A DNA stretch of 36,715 nucleotides from Patescibacteria group bacterium (GCA_034659355.1 JAYEHC010000055.1:1-36715); one strand, 5' to 3'. Positions 1-36,715 are shown, counted from the stretch's first letter. The notes: a model not told the origin generated them from the letters alone. Program-made: numbers and translations.

Positions 1-1784
1 TCAAATTCAAAAGGAGTTTTTTTGTTGTATTTGGAATTAATCAGCAAATTCATTACCTCGTTCCAGATTCTACCAGCGCCGTTCTGTCCGGAGACATTTT
101 CCATTGGCGTGTTATCGCTATTTCCGATCCAGACACCCGCCAAAAAATCAGGGGTATAGCCGATTGTCCAACTGTCGTGAAATCCTCGCGAAGTTCCTGT
201 CTTAACCGCATAATTATTTTGAAATAAATCTAAGTTATTTTTTATTCCAAATTGCTCTATACCTGTTTTTCTATCAGAAAGAATTCTATTTATTAATTGG
301 ATATATTTTTCGTCAGTAATTTTTTTATTTTGCGAAAAATTTGCGCTGGCAAAGCAACTTAGACCATTTTTATCTTTATAAATATTCAGTGGTTGCAATA
401 TTCCTCTGTTGGGAAATATTGTAAAATAATAAGAAAGAGACATTAAATCCATTTCTAATTCGCCGAGGGCTATTCCAAGCTGATAATTTTGCAGTTCCTG
501 TACTGGATGTAATTCTAAATCCTCAAGTAAAAATTGGTAAAAGTTATCCAAACCGACATATTCTAATACTTTCACAGTTGGTACATTCAGGCTATTAGCC
601 AAACTGTAGTGAAGATTAATTTGTCCGCGATATTCACAATCGTAGTTTTTAGGATAAAAAGCAAATCCCGTATCAATTATATGTTTATATTCTTTATCAT
701 TCACGAGAGTATATGGCCGTAGTTTGTTTTCAAATCCTTTTAAATAAATAAACGGCTTTACGGTTGAGCCAATTGGTCTTGGCTTTGTCGCCATATTTAT
801 TTGGTAACCAGAAGAACTAATTTCCGGATTTGGCGATCCAATAACAGACAGAATTTCATTTTCAGGCAATTTAATGACAATAATAGCTCCATTGGTTGCA
901 TTTTTCTCATTCATTATCAATAAATTGCGTTTTAGAATTTCCCTTAGATTTTTACCAAGATCTTGGTCTATGGTTAGATCACAATTATCAGGACAGTCAA
1001 TTCCAAGAGAACTTAATTCAAAATAATTAGCGCCTTTTGAATAACTTTTAAATCTTTTCTTTCTTTCAGCAATTTCATTTTTTGGAATTGGCTTCACGCT
1101 TTCTTCAATATCCGGTATTTTTAATCTTGTTGCCAAAGTTTTTACGGACGCGATGTTGTTTGAGGTAAAAGGATTGTTATTGGAAGGACTATTTATTCCG
1201 GATATTAATTTTAGTGTTTGCTCTTTACTTAATAGCTCCGGCTGTAAGTCAAAATATAAACGGCTGGCTTCACTTATTCCTTGGACACTGTTTCCAAAAT
1301 AAATTGAGTTGGCGTACATTTTTATAATTTCTTTTTTAGGCAAATGAATTTCCAAACTGATTGCGTAAATTGTTTCTACAAATTTATTTTTTAAATTTCG
1401 TTTTGTCTCGTTCCCGAGTAAAATTTTAACAAGTTGCTGGGTAATGGTGCTGGAAGCAAGATTACTGTTCCCTTTTGTAAAATTATAAATAGCGCGCGCT
1501 GTGCTGATTGGGTTTATACCGGGATGGTAATAAAAGTACTGATCTTCTTTTTTCAAAATCAGTTCTTCAAATTGTGTAGGAATCTCATCTGAATATTCTG
1601 TGTAATATCCCGCGGAATTTGGTTTTACGATTATATTTTCTCCATTTCTGTCTTTTATAAACACGGATTGATTGTTTTTATAAACGGATACTAATTTGTT
1701 TTTTAATTTGAAACTCAATAAAAAACTGCCCAAAACCAAAAGAACAATCGCAGCTATTAAGACAAATAGAGTTTTTCTTTTCAT
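1..1784 (-). CDS. pbpC: Bifunctional transglycosylase/transpeptidase, PBP1C-like (3' end runs off the window)
   Basis: Not in the ORF track; translated by hand from ATG at 1784 (MKRKTLFVLIAAIVLLVLG..., N-terminal TM). GT51 motifs EDQYFYYHPG, SSTITQQL, KKEIIKMYAN; transpeptidase motifs STVK, SLN, KTGT. Lies directly downstream of A2M, the usual pbpC position. Confidence 0.88.
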   Translation of the reverse strand, partial: MKRKTLFVLIAAIVLLVLGSFLLSFKLKNKLVSVYKNNQSVFIKDRNGENIIVKPNSAGYYTEYSDEIPTQFEELILKKEDQYFYYHPGINPISTARAIYNFTKGNSNLASSTITQQLVKILLGNETKRNLKNKFVETIYAISLEIHLPKKEIIKMYANSIYFGNSVQGISEASRLYFDLQPELLSKEQTLKLISGINSPSNNNPFTSNNIASVKTLATRLKIPDIEESVKPIPKNEIAERKKRFKSYSKGANYFELSSLGIDCPDNCDLTIDQDLGKNLREILKRNLLIMNEKNATNGAIIVIKLPENEILSVIGSPNPEISSSGYQINMATKPRPIGSTVKPFIYLKGFENKLRPYTLVNDKEYKHIIDTGFAFYPKNYDCEYRGQINLHYSLANSLNVPTVKVLEYVGLDNFYQFLLEDLELHPVQELQNYQLGIALGELEMDLMSLSYYFTIFPNRGILQPLNIYKDKNGLSCFASANFSQNKKITDEKYIQLINRILSDRKTGIEQFGIKNNLDLFQNNYAVKTGTSRGFHDSWTIGYTPDFLAGVWIGNSDNTPMENVSGQNGAGRIWNEVMNLLINSKYNKKTPFEF

Positions 1785-1823
1785 ATTAATAAGTCACAAG
1801 ATGAAAATTTATTTTTTTATTGT

Positions 1824-4800
1824 CTATTTCACTTTAAAATACCTTCCGTTTGTTCTTGCGAAATTTTCCGGGAAATACATTTCGGAGACAACGGCGGGGA
1901 GGTGATGAAATTTTCCGGGTATTAAAACGCGGACATAATAGTCGTATTCATATTCTCCGGCGGGAAGTCTTTCCTTGAAAAGGAATAAACGATCATCTCG
2001 CAGTTCTTTCACATTCGGACGCAATTTTCTGTTATCATAATAACCGCGCCACCAGTCATAATTATTTTGCTCTTCTGCCAAAAGCGATTTATTTTCTGTG
2101 GCTAAATTAAAATTAATCAGTTCCGCTCCCGCCGGAATGAAATCTTCCACGGCAACAAAATTTCTCCCTTCCGGAACAAATATTTTGATATGTCCGCGCA
2201 GAACATCACCGGGGCTCGCTTGCGTAACGGGGTTTTCTCCCTCTTTATCTTCCAGATGATAAAATTCGCGCGTGATTGAAAATCCTTCATCGCGAGGAGG
2301 GATTGTATCAATCGGTAAAAAGTATTTCAGGGAAATGTCATAATAGAAATTATTGTTCAGCTTATTGTGATTTTCCTTTTTAAAAGCAAGGGAGCTGAAA
2401 GACCCAAGTCCTAATTCGCTCACTGGAATTGTCAAACTGTTTTGATTGAAAATCGTCTGCTCGTTATAATCAAAAGACTGTTTTTCATCATCATCAAGCA
2501 GAATTTTCAAAGTGAATTCCGACTCGGTCTCTCTTTGCCAGATAAGATAATCGGTCATCGCGTCAATGACGGAAATCGTATTGTTCGTTGAACCCCATGA
2601 TCCGTCTTTGTCGCGGCTTTGCAACAGCCAGCGCAAGATCCTGTCCAGAATTTCGTTATCTCTCTCGTCTTTTGACAAAGCTTTTAACAACAAAGCGGTA
2701 TCTTTGGTTTGCGTTCCATAAAATTGCCAAAGCGTATTTTTGTTGGATGGCAGGAACGCTCCGCGAGAATCAATATCAATTTTGTTTTCCAGAATATCAA
2801 ATACTTCATTCTTATATTCATTGCTAAAAATATCTTCATTTTCGCTTAACATTACAGCCAAAGTTGTCAGAGAAGTATTACTGATCTGTTCATTGAGAAG
2901 CAAGTTGTCGCTCCTCAATCCTTTTATATAGCTTGTCAGACTATTGTTGATCTTTCCATATTCTTTGATCTCTAATAAAGAGTTCGTTGCCAAAATGATT
3001 AAGTCTTTGTTTTCTTGCAAATTTTTATCGTAGCTCGCTGTATTATTGATATAAACAAAAGCTCGCTTTAAACTATTGTCGTTTATTTCATATCCCGCGT
3101 CCTTCAAGTCTTTCAGTGTATTGGTTATATGCAAAGTTAAATATATGTTTGGATTTCCGTCCGGATAATACGCAAAACCTCCGTTGGATTTTTGGTTCTC
3201 GTAAATCCTTGCCAGTCCGATTTCCACGATTTCGTCTATTGTGTATTCTTGCCCGTCAAATTCAATATTTTCCAATTCAAACTTATCGCCGACATTTTCC
3301 AAGTTTAATCCTTTTTTCACGATCGCGATTGAAGCAAGCTTGCTGGCAATTTGCTCGCTACAACCGTAGGGATAGCCTAGCAAATAGTTCAAGGCGTCTG
3401 ACAAGAAAACTGCCAGAGTAGCGCTGTTTTGAATGGTCAACTCACCTTTATTTCCAACAATATCTTCCGGTAAATAAACAAATTCTTCAACCAGCGTTGC
3501 GTTTGAATATCCCGCCGTAGCTGTTGTCTCATAAGTATCATTTCTGGTTATCTTGATCGTATTTTCTACAGTATCTTCGTAAGCGCTGTTTTTAGCGAAC
3601 AAAACAAATTTGTGAATACCATTTTGTTTGGATTGCTCGGCCGTAACATTGAAATAGACGGTCTCTGATCCGTTTGCTTCTATTTGAACATCTTTTTTAC
3701 CTGAATCATTTTTCAGAAATAATGTCCCGCTCTTAAATTCAACTCTCAGATTCTGTTTTTGCTTTGTTTGGTTGAAAATTTTCGCGCCCAGATAAAATTC
3801 ATCTCCCGGAACTATAAAACGCGGTTTCAGCGGAATAACCATAATATCTTTCCGCGCGATAAAGTCTTGATAATCAACTCCCAATTTTGTATCTTTGCTG
3901 ATTCCGACTGATTCTACTTGCCAAGTGGTTAGATTGTCAGGCAGAGTGAATTTTATTTCCGCTTTCCCGTTTTTATCCGTTCTAACAACCGCTTGCCATA
4001 AAGCGGTATCTTTGAAAATTCCTCTTTTTTTCTTTGCCAGATCTTCCGATTCCGCGCCGCCGCCGCCTTTGGTTCCACTGGCAATATCAACTTCATAAAG
4101 AATATTTTCCAAATTGCTGGAAGTTGAGATCGTCAATGGAAATCCGCCGTAGAAAAATACGAGCGGATTTTTCTTTGGATTTCCTTTCAAAGCCAAAACG
4201 CTCAGATCCGCGACCGCCACGGAAAATTCCGTTTCTGCCGGATTGCCCGCGTAATCTTTCGCTTCAAGATTCAGCACGACTTCTTCTCCCGGCAAATATG
4301 TTTTTTTATCAGGCTTTACCGAAACATCCAACTCTTTTCTTTCTGTGTCCACTTTAAATTGAACTTGCCCGAATTTAACTTCCGGATTTGAATCCGCGGA
4401 AAGCAAAATTACCGAAACATAAAAATTGGGAGTATATTCCGCTAAAACCGGAAAGCTATAATTATAGAGACTTTGGTTAATATCAACAATTTCGTATTTA
4501 AAAACTTTTCCTCTTTCAATGCTAATCAGTGCTCTCGCTTTTTTGTAGGGAGATTTGATAATAATCTTTGCCTGGTTATCTATCTCCAAATCGCTCTTGT
4601 CAACAACTATTTCCAACTCCGTGTCATTTGTTCTTCTGACATCAACCTGCGCGTTTCCATAGACATAAATATTATAGCTGTTCGTGATTATATTTCCTCT
4701 GCTGTCTTTGCTTGTTGCTTTCAGTTCATATTCTCCTTCTTTGTCCAAGGAAAAGTTCCCGCTCCAATCGCTGTTTTGATTCGTGCTAATCGTTTTTTCT

Positions 4801-7800
4801 TGAATCAATTCCAGTTCTTTTTCCCATTTATAATAATATCCTCCGTCAACTTCTTTTCTTTTATTCTGCACCCATTTTATTTTATTGATTTGCAATTTAA
4901 TATTTTGAACGGAAATTTCTTTTCCCTCGGTATTAACTGATTTTACTTTGGCTTTGAAAGATTCATTTTTACTTAGGAAATATTTATCGGTTTTTAAACC
5001 AAGATAATATTCTCCCCGATGAACAACAAACGATTTCTGCGCGGAGACAGCCTGACCATTGGAATTCTTGATAGTAATATAAACAACGAATATTTTGCTT
5101 TTAACATCTTTTTGATCCGCAAACAGTTTATTGAGATCAAGTCGGTGCGATATTTTCGCCTTGCCGGAACTATCCAGTTCAGTTTTATTTCTCAAAATAA
5201 ATTTATCTCCATAACTGCAATCATAGCAATAATACCACCGCGATCCGAAATTGAAATATTCATCCGTGTATTTGTCAAAATAATAATCTTGGCTGCCAAT
5301 GCTATATTCCACTTCCCCGCCTTCAACCGCGGCTCCGAAATAATAGCTGGCGTCAATATCAAGATTGAGCATATCGCCTGATATATATTCTTCTTTATCC
5401 GTTTTTGTTTCCACTTTGAACGGAGCCGGGACATATTCCTCAACTTCAAAATATGCTTTCGCGTTTTTAGCAACGATTCTATACCGACCCAGCGAGGCTT
5501 TTGTGTCTAAGATTAATTTTGTGTTGAAAGTGCCAAAATCGTTCACTTCCAATTCTTGACTCAATATTTCTTCATTCTTGCTGTTATAGACCTTCAACGG
5601 AATTTTTTTATCTCTGAAAATCTCATAATCGCCGTCATATCCTATCCGGTAAAGTCCTTTAATATGAACTTCTTGTCCCGGTTTGTAAATCGGACGGTCC
5701 GTATATGAATATATTTTCTGCGCCGTTTTGGCGACACTGCCATAACCAAGCTTATTGTCATATCTGGTAATTAAAGCGCTGTCGTTTCCCTTTGTCACAA
5801 CCACGCCGTGTAAATTATTAGCAACCGCCACTTCGGCAATACCCAACCGGTCTGTAAAATATGAAGACAGTTTTTTCATTTTTACTTTGGAATTTTCTTT
5901 AACACCTTCAAAAAGCTGAACCTTTGCTCCCGCAATCGGATTCGCGCTTTTCAGATCTGTCACCCAATAAATATTTTTTAATCTAGCTTGCTGTTCGCTG
6001 TTTAAATTGACATCCCAATTATTACTGCTGTTTCTTATTTCAACTCTTTTTTCCACAATTCCTAAATTCGTCACTGTTAAATAAGTTCTTTCGTGCACTT
6101 GCTTTTTGTTTCCCCATCTTGTTTTATAATCAGGATGTGAAAAAGTCAGAATATAATGCCCCAAAGGATCTTCCAAATAATCTTCCAAATTAACCGTGAA
6201 ATAATTTCTGACCCAATATTTTTTTTGCAATCCTATTTTTTTGCTGACAACTTTCTCGCAATTTCCGACCACATAAGAAGAATTTGTATAAGACGGCTTG
6301 TTCTCCAAATAATAAAGCATATCCTGCGGTTTCAATTTGCAAATATGGAAATTAACATAATCCATATTCTCAACGGCATAGGTCAGCTTTGTTTTGTCCG
6401 GAGTTGTAATACTGTATTGTCTCTGGAAATTATGAAAGTTAAGATGGTGTTCCGGCATCTTGCCTGTCCTGAATTTTTTCTTAATCATTTCCTCTTCGTC
6501 AAAATTATCTACAACTTTAATTTCTATCTCGTAATCGCTCTCCGGCATCAAGCCGTATGCGATTTTAGTTTCAAATTCGTTAATATGGCACTTGCGATAT
6601 TTTACATTATTTTTAGTAACTTTTATTGGTCTGTTCCAATATTTAAATTCAAAACCGGGATTAGCTTTGATATAATCGCTGACATCCTCTTTCGCCGGAA
6701 CTGACAGCGGGCTATTAGAACAAATTATAAATTCGCTTAAACTGGCGTTGCTCGCATTGTATTCGGGAATGGTTCTCAATATTTTTAAGCGGGGAATTAT
6801 TTTGATATCTTTTACGATCGGCCGGACATTCAATTGCAATCCTTCCTTATTTATAATCTTGTCAAAATTCAATTTTAAAACATCCGAGTTATTGATTTTT
6901 CCATAATCAAACGATAAATAAATTCTTTTTTGGTCATCTTCTTTCTCACATTTCACATTTTCTCCAAATCTCAGGTCTTCTTCTTTTTCTTTGCATTTTT
7001 TCCCATAACCGATTTCTATCATCTCGTTAGCGCTGATCTTGCTTTTCGCCAGATCAATATCTTCATAAAATCCGATCCACAATTTCCCCTGCGGATCAAA
7101 GAAATCAGGCGTGGAGAAACTCGTCCTTTCCGAAGAAGCGCTGATTTGCTTGATCTCCCCGGAAACATTGATTGTCAACTCCCGCGCTTCCTCAAGAATA
7201 ATATCTCCTTCCTGAGGATAAGCCTTATTTATTTTCAAATGATAGCTGTTATTGAAATCCCAGAGTTTTCCTCTGCCATGCCGATCTTTTTTGTTATAAA
7301 TATAAATGACAGATTCATTGGTTGTCTTCTCGTATTTTTCGCTTTCTTTGTTATAGGTATTTTTAGTTCCGTACTCGGCAACAAAGTCAATCTGCTGATT
7401 ATTGGCAGTAACATTTTTAATCGTTATTTCACTCATTGTTTTTCGGAGATCAACCGGCTGATTGAAAGCTATTCTGATCGGGCTGTTATAGATAATGTGT
7501 TTATTATCAGCGAGCTGATAACGCAACACCCTCGTTTTAAATTGATGTTCAAAATCGTCTATTTTTAATCCGTCCATAGAAGCAAAATCGGATTTTATTT
7601 TAACCGCATAATTTGAAGAGCGGGTCAGCCTTTCGTCTGCGATAAACTGAACCGTTCTTGTTCCGATCCATTTGAACTTTCCTTCCGTCGCCGGTTCAAC
7701 TTCTATCGGAATATCAAAATCCGCTAAAACATCAAGGGTTGTAATCGGTGTCATTGGACGATTAAACATCACGGTAATTTCCGAATCTTCGCTTGCTTCT

Positions 7801-8270
7801 GAACCGGCTTTTGGAAAAACGGTCAGAACTTTCGGATCATCAACGACTAAGAAATCACTGCCGATATTTTTTTCTTTTATTTTTAGAGCTACCTCATAAT
7901 ATCTTCCCATCTTCAATTTTTCATCCGGATCAAAAACAACTTTTTTCTCGTTTCCGCTTTCTATCCACTCACCGTCTATTTCAGGATAGAATTCAACACT
8001 GTCTTTAGCCTCCTGTTTGCTAATTTCCATATTAGGCGGAATGTTTATGGTAATGCTCGCGCTTTGGGAGATTTTATCGTTAACTAAAGAGAACGCCTTG
8101 GCATATTCAACACGAGGAATTAAAGACTCCGGTTTTTTATCATAAATGTAAAAAAGAATGCCGCTGATAACTGCTATGAATAAAAATAAAGAGGCGGCAA
8201 CAGCGACTCTTTTTCTCTTGATTTGTTTAATTAAAAACTGTTTTGTTTTTTGAAAAATTTGTTTTGGCAT
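1824..8270 (-). CDS. Bacterial alpha-2-macroglobulin with N-terminal TM anchor and Ig-like domains
   Basis: 2148 aa. MG2 motif YTDRPIYKPGQ, FTLPDNLTTW, thioester motif YPYGCSEQ, C-terminal ELRDDRL...SEMYFPE. Confidence 0.95.
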   Translation of the reverse strand: MPKQIFQKTKQFLIKQIKRKRVAVAASLFLFIAVISGILFYIYDKKPESLIPRVEYAKAFSLVNDKISQSASITINIPPNMEISKQEAKDSVEFYPEIDGEWIESGNEKKVVFDPDEKLKMGRYYEVALKIKEKNIGSDFLVVDDPKVLTVFPKAGSEASEDSEITVMFNRPMTPITTLDVLADFDIPIEVEPATEGKFKWIGTRTVQFIADERLTRSSNYAVKIKSDFASMDGLKIDDFEHQFKTRVLRYQLADNKHIIYNSPIRIAFNQPVDLRKTMSEITIKNVTANNQQIDFVAEYGTKNTYNKESEKYEKTTNESVIYIYNKKDRHGRGKLWDFNNSYHLKINKAYPQEGDIILEEARELTINVSGEIKQISASSERTSFSTPDFFDPQGKLWIGFYEDIDLAKSKISANEMIEIGYGKKCKEKEEDLRFGENVKCEKEDDQKRIYLSFDYGKINNSDVLKLNFDKIINKEGLQLNVRPIVKDIKIIPRLKILRTIPEYNASNASLSEFIICSNSPLSVPAKEDVSDYIKANPGFEFKYWNRPIKVTKNNVKYRKCHINEFETKIAYGLMPESDYEIEIKVVDNFDEEEMIKKKFRTGKMPEHHLNFHNFQRQYSITTPDKTKLTYAVENMDYVNFHICKLKPQDMLYYLENKPSYTNSSYVVGNCEKVVSKKIGLQKKYWVRNYFTVNLEDYLEDPLGHYILTFSHPDYKTRWGNKKQVHERTYLTVTNLGIVEKRVEIRNSSNNWDVNLNSEQQARLKNIYWVTDLKSANPIAGAKVQLFEGVKENSKVKMKKLSSYFTDRLGIAEVAVANNLHGVVVTKGNDSALITRYDNKLGYGSVAKTAQKIYSYTDRPIYKPGQEVHIKGLYRIGYDGDYEIFRDKKIPLKVYNSKNEEILSQELEVNDFGTFNTKLILDTKASLGRYRIVAKNAKAYFEVEEYVPAPFKVETKTDKEEYISGDMLNLDIDASYYFGAAVEGGEVEYSIGSQDYYFDKYTDEYFNFGSRWYYCYDCSYGDKFILRNKTELDSSGKAKISHRLDLNKLFADQKDVKSKIFVVYITIKNSNGQAVSAQKSFVVHRGEYYLGLKTDKYFLSKNESFKAKVKSVNTEGKEISVQNIKLQINKIKWVQNKRKEVDGGYYYKWEKELELIQEKTISTNQNSDWSGNFSLDKEGEYELKATSKDSRGNIITNSYNIYVYGNAQVDVRRTNDTELEIVVDKSDLEIDNQAKIIIKSPYKKARALISIERGKVFKYEIVDINQSLYNYSFPVLAEYTPNFYVSVILLSADSNPEVKFGQVQFKVDTERKELDVSVKPDKKTYLPGEEVVLNLEAKDYAGNPAETEFSVAVADLSVLALKGNPKKNPLVFFYGGFPLTISTSSNLENILYEVDIASGTKGGGGAESEDLAKKKRGIFKDTALWQAVVRTDKNGKAEIKFTLPDNLTTWQVESVGISKDTKLGVDYQDFIARKDIMVIPLKPRFIVPGDEFYLGAKIFNQTKQKQNLRVEFKSGTLFLKNDSGKKDVQIEANGSETVYFNVTAEQSKQNGIHKFVLFAKNSAYEDTVENTIKITRNDTYETTATAGYSNATLVEEFVYLPEDIVGNKGELTIQNSATLAVFLSDALNYLLGYPYGCSEQIASKLASIAIVKKGLNLENVGDKFELENIEFDGQEYTIDEIVEIGLARIYENQKSNGGFAYYPDGNPNIYLTLHITNTLKDLKDAGYEINDNSLKRAFVYINNTASYDKNLQENKDLIILATNSLLEIKEYGKINNSLTSYIKGLRSDNLLLNEQISNTSLTTLAVMLSENEDIFSNEYKNEVFDILENKIDIDSRGAFLPSNKNTLWQFYGTQTKDTALLLKALSKDERDNEILDRILRWLLQSRDKDGSWGSTNNTISVIDAMTDYLIWQRETESEFTLKILLDDDEKQSFDYNEQTIFNQNSLTIPVSELGLGSFSSLAFKKENHNKLNNNFYYDISLKYFLPIDTIPPRDEGFSITREFYHLEDKEGENPVTQASPGDVLRGHIKIFVPEGRNFVAVEDFIPAGAELINFNLATENKSLLAEEQNNYDWWRGYYDNRKLRPNVKELRDDRLFLFKERLPAGEYEYDYYVRVLIPGKFHHLPAVVSEMYFPENFARTNGRYFKVK

Positions 8271-8327
8271 AGTTAAATCTTAGTTGATTAAAAAACTACA
8301 ACATTGGTATGGCGACATTGTTTTAGA

Positions 8328-8483
8328 TAGGCTCTGCTGATTTTCTCCAATTATTCCCCCTTTAATAAAGGGGGCTAGGGGGATTTCCTGGCAGGATTGA
8401 TTAAAATAAACTAAATTATTTTTTTAAATTATTTCTAAGTTTATCTCTTTTTATAAAAAATAGACGAAAATCAGCAGAGCCTA
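8328..8483 (-). mobile_element. MITE family A copy 1 (~156 bp)
   Basis: Terminal inverted repeats TAGGCTCTGCTGATTTT...AAAATCAGCAGAGCCTA; four copies in the window. One end overlaps the leuS TAG stop. Confidence 0.85.
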
Positions 8484-11144
8484 GATAACTATATTAACCA
8501 ATCTTTCTTTTACAAAGATTACCTTTCTAATTTCCTTGTTCTCAATCCACTTCTTTATTTTCACGCTTTCAAAGGCGAGTTTTTTCGCGTTTTCTTCTGA
8601 AATATCAGCGGGAACTTTTTTCTGATCGCGAAGTTTACCGTTTATTTGAATAACAAGCGTTATTTCTTTTTCTTTGATTAATTCTAAATTATATTTAGGA
8701 AAAGATTGTAGATGAATGCTTTCCTGATTGCCAAGCATTTCCCAAAGTTCTTCCGTAATGTGTGGAGCGAAAGGAGATAATAAAATTAAAAATTGGGAGT
8801 AATGAGTTGCGGATATTTTCTCTTCTTTTTCCAAACTATTTAAAAATATCATCAGCTGCGAAATCGCTGTGTTAAATTTCAAATTATCAATGTCTTCCGT
8901 TACTTTTTTTATTGTTTTATGTAATAATGGTTCTATGGATTTAGACGCGATAAATCGCGTCTCTACTTTTATTTGCAATTTACATACTCTTTCCAAAAAT
9001 CTGCTCATTCCAACTAAGCTGTTTGTGTTCCAGGGAATCGCTTCGCTGTACGGTCCCATAAACATTTCATACAATCTAACTGTGTCGGCGCCATATTGCC
9101 TGATGACTTCATCGGGATTGATAGTATTGCCCCGTGACTTTGACATTTTCTGCCCATCTTCCGCTAAAATCATTCCGTGCGATCTTCTTTTTTTGTACGG
9201 TTCAGCGGTATTTACAAAACCTAAATCATACAAAAACTTATGCCAAAATCTGGAATATAATAAATGCAAAGTTGTATGTTCCATTCCGCCGTTATATAAA
9301 TCAACAGGCATCCAGTGTTTAATATTTTTTTGAGAAGCAAATTCTTGATTATTTTTGGAGTCTAAATATCTTAAATAATACCAGCTTGATCCCGCCCAAT
9401 TCGGCATCGTGTCTGTTTCTCTTTTCGCTGACTTACCACATTTTGGACATTTCACATTTACCCATTTATCAATTTTTGCAAGAGGGGATTTGCCAGTATC
9501 CGTCGGTTCGTAATTTTTTACTTCTGGTAATTCAAGCGGCAAGTCTTTTTTTTCTAATGCGACATTTCCGCACTTCTCGCATTTCACAATCGGAATCGGC
9601 TCGCCCCAATAATGCTGTCTTGAAAAAACCCAATCGCGCAATTTATAATTTGTCGCTTTTTTGCCAAAGTTGTTTTTTTCCAGCCATTTAGTTATTTTCT
9701 TTTTAGCTTCTTCTGTTGTCAAGCCATTTAAAAAATCTGAATTAATTAGTTTTCCTTTTCCTATATGATAATGCTTCCCATTTCTAACTTCTTCTAAAAA
9801 TCTTTCTATCCCATTTTCTATTGTTTCATTCTGTGGATTCCAACTAACAACAGTTCCACCTCTACATTGTTGAATGCCATCTTTGTCTATAATTATATAA
9901 TTTCTAACATTTTCAAACTTTATAGGATCAACTACACATTTTATCTCCAACCCAAACTTCTTCGCAAATTCAAAATCCCTTTCATCATGCGCCGGGACAG
10001 ACATAATCGCGCCGGTGCCATAAGAAGCTAAAACATAATCCGCGACCCAAATCGGAATTTCTTCGTTATTAACCGGATTTATCGCTTTAATTCCTTTCAA
10101 TTCAACTCCCGTTTTTTCTTTCGCCAAATCAGTTCTATCCAAATCGGATTTATTTTTCGCTTGCTCAACATATTTTTGAACTTCATCTAAATTCAAAATT
10201 CTAGATTCTAAACTCTTTATCAAATTATGCTCTGGAGACAAAACCATATAAGTACATCCAAATAAAGTATCGGGACGGGTCGTAAAAACCTCTACGGAGC
10301 TCGGCTCCGAAATTTCGGAGCCGAGCTCCGTAGAGGTTTTTACCGCAAATTTTACTGTCGCTCCCTCGCTTCTACCAATCCAATTCACTTGCTGCGTCTT
10401 AATTTTATCCAAATAATCAACGGTATCCAAATCTTTAATCAATCTTTCCGCGTATTTTGTAATTCGGAGCATCCATTGTCTCATTGTCTTTTTTTCCGCT
10501 GGCGCGCCACATCTTTCGCAAGTATTGTTCACCACTTCCTCGTTTGCCAGTCCAATCTTGCAGCTCGGACACCAGTTTATCGCCATTTTTGTTTCGTAAG
10601 CCAATCGATGATTATCAATAAACTCTCTTTTTTCCAAATCATTTAAATTTTTCGGAATATCTAAATCTTTAATATCCCGCGCCTTGTCCGATTTCTCATC
10701 ATAAAAACTGTTAAACAATTTTAAAAAGATCCACTGTGTCCATTTATAATATTTCGGATCAGTCGTATTTATTTCACGCGACCAATCAAAACTTGGTCCA
10801 TAACTTTTGATTTGACGAGTGAAGTTTTTAATATTATTTTTTGTTACGATCTTTGGATGAGTTTTTGTTTTAATCGCAAAATTTTCTGTTGGCAATCCAA
10901 AAGCGTCCCAGCCGATTGGGTACATAACATTATATCCGTCCATCCTTTTTTTTCGTGCGACAATATCAATCGCAATATGGCTTCTTAAATGTCCAACGTG
11001 AAGCCCAGCTCCGGATGGATAGGGAAATTCAATTAAACAATAAAACTTTTTCTTTTTAGAAAAATCTTCTGCTTTATAAATGTTACTCTTGTCCCATTCT
11101 TTTTGCCATTTTCCTTCAATTTTTTGAGGGTTATATTTTTGCAT
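8481..11144 (-). CDS. leuS: Leucine--tRNA ligase
   Basis: FPYPSGAGLHVGH (HIGH), GWDAFGLP, FTTRPDTLFG, GTGAIMSVPAHD (CP1 editing domain), KMSKS. Confidence 0.98.
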   Translation of the reverse strand: MQKYNPQKIEGKWQKEWDKSNIYKAEDFSKKKKFYCLIEFPYPSGAGLHVGHLRSHIAIDIVARKKRMDGYNVMYPIGWDAFGLPTENFAIKTKTHPKIVTKNNIKNFTRQIKSYGPSFDWSREINTTDPKYYKWTQWIFLKLFNSFYDEKSDKARDIKDLDIPKNLNDLEKREFIDNHRLAYETKMAINWCPSCKIGLANEEVVNNTCERCGAPAEKKTMRQWMLRITKYAERLIKDLDTVDYLDKIKTQQVNWIGRSEGATVKFAVKTSTELGSEISEPSSVEVFTTRPDTLFGCTYMVLSPEHNLIKSLESRILNLDEVQKYVEQAKNKSDLDRTDLAKEKTGVELKGIKAINPVNNEEIPIWVADYVLASYGTGAIMSVPAHDERDFEFAKKFGLEIKCVVDPIKFENVRNYIIIDKDGIQQCRGGTVVSWNPQNETIENGIERFLEEVRNGKHYHIGKGKLINSDFLNGLTTEEAKKKITKWLEKNNFGKKATNYKLRDWVFSRQHYWGEPIPIVKCEKCGNVALEKKDLPLELPEVKNYEPTDTGKSPLAKIDKWVNVKCPKCGKSAKRETDTMPNWAGSSWYYLRYLDSKNNQEFASQKNIKHWMPVDLYNGGMEHTTLHLLYSRFWHKFLYDLGFVNTAEPYKKRRSHGMILAEDGQKMSKSRGNTINPDEVIRQYGADTVRLYEMFMGPYSEAIPWNTNSLVGMSRFLERVCKLQIKVETRFIASKSIEPLLHKTIKKVTEDIDNLKFNTAISQLMIFLNSLEKEEKISATHYSQFLILLSPFAPHITEELWEMLGNQESIHLQSFPKYNLELIKEKEITLVIQINGKLRDQKKVPADISEENAKKLAFESVKIKKWIENKEIRKVIFVKERLVNIVI
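10282..10343. repeat. Perfect 62-bp palindrome inside leuS
   Basis: GTAAAAACCTCTACGGAGCTCGGCTCCGAAA|TTTCGGAGCCGAGCTCCGTAGAGGTTTTTAC; 31-bp arms, no loop. Confidence 0.95.
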
Positions 11145-11203
11145 ACTAATTTTATATATACTAAACTATAATTTATACTAAAAGCAAACTAACTAATTTT
11201 ATT

Positions 11204-11241
11204 TATAGCTTTTTTCTCACGATCGTGAGAAAAAGGCTATA
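11204..11241. promoter_or_regulatory. 38-bp near-perfect palindrome upstream of leuS
   Basis: TATAGCTTTTTTCTCACGA|TCGTGAGAAAAAGGCTATA, one mismatch; function unknown. Confidence 0.45.
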
Positions 11242-11488
11242 TTTCTATCTAATTTATTTATCTAATATTCTTTTGGTTTTTGTATTTGATTACTTTATTC
11301 AAAATTTTATTTTTGGTTTTATTTACTTTATTTATTTTAATTATAACAGATTTTAGTTTATTGTATAGATAACGAAATCACAAAGTTTTTAAGATAGGCA
11401 GGCTTGTGTTATAATAAAATTATTAAGAAAGGATGGTTATTTTAAATCTCTAACTTGAACTAACCACTTTTTTAGCTTATGAAAAAAT

Positions 11489-11560
11489 GAAAAAGATTTT
11501 TGGAAAGGGGAGGTCGTTGTTGTTTATGGTGCGCGACAAGTGGGAAAAACTACCTTTTTA
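11489..11560 (+). pseudogene. 5' remnant of an AAA_14-type ATPase gene
   Basis: Translates EKDFWKGEVVVVYGARQVGKTTFL, the same Walker A (GARQVGKTT) as the ATPase at 26374. No in-frame start; repeat C begins at 11561. Confidence 0.75.
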
Positions 11561-11710
11561 CGGGAACCAGTTTGTAACCGGTTTCCAATATTTCCCAAGC
11601 GAATAAAACTATCAAAGTATTTCCCCCGTCTTAAAAACACAAAACGATAAAATAAAATTGTTGAGATTTAGAAACAAAAGGAACTGTTTATAAAACAGTT
11701 CTCGCGAGGA
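11561..11710 (+). repeat. Repeat family C copy 1 (REPIN-like, two terminal hairpins)
   Basis: 141/150 identical to 14740-14889. Hairpins GGAACCAGTT..AACCGGTTTCC and GAACTGTTT..AAACAGTTC. Confidence 0.9.
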
Positions 11711-11748
11711 GAACACAATTGTCAATACCTTGCGTTAAAACCTTGCTT

Positions 11749-11879
11749 GTTGGCTCCACTCTTCTGAGTGGAGCCATTTGTTTATACGACAAGCCGTCTA
11801 TACCCAGTCGCTAATTAATTGCTGATAGGATTTTTTGCGCAGTTTAACAACAGACTCCAGTCAGGAGACTGGAGCCAAT
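11749..11879. repeat. Empty REP-like inverted hairpin pair (family D-related)
   Basis: GTTGGCTCCACTC-TTCT-GAGTGGAGCC ... GACTCCAGTC-AGGA-GACTGGAGCCAAT. Confidence 0.7.
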
Positions 11880-11959
11880 GAATAAAATAAATATATTTTG
11901 GGTCAAGCTAACTAAAATTAATAGCAAGGCTCTTTTTATTTTTATTTAGAGTAATTCTA

Positions 11960-11968
11960 TGCTATAAT
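11960..11968 (+). promoter_or_regulatory. Extended -10 promoter of the Fic gene
   Basis: TGCTATAAT about 45 bp upstream of the ATG. Confidence 0.6.
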
Positions 11969-12012
11969 AAACCATAATAAATCAATTTTAGAGCACTAAT
12001 AAAACCAAAAAA

Positions 12013-13083
12013 ATGGAAAAATTACAAGGTTTTGAAAATTCTAATCAAGAATATAGCGAAAAGGAATTTAGAGAGCAAGGAACTGACGCTCTTTTGCGTT
12101 TCTTGGACACTGCGGAAAATGCGAAGTTTCTACATGACAAAAAATTTGAAGAAATTTTTGCTGATGAAGAAAGTAAAAGAGACTTTGTTGATAATTTGGA
12201 AATTGAAGAATTTATTGAATTACTTAACACTTTTAATGGAATTTTAAGAAATAAGGAAAAAGAAGAGTGGAGAATGGATGGAGAAACTGTTGCTCTTGTA
12301 GGTTTTGTAGATGGTGCTATTCCTCCTCAACACGAAGATAAACCAGAGTTATTGGCAAAAGTTTTATCTGTTGCAAAAGAAATGAACCAAAATAAAAAGG
12401 ATTTAAAAGATATCGCCTTGCTTTTTTCATCCTCTATCAATGCTATACATTCCTATGCAGACGGCAATGGAAGAACAAGCAGATTGATTTATTCATTGTT
12501 TACTCAAGATTTTAATGATGAAACAAAAAAAGAATTGAAAGAAGTTTTGTTAGAAGGTGGCAGAGAAAAAATAAATATTAATCCTGGATTTATTGAAGGC
12601 GAAATAGAGGATCTGGTAGGAATAAAAGAACCAAATATAAGCAAGGGTGAAATAGCACAATTTTGGCGAGACGATAAAGTTGGAAAAAGGAAAGACATAA
12701 AATTTAATCAAGAAATTAACAAAGCGGACAAAGAACTGTTTTTTAATCGTTTGGATAAAGATAATGAATATTTTTTTTGGAGCGTAGTTAAATATTTACA
12801 AGACAATTCTGATATAAATAGAGAAAAGTGTTTAAAAGAAATTCCTAATAGTTCCAACAATGCAATGGCAATTCCAATCAGTATTTTATCAAAAAGTTTA
12901 GATAATGAAAAATTGAATAAAATATTTCAAAATTATAGAGATTTAAAAAAAGAATATGTTGAAAAACTGATTGATTCTATCGCTAATCCTGATAAAAAAG
13001 AATATCAAATTGAAATTAAAGGACAAAAAATTTCAATAAAAGATTATTTTGAAAGTAAGATAAAGGAGGAACAAGAAAGATGA
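12013..13083 (+). CDS. Fic/Doc family protein
   Basis: HSYADGNGRTSR matches the Fic motif HxFx(D/E)GNGRxxR, with Y for F. Confidence 0.85.
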   Translation: MEKLQGFENSNQEYSEKEFREQGTDALLRFLDTAENAKFLHDKKFEEIFADEESKRDFVDNLEIEEFIELLNTFNGILRNKEKEEWRMDGETVALVGFVDGAIPPQHEDKPELLAKVLSVAKEMNQNKKDLKDIALLFSSSINAIHSYADGNGRTSRLIYSLFTQDFNDETKKELKEVLLEGGREKININPGFIEGEIEDLVGIKEPNISKGEIAQFWRDDKVGKRKDIKFNQEINKADKELFFNRLDKDNEYFFWSVVKYLQDNSDINREKCLKEIPNSSNNAMAIPISILSKSLDNEKLNKIFQNYRDLKKEYVEKLIDSIANPDKKEYQIEIKGQKISIKDYFESKIKEEQER

Positions 13084-13100
13084 AAATAAATAAATTAAAT

Positions 13101-13127
13101 ATTTTAAAACACTAACCAAAAAAAATT
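13101..13127 (+). repeat. Left direct repeat of ATPase cassette 1
   Basis: ATTTTAAAACACTAACCAAAAAAAATT, 26/27 identical to 14710-14736. Confidence 0.7.
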
Positions 13128-13198
13128 AAAAAGAGAACACAAAAAATATTCCTTGGCTTAAAGACGCAAACAAATGCTTTTGATTTTATAATTTGGCG

Positions 13199-13227
13199 TT
13201 GACAAATATGGATTGCTATGCTATTAT
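13199..13227 (+). promoter_or_regulatory. Sigma70-type promoter of ATPase 1
   Basis: TTGACA-17 bp-TATTAT, with extended TG. Confidence 0.7.
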
Positions 13228-13266
13228 AGTAGTAAATATAACCGTTATAAATATTACTATTTGTTT

Positions 13267-14709
13267 ATGAAGTTCTATAACAGAGAAAAAGAAATAAAAA
13301 TAATCAATGAAATTGTAAAGAAAAGCAAAAAAAGCGGACAGTTGATTGTGTTGCAGGGAAAGAGAAGAGTTGGCAAGACAGCTTTAATTCTTCATACTTT
13401 TAAAAAACAGAATTTCCTTTATTTTTTTGTTAGCAAGAAAACAGAGAAAGAATTACTGGATGATTTTAGAGAAGAAATCAGCAAAAAATTAGATCTGCCG
13501 TATTTAGGCGAATTTAAAAGTTTAAAGCATCTATTGGAATTTTTGTTTGATTATAGCAAGAAAAATAATTTAATTGTTGTTTTTGACGAGTTTCAAAATT
13601 TTAAAATAATCAATCCTTCTCTTTTTTCGGACTTGCAGAAATTTTGGGACTTAAATAAAGACAAAAGCAAGATTGCCATATTCTGCATTGGTTCAATGTT
13701 CACTCTGATCAAAAAAATTTTTACTTCTTCAAAGGAGCCGTTATACAACAGAGCTAATAAAATCATAGAACTTAAACCTTTTGATTTAAAAACCCAGCAG
13801 ACTGTTTTAAAAGATTTTAAATTATTGTCCCCCAAGAATTTTCTAGTTTTCTATTCGCTTTTTAACGGAATGCCGAAATATTTTGAATTGATAGAAGATA
13901 ATGATTTAAGAGGCAAGGATATAAAGCAAATTATTAAAAAGTTGTTTTGCGAAGAAGACGCCTATTTAATCAAAGAAGGCAAAAATATTTTAATTGAAGA
14001 ATTCGGCAGGTCTTATGAGAAATACTTTTCAGTTTTAACGGCTATTGCTCTGGGAAAAACAACTAAAAACGAGATATATAATTATACTGGCATAAATATA
14101 AATTCTTTGGGGGTTTTGCTAAAAACGCTGGAGGATTTTTATGAAATCGTAGAAAGAAAGATTCCTGTTTTAGAAAAAAAGGCAAGTTCCAAATTAAGTT
14201 CGTATAAAATCAAAGATGAATTTCTATCTTTTTGGTTCCGCTATATTTACAAAAAAAATTATTTGATAGAAATAAAAAATTGGCAAGCGCTGTTTAATTA
14301 TATTGATAAAGATCTGGATAATTATTTGGGATTTAAGTTTGAAAATTTAGTCAGAGATTATTTGATAGAACAAAATAATAGCAAAAATAATATTTTTGAT
14401 TTTGAGCAAATCGGCTCTTTCTGGAAAAGACCTGATTTATCCGGCGATAATAAGGAGATAGATATCGTAGCGGTTAGTAAAGAAAGTAAAACAGCGCTGA
14501 TTGGCGAATGTAAATTGAATTTTAGTAAAGTGAATCAAAACTTGGTTGATAATTTAATTAGAAAAAGCAAGTTTGTTTCTAAGCTGAAAAATTATAAAAA
14601 AGTTTTTTATATTTTTACCGTTAAAGAATTGCCGAAAGAAAAAAAGAAAATTCTGGCGAAAAATGATTTTAAGTTTTTGTCGTTGGAGAAAATAATAAAG
14701 AAATTATAA
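13267..14709 (+). CDS. Archaeal-type AAA ATPase with wHTH and C-terminal PD-(D/E)xK domain (ATPase_2/DUF234-like)
   Basis: MKFYNREKE start, Walker A GKRRVGKT, Walker B VVFDEFQ, DEFLSFWFRYI, EIDIVA...IGECK. ATG 13267 preferred over TTG 13213. Confidence 0.88.
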   Translation: MKFYNREKEIKIINEIVKKSKKSGQLIVLQGKRRVGKTALILHTFKKQNFLYFFVSKKTEKELLDDFREEISKKLDLPYLGEFKSLKHLLEFLFDYSKKNNLIVVFDEFQNFKIINPSLFSDLQKFWDLNKDKSKIAIFCIGSMFTLIKKIFTSSKEPLYNRANKIIELKPFDLKTQQTVLKDFKLLSPKNFLVFYSLFNGMPKYFELIEDNDLRGKDIKQIIKKLFCEEDAYLIKEGKNILIEEFGRSYEKYFSVLTAIALGKTTKNEIYNYTGININSLGVLLKTLEDFYEIVERKIPVLEKKASSKLSSYKIKDEFLSFWFRYIYKKNYLIEIKNWQALFNYIDKDLDNYLGFKFENLVRDYLIEQNNSKNNIFDFEQIGSFWKRPDLSGDNKEIDIVAVSKESKTALIGECKLNFSKVNQNLVDNLIRKSKFVSKLKNYKKVFYIFTVKELPKEKKKILAKNDFKFLSLEKIIKKL

Positions 14710-14736
14710 ATTTTAAAAAACTAACCAAAAAAAATT
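14710..14736 (+). repeat. Right direct repeat of ATPase cassette 1
   Basis: Starts on the first base after the TAA stop (14707-14709). Confidence 0.7.
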
Positions 14737-14739
14737 TTG

Positions 14740-14889
14740 CGGGAACCAGTTTATAACTGGTTTCCAATATTTCCCAAGCGAATAAAACTATCAAAATATT
14801 TTCCCTGTCTTAAAAACGCAAAACGATAAAATAAAATTGTTGAAATTTAGAAACAAAAGGAACTGTTTACAAAACAGTTCCCGCGAGGA
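14740..14889 (+). repeat. Repeat family C copy 2
   Basis: 94% identical to 11561-11710. A degenerate partial unit also lies at about 15026-15070. Confidence 0.9.
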
Positions 14890-15096
14890 TGTCTTATGTC
14901 TTCTTTTGCAATCAAAGTGGCATTTTGTCAAGAAAAGAACATCTCAAAGAATTATTTAATGACACAATTGAAAAATAATTTTTAAAATTAAAATAGAGTT
15001 GTTTTACATTTCAATACTCTTACAAAAACTGGTTTGCAATCAGTTCCTAATATCTTCCAAGCAAACAAAATTATTTAATTTTTAACAACCAAAAAA

Positions 15097-17490
15097 ATGA
15101 AAAACAGAACACAAAAAAACATCCTCTGGTTTGAGGAAGTAACCAATAAAGATGTTAATCTTGTTGGCGGGAAAAATGCGTCACTAGGGGAAATGTATCA
15201 AAAATTAACTAAGAAGAAAGTAAACATTCCAAATGGGTTTGCTTTGACAGCGCGCGCTTATCGGCAGTTTATGAAAGAGTCGGGACTGATGAATGAAATT
15301 AAAGAAATTTTAAGTGACCTTGATACGCACAATATCAGAAATCTTTCTGAAAGAGGAGAAAAAGTCAGACAGGCGATTATGTCTGCAAAGTTTCCTGAAC
15401 ATTTAAGTGATGAAATTGCTAAAGCTTACAAGGAAATGGAAAAGATGTATGGGAAAAATGTTGATACAGCGGTAAGATCAAGCGCAACGGCGGAGGATTT
15501 ACCGGACGCTTCTTTCGCGGGACAGCAGGATACCTATTTAAATATTAAAGGAATTCACAATGTTGTTTATGCTACTCATCAGTGTATTGCTTCGCTTTTT
15601 ACAAATCGCGCTATTTCATATCGTGAAGACAAGGGATTTGATCATTTTACAATTGCACTTTCAGTTGGCATTCAAAAAATGGTTCGCAGTGATCAGGCAG
15701 TTAGTGGGGTGATGTTTTCTATCGATACGGAGTCTGGATTTCGTGATGCAGTCTTGATAAATGCTGCTTATGGACTTGGAGAAAATATTGTTCAGGGGAA
15801 AGTTACACCTGATGAATTTTATGTTTTTCAACCAACACTTAAAAAAGGATTTAAGCCGATTATAGAAAAAACTCTTGGTTCAAAAGCTTTTCGCTTAATT
15901 TATAGCACAGAAGGAAAATCACCTATCAAAAATATCGCAGTTTCAAAAGAAGATAGAAAGAAATTTTGTATTACGAACGCAGAGATTATAAAACTTGCAG
16001 AGTGGGCAACAATTATTGAAGAACATTATAAGAGACCAATGGATATGGAATGGGCAAAAGATGGGGTGACGGGAAAATTGTTTATTGTTCAGGCTCGTCC
16101 AGAAACAGCGCAAAGTGTGCGGGATGTAAATATTTTAGAAGAATATATTTTAAGAAAAAAAAGCAGGATTCTTTGTTCAGGCGCGAGTGTAGGCTATAAA
16201 ATCGGTAAAGGAAAAGTTAATCTTATTAAAGATGTAAGTGGTATTGAAGATTTTAAAAAAGGAGAAGTCTTAGTGACAGAGATGACCGATCCTGACTGGG
16301 AGCCGATTATGAAAATTGCTTCAGCAATTGTCACAAATTCAGGAGGAAGAACTTGTCATGCGGCAATTGTTTCGCGGGAGCTGGGAATTCCGTGTGTTGT
16401 TGGCACAAGGATTTGCACAGAAGTTATTAAAAACGGAAAGGATGTGACTGTAAGTTGCGCAGAGGGCGAGGAAGGATATGTCTACGAAGGATTACTTGAT
16501 TTTGAAGTCAAGAAAACAAATATTGGTAAGATCAAAAAGCCGAAAGTAAAAATAATGATGAATCTTGCCGAACCAGAGCAAGCATTTACACAATCGTTTA
16601 TTCCAAATGACGGAGTGGGTTTAGCAAGAGAGGAGTTTATTATAAACAATACAATAAAAGTTCATCCATTAGCATTAATGGCTCTGGATAAGAAAATAAA
16701 AGGTGTTGTAATTGATAGGCAAACAGTTAGTAAGATACATCATATTACTGCTGGTTATAAAACTAAAAATGATTTCTTTATTGATAAGTTGGCGCAAGGG
16801 ATTGGAAAATTGGGAGCTGCTTTTTATCCAAAAGATGTTATTGTAAGATTTTCTGATTTCAAAAGTAATGAGTATGCTAACTTGATTGGTGGGAAATATT
16901 TTGAGCCGAGCGAAGAAAATCCAATGATTGGTTGGCGAGGCGCTTCAAGATACTATGACGATAAGTATAGGGAGGCGTTCAAAATGGAATGTGAAGCGAT
17001 TAAAAAAGTTCGTGAGGAATTCGGGTTGACGAATGTTATTGTGATGGTACCATTTTGTCGAACAGTAGAAGAAGGTAAAAAAGTTTTAGCGGTAATGAAA
17101 GAAGCGGGACTTGAAAGAGGAAAGAATAAATTGCGAGTCTATGTAATGGCAGAAATTCCAGCAAATATTCTTTTAGTTGATGAGTTTGCTAAGATTTTTG
17201 ATGGTTTCTCAATTGGTAGTAATGATCTAACTCAGTTAACTCTTGGAATTGACAGGGATAATGGAAATTTATCTCATATTGCCAATGAGAAAAATGAGGC
17301 AGTAAAAATATTAATTAGACAACTCATCAAAGGTGCTCATAAAAGAAAAAGAAAAGTTGGTATTTGCGGACAAGCGCCATCAGACTTTCCTGACTTTGCG
17401 GAGTTTGTTGTTAAAGAAGGAATTGACAGTATTTCTTTAACATCTGATACGGTTTTGAAGACGATGATTTATTTGGGGAAGAAACGGTAG
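15097..17490 (+). CDS. ppsA: Phosphoenolpyruvate synthase
   Basis: VGGKNASLGEM, AVRSSATAED, GGRTCHAAIVSRE (phospho-His), DGFSIGSNDLTQ. Confidence 0.98.
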   Translation: MKNRTQKNILWFEEVTNKDVNLVGGKNASLGEMYQKLTKKKVNIPNGFALTARAYRQFMKESGLMNEIKEILSDLDTHNIRNLSERGEKVRQAIMSAKFPEHLSDEIAKAYKEMEKMYGKNVDTAVRSSATAEDLPDASFAGQQDTYLNIKGIHNVVYATHQCIASLFTNRAISYREDKGFDHFTIALSVGIQKMVRSDQAVSGVMFSIDTESGFRDAVLINAAYGLGENIVQGKVTPDEFYVFQPTLKKGFKPIIEKTLGSKAFRLIYSTEGKSPIKNIAVSKEDRKKFCITNAEIIKLAEWATIIEEHYKRPMDMEWAKDGVTGKLFIVQARPETAQSVRDVNILEEYILRKKSRILCSGASVGYKIGKGKVNLIKDVSGIEDFKKGEVLVTEMTDPDWEPIMKIASAIVTNSGGRTCHAAIVSRELGIPCVVGTRICTEVIKNGKDVTVSCAEGEEGYVYEGLLDFEVKKTNIGKIKKPKVKIMMNLAEPEQAFTQSFIPNDGVGLAREEFIINNTIKVHPLALMALDKKIKGVVIDRQTVSKIHHITAGYKTKNDFFIDKLAQGIGKLGAAFYPKDVIVRFSDFKSNEYANLIGGKYFEPSEENPMIGWRGASRYYDDKYREAFKMECEAIKKVREEFGLTNVIVMVPFCRTVEEGKKVLAVMKEAGLERGKNKLRVYVMAEIPANILLVDEFAKIFDGFSIGSNDLTQLTLGIDRDNGNLSHIANEKNEAVKILIRQLIKGAHKRKRKVGICGQAPSDFPDFAEFVVKEGIDSISLTSDTVLKTMIYLGKKR

Positions 17491-17547
17491 ATATTGGATA
17501 TTAAATATTAGGATATTGGAGCGAGGGCTTCATCCCGAAAAAATATT

Positions 17548-17580
17548 GTTGGCTCCATAGTCCTGTAGGGCTGTGGAGCC
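17548..17580 (+). repeat. REP-like hairpin D, left boundary of cassette 1
   Basis: GTTGGCTCCATAGTCCTGTAGGGCTGTGGAGCC. Confidence 0.8.
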
Positions 17581-17620
17581 GAAGTGTGAGAATGTAAAAT
17601 ATCATTAATCTGGATTATCT

Positions 17621-17911
17621 ATGAATGAGCTCATAACAATACTCGGTACTGTTTTTTCAGGAATATCAATAATATTATTTTGTGTTGTTCTTAAAATTAT
17701 TTTTGTGGATTTGCCAAAATACGAAAAACAAATAAATAAATTATACAAAGAGAAAGAAGAAAAAATAAAAAAAGAAAGAAGAAGTACAAAATTAACTATG
17801 CATATTGAAGGAGCTATAGAAAATATAGAGAAAGAATATAATCCTAAAATTAAGGAGTTGGAGAGAAAGAGAAGATTTCTTTTAGATAAAATACCGTTTT
17901 TAAGAAAATAA
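17621..17911 (+). CDS. Small single-TM coiled-coil protein (paralog of 19490..19762)
   Basis: N-terminal hydrophobic helix; shares EKQINKLxKEKxEKI and LExKRRFLLDKIPFLxK with its paralog. Confidence 0.8.
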   Translation: MNELITILGTVFSGISIILFCVVLKIIFVDLPKYEKQINKLYKEKEEKIKKERRSTKLTMHIEGAIENIEKEYNPKIKELERKRRFLLDKIPFLRK

Positions 17912-18004
17912 GAAACGGGTTATTATATCTAAAGCCCCGTCAAAGTTTTCAATAAGGACTCTGACGAGGCGGAAAAAATTAAAGAATAAAAATTCTCGCA
18001 TTAA

Positions 18005-18037
18005 GATTCCACAGCCCTGCGGGACTATGGAACCAGC
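18005..18037 (-). repeat. REP-like hairpin D, right boundary (inverted) of cassette 1
   Basis: Reverse complement is GCTGGTTCCATAGTCCCGCAGGGCTGTGGAATC. Confidence 0.8.
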
Positions 18038-18066
18038 GATATATTGATTTTTCCTAAAAACAAAAT

Positions 18067-18115
18067 TGGACAATTTTGGTAGTCCGTTGACAGAATTGTC
18101 CAGATGGTGTATATT
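18067..18115 (+). promoter_or_regulatory. Promoter of ATPase 2 with overlapping inverted-repeat operator
   Basis: TTGACA (18087)-17 bp-TATATT (18110). TGGACAATT (18067-75) / AATTGTCCA (18094-102) flank the -35. Confidence 0.65.
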
Positions 18116-18121
18116 GACATT

Positions 18122-19303
18122 ATGATTAAAAGAAATATTACCAAAAAAATATTGGCATATTATAAGCAATATCCAATTATATCATTGACTGGTCCGAGAC
18201 AGTCCGGAAAAACTACATTAGTGAAAAAGATTTTTCCAAAAAAGCCGTATGTTAATCTTGAAGATTTGGAGAATAGAGAATTCGCGCTGAATGATCCGAA
18301 AGGGTTTTTGTCACAATACGAAAACGGCGCGATTATTGACGAAGTTCAAAGAGTTCCTGAGATAATATCGTATCTTCAAGTCACGGTGGACGAGAAAAAG
18401 AAAAATGGTCTGTTCGTTTTAACAGGATCACAGAATTTTCTTCTGATGGAAAGTATTGGGCAATCGCTGGCGGGACGAACGGCAATTTTTAAGTTGTTTC
18501 CTTTTTCTTCGTCTGAATTATTTTCAGCAAAAGCAAAATTCAATAAAACTAAAATAGATGACTTGTTATTTAAAGGATTTTATCCGAAATTGTTTGATAA
18601 GAAAGTTGATACTGTCGGCTACTATACAAATTATATCCAAACTTATGTGGAACGGGATGTGCGCTTGATAAAAAATATTTCCAATTTGAGCATATTCAAA
18701 AAGTTTTTAAATTTGTGCGCCGCAAGAACAGGTCAGCTGTTAAATATTTCCTCATTAGCTGAAGATTGCGGTATAAACCAAAAAACAGCGCAATCTTGGC
18801 TGTCAGTTTTGGAAGCAAGTTTTATTATTTATTTATTGCGCCCGCATTATAAAAATTATAATAAGCGCGTCATCAAGATGCCGAAAATTTATTTTTACGA
18901 TACTGGTCTTTTGTGTTCATTGCTTGGATTAACAGACAAAAAACAGCTTAAAAATCATTATTTAAAAGGAAGTATTTTTGAATCTTTTGTAATTTCAGAA
19001 TTTATTAAATATAAATATAATCAAGGAGCAGAACCAAATGTTTATTTTTGGAGAGACAAAATTGGAAATGAGATTGATCTTCTAATTGAAACGCCAAATA
19101 AAATAATACCAATTGAAATAAAATCAGGGCAGACAATTAATAGTAATTATTTTAAAGGATTGAAATATTATAATAATTTATCGCAAGGCAGCGGCAAAAA
19201 TTCTTATGTTGTCTATGGCGGTAATTTAAAACAGTTAAGAAGCGAAGCGAATGTTTTGGGCTGGGAGTATTTATATAATAATATTGATAAAATATTAAAA
19301 TAA
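18122..19303 (+). CDS. AAA_14 + DUF4143 ATPase/PD-(D/E)xK nuclease-like protein
   Basis: GPRQSGKTT, IIDEVQ, LTGS, KMPKIYFYDTGL, EIDLLI...PIEIKS. Start MIKR preferred because 18104 lies inside the promoter. Confidence 0.92.
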   Translation: MIKRNITKKILAYYKQYPIISLTGPRQSGKTTLVKKIFPKKPYVNLEDLENREFALNDPKGFLSQYENGAIIDEVQRVPEIISYLQVTVDEKKKNGLFVLTGSQNFLLMESIGQSLAGRTAIFKLFPFSSSELFSAKAKFNKTKIDDLLFKGFYPKLFDKKVDTVGYYTNYIQTYVERDVRLIKNISNLSIFKKFLNLCAARTGQLLNISSLAEDCGINQKTAQSWLSVLEASFIIYLLRPHYKNYNKRVIKMPKIYFYDTGLLCSLLGLTDKKQLKNHYLKGSIFESFVISEFIKYKYNQGAEPNVYFWRDKIGNEIDLLIETPNKIIPIEIKSGQTINSNYFKGLKYYNNLSQGSGKNSYVVYGGNLKQLRSEANVLGWEYLYNNIDKILK

Positions 19304-19371
19304 TTAATAGTATTTCTTTAACATCTGATACGGTTTTGAAAACGATGATTTATTTGGGGAAGAATAAGTAG
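19302..19371 (+). repeat. Duplicated 3' end of ppsA (att-like direct repeat)
   Basis: 64/70 identical to 17421-17490. Reads INSISLTSDTVLKTMIYLGKNK* versus ppsA IDSISLTSDTVLKTMIYLGKKR*. Confidence 0.95.
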
Positions 19372-19419
19372 CTTTTTAGGTTGTAGCTTCTTAGCTTTTT
19401 AGGTTGTGGATTTTCTTAG

Positions 19420-19453
19420 GCTGGCTCCATAGTCCCGATAGGGCTGTGGAGCC
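19420..19453 (+). repeat. REP-like hairpin D, left boundary of cassette 2
   Basis: GCTGGCTCCATAGTCCCGATAGGGCTGTGGAGCC. Confidence 0.8.
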
Positions 19454-19489
19454 GTGATGCGAAATGTTAAATATTGATTTAAGTTCTCT

Positions 19490-19762
19490 ATGGATTATTG
19501 TCTCGCTATAATTCTTATTGCTATTCCCGTAACATTGGTTACTGTTGTTATTTTTGTCGAGATTAGTAGAATTGAAAAACAAATAAATAAGTTGCATAAG
19601 GAAAAAAGAGAGAAAATAAGAGATGCAAAAGATCCTCGTAGCAGTTTATGTTATGACATGAGATTTTTAGATAATGAAATAGAGGATTATGACTTGCAAA
19701 TTGAAGGATTAGAGAAAAAAAGAAGATTTCTTTTAGACAAAATACCATTTTTAAAGAAGTAA
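19490..19762 (+). CDS. Small single-TM coiled-coil protein (paralog of 17621..17911)
   Basis: Shared N- and C-terminal motifs, divergent middle. Confidence 0.8.
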   Translation: MDYCLAIILIAIPVTLVTVVIFVEISRIEKQINKLHKEKREKIRDAKDPRSSLCYDMRFLDNEIEDYDLQIEGLEKKRRFLLDKIPFLKK

Positions 19763-19766
19763 AAAT

Positions 19767-20042
19767 ATGTTTGATATAAAAATAGGAATCGAAAAATTTT
19801 TAATACAGTTATTAGCTATAATAAGGAAATCATGGAATGGGAAAGATTTAAAATTTAGAAATAATGCTTGTTGGAAAAAAAATAAAGAAGTGCCATTTTG
19901 CCAAGTATGTTTTGATAATGAAGGGAAACTAAATCCTCTTCAATCTATTGCTGGATTTGATTGGGATTATGAGTGCAAGAATTGTAAAGAACATTTTTAT
20001 GTAAGTAAAAAAGGACCAAAAGTAGAAGTTAATCGCAGGTAA
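19767..20042 (+). CDS. Small putative zinc-ribbon protein
   Basis: CQVC...CKNC pairs; starts 4 bp after the preceding stop. Confidence 0.7.
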   Translation: MFDIKIGIEKFLIQLLAIIRKSWNGKDLKFRNNACWKKNKEVPFCQVCFDNEGKLNPLQSIAGFDWDYECKNCKEHFYVSKKGPKVEVNRR

Positions 20043-20070
20043 TTTATTAAATATAGAAAGGGATAAAATT

Positions 20071-20235
20071 ATGGAAAAGAAAAAAGAAAATTTTACTGAT
20101 GCGATAATTTGTATTTTAGTAATGTTTTTAATTATTTGGGTTTTAACTGTTTTAGATAAAAAGGTTGATAAAAGTGGTCCAACTCCATATCGTCCTATTG
20201 AAGATGAAGGTCATTTAAGATGGGCTGATGGATAA
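20071..20235 (+). CDS. 54-aa single-TM protein (not in the ORF track)
   Basis: MEKKKENFTDAIICILVMFLIIWVLTVLDKKVDKSGPTPYRPIEDEGHLRWADG*; GAAAGGGA upstream. Confidence 0.6.
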   Translation: MEKKKENFTDAIICILVMFLIIWVLTVLDKKVDKSGPTPYRPIEDEGHLRWADG

Positions 20236-20276
20236 AACAAAATATAATACCATCACATAATAAAGTCCCGCATTAA

Positions 20277-20309
20277 AATTCCACAGTCCTACGAGATTAT
20301 GGAACTGAC
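20277..20309 (-). repeat. Degenerate REP-like hairpin D, right boundary of cassette 2
   Basis: AATTCCACAGTCCTACGAGATTATGGAACTGAC, preceded by CGCATTAA as at about 17997. Confidence 0.7.
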
Positions 20310-20324
20310 ATTAACCGATATTAA

Positions 20325-20442
20325 AACACACCCCATCCGCTTCGCGAATTACCCTTCTCAAGAGGGGAATAAATTAAAATCGTTTCGCGAAGCGAACAAA
20401 TTCCCCTCTTGAGAGGGGTAATCCCGCAGGGATGGGGTGTGT
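20325..20442. repeat. Repeat family E inverted pair upstream of DUF559
   Basis: AACACACCCCATCC...CCCTTCTCAAGAGGGGA (20325-20368) and an inverted copy at 20400-20442. Confidence 0.85.
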
Positions 20443-20454
20443 AAAAACAATACT

Positions 20455-20820
20455 ATGCGCAAAATAATCCCCTATAACCCAAAACTAAAACAGCTCGCCA
20501 AAAACCTAAGAAATAATAGTACTTTATCAGAAGTATTGTTATGGCAACATCTAAAAAATAAAAAAATGAAAGGATATGATTTTCATCGCCAAAAACCAAT
20601 TGGAAATTATATCGTTGATTTTTTCTGTAATGATCTAATGCTGGCAATTGAAATTGATGGTATCAGCCACAATGAAAGAATTGATAAAGACATAGAAAGA
20701 CAAAGGCAAATAGAAAGCTTCGGAATAAGTTTTTTGAGATTTGATGATCTTGATATAAAAAAGAATATTGTGGGAGTGATTGTGGCGATTGAGGGTTGGA
20801 TTAATAGAGATGGTTTATAA
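20455..20820 (+). CDS. DUF559 (Vsr-like) endonuclease domain protein
   Basis: AKNLRNNSTLSEVLLW, FHRQKPIGNYIVDF, LAIEIDGISH, LRF. Confidence 0.92.
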   Translation: MRKIIPYNPKLKQLAKNLRNNSTLSEVLLWQHLKNKKMKGYDFHRQKPIGNYIVDFFCNDLMLAIEIDGISHNERIDKDIERQRQIESFGISFLRFDDLDIKKNIVGVIVAIEGWINRDGL

Positions 20821-20829
20821 TACATTTAT

Positions 20830-20873
20830 AACACACCCCATCCGCTTCGCGAATTACCCCTCTCAAGAGGGGA
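20830..20873 (+). repeat. Repeat family E direct copy downstream of DUF559
   Basis: 43/44 identical to 20325-20368. Confidence 0.9.
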
Positions 20874-20929
20874 GTTTATTACATTACTCGTTGCGGAAAC
20901 TATTTTCTAAACAACTCCCAATATTCTCC

Positions 20930-21067
20930 CGCGGGAACGGATTTGTAATCCGTTTCTGATGTTTTGAAAAATAACAAGGCTTATGTTGTCGGTAAAATCT
21001 TATGATAAGAACAAAGACTGTTGATATTTAAAAACAAAGGGAACTGTTTACAAAACAGTTCCCGCGA
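20930..21067 (+). repeat. Repeat family C copy 3 (divergent spacer)
   Basis: CGCGGGAACGGATTTGTAATCCGTTTC ... GGGAACTGTTTACAAAACAGTTCCCGCG. Confidence 0.8.
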
Positions 21068-21130
21068 AAAAAATATAACTAACACGGTAAAATATCAAAC
21101 ACAAAAGTTTAATCCGATATTTTAATAACT

Positions 21131-22111
21131 ATGAAAAAACAGCAAACAATTTTTAGCGCGATTCAACCATCGGGAGAATTGCATCTTGGCAATTATCTTG
21201 GAGCTCTTCGGAATTTTTTGGAGTTGCAGGATAAGTATAATTGCTTTTTCTTTATTGCCGACTATCATTCAATTACGGAAAATTATGATCCGCGAGAAAA
21301 GCCAAAACAAATTTTTGATTTGGCGTTGGATTTTTTGGCGATTGGACTGGATCCCGAAAAATGCGCGCTTGCTGTCCAGTCGCAGGTCCCGGAACATTTG
21401 GAACTGGCTTGGATTTTTAATACCGTTACGCCGATTTCAGAATTGCAAAGAATGACGCAGTTCAAAGACAAAGCAAATCAGCAAAACAAGAATATTAATA
21501 TGGGACTTTTTGATTATCCGGTTTTGCAGGCCGCTGATATTTTAATATATAAAGCTGACGCTGTTCCGGTTGGCCAAGATCAACTTCAACATATTGAACT
21601 GACCAGAAAAATCGCGCGAATTTTTAATAATAAATTTGGCGCAACTTTTCCAGAGCCAAAAGATATCATTACCAAAACGCCAAAAATAATGTCACTCACA
21701 GATCCGACTAAAAAAATGAGCAAAAGCCACGGCGTAAAATCTTATCTTGGGATTAATGATCAGCCAGAGGTAATAAAAAAGAAAATAAGAAAGGCGGTCT
21801 CAACTACCGAATATAATAAAAATATTTATAGTTTCTACGCAACTTTATTAAAAGAATTCGGCACCGAAAAAAATAAAAAATATTTTGAAGAAAAACTTGA
21901 TGATCAAGATATAAAATTCTCCGAATTAAAAGACGCGCTGGCAGAAGATATCGCAAATTACTTCGCGCCTTTTAGAAAAAAGCGAAAAGAACTGGAAGCT
22001 AATCCAAACTATGTTAAAAAAGTTTTGAAAGAAGGCGCGGAAAAAGCAAGAGTGATTGCGCGAGAGACGATGAAAGAAGTGAAAGAGAAAATAGGATTAG
22101 TTTTGAAATAA
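21131..22111 (+). CDS. trpS: Tryptophan--tRNA ligase
   Basis: QPSGELHLGNY, YPVLQAADIL, VPVGQDQ, KMSKS. Confidence 0.98.
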   Translation: MKKQQTIFSAIQPSGELHLGNYLGALRNFLELQDKYNCFFFIADYHSITENYDPREKPKQIFDLALDFLAIGLDPEKCALAVQSQVPEHLELAWIFNTVTPISELQRMTQFKDKANQQNKNINMGLFDYPVLQAADILIYKADAVPVGQDQLQHIELTRKIARIFNNKFGATFPEPKDIITKTPKIMSLTDPTKKMSKSHGVKSYLGINDQPEVIKKKIRKAVSTTEYNKNIYSFYATLLKEFGTEKNKKYFEEKLDDQDIKFSELKDALAEDIANYFAPFRKKRKELEANPNYVKKVLKEGAEKARVIARETMKEVKEKIGLVLK

Positions 22112-22163
22112 AAAAAGCAGGACCGTATTTTTTCACAGTCCCAATTATTTTGTCTACTCTTTG

Positions 22164-22298
22164 TCACTTTCCATCGTCTAACCATGGAAAGTTTTTTCTT
22201 CTTTTAAGAGCATTCCTTATACAGTCCCATTTTTTGGGACAGTAAGAGCAATGAGGACTGTCCTCGTATGTGTTCTCATGTGTTTGTTTTTTTGTCAT
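22164..22298 (-). CDS. Putative 44-aa Cys-rich peptide
   Basis: MTKKQTHENTYEDSPHCSYCPKKWDCIRNALKRRKNFPWLDDGK*, with a strong SD (AAGGGAGGAG) 5 bp upstream. Confidence 0.4.
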   Translation of the reverse strand: MTKKQTHENTYEDSPHCSYCPKKWDCIRNALKRRKNFPWLDDGK

Positions 22299-22319
22299 CT
22301 TATCTCCTCCCTTGTTGAG

Positions 22320-22360
22320 GCATAAAAAAATACCCCGATTATCGGGATATTTTTTTATGC
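22320..22360. terminator. Bidirectional intrinsic-terminator-like hairpin
   Basis: GCATAAAAAAATACCCCGA-TTA-TCGGGATATTTTTTTATGC. Confidence 0.6.
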
Positions 22361-22627
22361 TTTAACGGGAAAAAAATGAATTTGAGAATGAAATGAAAAA
22401 TAAAAAACAAAGTTGTTAGCTGACAGGATAGTTGTATATGATTTAAAACCATTTATAATTCTTAGTAGCCATAATTTATGAATCTCTATGAATACTGCTT
22501 ATTCAATTGTTTCTATTTTTATTATTCCCTATTTTGAAAACAATGTCAATAGCACCTGTGCTTTTTTCTTGTTTTATTTAAAAATTGTGATAGAATGAAA
22601 GTAAGAAAGATTTTTAATAATAAGAAT

Positions 22628-22978
22628 ATGCTTGCAAAGCTAATCATCCAAATTTTAACAAACGCAGTCGCGATTTATGTTGCGGCTGAAGTAGTTTCCG
22701 GATTTACTTTAATGGATGATAGTTTTATGACCCTTGTGATGGCGGGGTTTATTCTCGGAATGATAAATTTTTTCGTAAGACCAATTTTAAAACTCATTTC
22801 CGCTCCGTTAATCCTTTTTACGCTCGGGCTCTTTACAATTGTGATAAATGTTGCTATGCTTCTTTTGCTGGATTACTTTATGGCTGATTTGGAAATTAAC
22901 GGTTTTTGGGCGGCGTTCTGGGCGATGATTGTAATCAGCGCGGTAAATATCTTCATCGGCGCATTTTCAAAAAAGTAG
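22628..22978 (+). CDS. YvlD / phage holin_4_2 family membrane protein
   Basis: INFFVRPILKLISAPLILFTLGLFTIVIN signature; four TM segments. Start could be 22595. Confidence 0.88.
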   Translation: MLAKLIIQILTNAVAIYVAAEVVSGFTLMDDSFMTLVMAGFILGMINFFVRPILKLISAPLILFTLGLFTIVINVAMLLLLDYFMADLEINGFWAAFWAMIVISAVNIFIGAFSKK

Positions 22979-22991
22979 CAAGCTTTTTATA

Positions 22992-23146
22992 TAGGCTCTG
23001 CTGACTTTCATCTATTTTTTATAGAAAGAGATAAACTTAAATATGCCTTAAAAAATAATTTAGCTTGTTTTAACTAATCCTGCCCGGAAATCCCCCTAGC
23101 CCCCTTTTACAAAGGGGGAACAATTGGAGAAAATCAGCAGAGCCTA
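22992..23146 (+). mobile_element. MITE family A copy 2
   Basis: TAGGCTCTGCTGA...TCAGCAGAGCCTA; internal CCCCCTAGCCCCCTTTTACAAAGGGGG hairpin. Confidence 0.85.
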
Positions 23147-23177
23147 TTTTCTACTTTCTAACTTACTACTTAATCTT

Positions 23178-23405
23178 ATGGACAAAACACTTGGCGCAAT
23201 TCAAATAATAATTTCGGTATTGTTAATTATTTCAATTCTTCTCCAAAACAGGGGCGCGGGACTTAGCGAGACATTTGGAGGCGGAGGCGGAGGCGGAAAT
23301 GTTTATCAGACAAAAAGAGGATTTGATAAATTTCTCTTTGCGGCGACAATTATTCTTGCAATACTATTTTTGGGTACGGCATTTTTTAGTTTTACGCAAC
23401 GGTAA
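23178..23405 (+). CDS. secG: Preprotein translocase subunit SecG
   Basis: ILLQNRGAGLSETFGG...TKRGFDKFL, two TM segments. The upstream extension in the ORF track derives from the MITE. Confidence 0.9.
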   Translation: MDKTLGAIQIIISVLLIISILLQNRGAGLSETFGGGGGGGNVYQTKRGFDKFLFAATIILAILFLGTAFFSFTQR

Positions 23406-23454
23406 AAACAATGCGATTAAGATTAGGAGAGCAGTCCTGTTTTAGTTGTAAAAC

Positions 23455-23629
23455 AGACCTCTTGCGTAATTACTTCCTACTGCAATTTTCATATTTTGGT
23501 CAAATTCCCCAAAAATTTTGTAGACACGCGATTAATCGCGTCTCTATTTAGGCTAACTTCAAAAATTATTTGAAAAATTTGCCTCAAAATATGAAAATCT
23601 TGTAACGAAATTAATTACGCAAGAGGTCT
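23455..23629 (+). mobile_element. MITE family B copy 1 (~175 bp)
   Basis: TIR AGACCTCTTGCGTAATTA...TAATTACGCAAGAGGTCT; central GTAGACACGCGATTAATCGCGTCTCTA palindrome. Confidence 0.88.
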
Positions 23630-23650
23630 ATTAAAAAATTAAACAATTTT

Positions 23651-25327
23651 CTGAAAAAATTAAAGAAAATTTTTCTTGCACTGGGAAAAAAGGGGCGTTG
23701 GATTATTTATATCTCGCTGTTTTTAATTATCAGCAGTTGTCTCTTTCTTGGTATTTCCCATTATTTCAAAAACACAAAAAAAGTTCCCGCCTATGAAGGA
23801 GAATATACAGAGGGAATGATTGGACAGCCAAGATTTATAAATCCGATTTTGTGTCAAACAAGCGATATTGACTCAGATTTGTCAGCGCTTGTTTATTCCG
23901 GATTATTGAAATTAAATCATCAAGGAGAGCTTGTTAACGACTTGGCGGAGAGCTATGAAATAAGCGAGGACAGACTAACTTATACTTTTCATATTAAAAA
24001 AGATGTTGTTTGGCATGACTGGGAAAAATTGTCTGCCGATGATATAGTTTTTACGATTAAAACAATTCAAAACGATGATTTTTATAGCCCTCTTCAGGCA
24101 AGCTGGAAAGGCGTTAAAGTTGAAAAAGTTGACGATCACACGGTTAGGTTTATTCTCAGAAATATCTACTCTCCGTTTTTAAATAATCTAACGGTAGGGA
24201 TACTTCCTAAGCATTTATGGGAAGCGTTTGGAGCGAATAATTTTCACCAGGCGGAATGCAACTTAATGCCGAAAGGAACCGGTCCCTATAAAATTGAACA
24301 ATTTGTCAAAGATAAAGACGGAAAAATAAGTTCCATTGAATTTTTAGCGAACGAAGATTATTATTCAAAAAAGCCCTTTATTAAAAAATTTACTTTTAAA
24401 TTTTTCAAAGACGAAAATGCAATGATTTCAGCTTTCAATCGTAAAGAATTAAAGGGAGTAAATTACCTTTCTCCTGAAAACAAAAAAAGGATTATTGATT
24501 TGGAGTCAGCGAATATTTATCGGCTCAATATGCCAAGATATTTTGCCGTGTTTTTTAATCAAACAAAAAACAAAGCGCTTTCAGATAAAACAGTGCGAAC
24601 CGCTCTTGCTTACGCTGTAAATAAAAATAAATTAGTGGAAGACATTCTTTATGGCGAAGGAAAACCAGTGGACACTCCTATTCCAGAGGGCATTCTTGGA
24701 TATAATTCAAATATCAAAATATACGATTACGCGCTGGAGCACGCTAATAATATTCTTGAAGCGGATGGTTGGGTTGATTCTGATAATGACGGCATAAGAG
24801 AAAAAGATGATATTAAAATTGAGTTCACCATAGTTTCGACCGACTGGCCGGAACTTTCAAAAACGGCAATATTGCTTCAGGAAATGTGGAGAGAAATAGG
24901 AGCCGATGTAAAAATAGAAAACATTCAAGAAAGCGAGCTTGAAAATGACTATATAAAACCGCGTGAATACGACACGCTTTTGTTCGGAGAGATTTTAAAT
25001 TACGATCCCGACCCATTCGCTTTTTGGCATTCTTCGCAGAAAAAAGAGTATGGATTGAATCTAGCTTTGTATGACAACGCGGAAGTTGATGAATTACTGG
25101 AAGAAGCAAGGCAAGAAACGGACCAAGCCATACGGGAAGAAAAATATAGAGAATTCCAAAAAATTATAGCAGAAGATGTCCCAGCCGTTTTTTTGTACAG
25201 CCCAAATTATTTGTATGTACACAGCAAGTCGGTGCAAGGAGTTGAATTAAGAAACATTGTTATTCCTTCAAACAGATTTAACGGTGTTGAAGAATGGTAT
25301 GTGAAGACGAAGAGGGTGTGGAAATAG
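23651..25327 (+). CDS. Peptide ABC transporter substrate-binding protein (SBP family 5, OppA-like) with N-terminal TM
   Basis: GQPRFINP, LAESYEISEDRLTYTF, SADDIVFT, GTGPY, VRTALAYAVN. The frame stays open upstream of ATG 23816 through a TM helix; start uncertain (CTG 23651 proposed). Confidence 0.85.
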   Translation: MKKLKKIFLALGKKGRWIIYISLFLIISSCLFLGISHYFKNTKKVPAYEGEYTEGMIGQPRFINPILCQTSDIDSDLSALVYSGLLKLNHQGELVNDLAESYEISEDRLTYTFHIKKDVVWHDWEKLSADDIVFTIKTIQNDDFYSPLQASWKGVKVEKVDDHTVRFILRNIYSPFLNNLTVGILPKHLWEAFGANNFHQAECNLMPKGTGPYKIEQFVKDKDGKISSIEFLANEDYYSKKPFIKKFTFKFFKDENAMISAFNRKELKGVNYLSPENKKRIIDLESANIYRLNMPRYFAVFFNQTKNKALSDKTVRTALAYAVNKNKLVEDILYGEGKPVDTPIPEGILGYNSNIKIYDYALEHANNILEADGWVDSDNDGIREKDDIKIEFTIVSTDWPELSKTAILLQEMWREIGADVKIENIQESELENDYIKPREYDTLLFGEILNYDPDPFAFWHSSQKKEYGLNLALYDNAEVDELLEEARQETDQAIREEKYREFQKIIAEDVPAVFLYSPNYLYVHSKSVQGVELRNIVIPSNRFNGVEEWYVKTKRVWK

Positions 25328-25332
25328 ATTGT

Positions 25333-25372
25333 TTAGCTTCTTAGCTTCTTAGCTTTTTAGATTTTTAGCTTT
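25333..25372 (+). repeat. Octamer tandem repeat TTAGCTTC/T
   Basis: About five units; similar tract at 19369-19420. Confidence 0.7.
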
Positions 25373-25401
25373 CCGTTTTACAATTTATTAATTTATTCAA
25401 A

Positions 25402-26169
25402 ATGTTCTACAAAAACTTTATTAAAAACCAAACCCCCGATATTCGCCATCTTTTTGATATGAGAGAAGTTGTTTTTGATCAAGAATGGTTGGAAAAACAA
25501 GAAGATATTGAATTGTATTATATGTATCGCGGAATGGGATTATCAGCGGAAGATAAAAAGAAAATTGAAATAGCGCGCTTGCGATATGATATTACAATTA
25601 TTCCGCCATTGATGCTAGGCAAAGAATTTAATAAAACTGCCGGACATTATCATTGCGAAGCGGCAACAGGAATTTCTTATCCGGAGATCTATGAAGTTTT
25701 ATTCGGTGAAGCGTATTATCTAATGCAACATTCAATTGAAAATAACTCTATTAAAGACGCTTATTTTGTTCGCGCTGTCGCTGGCGACAAAATAATTATT
25801 CCGCCAAATTATGGACATTTTACAATCAACGCTAGCGAGAAAGATTTAGTGATGGCAAATTGGGTCTGCCTTGATTGTATTTCGGATTACAGCGAAGTAA
25901 AGAAGAAGCGAGGCGCGTGTTATTTTGCTCTTGAAAATTTTACTAAAAATCCCCCTAGCTCCCTTTTACAAAAGGGAAACATAAAATGGCTTCCAAATAA
26001 AAACTATCGGGAGATTTCTAAGTTGAGAGAATTAAACCCGACTAATTTTTCTGAATTTGGATTAGAAAAAAATAAAGGAATGTATAAACTGGTTAATGAT
26101 TTGAACAAATTGGATTTTTTAGTCCGGCCAGAGGAATATAAAGATTTATGGGAGAGGGTTTTGGGATAA
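25402..26169 (+). CDS. Cupin-type (archaeal-like) glucose-6-phosphate isomerase family protein
   Basis: LRYDITIIPP, KTAGHYH, YPEIYEV, PPNYGHFTIN cupin metal motifs. Confidence 0.88.
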   Translation: MFYKNFIKNQTPDIRHLFDMREVVFDQEWLEKQEDIELYYMYRGMGLSAEDKKKIEIARLRYDITIIPPLMLGKEFNKTAGHYHCEAATGISYPEIYEVLFGEAYYLMQHSIENNSIKDAYFVRAVAGDKIIIPPNYGHFTINASEKDLVMANWVCLDCISDYSEVKKKRGACYFALENFTKNPPSSLLQKGNIKWLPNKNYREISKLRELNPTNFSEFGLEKNKGMYKLVNDLNKLDFLVRPEEYKDLWERVLG

Positions 26170-26316
26170 AAAAAGTATTTACTTTTTTGGCAAATATACG
26201 AAAATAGTAAAGAAAAAGATGGAAACGACAGAAAAATTAAAAATCTTGACAAACCATAGTTTTTTAAATCAAGTAATAAAAAAATGCGGTTAAATTTATA
26301 AAAAGGTAATTTTTAC

Positions 26317-26345
26317 TTGACAAGTCCAAAAATATCTGATAATAT
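26317..26345 (+). promoter_or_regulatory. Promoter of ATPase 3
   Basis: TTGACA-17 bp-TAATAT. Confidence 0.6.
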
Positions 26346-26373
26346 TGATTTAGCAATCCAATATTATCTATTT

Positions 26374-27573
26374 ATGTACCAACGAACAATTTTGTCAAAA
26401 TTAATTCCTTTCCTGGAAAAAGATCAGATTATAATGATAACTGGCGCGCGACAGGTTGGTAAAACAACTTTGCTTTTTCTGTTAAAAAAATATTTGGAAG
26501 ACAAGCAAGAAAAATGCTTTTATCTTAATCTGGAAAATCCAAGTTATAAAGACGCTCTTAATAAACATCCGGATAATATTTTTGAAATTATTCCTAAAGC
26601 GATCGCAAGAGGGGAAAGGCAATATCTTTTTTTGGACGAAGTTCAATATCTGGATAATCCCAGCAATTTTTTGAAATATCATTTTGACGAAAACAGGAAG
26701 AATTTAAAAATTATTACCAGCGGATCTTCAGCGTTTTATCTTGATCATAAATTTAAAGACAGCTTAGCGGGGCGAAAGTTTATTTTTGAATTGTTTGGCT
26801 TGAATTTTTATGAATTTTTAGATTTTAAAAAAGAAGTTGAAATCAAACAATTTCATCAGAAAAAAGTACCGAGTATTTATCACAGCAAGTTAATAAATTT
26901 ATGGGAGGAATATATTAGGTTCGGCTCTTATCCGGAAGTCGTTTTAAATGACGACATAAAAATTAAAAAAACCATTATTGAAAGTTTGGCTCTTTCTTAT
27001 GTTAAAAAAGATATTTACGAAGCAAACATTAAGGAATCGGAAAAATATTTTTATATTCTGAAAATATTGGCTGATCAAACCGGACAATTAGTGAATGCCA
27101 ATCAAATTGCCAACGCCATTAATTTGTCCGTCAAGACAGTGGAAAATTATTTGCAAGTAATGCAAAAATCATACCATCTTTCTTTAATCAAACCGTTTTT
27201 TAAAAATATAAAAAAAGAATTGACTAAAATGCCCAAAGTCTATTTTTATGATTTGGGTTTGAGGAATTATTTGTTGAATAATTTTGATTTAATTAATAAC
27301 AGATTAGATCGAGGACAAGTTTTGGAAAATATAATTTTTTTGAAATTTTTGAATTCTCACAAAAGAGACGGAATTAATTTTTGGAGAACGCAAGCGAAAA
27401 ATGAAGTTGATTTTATCGTGAACAGAGAGCGGGCATTTGAGGTAAAATTCAGTTCTAAGAATTTTCAAGAATCAAAATACGCTAAGTTTAAGAAGCAATA
27501 TCCAGAAATGAATTTGCGGTTTGTTTCTTATGACAATGTGGTTGAGGAATTGAAAAACGGAGAATTTATTTAA
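26374..27573 (+). CDS. AAA_14 + DUF4143 ATPase/PD-(D/E)xK nuclease-like protein
   Basis: GARQVGKTT, LFLDEVQ, SGSS, KMPKVYFYDLGLRN, EVDFIV...FEVK. Start MYQR preferred. Confidence 0.92.
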   Translation: MYQRTILSKLIPFLEKDQIIMITGARQVGKTTLLFLLKKYLEDKQEKCFYLNLENPSYKDALNKHPDNIFEIIPKAIARGERQYLFLDEVQYLDNPSNFLKYHFDENRKNLKIITSGSSAFYLDHKFKDSLAGRKFIFELFGLNFYEFLDFKKEVEIKQFHQKKVPSIYHSKLINLWEEYIRFGSYPEVVLNDDIKIKKTIIESLALSYVKKDIYEANIKESEKYFYILKILADQTGQLVNANQIANAINLSVKTVENYLQVMQKSYHLSLIKPFFKNIKKELTKMPKVYFYDLGLRNYLLNNFDLINNRLDRGQVLENIIFLKFLNSHKRDGINFWRTQAKNEVDFIVNRERAFEVKFSSKNFQESKYAKFKKQYPEMNLRFVSYDNVVEELKNGEFI

Positions 27574-27574
27574 G

Positions 27575-27604
27575 TTGTGGGAGAGGATTTTGGGATAAAA
27601 AAAG
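27575..27604 (+). repeat. Duplicated 3' end of the GPI gene (att-like direct repeat)
   Basis: 28/30 identical to 26146-26175; LWERILG* versus LWERVLG*. Confidence 0.9.
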
Positions 27605-27819
27605 AAGAGTAATTTGTCAAGGGTAAAACCAAAATTTCTACCCAGCTTTAGCTGAGGGTTCTTAGTGCTTTAGCGTTACGAAATAAATCAATCTCGCAAG
27701 GTTAAAACCTTGCTAACCGCGCGCTAAAGCGCCGTAGAATAGTCCTGCAATAAATTTTATATTTTCACCTCGTTGCAAGAATCGTTATCGGTTATTTGTT
27801 ATCAGTTATAAATTAACTC

Positions 27820-27903
27820 GCCGAAGTGGTGAAATTGGTAAACACGCAGCGTTCAGAACGCTGTGGGAGTAATCCCTTGGAGGTTCAAGTCCTCTCTTCG
27901 GCA
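27820..27903 (+). tRNA. tRNA-Leu (CAG)
   Basis: Acceptor GCCGAAG/CTTCGGC, anticodon arm CAGCG-TTCAGAA-CGCTG, long variable arm, GTTCAAGT; no encoded CCA. Confidence 0.95.
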
Positions 27904-27964
27904 CAAGCAAGGCGACTTGTTATTCTTGAACTTGTTTCAGAATCTACTTTCTTTTACATCTATT

Positions 27965-28106
27965 TAGGCTCTGCTGATTTTCATCTATTTTTTATAAAAA
28001 GAGATAAACTTAAATATACCTTAAAAAATAATTTAGCTTGTTTTAACTAATCCTGCCCTGAAATTCTCCTAGCCCCCTTTTACAAAAGGGGAACAAGCAG
28101 AGCCTA
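27965..28106 (+). mobile_element. MITE family A copy 3 (small deletion near right TIR)
   Basis: TAGGCTCTGCTGATTTT...AGCAGAGCCTA. Confidence 0.85.
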
Positions 28107-28313
28107 ACCAAACCTACAAATCACCAAATATTTTTACTAAACTTGGAATTTACCCTTCAGGGTTTTAAAACCGTCGCAAGCGCAAAATGAAATCCTAAAA
28201 GATAAATTCCGAATAGAATATATGCAAGATTAAATATAAATCAAAATCTAAAGCAATAAAGATTCTGAACCAAGTTCAGAACGACAAATCATTTTAACTT
28301 TATAACTACACTT

Positions 28314-30032
28314 ATGATCCAAACAAAACAAATAAGATCTATCAAACACATTAGAAAACACAAAAAAACCAAACGGCTTCGTATCATTCCTCTTGGCGGA
28401 CTGGAAGAAGTCGGACGGAATATGACGCTTTTTGAGTATGGGCAAGAGATAATTATTGTTGATATGGGACTGCAATTTCCGGAAGAAGATATGCCGGGAA
28501 TTGATTATATCATTCCAAACATTAGCTATTTAAAGGGAAAAGAAAAAAATATCAAAGGCGTCTTTATAACTCATGGACATCTTGACCATATCGGCGCTAT
28601 TCCCCACTTGATGCCAAAACTTGGCAATCCGCCGATTTTTACCGCCGCTTTAACGGCGGGACTTATCAAAAGAAGACAGGAAGATTATCCAAACGGAAAA
28701 GCTTTAAATATAAAAGTGGTAAATTTTGGAAGCAGAGTTAATTTGGGAATTTTTCAGGTTGAATTTTTTCATGTCAATCATAATATCCCCGATGTGCTTG
28801 GAATGGCAATTCATACCCCAGAAGGATTGGTTGTTCATACCGGCGATTTTAAATTTGATCACAGTCCGGTGACAGACAAGCCAGCTGATATCGGAAGAAT
28901 AGCGCAACTTGGATCGCAAAATGTTCTTGCTTTAATGTCCGATAGCACTGATGCTGAAAATCCGGGATATTCGGTAAGCGAACGAGAAATTCAGAAAACG
29001 CTGGATACGATTTTTCTAAAAGCGCAGGGAAGAATTATCGTTGCGACTTTTTCATCGCTGGTTAGCAGAGTACAACAAATTATCACCCTCTCCGAAAAAT
29101 ACGGAAGAAAAGTTGCCATTGACGGATATAGTATGAAAACAACTCTTGAGATTGCCAACAAATTAGGATATGTCAAAATCAAAAGAGGAACAATGATTAG
29201 AGCGGAGCAAATTAAAAATTACCCCGATAATCAAGTCTCGCTAATTTGTACCGGAGCGCAGGGAGAAGGAAGGGCGGTTCTAATGAGAATAGCGAACAAA
29301 GAACATCGCCATATCCAAATTAAAAAAGGAGATACGGTTATCTTTTCTTCCTCGGTGGTTCCCGGAAACGAAAGAACTGTGCAAAATTTGAAAGATCAGC
29401 TTTATCGGCAAGAGGCGAATGTTATTCATTATAAGATGATGGATGTGCACGCGGGCGGACACGCGCAAGTTGAGGATTTGAAAATGATGCTGAATCTAAT
29501 CAAGCCGAAATTTTTCATTCCGATTCACGGAAATTATTATATGCTCAAATTACATACTAAGATCGCGCAAAGTGTGGGAGTGCCGGAAGCAAATACAATT
29601 ATTTCCGGAAACGGAAATGTTATAGAATTAACCAGAAATTCAATTTCTTTGACCAAAGAAAAAGTTCCTTCAAATTATGTGATGGTTGATGGACTGGGTG
29701 TTGGCGATGTTGGAAATGTTGTGCTTCGCGACCGTCAGCAAATGAGCGAAGACGGAATGTTCACAATTATAATAATTATAGACAGCAAGACTGGAAAAAT
29801 TATCGGCAGTCCGGATATAATTTCCCGCGGGTTTGTCTATATGAAAGGATCATCCGAACTTGTCAACGAAGCGAAAAAGAAAGTCATAGAAATAGTGAAC
29901 AAAAAGGCGGTTGCCGAACATGGCACAAATTGGGCGTATATCAAAGACAATGTCCGTGATCAAATCGGGCAGTTCCTATTCAATAAAACTCAACGGCGTC
30001 CAATGATTCTGCCAATGGTGATTGAGGTCTAA
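28314..30032 (+). CDS. rnj: Ribonuclease J
   Basis: LGGLEEVGRNM, THGHLDHIG, HTGDFK, CTGAQGE, VHAGGHA, PIHG, RRPMILP. Confidence 0.97.
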   Translation: MIQTKQIRSIKHIRKHKKTKRLRIIPLGGLEEVGRNMTLFEYGQEIIIVDMGLQFPEEDMPGIDYIIPNISYLKGKEKNIKGVFITHGHLDHIGAIPHLMPKLGNPPIFTAALTAGLIKRRQEDYPNGKALNIKVVNFGSRVNLGIFQVEFFHVNHNIPDVLGMAIHTPEGLVVHTGDFKFDHSPVTDKPADIGRIAQLGSQNVLALMSDSTDAENPGYSVSEREIQKTLDTIFLKAQGRIIVATFSSLVSRVQQIITLSEKYGRKVAIDGYSMKTTLEIANKLGYVKIKRGTMIRAEQIKNYPDNQVSLICTGAQGEGRAVLMRIANKEHRHIQIKKGDTVIFSSSVVPGNERTVQNLKDQLYRQEANVIHYKMMDVHAGGHAQVEDLKMMLNLIKPKFFIPIHGNYYMLKLHTKIAQSVGVPEANTIISGNGNVIELTRNSISLTKEKVPSNYVMVDGLGVGDVGNVVLRDRQQMSEDGMFTIIIIIDSKTGKIIGSPDIISRGFVYMKGSSELVNEAKKKVIEIVNKKAVAEHGTNWAYIKDNVRDQIGQFLFNKTQRRPMILPMVIEV

Positions 30033-30069
30033 ATTGTTTAGCTTAATTTTTCCAGTCTGATGCGAGTTC

Positions 30070-30098
30070 TTGACAATTTATTAGTTTGCTACTACAAT
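30070..30098 (+). promoter_or_regulatory. Sigma70-type promoter
   Basis: TTGACA-17 bp-TACAAT; SD AAGGAGG at about 30146. Confidence 0.7.
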
Positions 30099-30160
30099 GC
30101 AAAGTCTATCAAGACAAAAACAGTTCTTTAACAAAAGAACAAATAAAGGAGGTAAACGAA

Positions 30161-31663
30161 ATGAGAAACATGAAAATGCTAGGAATAGCAGTAGTTGTGG
30201 CGTTTGTTTGCGCGCAGATGGTTTGCGCGGCTGGACCATTACTGATTAAAGTAAGTTGTCAGGGATGTTCTAATGAAGTTGATATTCCAGACGGGTATAA
30301 ATTTTATGCCGATGCCGGAAAATCAATTACGCTGACTGTTTCTTCAAGCGGAGGAAGCGGAGACAAAAGTTATCGTTGGATAGAAAGCGGAGCTGTAGTT
30401 TGCAATCGCGCTTCTTTTCAGTCAATTGTTGCGGAGGACGATGTTGAGTATGTTCTTGTTGTGACAGATGACGGAGGAAGCAGAAGTAAGATAATAAAAA
30501 TATCCCCAATCCAGGAGTCAAAATGCCTTCCCAGTTTTAGAAGAGGGATTAATCTTCGTGATCAAACGCGCGATAGAGTGGAATATTCCGTTGGGGATAG
30601 TTTTACTGTTGAGGCGCGTTTGGATACGAGAGACTGTCCTGATTCCAACTACCAGTTTTGCTGGGTGGCAGATGATGAAAATATCATTTTTGCAAAGCCT
30701 AATTCAACTAAGACTGAGGTGAGAATTGGACAAGGAACTCGGAATGGAAAGGTGGAGATAGAGGCGAGGATAACAAATCCTTCGGTGAAGTTTGTAAGAA
30801 GTCGCGATATTGAAATAAAAATCGTTGGCAATACTCCGCCGTCGGAAGTTAGAATTGCTGTGCATGATGAGCCTGTTTCATACACAGACTTTGAAATATG
30901 TTGCGTTAGTTTTAAGACAGGAGAGCGTGGAAATGAGCATAAGGATTTTATACGCAAATGCTCCGCTACTCTTAAAGATGAGACAGGTAATATTATAGAC
31001 AGAGCTTCCAGGATGGTGGCAAAAGACAGGGAAATTCCGTGTCTTAGATTGAGACCGGAAGGAGTTGGTATTTATTTCGTTGAGTACACAGTTGAAGATT
31101 CTCACGGATTGACTTCAACTGTGAATGAACCAATTGAAGTAAATAAAGGAAACACAGGAAAGGATGTTCCCGTGATAGACACTCCTGATACCATCAATTG
31201 TGTTGTGGGCGAAGTGTGCAAAATTAAGACTGTATCAAGAGGAAACAGAGACAACGCTACCGCTACAGGATTTGAATATTGGCTGATGCACGAAGGAAAA
31301 AAAACTGAACGATTATCCAGTTCAATTTCAGGAGGATTTTGCTCCGGTCCTGAATGCAGTCAAGTGTTTGAATACCCCGGAACTTACACGATAATGATTG
31401 AAGGCAGATATTTTGAAGGCAATAATCGTCGTGAAAGCAAAATCGGTTCTGGAATAGTAACCGTGATTGTGAGTTCCAATGTTTCCGCAACGCCAATGTC
31501 AACGCCAGTTTTGACGCCAGCAATGACGCTGACATCTGTTGTTAGGCCAACAGTCGTGTTTGTTGAAAACGCAACGAAAAAGATTGCGCGTCCGGAAAAA
31601 AGCGGGTGGGAAAGCTTTTTTTCATGGATGGCCAGAGAATTTAAAAACGCTCTAAGTCTCTAG
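30161..31663 (+). CDS. Secreted Cys-rich beta-sandwich (PKD/Ig-like) protein with T/P-rich linker
   Basis: Signal peptide MRNMKMLGIAVVVAFVCAQMVCA; PKD-like YTVEDSHG and FEYPGTYTI; strong SD supports the 30161 start. Confidence 0.7.
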   Translation: MRNMKMLGIAVVVAFVCAQMVCAAGPLLIKVSCQGCSNEVDIPDGYKFYADAGKSITLTVSSSGGSGDKSYRWIESGAVVCNRASFQSIVAEDDVEYVLVVTDDGGSRSKIIKISPIQESKCLPSFRRGINLRDQTRDRVEYSVGDSFTVEARLDTRDCPDSNYQFCWVADDENIIFAKPNSTKTEVRIGQGTRNGKVEIEARITNPSVKFVRSRDIEIKIVGNTPPSEVRIAVHDEPVSYTDFEICCVSFKTGERGNEHKDFIRKCSATLKDETGNIIDRASRMVAKDREIPCLRLRPEGVGIYFVEYTVEDSHGLTSTVNEPIEVNKGNTGKDVPVIDTPDTINCVVGEVCKIKTVSRGNRDNATATGFEYWLMHEGKKTERLSSSISGGFCSGPECSQVFEYPGTYTIMIEGRYFEGNNRRESKIGSGIVTVIVSSNVSATPMSTPVLTPAMTLTSVVRPTVVFVENATKKIARPEKSGWESFFSWMAREFKNALSL

Positions 31664-31681
31664 AGAGCGTTTCTTTTTTTT
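31645..31681 (+). terminator. Intrinsic terminator
   Basis: AAACGCTCT...AGAGCGTTT followed by a T-run; overlaps the stop codon. Confidence 0.7.
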
Positions 31682-31684
31682 ATT

Positions 31685-31860
31685 AAACCTCTTGCGTAAT
31701 TACTTCCTACTACAATTTCCATATTTTGGTCAAATTCCCCAAAAATTTTGTAGACACGCGATTAATCGCGTCTCTACTTGGGCTAAACTTCAAAAATTAT
31801 TTGAAAAATTTGCCTCAAAATATGAAAATCTCGTAACGAAATTAATTACGCAAGAGGTCT
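31685..31860 (+). mobile_element. MITE family B copy 2
   Basis: Near-identical to 23455-23629 and 33297-33472. Confidence 0.88.
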
Positions 31861-31897
31861 ATTGATTTTTGAATAACGAAATTCCCAAAAAGTTTTT

Positions 31898-32051
31898 TAG
31901 GCTCTGCTGATTTTCATCTATTTCTTATAAAAAGAGATAAACTTGAGTGTGCCTTGAGAGGTGGTTTAGCTTATTTTAATCAATCCTGCCCGGAGGTCCC
32001 CCTAGCCCCCTTTTACAAAGGGGGAATAATTGGAGAAAATCAGCAGAGCCT
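31898..32051 (+). mobile_element. MITE family A copy 4
   Basis: TAGGCTCTGCTGATTTT...AAAATCAGCAGAGCCT. Confidence 0.85.
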
Positions 32052-32074
32052 TTTTAGATTTTATTCCGGCATTT

Positions 32075-32857
32075 TTACAAATTAAACAGCCTTATTGCAT
32101 TTTCGCTGGTTGCTGTTTCTATTTCTTCAAAACTTGTTTTTCTGATGTGAGCGATTTTTTTGGCGACATATTTTACAAACAACGGCTCGTTTCTTTTTCC
32201 TCTTTCCGGAACGGGAGCGAGAAAAGGACAGTCTGTTTCAATGAGGATTTTATCAAGAGGGGTGTTTCTGATTACGCTATAAATTTCCGGCTCATTGCCT
32301 AGTTTAGATTTGTCTTTGTAATAAGTAATAATTCCCGTGAAGCCGATATGGAAGCCGAGCTCTAAAAATTTCTCAGCGATTTGCCAGCTGGCGGCGAAGC
32401 AATGAATTACTCCTTGCCAGTTAGATGTTTGATAGTTTTTTAGAATGTTCAGCAAATCATTATAAGCGTCGCGACAGTGAATAATTAGTGGCATTTTGTG
32501 ATTGTCAGCCAATTCTAATTGCAGTCTAAATGCTTCAATTTGTTTTTCTTGCGGTGATAAATTCCGAAAATAATCCAAGCCAATTTCACCAACAGCGATA
32601 ACTTTGTAATGCCGGACTAATTCTTCCAGTTTTTTCAAGCTATTTTTATCAACCGTATCCGCATCGTGCGGATGAATGCCGGCGGAAGCAAAAATGTTTT
32701 CATTATTTTTGGCAAGTTCATAGCTTCTGATACTTGATTTCAAATCGCATCCGACATTAATCATTTTTTCTCCGCCACCGTCAAAAAACCGTTTAAGAAT
32801 TTCCTTGCGGTCATTGTCAAATTCTTTAAAATCCAGATGGATATGAGAGTCAATCAT
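32075..32857 (-). CDS. tatD: TatD family DNase
   Basis: IDSHIH, GIHPH, VGEIGLDY, IHCR, HCF, ETDCPFLAP, NEP. Extended -10 TGCTATAAT on the minus strand at about 32888-32896. Confidence 0.96.
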   Translation of the reverse strand: MIDSHIHLDFKEFDNDRKEILKRFFDGGGEKMINVGCDLKSSIRSYELAKNNENIFASAGIHPHDADTVDKNSLKKLEELVRHYKVIAVGEIGLDYFRNLSPQEKQIEAFRLQLELADNHKMPLIIHCRDAYNDLLNILKNYQTSNWQGVIHCFAASWQIAEKFLELGFHIGFTGIITYYKDKSKLGNEPEIYSVIRNTPLDKILIETDCPFLAPVPERGKRNEPLFVKYVAKKIAHIRKTSFEEIETATSENAIRLFNL

Positions 32858-32949
32858 AAATTAGTTTAAGAATTCTAATTTGTCTTAATTATAGCAGGTT
32901 TTACTTGTTATGAGAACTAGCGTGATTTTTTTCAGAAAATAATTTTGAT

Positions 32950-33094
32950 AGAGCTAACGAGCAAGAAGATTAGGACTTTCTCATTTTTGTCGCCCCGTCG
33001 CAGTTTCTCGATAAGGGACTGCGACAAGAAAACACGCAATCCGCTACAGTTCTCTATTGAGAGATTGCAGTGAGGCGGAGGTAAGAAAGCTCTA
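32950..33094 (+). ncRNA. Candidate structured RNA (unknown)
   Basis: GC-rich island with closing AGAGCT/AGCTCT and two hairpins whose G-U pairs favour the + strand. Confidence 0.3.
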
Positions 33095-33187
33095 AAGATA
33101 AAAAATATTTCCCTTTTCTTTTTACGAAGTATTGCCAAATGGCAAACATAATGCTATTTTACTTAAAGGAAGTTATTGATTAGTTAC

Positions 33188-33274
33188 GGAGAGTTGGCAG
33201 AGCGGTCGAATGCACCGGTCTTGAAAACCGGAGGACCTTCACGGGTCCCGGGGGTTCGAATCCTCCACTCTCCG
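33188..33274 (+). tRNA. tRNA-Ser (TGA)
   Basis: GGAGAGT/ACTCTCC acceptor, CCGGT-CTTGAAA-ACCGG, long variable arm, TTCGAAT. Confidence 0.95.
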
Positions 33275-33296
33275 CTCTGTTTGTAATTCTATTATT

Positions 33297-33472
33297 AGAC
33301 CTCTTGTATAATTACTTCCTACTGCGATTTCCATATCTTGGTCAAATTCCCCAAAAATTTTGTAGACACGCGATTAATCGCGTCTCTACTTAGGTTAAAC
33401 TTCAAAAATTATTTGAAAAATTTGCCTCAAAATATGAAAATCTCGTAACGAAATTAATTACGCAAGAGGTCT
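33297..33472 (+). mobile_element. MITE family B copy 3
   Basis: TAGACCTCTTG...CAAGAGGTCTA. Confidence 0.88.
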
Positions 33473-33490
33473 AATTCATAAAAATAAAAT

Positions 33491-33850
33491 ATGGAATTTG
33501 CATTTAAAAATATGCCATCTTATCAAAGCGCGAAAAAACTTTTTGAGCTGGCTTTATTTTATACGAAAGAAGACAATTTTAAAAAATATCCAAATTTGAA
33601 ATCAAAAATTGAGAAAACGGCATTAGCAATAATTTTGAGCATTGCAAAAATTACCGCGTTGGAACCAGATGAAAAAACAAAGAAGATTATAGATGAACAA
33701 ATTCAAGCAATCAATAAACTATCCGCTTTGTTTGATATTTCCATAGATAAAAATCTTGTTCAAAAAAAAGATGTTCTTGCGATAGAAAACCAGATGCAGA
33801 AACTTTCAGAAGATTTATTAAATTTAAAAGAAATGTTAAATAAAAAATAA
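33491..33850 (+). CDS. Divergent four-helix-bundle (23S rRNA IVS-protein-like) protein
   Basis: FKNMPSYQSAKKL...LKSKIEKTALAIILSIA resembles FxxLxVYQKA...LxxQIRRAAxSIxxNIAEG; the length fits. Confidence 0.55.
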   Translation: MEFAFKNMPSYQSAKKLFELALFYTKEDNFKKYPNLKSKIEKTALAIILSIAKITALEPDEKTKKIIDEQIQAINKLSALFDISIDKNLVQKKDVLAIENQMQKLSEDLLNLKEMLNKK

Positions 33851-33882
33851 AAGCCATTTTGTTATAAGTTATCGGTTAATTC

Positions 33883-33972
33883 GGAGAGGTGCCTGAGTGG
33901 TTGAAAGGGGCACCCTGCTAAGGTGTTAGATCTTTACGGGTCTCGAGGGTTCGAATCCCTCCCTCTCCGCCA
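33883..33972 (+). tRNA. tRNA-Ser (GCT)
   Basis: GGAGAGG/CCTCTCC acceptor, CACC-CTGCTAA-GGTG, variable arm, TTCGAAT, encoded CCA. Confidence 0.95.
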
Positions 33973-34020
33973 TCAGTTTTGTTTTATTGACAAGATTTGT
34001 AAATAAGATATTATTCATTG

Positions 34021-34185
34021 TACACAAACGGTGTATTTGAATCTAGAAGGTCGGCGAGTTAGCGATATTCTAATCAAGCTGGAAAATAACAAAATCTCTC
34101 TCCTCGCCGTTGTTTATTAAACAATGGCAATGTTAATTTTCAGTTTGTATGATTTAGAAATTGCTAGTTCCCGACCTTTTGAATT
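34021..34185 (+). ncRNA. Long rod-shaped RNA, 6S-like candidate
   Basis: Upstream TTGACA (33987)-16 bp-TATTAT; four nested helices (detailed in findings). Confidence 0.5.
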
Positions 34186-34207
34186 TTTAAATAAATAACA
34201 ACTTAAA

Positions 34208-35470
34208 ATGTACAAAAAATCAAAATTGAAAAACGGAGTTAGAATTATTACCGCTCCGTTGAAAGGAACAAATACTGTTACGGTTTTAGTAATGGTTGAT
34301 ACGGGGTCTAAAAACGAGAACGCAAAAAACAGAGGCATCTCTCATTTTTTGGAACATATGTTTTTTAAAGGGACAGAGAAACGACCGACAAAACTTGATA
34401 TTTCTAAGGAGCTTGATAAAATTGGAGGAGCGTTTAACGCTTTTACGGGAAAAGAGCATACTGGTTTTTGGGCAAAGGTGGATAAAAAACATTCCGATGT
34501 GGCGCTGGATGTTATTTCTGATATGCTTTTGAACTCAAAATTTTCAGCAAAAGACATTAGGGAAGAAAGAGGAACTGTTATAGAAGAATTGAATATGTTT
34601 TTTGATAATCCGATAATGAAGATCCCATTTCTTTTTGAGGAAGTTTTATATCCTAATCATCCAATGGGATGGGATGTTGGCGGTACTAAAAAAACTATGA
34701 ATGCGGTTAAAAGAAAAGATTTTATTAATTATTATAAAAAATATTATAATGGCGATAATACTATTATTGCCATTGTGGGAAATTTTAATGAAAGTGAAAT
34801 CAAACGCAAAGTAAAAAAATATTTTATTTCTAGCAATAAGAACAAATCTGAAAAACAGATTGAAGCATATGACAAACAAAATAAGCCAGAATTTCTTATT
34901 GAATATAAAAAAACAGATCAAACTCATTTGTGTTTGGGAGTTAGAGGATATAATGTAAATCATAAAGACAAATATGTTCTATCTGTTTTAAGCGTAATTC
35001 TTGGCGGAAATATGAGCGCGCGCTTGTACGCTTCTATTGTGGAAAAAGGATGGGCTTATTATATATACACTTCATCTGAGAATTATAAAAATGTCGGATA
35101 TTTCGCGGCGCAGTCGGGAGTGAATAATAAAAAGTGTTTGGAGGCGATTAAAATAATTTTGGATGAATTTAAAAAAGTAAAAGAAGAAAAAATAAGCGCG
35201 GAAGAAATAAAAAGAGCGAAAGATTATATAAAAGGAAGAACGAATATTGCTTTGGAATCGTCGGACGCTGTGGCAAATTTTGTTGCCAATCAGGAAATAA
35301 GCTCTGGAAAAATTTTGACCCCGCAAGAAAAATTTGCTAAAATAGACGCAGTAACGGCGGAAGATTTGCAAAGAGTGGCAAACGATATTTTTATTGATAA
35401 TAAGCTAAATCTGGCGTTAATCGGACCGTTCAAAAATAAGAGAGTTTTTGAGAAAATACTGAAGTTTTAA
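34208..35470 (+). CDS. M16 family zinc peptidase
   Basis: GISHFLEHMFFKGT (HxxEH), NAFT, ERGTVIEE, ILGGNMSARL. Confidence 0.95.
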   Translation: MYKKSKLKNGVRIITAPLKGTNTVTVLVMVDTGSKNENAKNRGISHFLEHMFFKGTEKRPTKLDISKELDKIGGAFNAFTGKEHTGFWAKVDKKHSDVALDVISDMLLNSKFSAKDIREERGTVIEELNMFFDNPIMKIPFLFEEVLYPNHPMGWDVGGTKKTMNAVKRKDFINYYKKYYNGDNTIIAIVGNFNESEIKRKVKKYFISSNKNKSEKQIEAYDKQNKPEFLIEYKKTDQTHLCLGVRGYNVNHKDKYVLSVLSVILGGNMSARLYASIVEKGWAYYIYTSSENYKNVGYFAAQSGVNNKKCLEAIKIILDEFKKVKEEKISAEEIKRAKDYIKGRTNIALESSDAVANFVANQEISSGKILTPQEKFAKIDAVTAEDLQRVANDIFIDNKLNLALIGPFKNKRVFEKILKF

Positions 35471-35525
35471 ATAAATTAGAACTTACTCATTTTCTATACA
35501 TAAATGTATAAATCATACAAAATCT

Positions 35526-36548
35526 ATGAGCCAAAAACAAACAATTGATATATCTTACGAAAGCATTTTCAGAGTTGTTTTGGTTTTGCTTGTTTTATTT
35601 CTTCTTTTCTATCTGCGGCAAATAATTTTCATTGTTTTCATTTCTGTTATCGCCGCGCTGATTATGAATCCCGCCGTTGAAAAAATGAAAGAAAAAAAAA
35701 TCCCAAGAGCGGTTGGCGCCTCAATTCTGTTTTTGGCGGTTCTTGCGATGATTGGATTGTTCTTTTATATAATAGTTCCTCCGTTAGCAAAAGAATTAGG
35801 TCAGCTTGCCACGCAAATTCCGGTTTATATGAACAGTATGAATATTGACTATTCAATAATTTCAGAACAGAAAATTGATGACAGGCTAGCGGGACCGATT
35901 CAAGAAATTTTAGTTGAAGCAAGCAAATTTTTAAAAAACACAACAACCGCTATTTTTTCCGGGGTATTTGGACTTTTAGGAGGAATTCTTTCAGCAGTAT
36001 TAATCGCGGTGGTTTCTTTTTATTTAGTTATTGAAAAGAAGGGTATTGAAAAATTTGTCAAAGCGGTAATTCCTTTTGATTTCCAGCCAAGAGCGTTGAA
36101 AGTCATTAAAAAGATTGAAGTTAAATTGGGGAAATGGTTTATCGCGCAGTTATTTTTAGGATTTGCAATTGGTCTCGTAACTTTCATAGGACTTTCTTTG
36201 CTGGGAGTTCCTTATGCAATGGTTCTTGCGATAATAGCTGGAGGAATGGAGCTTATTCCGTATTTAGGTCCGACTCTTGCCGCTATCCCCGCTGTTATTA
36301 TCGCCTTCTCCGTTTCCCCCTTTTTGGCTCTATTAACTTTGATTTTATATTTCCTAATTCAAGAAGTTGAAAATTATGTGCTGGTGCCGAAAGTTATGCA
36401 AAAGTCAGTCGGGCTTCATCCTGTTATTATAATTATCGCTATTTTGATTGGATATCAATTTGCGGGAATCATCGGCGTAATTTTATCCGTTCCCGTTGCA
36501 ACAATCGCTTCTATTATTCTAGAAGATTTATATGGAAGTAAACACTAA
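35526..36548 (+). CDS. AI-2E family transporter
   Basis: Multi-TM; IPYLGP, QEVENYVLVPKVM, GLHP, GVILSVP. Confidence 0.93.
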   Translation: MSQKQTIDISYESIFRVVLVLLVLFLLFYLRQIIFIVFISVIAALIMNPAVEKMKEKKIPRAVGASILFLAVLAMIGLFFYIIVPPLAKELGQLATQIPVYMNSMNIDYSIISEQKIDDRLAGPIQEILVEASKFLKNTTTAIFSGVFGLLGGILSAVLIAVVSFYLVIEKKGIEKFVKAVIPFDFQPRALKVIKKIEVKLGKWFIAQLFLGFAIGLVTFIGLSLLGVPYAMVLAIIAGGMELIPYLGPTLAAIPAVIIAFSVSPFLALLTLILYFLIQEVENYVLVPKVMQKSVGLHPVIIIIAILIGYQFAGIIGVILSVPVATIASIILEDLYGSKH

Positions 36549-36566
36549 AATTTATTTCCATAAAAA

Positions 36567-36594
36567 AACAACCCTAAAAAAATAAAGGGTTGTA
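36567..36594. terminator. Hairpin after the AI-2E gene
   Basis: ACAACCCT...AGGGTTGT preceded by an A-run, so its polarity would terminate a minus-strand transcript. Confidence 0.45.
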
Positions 36595-36715
36595 AGATAT
36601 AATAGCGTTGTTTATACTTTTGGATTAAAATAGAAGATATAATCCATTAACAATAAACAACAATTATGGTAATTCATAAAAATACCAGGTTAACTCCTAT
36701 CCAAAGGAGGCAACT

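What the first reader, a model, noticed from the sequence alone, without database searches (positions are those of the whole stretch)
13101..27604. Candidate new mobile system: integrase-less AAA-ATPase/PD-(D/E)xK cassettes, each bracketed by a direct repeat that restarts at the ATPase stop codon
Seen: all three intact ATPase-nuclease genes (13267, 18122, 26374) share one layout: [repeat] - spacer or cargo - own TTGACA-17-(-10) promoter - ATPase - [repeat]. The right repeat starts within about 2 bp of the stop codon. The repeats are 26/27, 64/70 and 28/30 identical, unrelated to each other, and two are 3' ends of housekeeping genes. Known: integrative elements regenerate the target 3' end and leave the displaced end on the far side; AAA_14-DUF4143 and DUF234 proteins end in a PD-(D/E)xK fold of unclear function. 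Inference: these genes move as units whose junction is fixed just after their own stop, e.g. through a circular intermediate or nuclease-primed recombination. No integrase or transposase is present in this window.
Basis: partly seen in the sequence, partly recalled or inferred. Interest (0 to 1): 0.9.

Follow-up and report, generated by a model that had tools for sequence, protein, structure and literature searches.

The report
Single-gene ATPase-nuclease cassettes with target duplications
Three ATPase-nuclease genes in this small bacterial genome are self-contained insertions that duplicated the end of the neighbouring gene when they landed, a pattern already described for restriction enzyme genes and now seen for a very common but untested "defence candidate" gene family.

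Summary
All three intact ATPase genes have a strong own promoter, and each is bracketed by a locally unique direct repeat whose right copy starts 0-4 nt from the stop. The repeats are duplicated target: PEPS 3' end, PEPS 5' leader and GPI 3' end.

They are real insertions, not misassembly:
- An independent contig bridges one junction.
- The PEPS arrangement recurs in two other genomes.
- A same-genus relative has an empty GPI site.
- ATP2 orthologues sit in other contexts.

The enrichment is real. After dropping the window genes, 24 of 131 ATPase genes (18%) have such brackets against 53 of 1083 other ORFs (4.9%).

The interpretation needs trimming:
- Stop-anchoring is not special to ATPases, and other cargo (Fic, GAPDH, an HD hydrolase) shows the same signature.
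- Repeat lengths run from 23 to about 480 nt.
- Paralogues within a genome are highly diverged.
- I saw no circle junction.
- Two larger repeats in the region belong to dispersed families.

The pattern matches "insertion with long target duplication", known for restriction-modification genes. The proteins are PADLOC candidates PDC-S01 and PDC-S27. Nothing here shows that the ATPase-nuclease drives its own insertion.

The parts
11470..11556 (+). N-terminal remnant of a fourth AAA_14-type ATPase gene (Walker A, ..GARQVGKTT), cut off exactly where the 155-nt repeat starts
   Evidence: (family D14); read from the sequence
11556..11718 (+). Left copy of the 155-nt repeat R1, a composite of two dispersed repeat modules; includes the hairpin GGAACTGTTT..AAACAGTTCC
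   Evidence: 10-20 partial copies on other contigs
11685..12012 (+). Segment that lies directly upstream of PEPS in a close relative; here it precedes Fic
   Evidence: 95% to L021 3193-3530; joint 12002->15087 in runs X2-X4
12013..13083 (+). Fic/DOC-domain gene inserted at the PEPS start; non-ATPase cargo with the same leader duplication
13089..13153 (+). Displaced copy of the PEPS leader plus its first ~10 codons (ATG changed to ATT); left repeat of cassette 1
   Evidence: (D17, D19, D20)
13154..14709 (+). Cassette 1: promoter (13199-13227) plus DUF234 ATPase-nuclease gene 13267-14709 (PADLOC PDC-S27)
14701..14736 (+). Right repeat of cassette 1 (leader copy), starting at the stop codon
14735..14897 (+). 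Right copy of repeat R1 (94% to the left copy)
15097..17490 (+). PEP synthase (PEPS), the target gene at both of its ends
17421..17927 (+). Left copy of the duplicated block: PEPS 3' end, hairpin, small membrane ORF 17621-17911
   Evidence: (D4, D5, D15)
18066..19303 (+). Cassette 2 core: operator palindrome TGGACAATT..AATTGTCCA around the -35 box, promoter at 18087, AAA_14/DUF4143 gene 18122-19303 (PDC-S01)
19302..19778 (+). Right (displaced) copy of the block: PEPS 3' remnant starting inside the stop codon, hairpin, paralogous small ORF 19490-19762
   Evidence: Logan contig 18011-19338 with 0 differences
26149..26177 (+). Left repeat of cassette 3: current 3' end of the cupin-type GPI gene (25402-26169) plus 8 nt
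26178..27573 (+). Cassette 3: spacer, promoter at 26317, operator palindrome GATAATATTG..CAATATTATC, AAA_14/DUF4143 gene 26374-27573 (PDC-S01)
27572..27607 (+). Right (displaced) GPI 3' end; 35/36 identical to the GPI end at the empty site of the same-genus relative

Best explanation
What they are. The three genes are intact, self-promoted and probably self-regulated single-gene cassettes. Each has 55-200 nt of promoter and operator, one ORF, and 0-15 nt after the stop. The encoded protein is an Orc/Cdc6/STAND-like P-loop NTPase with a winged helix and a C-terminal PD-(D/E)xK nuclease. These are PADLOC candidates PDC-S01 (AAA_14-DUF4143) and PDC-S27 (DUF234).

How they got here. Each landed at the very end of a neighbouring gene (PEPS 3', PEPS 5', GPI 3') by 'insertion with long target duplication'. 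This is the integrase-less mode described for restriction-modification genes. A stretch of target is present on both sides, so the hit gene stays whole and a dead copy of its end lies beyond the cassette.

How they spread (inferred). The cassettes turn over between genomes rather than transposing within one. They spread and are lost by homologous recombination, either through the flanks or between the two repeat copies. Most likely the host's own DNA uptake and recombination does the joining. The ATPases are over-represented because they are the commonest selfish or defence-type cargo.

What is shown and what is not. Insertion, target duplication, enrichment and occurrence in other contexts are shown. 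The joining mechanism and any role of the encoded nuclease are inferred.
For: Real insertions:
- The same-genus relative has the empty site SBP-GPI-tRNA-Leu-RNase J. Its single GPI end is 35/36 identical to the displaced copy here.
- In the 16 relatives' PEPS loci I fetched, 13 show no ATPase gene downstream of PEPS.
- A different-genus relative has ATP3 at the same site with the same left junction.

Not misassembly:
- An independent contig of the likely source run covers 18011-19338 with 0 differences.
- The junction of ATP2 stop to PEPS remnant recurs in two other assemblies, at 97% and about 82% DNA identity.

Discrete units:
- ATP2 orthologues at 86, 83, 80 and 73% aa identity are not next to an ATP2-type PEPS junction.
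- Their homology to the window starts at 18066-18071. It ends 4 nt after the stop in one relative and 29-81 nt before the stop in the other three.

Enrichment:
- 24/131 ATPase genes against 53/1083 other ORFs have a repeat between the 100 nt after the stop and the 3 kb upstream. This is at score >=20, Fisher p=3.5e-7, after dropping the 3 window genes, 2 ATP2 orthologues and one duplicate locus.
- 17 of the 24 brackets enclose little more than the gene.
- Clean independent cases exist: a 116-nt repeat with only 2 copies in its genome, and repeats that are coding ends of neighbouring genes.

Host mechanism rather than self-catalysis:
- The same signature surrounds Fic and a gene at the PEPS start in another relative.
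- It also surrounds GAPDH, an HD hydrolase and DUF4238.

Protein and family:
- PADLOC E-values are 2e-105, 9e-93 and 2e-57.
- The fold model has pLDDT 87.8. Its best PDB matches are archaeal AAA+ ATPases, STAND proteins, Cdc6/Orc1 and Can2-type nucleases.

Precedent: long, variable target duplications without mobility genes, some overlapping a gene's 3' end, mostly in naturally competent species (PMC2853133, passages).
Against: - In this genome the other 5 testable ATPase genes have no bracket of their own (scores 11-16, background median 11). Two of them sit inside a 3-gene bracket.
- Outside this genome I did not filter out dispersed repeats. Several hits in the broad set are simple-sequence-like.
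- Controls in the relatives are neighbours of ATPases, and kin are not independent.
- ORFs were called crudely as the longest non-overlapping ORFs of at least 100 aa.
- The ~480-nt, 77-89% duplication at PEPS is too long and too diverged for a simple target duplication. It differs from the 97-nt one in the closest relative.
- The displaced GPI copy is 35/36 identical to a relative whose GPI gene is only 79% identical. That hints at a constrained site or recent exchange.
- No competence genes were looked for in this genome, and no mechanism is demonstrated.
Confidence: 0.6

Rival explanations
1. Self-mobilising element. The ATPase-nuclease cuts a target at a variable distance, as translocating NTP-dependent nucleases do, and so drives integration or excision of its own gene. 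This would happen through a small circle or nuclease-primed recombination, with one end set at its stop codon.
For: - Brackets are strongly enriched around this family, and most enclose only the gene.
- No recombinase lies nearby.
- Homology between orthologues in different contexts ends within a few nt of the stop in the clearest pairs.
- Copy number is patchy, 0-27 per ~1-Mb genome across 26 genomes.
- The authors who described long target duplication for RM genes suspected a role for double-strand breakage (PMC2853133, Discussion passage).
- Recombination between repeat copies is suggested by the swapped and mosaic PEPS ends in three genomes.
Against: - Non-nuclease cargo has the same signature.
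- Control brackets start just as close to the stop.
- Repeat lengths of 23 to ~480 nt fit no fixed mechanism.
- No closely similar paralogues occur within a genome: the closest pair is 67% DNA identity in this genome, and nothing exceeds 72% among the copies tested in the 27-copy genome.
- I noticed no shared terminal motifs while reading the cassette ends; no formal search was run.
- No convincing backward or circle joint appeared in the contigs laid (tables truncated).
Confidence: 0.17
2. The repeats were not made at insertion. They are the footprint of Campbell-type single crossovers. A circle carrying the cassette plus a copy of the neighbour's end, looped out from another genome by recombination between its repeats, recombines with the homologous end in the recipient through RecA.
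For: - Repeat length and identity vary widely (26/27, 60/63, ~77% over ~480 nt).
- The two copies are of different allelic types and are swapped between genomes: G012 and G001 have L=b, R=a, while this genome has L=a and a mosaic R.
- The closest relative has a 97-nt repeat and this genome a ~480-nt one around the same cassette and the same right junction.
- An empty site occurs in the nearest relative and a filled one in a more distant relative.
Against: - It explains spread between relatives but not the first arrival at a new site.
- No circle junction was seen.
- For short repeats (23-31 nt) RecA-type crossover is inefficient (general knowledge, not tested here).
Confidence: 0.18
3. Artefact or coincidence. 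The repeats are misassembly of co-occurring strains, chance matches in AT-rich DNA, or copies of dispersed intergenic repeats that happen to flank the genes.
For: - The genome carries a 136-nt family of roughly 100 copies or fragments and other dispersed modules. R1 and the 22988/27961 pair belong to them, and 27 of 590 control genes are 'bracketed', mostly by such repeats.
- A ~93-97% relative co-occurs in the same study's runs.
- The first repeat is A-rich and short.
Against: - The three stop-adjacent repeats are locally unique.
- Background scores are low: median 11, 95th percentile 18, against 24-57 here.
- An independent contig bridges the junction.
- The same junctions appear in two or three other assemblies.
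- The single-copy state occurs at empty sites.
Confidence: 0.03

Closest known systems
Insertion with long target duplication of restriction-modification gene units (Furuta, Abe and Kobayashi 2010, PMC2853133, passages read; it cites an earlier Helicobacter pylori comparison that I did not read)
   Same: - Nuclease-encoding accessory genes inserted without any transposase or integrase.
- Flanked by long direct repeats of variable length (45 to over 400 bp there, 23 to ~480 nt here) that are single-copy at the empty site.
- Some repeats overlap the 3' end of the upstream gene.
- Repeats flank these genes more often than average genes.
- A single Type IV nuclease gene is reported to have inserted this way.
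   Different: - The cargo here is one NTPase-nuclease fusion gene with its own promoter and operator, and no methyltransferase.
- The host is a ~1-Mb genome whose closest named relatives are Patescibacteria (record titles).
- The same signature also surrounds metabolic and Fic genes here.
- The mechanism is unknown in both cases.
PADLOC phage-defence candidates PDC-S01 and PDC-S27
   Same: ATP2 and ATP3 match PDC-S01 models at E 2e-105 and 9e-93, and the DUF234 protein matches PDC-S27 at 2e-57, over nearly full length. The papers describe both as ATPase domains fused to PD-(D/E)xK nucleases, found by being embedded inside other defence systems (10.1101/2024.01.29.577857 and PMC12988326, passages).
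   Different: - Defence is not shown. [quoted passage not shown]
- One S01 and one S27 representative tested in E. coli B against T4, T5 and T7 were not among the four systems that protected (10.1101/2024.09.26.614923, passage).
- The passages I read do not describe these genes as mobile cassettes with target duplications.
Integrative islands that insert into the 3' end of a gene and regenerate it (tyrosine-recombinase att sites)
   Same: The target gene's end is regenerated, the displaced end is left on the far side, and direct repeats sit at both junctions.
   Different: - No recombinase gene lies in or next to the cassettes.
- The repeats are imperfect and vary greatly in length.
- 5' ends of downstream genes are duplicated as often as 3' ends.
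Free-standing homing endonuclease genes (recalled from general knowledge, no paper read)
   Same: Single nuclease genes lodged between conserved genes, patchy among relatives, and spread through flanking homology.
   Different: Homing leaves no target duplication. The proteins here are large NTPase-nuclease fusions, not the classical homing families.

Membership tests
Insertion with long target duplication (as defined for RM units in PMC2853133) | Inserted segment is absent from a related genome that is similar on both flanks (an empty site) | tested here: met
   ATP3: the same-genus relative has SBP-GPI-tRNA-Leu-RNase J without the cassette. ATP2: 13 of the 16 relatives' PEPS loci fetched show no ATPase gene downstream of PEPS, and two align continuously from the PEPS end into the hairpin.
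Insertion with long target duplication (as defined for RM units in PMC2853133) | Flanking direct repeat longer than 30 bp that is single-copy at the empty site and unique in the genome | tested here: met
   PEPS repeat of 63-97 nt (up to ~480 nt) and GPI repeat of 27-36 nt here, ~47 nt in a relative. They are unique in the genome and single at empty sites. The first cassette's 27-36 nt leader repeat is at the threshold.
Insertion with long target duplication (as defined for RM units in PMC2853133) | No transposase, integrase or phage genes in or beside the insert | tested here: met
   No such Pfam domain in the 20 window proteins scanned. The genome has a Xer-like recombinase and an IS200-like gene on other contigs.
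Insertion with long target duplication (as defined for RM units in PMC2853133) | Insert contains both restriction and modification genes | tested here: not met
   The cassettes hold a single NTPase-nuclease gene. So this is the same mode of insertion with a different cargo class.
PADLOC PDC-S01 / Pfam AAA_14 + DUF4143 | Full-length match to the family models; intact P-loop and PD-(D/E)xK motifs | tested here: met
   G29, K30, D73 and E317 are invariant, and E74 and D319 nearly invariant, in 32 homologues. Motifs were also read from the translations.
PADLOC PDC-S27 / Pfam DUF234 | Full-length match to the family models | tested here: met
   PDC-S27 at E 2e-57 over residues 2-478; DUF234 at 1e-22 and ATPase_2 at 1e-16.
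Anti-phage defence system | Protects a host against phage | not testable with these tools
   Candidate status only. One published test of single representatives did not list them among the protective systems.
Autonomous transposable element | Element-encoded recombinase, conserved ends, fixed-length target duplication, multiple near-identical copies | tested here: not met
   No known recombinase domain. Repeat length runs from 23 to ~480 nt. Within-genome paralogues share at most 67-72% DNA identity. Cassette ends were only read by eye.
Integron gene cassette | attC recombination site after a mostly promoterless ORF, in an array next to intI | tested here: not met
   The cassettes carry strong promoters, the repeats are copies of neighbouring genes and unrelated to each other, and there is no integrase.

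The most novel reading that the evidence does not exclude
PDC-S01 and PDC-S27 ATPase-nucleases, counted among the commonest 'defence' genes of prokaryotes, may primarily be autonomous integrase-less selfish elements. In this reading the NTP-driven nuclease makes breaks at a variable distance, and these lead to insertion of its own promoter-to-stop cassette with a long target duplication. The repeats then allow looping out and re-entry. This would explain why these genes are found embedded inside other operons without breaking them.
Probability: 0.15. Interest if true: 0.85.

Novelty: new member of a known kind. Interest (0 to 1): 0.5.

Why it matters
PMC12988326 (passage) reports PDC-S01 as the fourth most common defence-type system across prokaryotes. 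Its function is untested, and it was picked out precisely because it sits embedded in other systems.

About one in five of these genes turns out to be a tight single-gene insertion with a duplicated target. Empty and filled alleles exist, and the same gene occurs in several contexts. This gives a concrete account of how the embedding arises and a cheap way to find fresh insertions. It also gives reason to ask whether these genes are defence, selfish, or both.

The result extends insertion with long target duplication from restriction-modification genes to another nuclease family and to very small genomes. There, the duplication lets a gene land inside the end of an essential gene without damaging it.

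My paper searches for DUF4143, COG1373, PDC-S01, AAA_14 and 'long target duplication' turned up no description of this for these families. The library lacks most subscription journals, and supplements were closed.

Tried and rejected
- **Rfam scan of the window**: only three tRNAs. The repeated hairpin-bearing leaders are not a known RNA family.
- **Sequence search of the PDB** with ATP2 and the DUF234 protein: no hits. The fold search gave only generic AAA+/STAND/Orc and Can2-type nuclease matches, which do not bear on mobility.
- **PADLOC scan of nine non-ATPase genes** that sit inside bracket repeats: 0 of 9 had a convincing defence match. Only DUF559 hit, weakly. The idea that all bracketed cargo is defence-related is dropped.
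- **Misassembly:** rejected.
- **Reads:** only Logan contigs were available, short and broken at repeats, and the tables were truncated. I saw no ATPase-less allele of this strain and no clear circle junction.
  - The backward joint 19628->19287 with 5 extra letters, and the joints at 11878->19422, 23146/23632->2796x and others, have short sides. They lie in dispersed hairpins or repeats, so I do not interpret them.
  - A part without cover is not evidence.
- **The 155-nt and 136-nt repeat pairs as cassette borders:** rejected as specific signals because both belong to dispersed families.
- **Hits set aside in the relatives:** L072 (arrays of dispersed hairpin units) and L103 (upstream copy too weak) are not counted among the clean cases I name, although they remain in the pooled counts. 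L068 (at least a 270-nt repeat reaching a contig start) is ambiguous.
- **History of the PEPS locus:** I could not reconstruct one history for the three genomes from the 97-nt alignment.
- **Not done:** I did not look for competence genes, did not run complex prediction, and did not use the protein-database searches.

Full report
**The locus.** The window is one contig of a 1.05-Mb, 35% GC, 108-contig genome estimated 98.6% complete. The closest named relatives of one of its proteins are records titled Patescibacteria group bacterium and Candidatus Falkowbacteria.

Gene order on the + strand between 11000 and 28400:
- a remnant of an AAA_14 gene (about 11470-11556)
- Fic (12013-13083)
- DUF234 ATPase (13267-14709)
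- PEP synthase (15097-17490)
- a small membrane ORF (17621-17911)
- AAA_14/DUF4143 ATPase 'ATP2' (18122-19303)
- a paralogous small ORF (19490-19762) and a zinc-ribbon-like ORF
- DUF559
- TrpRS
- a holin-like protein and a SecG-like ORF (recalled name)
- a solute-binding protein
- cupin-type GPI (25402-26169)
- AAA_14/DUF4143 ATPase 'ATP3' (26374-27573)
- tRNA-Leu
- RNase J

**The observation.** It is confirmed.
- The three best or near-best sigma-70-like sites in 17.4 kb lie just upstream of the three ATPase genes: 13199 and 18087 at 11 of 12, and 26317 at 10 of 12.
- Each gene is followed at once by a copy of sequence that also lies upstream of its promoter:
  - 13101-13127 / 14710-14736 (26/27)
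  - 17421-17483 / 19302-19364 (60/63; 89% over 75 nt)
  - 26149-26175 / 27578-27604 (26/27)
- These repeats occur nowhere else in the genome.
- Their scores (24-57) exceed the genome-wide background for the same test (median 11, 95th percentile 18).

- The first repeat is a copy of the PEPS leader and start. That sequence is present four times (before Fic, after Fic, after the DUF234 gene, and at PEPS itself).
- The PEPS 3' duplication continues at about 77% through a hairpin and a small ORF, making a block of about 480 nt.
- The region also holds dispersed repeats. One is a 136-nt family with roughly 100 copies or fragments in the genome. The other is a composite 155-nt element.

**Are the cassettes real insertions?** Yes.
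- A contig assembled independently from the likely source run covers 18011-19338 without a difference. It bridges the ATP2 stop into the displaced PEPS copy. Another covers 11847-13225.
- A close relative (PEPS 96%, ATP2 97% aa) has the same ATP2-stop/PEPS-remnant junction. Its duplication is only 97 nt, and there is no small ORF between PEPS and ATP2.
- A same-genus relative (about 82% DNA identity) has the junction too. There a second ATPase gene has replaced the first 166 codons of ATP2.
- In the 16 relatives' PEPS loci I fetched, 13 show no ATPase gene downstream of PEPS. Two align continuously from the PEPS end into the hairpin.
- For ATP3, the same-genus relative has the empty site. GPI is followed by tRNA-Leu and RNase J, and its GPI end is 35/36 identical to the displaced copy at 27572-27607.
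- A relative of another genus has ATP3 (82% aa) at the same site with the same left junction. Its displaced copy is about 47 nt and starts right at the stop.

**Are they units that move?**
- ATP2 orthologues at 86, 83, 80 and 73% aa identity lie in loci without the PEPS junction.
- Their DNA homology to the window begins at 18066-18071. That is where a palindrome (TGGACAATT..AATTGTCCA) embraces the -35 box.
- The homology ends 4 nt after the stop in one relative, and 29-81 nt before it in the other three.
- Other orthologous pairs in different genomes show the same limits, about -60 to -100 and stop +/-15. At 65-85% identity, though, an alignment would tend to stop at gene borders anyway.
- Copy number is patchy, 0 to 27 per genome among 26 genomes of the order.
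- Copies within one genome are far apart. The closest pair in this genome shares 67% DNA identity, and nothing exceeds 72% among the copies tested in the 27-copy genome. So this is turnover between genomes, not bursts of transposition.

For every ORF of at least 100 aa, I aligned the stretch from 10 nt before the end of the stop codon to 100 nt after it against up to 3 kb upstream.

| Set | ATPase genes at score >=20 | Other ORFs at score >=20 |
|---|---|---|
| This genome, all testable ATPases (the three hits are the window genes) | 3 of 8 | 27 of 590 |
| This genome, repeats with at most 2 genomic copies | 3 | about 7 |
| This genome, window ATPases dropped | 0 of 5 | 27 of 590 |
| Relatives' loci, set 1 | 4 of 21 | 4 of 165 |
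| Relatives' loci, set 2 | 6 of 36 | 3 of 48 |
| Named genomes of many phyla | 14 of 69 | 19 of 280 |
| Pooled | 24 of 131 (18.3%) | 53 of 1083 (4.9%), Fisher p 3.5e-7 |

- One of the roughly 7 unique control brackets in this genome is a three-gene cassette holding two further ATPases, bracketed by the first 69 nt of pyrG.
- The last four data rows and the pooled row leave out the 3 window genes, 2 ATP2 orthologues and one duplicate locus.
- 17 of the 24 pooled ATPase brackets enclose little more than the gene.
- Caveats: relatives are not independent. Controls outside this genome are neighbours of ATPases. Dispersed repeats were filtered only in this genome. ORF calling was crude.
- Clean independent cases include:
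  - a 116-nt repeat (96%) present only twice in its genome, around a 1268-nt cassette
  - the 3' end of an aminotransferase-like gene
  - the 3' end of an upstream gene and the 5' ends of downstream genes in two other genomes

**What trims the interpretation.**
- The right repeat starts -2 to +4 nt from the stop in the window. Across all ATPase hits it starts from -7 to +63, and control hits have the same spread.
- The same signature surrounds non-nuclease cargo:
  - Fic here, and a 222-aa gene at the PEPS start in another relative
  - an HD hydrolase, DUF4238 and unknowns
  - marginally, GAPDH (25 nt)
- Repeat lengths range from 23 to about 480 nt, and identities from about 77 to 99%.
- The two PEPS-end copies are of two allelic types that are swapped between genomes. 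The right copy here is a mosaic. This points to recombination between the copies.
- None of this requires the ATPase to act in cis.

**The proteins.**
- PADLOC places ATP2 and ATP3 in PDC-S01 and the DUF234 protein in PDC-S27.
- The ATP2 model (pLDDT 87.8, from 32 homologues) resembles archaeal AAA+ ATPases 2fna and 2qen, STAND proteins and Cdc6/Orc1. Its C-terminal part matches Can2-type PD-(D/E)xK nucleases.
- From the literature I read passages only:
  - Both families are listed as PD-(D/E)xK members, with DUF4143's function given as unknown (PMC3424549).
  - PDC candidates were found by being embedded in other defence systems (10.1101/2024.01.29.577857).
  - One S01 and one S27 representative were tested and are not among the four systems reported to protect (10.1101/2024.09.26.614923).

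**Closest known and verdict.**
- The anatomy matches 'insertion with long target duplication', described for restriction-modification units. Those are nuclease genes with no mobility genes and long, variable direct repeats that are single at the empty site. Some repeats overlap a gene's 3' end, and most cases are in naturally competent species. The authors suspected double-strand breakage (PMC2853133, passages).
- I therefore file the finding as a new member of that kind, not a categorically new system.
- My best reading (0.6) is host-mediated insertion and recombinational turnover of selfish or defence-type single-gene cassettes.
- Self-catalysed mobility remains possible (about 0.15-0.2), and it would be the interesting outcome.
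- Supplements of the papers were closed. Tables there may hold context data on PDC-S01 that I could not see.

Noticed in passing
window 22988-23123, 27961-28096, 31898-32026, 8354-8483 (minus strand), fragment 25947-25981; about 100 further places in the genome: A ~136-nt dispersed repeat with roughly 100 copies or fragments in 1.05 Mb, in both orientations. Some copies have inverted ends (GGCTCTGCT..AGCAGAGCC), and contigs often end in it. One fragment lies inside the GPI ORF, which is 33 nt longer here than in a relative. One contig of run X1 joins 27953->28103, skipping the copy, but its side is only 22 nt. It looks like a miniature mobile element.
   Followed up: partly
window 20321-20881: The DUF559 (Vsr-like nuclease) gene 20437-20820 is bracketed by a 56-nt direct repeat (20321-20376 / 20826-20881). 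The left copy forms a long palindrome with 20395-20452. The repeat family occurs at about 8 loci in the genome.
   Followed up: partly
L061 (a relative's locus) 2360-3583 versus window 25402-26169: At the same site between the solute-binding gene and ATP3, one relative has a PGI-family isomerase (PF00342) where this genome has a cupin-type GPI (PF06560). The two keep the same last ~12 nt and the same junction to the cassette. The cupin GPI was found in only 3 of 24 genomes of the family. This looks like in-place displacement by a non-homologous enzyme of the same function.
   Followed up: partly
L022 (same-genus relative) 7196-8878: A second AAA_14/DUF4143 gene has replaced the first 166 codons of the ATP2 orthologue, leaving the ATP2 3' part and the PEPS remnant in place. 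This is an ATPase cassette inserted into an ATPase cassette.
   Followed up: no
window 11470-11556: Remnant of a fourth ATPase gene (start and Walker A only), ending exactly where the 155-nt repeat begins.
   Followed up: no
window 18066-18103 and 26335-26366; relatives' cassettes: Each cassette has its own pair of direct or inverted repeats around or just after its promoter. In the ATP3 pair the palindrome changes on both arms between this genome and a relative (GATAATATTG..CAATATTATC versus GATAATATTAA..TTAATATTATC). This fits autoregulation by the protein's winged helix.
   Followed up: no
window 17621-17911 and 19490-19762: Two paralogous small membrane proteins (96 and 90 aa) without a Pfam family match above the gathering score, one in each copy of the duplicated block.
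   Followed up: no
G000 contig C6 2799-3797 (L080); G000 contig C74 1680-5778 (L040): GAPDH is followed by a 25-nt copy of the 3' end of the gene upstream of it (marginal score 19). On C74, two ATPase genes plus a 426-aa unknown are bracketed by the first 69 nt of pyrG (68/69). Glycolytic genes in this lineage may also arrive as insertions.
   Followed up: partly
window 19384-19405 and 25334-25371: Short tandem 8-nt units (TAGCTTCT-like) follow the stops of the displaced PEPS end and of the solute-binding gene (family D8).
   Followed up: no

Follow-up and report, generated by a model that had tools for sequence, protein, structure and literature searches.

A second copy of the ppsA gene end marks a probable ATPase-nuclease gene insertion in a Patescibacteria genome

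The ppsA locus and its two gene ends

The window analyzed here is a stretch of 36,715 nucleotides from a Patescibacteria group bacterium (GCA_034659355.1, JAYEHC010000055.1:1-36715), and all coordinates are counted from its first letter. It carries an intact ppsA gene of the PEP synthase/pyruvate,water dikinase type (15,097–17,490, plus strand), which encodes 797 amino acids and matches the Pfam domains PPDK_N (7e-124), PEP-utilizers (1.4e-25), and PEP-utilizers_C (2.2e-61). The working last 23 codons and stop codon of this gene (T1; 17,421–17,490, plus strand) recur downstream as an untranslated tail copy (T2; 19,302–19,371, plus strand), with 64 of 70 bases identical up to the stop codon. 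A repeat search of the window extends the match to a direct repeat of 75 nt (17,421–17,495 and 19,302–19,376) with 89% identity and a spacing of 1881. The mismatches lie toward both repeat ends, around a common core of 32 identical nucleotides. T2 begins inside the stop codon of an ATPase gene (its first base, 19,302, falls in the TAA at 19,301–19,303), is offset from the ATPase reading frame, and lacks its own start codon.

The initial annotation had reported this duplication, 1.88 kb downstream and with frame and TAG retained, and the comparison confirms it. It had also called the differences protein-conserving, which holds in that T2 is free of indels and keeps its TAG; the two copies translate as IDSISLTSDTVLKTMIYLGKKR and INSISLTSDTVLKTMIYLGKNK, each followed by the stop. 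However, only one of the six substitutions is synonymous; the other five alter three codons and their residues (D to N, K to N, and R to K), and so few changes are not enough to demonstrate selection on T2. In the whole genome of 1,048,292 bases, T1 and T2 are the only tail copies. When 382 genome ORFs of at least 250 aa were each scored for an upstream/downstream flanking repeat, the ATPase in front of T2 scored 55.5, against a genome-wide null median of 11 and a 95th percentile of 17.45. The second ppsA tail copy is real, and it probably marks the insertion of an ATPase-nuclease gene at the ppsA end.

T1 is followed by simple repeat ‘a’ (GATATTG, period 7; 17,490–17,520, plus strand) and then by a REP hairpin (17,540–17,593, plus strand; RNA fold -26.8 kcal/mol, z -6.4) that has 10 matches in the genome. 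With REP' (17,992–18,045, minus strand), to which it is 78% complementary, this hairpin forms an inverted pair of 54 nt, being its left arm; the right half of REP', from 18,021, is the left end of a tract shared with a relative, G012. The pair encloses smA1 (17,621–17,911, plus strand), which by ORF and Pfam search is a predicted membrane/coiled-coil protein of 96 aa with no family, and which was sought in the ppsA loci of relatives and not found there.

Next comes a cassette leader (18,046–18,121, plus strand) with a promoter-like site, TTGACA-17-TATATT (18,087–18,115), lying within the inverted repeat TGGACAATT/AATTGTCCA. The site has 11 of 12 consensus matches and is kept in an 82%-identical homologue (L058), and because of this conservation, the ATG at 18,122 is suggested as the true start of the ATPase. 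The gene itself (18,104–19,303, plus strand; 399 aa, or 393 aa from 18,122) encodes an AAA_14 plus DUF4143 ATPase-nuclease, assigned to PADLOC PDC-S01 (model PDLC04790, 5.7e-106), with Pfam matches to DUF4143 (2.5e-54), AAA_14 (7.1e-29), and, weakly, NERD. Its predicted architecture, an N-terminal AAA_14 and a C-terminal DUF4143 domain in one protein of ~400 aa, is that of PDC-S01.

Behind T2 lie simple repeat ‘b’ (TAGCTTTT, period 8; 19,369–19,402, plus strand), a second copy of the REP hairpin (19,420–19,470, plus strand; -26.3 kcal/mol, z -4.9), and smA2 (19,490–19,762, plus strand; 90 aa), the sole genome paralogue of smA1, with 44% amino-acid identity. Thus, as first described, the simple repeats behind the two tails differ, whereas the hairpin that comes next is the same and the small genes are paralogous. 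Two further small ORFs (19,767–20,235, plus strand), one of 91 aa with CxxC pairs and one of 54 aa, stand behind T2 only and have neither a family nor a second copy in the genome. An inverted hairpin repeat with a weak fold, 84% identical to 17,990–18,033, closes this second module (20,262–20,305, minus strand). The insert therefore spans 1.88 kb and comprises the ATPase gene, smA1, and hairpin repeats. No recombinase match lies in the insert or elsewhere in the window; the whole genome has two tyrosine and no serine recombinase matches.

Filled and empty ppsA ends in relatives

We compared the downstream ppsA loci of 18 relatives, five of them no longer than 2.4 kb. A single ppsA end and no ATPase were found in 16 of the 18, and a metagenome locus (L076) similarly has a single tail. 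The remaining two, G012 and G001, have two tails like the present genome (G000), and in both the second tail lies directly 3′ of a DUF4143 ATPase. Two tails were also present on a metagenome contig whose aligned parts match G001; this contig may not be independent of that genome. The initial annotation had envisaged a tandem array built by repeated events; no 3′ end with three or more tails was found in the 18 relatives' loci or in four metagenome contigs.

The locus thus offers a well-resolved natural series. Its members are the empty sites, the compact filled site of G012, the filled site of G001, which has decayed and carries a second cassette nested in it, and the window's own reshuffled site. 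In G012 the repeat is 97 nt long and its left copy lies ~100 nt upstream of the ATPase start, compared with 620 nt in the window, a distance that speaks against a simple insertion here. The T2 of G001 is decayed and extends 11 nt further upstream. Both relatives have the ATPase-tail junction without the smA genes. The closest ATPase homologues elsewhere (G007, L058, and L059, with 86%, 82%, and 72% amino-acid identity) lack a copy of the tail, which argues that the tail was derived from the target and not borne by the cassette. The ATPase at the ppsA locus of G001 has only 64% protein identity to that of the window, against 86% for the G007 copy at another locus, which complicates the view that all three genomes inherited a single insertion.

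Segment 18,021–19,364 (leader, ATPase, and T2 bases 1–63) is 97.4% identical to G012 (dS 0.078), compared with 91.3% for ppsA (dS 0.43) and 67–79% for other window genes; therefore, the cassette has been exchanged between the ppsA loci of different lineages. At the level of nucleotide identity, this exchange is shown to be recent, to have included T2 bases 1–63, and to have its boundary inside the tail; the last seven bases of T2 and the flank behind them lie outside the 97.4% tract and differ. These values agree with the original proposal that the cassette came from the ppsA locus of a related strain. A single recent import does not hold, since the junction between the ATPase stop and the tail (‘TTAA...’) is identical in G000, G012, and G001, so that the duplication is old. 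Judged by this junction, the insertion event itself is old and common to G012 and G001.

The two tails are also mosaic. The distal end of T1 (ACGG-TAG, the period-7 repeat, and the next 40 nt) is the sequence that comes after the second, downstream tail of both G012 and G001, with 92.8% identity over 139 nt between the T1 end plus flank and the flank of the G012 downstream tail; simple repeat ‘a’ stands behind both tails in G012 and likewise in G001. The distal end and flank of T2 (period-8 repeat and hairpin) are instead 84–85% identical to G004, G017, and G008 at their single-tail loci, where simple repeat ‘b’ likewise follows the tail. The distal ends are thus swapped relative to G012 and G001, which points to later use of the tail copies as sites of recombination between lineages. 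The earlier picture of a new tail coming in and the old one being pushed downstream fits the T2 side, with its resemblance to single-tail loci; it fails for T1, whose end matches a downstream flank, and so neither tail is simply ‘new’ or ‘old’. Moreover, homology ends at the tail stop codon and the simple repeats cannot be aligned, so this does not look like a fresh duplication and later events are needed.

Origin of the second gene end

The same footprint occurs at other loci. In the window, a second ATPase gene (26,317–27,573) has a flanking repeat of 30 nt and a one-copy empty site in G001, and a DUF234 ATPase gene (13,213–14,709) has one of 50 nt. Genome-wide, tight flanking repeats surround three of the eight ATPase-nuclease genes versus 5 of 374 other ORFs (p = 3e-4). 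Among 24 genomes of the family, 8 of 26 scorable DUF4143 loci score at least 20, versus 3 of 594 mismatched control pairs, three of the eight being the window's two cassettes and the G012 ppsA copy; of the homologue loci from other phyla, 4 of 14 score at least 23. The flanking repeats of family members differ, are locally derived, and span 23–138 nt. PDC-S01 homologues are found across phyla, with a patchy copy number of 0–12 per genome in the 24 family genomes. This cassette family as an agent with a footprint at many sites was absent from the initial annotation. Five of the eight tight flanking repeats in this genome enclose non-nuclease or unknown cargo (a GT4 glycosyltransferase, a DUF4238 gene, two unknowns, and an ABC transporter); the footprint is therefore not ATPase-specific and may be a property of the host. 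At the other end of the gene, the 5′ boundary of ppsA is present in several copies upstream of ppsA.

We consider it probable, with moderate confidence, that T2 is the footprint of the insertion of a one-gene PDC-S01 cassette with long target duplication, followed by reshuffling via the tails. A self-contained cassette with its own promoter-like site would have entered the ppsA 3′ end and duplicated ~80–100 bp of target, leaving ppsA with an entire 3′ end (T1) and placing the redundant copy (T2) immediately after the stop codon of the cassette. We favor two staggered breaks ~80–100 bp apart, filled in by host repair and possibly triggered by the cassette nuclease. The tail copies would then have acted as short homology arms, and reciprocal recombination between them, through unequal crossing-over, excision followed by re-entry, or an import resolved by a single crossover within the tail, would have swapped distal ends and flanks. 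The outcome would be a chimera in which T1 precedes an ‘a-type’ module and T2 a ‘b-type’ one.

An integrative element is an unlikely alternative. A circle of 1.3–1.9 kb would use the ppsA tail as attachment site, with T1 and T2 as attL and attR, through a recombinase acting in trans or a RecA-type single crossover. An identical core of 32 nt bordered by mismatches on either side is att-like, T2 bases 1–63 travel with the cassette, swapped distal ends are expected from reciprocal crossovers in the core, and the k=31 reads fit a circle plus an empty site equally well. However, no recombinase is linked to the insert and the genome's few matches are of the tyrosine type; close cassette homologues at other loci have no tail copy, i.e., no att core of their own accompanies the element at every locus; the locally derived repeats of the family are unlike the product of one att-specific enzyme; and the depth of the unit (31.6) equals that of its flanks (29.7). 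The version relying on RecA leaves the acquisition of the first tail copy unexplained.

An in-situ tandem duplication of a ~0.6 kb module (tail, simple repeat, hairpin, small gene, and inverted hairpin), with the ATPase landing between the copies or an insertion duplicating all 0.6 kb, appears less likely again. It would account for the same order of parts on both sides of the ATPase and for smA1 and smA2 having no other relatives in the genome, but divergence is uneven (tails 91%, hairpins 76–85%, smA proteins 44%, simple repeats unalignable), the T1 flank is closer to the G012 T2 flank (92.8%) while the T2 flank is closer to G004 and G017 (84%), and the junction exists in G012 and G001 without smA genes.

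An assembly chimera joining an a-type haplotype with the cassette to a b-type haplotype lacking it through the tail core, so that T2 and the b flank would not belong to the same genome, is highly improbable: the best-matching run does contain variant contigs (91 nt with four other letters, depth 18.6; 461 nt, depth 9.45), two runs of the same study (X2 and X3) carry the G012-type arrangement, and the breakpoints of the k=31 contigs fall precisely within the 32-nt core and the hairpin repeat, yet every piece of the window path is present with no differences at depth 26–36, including both the ATPase-to-T2 piece and the piece from the second half of T2 to the b flank, and two tails were assembled independently in G012 and in G001, whose tails are too diverged to be confused. 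The initial annotation had named such stitched haplotypes as the outcome that would overturn it, and the zero-difference pieces speak against them; the contigs of the likely source run, which break inside the T1/T2 core, do not by themselves prove how tail halves and upstream sequences pair.

Beyond insertion with long target duplication, a wider reading is tentative and on balance doubtful. PDC-S01 (DUF4143) and PDC-S27 (DUF234) would be autonomous one-gene mobile elements and not primarily defense genes. Their own ATPase-nuclease would open gene boundaries by wide staggered breaks, and repair would leave a duplication of 25–140 bp by which the host gene stays intact. The end so duplicated would then be a portable homology arm for excision, for strain-to-strain transfer by ordinary homologous recombination, for cargo swapping, and for the pile-up of gene ends on both sides of ppsA.

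Comparison with known systems and significance

Successive gene ends and small cargo genes are pushed downstream in the C-terminal displacement arrays of rhs/CDI genes, for which recombination in the conserved gene part is the suggested cause. The displacement of gene ends together with small cargo genes is similar here, but the end is a near-identical 23-residue housekeeping C-terminus in two copies only, and in place of variable toxin tails, each followed by a cognate immunity gene, there are small genes without a family. Integrative elements at gene 3′ ends (attL/attR) share the duplicated gene end, the intact gene, and the displaced copy at the far end of the insert; they differ in having an integrase, whereas here each locus has its own repeats, which vary in length, and the cassette is tail-free elsewhere.

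The closest counterpart is insertion with long target duplication. According to the available text of Furuta, Abe and Kobayashi 2010 (PMC2853133), it is known for restriction-modification and Type IV nuclease genes, including a lone mcrA nuclease gene, and was first described in reference 37 of that paper, which proposes a life cycle in which the repeats are used for amplification and release; the mechanism is given there as unproven. The shared features are a short unit free of integrase and transposase, direct repeats longer than 30 bp, nuclease cargo, and repeats that are unique in the genome, single in insert-free genomes, and often overlapping the 3′ end of a neighboring gene. At ppsA, the insert of 1.88 kb (below 20 kb) has no integrase, transposase, or other mobile element, the repeats measure 70–75 nt at 89–91% identity, two copies exist in 1.05 Mb, and insert-free relatives have one (16 of 18 loci, and L076). 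Unlike the cases set out in that text, the gene fuses an AAA ATPase to a PD-(D/E)XK domain (DUF4143 is a listed PD-(D/E)XK family; PMC3424549), without a methyltransferase or a restriction plus modification gene pair; the insertion is old and reshuffled, with swapped repeat ends, a nested small gene, and inter-lineage cassette exchange; and the same footprint also surrounds non-nuclease genes in this genome. The ppsA-tail insertion is thus an already described, recombinase-free kind of insertion and not a new kind of element.

As a single gene with strong HMM matches to PDC-S01 (AAA_14 plus DUF4143, COG1373), the window ATPase is a candidate for phage defense. PDC-S01 ranks fourth by frequency among predicted defense systems in prokaryotes according to the accessible text of PMC12988326, and as far as the preprint 10.1101/2024.09.26.614923 is available, four of eight candidates protected E. 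coli, the PDC-S01 and PDC-S27 representatives not being among them. The available parts of these two sources make no mention of mobility or flanking duplications of PDC-S01, and the searchable literature yielded no account of how it spreads.

The series of loci at ppsA shows that the cassette enters at a gene end in a way that leaves the gene intact and involves no recombinase. The duplicated gene end also emerges from it as a later recombination site that moves cassettes and small neighbor genes between lineages. Such spare gene ends may be misread as pseudogenes or as errors of assembly, which calls for caution in annotation. For the very small, recombinase-poor genomes of Patescibacteria, this provides a concrete and testable route of accessory-gene turnover.

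The ppsA tail repeat and its cargo

The duplicated 3′ end of ppsA is, in our judgment, fairly likely to be the old footprint of the insertion of a one-gene PDC-S01 cassette. The source genome is an assembly of 1.05 Mb in 108 contigs, of which the window is contig C55. In the window, ppsA spans 15097–17490, and its tail (T1, 17421–17490) recurs at 19302–19371 (T2) with 64 of 70 bases identical; a repeat search returned the pair as 75 nt at 89%, and no third copy was found in the 1.05-Mb genome. As a null distribution, 382 ORFs of at least 250 aa were each scored for a sequence repeated on their upstream and downstream sides; the median score is 11 and the 95th percentile is 17.45, against 55.5 for the tail pair. 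T2 begins within the stop codon of the gene at 18104–19303, retains the ppsA frame and the TAG, and has no start codon. The simple repeat that comes after the tail is not the same for T1 and T2, but the next parts are the same strong hairpin and a small gene, and the two small genes (smA1, 17621–17911; smA2, 19490–19762) are paralogues of 44% identity. The initial annotation had described the repeat, its frame and TAG, its start in the ATPase stop, and the order of the flanks correctly. It had also called the changes protein-conserving, which holds for the frame and the TAG but not for the substitutions: five of the six lie in codons with a changed residue. On this count, the substitutions offer no evidence of purifying selection on T2.

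The gene ahead of T2 encodes an ATPase with AAA_14 (7.1e-29) and DUF4143 (2.5e-54) matches in Pfam, and corresponds to the PADLOC single-gene candidate PDC-S01 (5.7e-106). DUF4143 and DUF234 both appear among the PD-(D/E)XK nuclease-fold families in the text consulted of PMC3424549. Both PDC-S01 and PDC-S27 count as candidate defence systems, known from prediction; in the excerpted text of a preprint (10.1101/2024.09.26.614923), four out of eight candidates gave E. coli protection, and their representatives were not among these four. A Pfam domain search found no recombinase in the insert. A dedicated integrase was considered and rejected: the window holds none, and the whole genome gives two tyrosine and zero serine recombinase matches. 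A promoter-like site (TTGACA-17-TATATT, 18087–18115) lies within an inverted repeat ahead of the ATPase gene, and this leader is kept in an 82%-identical homologue of another genome. The −10 hexamer of the best promoter-like site (18110–18115) is 3′ of the first ATG (18104); the ATG at 18122 is probably the true start, possibly with a leaderless mRNA, as in a homologue at another locus (L058).

Between T1 and the ATPase leader lies a 96-aa ORF enclosed by 54-nt inverted hairpin repeats. Both small genes are enclosed, at 17540–18045 and 19420–20305, by inverted copies of one hairpin repeat, whose 54-nt arms are 78% complementary and which folds well only on the strand allowing G-U pairs. In being flanked by inverted hairpin arms, they resemble passenger-carrying MITEs. 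No smA homologues were found at E ≤ 1e-3 in the loci of relatives, and there are no further ones elsewhere in the source genome.

Other repeats surround this arrangement. The 5′ boundary of ppsA (ACTAACCAAAAAAA, either including the ATG and first codons or lacking them) is present at four sites in the window: 15085–15125, the real start; 11996–12020, now the start of a Fic-domain gene; 13109–13153, with the ATG changed to ATT; and 14718–14736. In the related genome G012, the Fic-upstream sequence adjoins ppsA directly, on its upstream side. Downstream of the tails, a DUF559 endonuclease gene (20437–20820, region 20321–20881) is flanked by direct repeats of 56 nt and 91% identity, each belonging to a long hairpin repeat (inverted arms 20395–20456 and 20817–20880), and an 83%-identical copy occurs on contig C2. 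Just upstream of trpS, a 150-nt element with internal inverted repeats (20920–21068) is dispersed in the genome (30 blast matches), and G012 has a 96%-identical copy downstream of its T2.

Read support and the ppsA locus in relatives

Read data were Logan k=31 contigs, the best run (X1) holding 97% of the sampled words. X1 contigs tile the window path with 0 differences at a depth of 26–36. The unit and its flanks are equally deep, which gives no hint of amplification. The pieces include one from the ATPase to T2 base 37 and another that starts at T2 base 34 and reaches the period-8 repeat and hairpin. Contigs end within the 32-nt core common to both tails and within the hairpin repeat; it is therefore the original assembly that pairs the tail halves. 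An additional 91-nt contig has four differences and a depth of 18.6. Two further runs of the same study carry the G012-type junction inside single contigs, while a run of another study has a contig that passes from the ppsA tail into the second hairpin and lacks the cassette; uncovered parts in runs X2, X3, and X5 were not counted as evidence. In X5, from another study, a contig of depth 2.8 joins smA1 (17721) to smA2 (19573), and would be a hybrid of the two or a third smA allele. That the two tails were brought together by a chimeric assembly is unlikely, though less so for the period-8 flank of the source genome: the two-tail form was assembled independently in G012 and in a second relative, G001, whose tails are too different for confusion.

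ppsA is present in 33 of the 61 genomes searched, the source genome counted, and the DNA downstream of it was taken from 18 family members (five stretches are at most 2.4 kb). A second tail occurs in two of these 18, G012 and G001, in both directly behind a DUF4143 ATPase; the search of the remaining 16 loci turned up a single ppsA end in each and no ATPase. The order in G012 is ppsA-T1-ATPase-T2, with an ATPase of 97.5% amino-acid identity to that of the window and a tail repeat of 97 nt, 107 nt from the ATPase start codon. In G001, T2 is decayed and follows a 5′-truncated ATPase in which another DUF4143 gene is nested. This second gene (contig C23, L043/L070), 33% identical, has taken the place of the older gene's 5′ part, so that one cassette sits inside another, and T1 is separated from the two ATPases by a membrane-like ORF of 267 aa. 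Scanning metagenome contigs with a 21-nt tail motif gave five loci on four contigs: in one of the contigs, two tails are spaced by 2981 nt and the aligned parts match G001, and another locus (L076) is a clean single-tail site. Repeated insertion had been expected to build a tandem array, and this was not borne out at ppsA: no array of at least three tails was found at its 3′ end in the 18 relatives' loci or the five metagenome loci. Two relatives, G015 and G003, carry a DUF4143 gene immediately upstream of ppsA.

The junction of ATPase stop and TTAA is identical in all three filled genomes, with T2 of G001 reaching 11 nt further upstream. The tail could have been a component of the cassette; this was rejected because no tail copy accompanies the nearest ATPase homologues located elsewhere (86%, 82%, and 72% identity), which argues that the tail derives from the target.

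Exchange between lineages and mosaic tails

Divergence from G012 differs sharply between the cassettes and their surroundings. The stretch 18021–19364, i.e., the cassette and T2 bases 1–63, is 97.4% identical to G012 (dS 0.078), and the DUF234 cassette on the opposite side of ppsA is 94.1% identical (dS 0.09), whereas ppsA is 91.3% identical with a dS of 0.43. Thus, the cassettes were exchanged between lineages much later than ppsA, and the exchange tract of the DUF4143 cassette ends inside T2. The earlier suggestion that the cassette came from the ppsA locus of a relative gains support here, as far as exchange between such loci is concerned. Import of a single block including ppsA was rejected as the only event on the same difference in dS. 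ppsA is itself nearer to G012, which belongs to another genus by label, than to the genus-mate G001 (91% and 82% at the DNA level). Most other window genes show the opposite (79–86% to G001, 67–79% to G012), with leuS as an exception (73–85% to G012, 80–82% to G001). Judging from these identities, the ppsA region was probably also exchanged between lineages.

The tails are mosaic. ACGG-TAG, the period-7 repeat, and the next 40 nt stand behind T2 in G012 and G001 and behind T1 in the window, where the T1 flank is 92.8% identical to the T2 flank of G012 over 139 nt. The end of T2 in the window, with the period-8 repeat and hairpin, is 84–85% identical to the single-tail loci of three relatives (G004, G017, G008). 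On this alignment, the distal tail ends are swapped relative to G012 and G001. Reciprocal recombination within the tail core would produce such a swap, and its candidate routes are excision and re-entry, unequal crossing-over, or import with the right crossover in the tail. The initial annotation had the incoming cassette supply a new tail and push the old one downstream with its cargo: displacement together with cargo is supported by the likeness of the T2 flank to single-tail loci, but a clean split into new and old tail is not, as both are mosaic. At the left junction of G012, a 24-nt filler matches 17952–17972, the 3′ flank of smA1, in reverse orientation (score 15 vs. a shuffle 99th percentile of 11), which suggests a history shared with that flank and hints at a shared, more complex ancestor.

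The same footprint at other genes

Two further cassettes in the window lie between direct repeats. A second DUF4143 gene of PDC-S01 type (26317–27573) is enclosed by 30-nt repeats (26146–26175 and 27575–27604) that represent the 3′ end of the glucose-6-phosphate isomerase gene; the corresponding empty site occurs in G001 and has one copy, 35/36 identical to the downstream copy. Similarly, the DUF234 ATPase gene (PDC-S27, 13213–14709) sits between 50-nt repeats (13078–13127 and 14687–14736). Defining a tight repeat as one that scores at least 25 and whose downstream copy begins between −40 and +15 relative to the stop, we found it at three of eight scorable ATPase-nuclease genes of the source genome vs. 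5 of 374 other ORFs (p = 3e-4, Fisher). At 15 homologue loci of other genomes, 14 of them scorable, four score at least 23, each with a different repeat. Across 24 family genomes, 28 loci were fetched and 26 were scorable; eight score at least 20 (three of these being the window's two cassettes and the G012 ppsA copy) vs. 3 of 594 mismatched pairs. DUF4143 copy number is patchy: 13 of the 24 family genomes have 0, and two, about 1.1–1.3 Mb in size, have as many as 12.

The five tight repeats at other ORFs of the source genome enclose genes for a GT4 glycosyltransferase, an ABC transporter, a DUF4238 protein, and two proteins that belong to no family. This speaks against a mechanism confined to nuclease cargo. 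On contig C79 (5605–7065, L084), direct repeats of 160 nt flank the GT4 glycosyltransferase gene, and the downstream one begins within the stop codon. On C44 (8238–9296, L085), a 265-aa gene with no clear family lies between 111-nt repeats that include a start codon and first codons. On C26 (1669–3725, L083), a segment of 70–130 nt occurs in three direct copies with one gene in each gap, coding for 274 aa (no family) and 293 aa (DUF4238). Such an array is of the type that the initial annotation foresaw, at a locus other than ppsA.

Furuta et al. (2010; PMC2853133) define, in the text consulted, ‘insertion with long target duplication’ as an insert without other mobile element, with repeats of more than 30 bp, and with one copy in the insert-free genome. 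It is described there for all restriction-modification types and a lone mcrA gene, with double-strand breakage suggested as the common property, and with a proposed cycle of insertion, amplification via the repeats, and release, of which amplification alone has direct evidence. At title and abstract level, the literature found on DUF4143 and PDC-S01 does not have mobility as a subject. The ppsA locus has every structural feature of insertion with long target duplication as defined in that text; its cargo differs, being PDC-S01 and not restriction-modification, and the footprint recurs throughout the PDC-S01 gene family.
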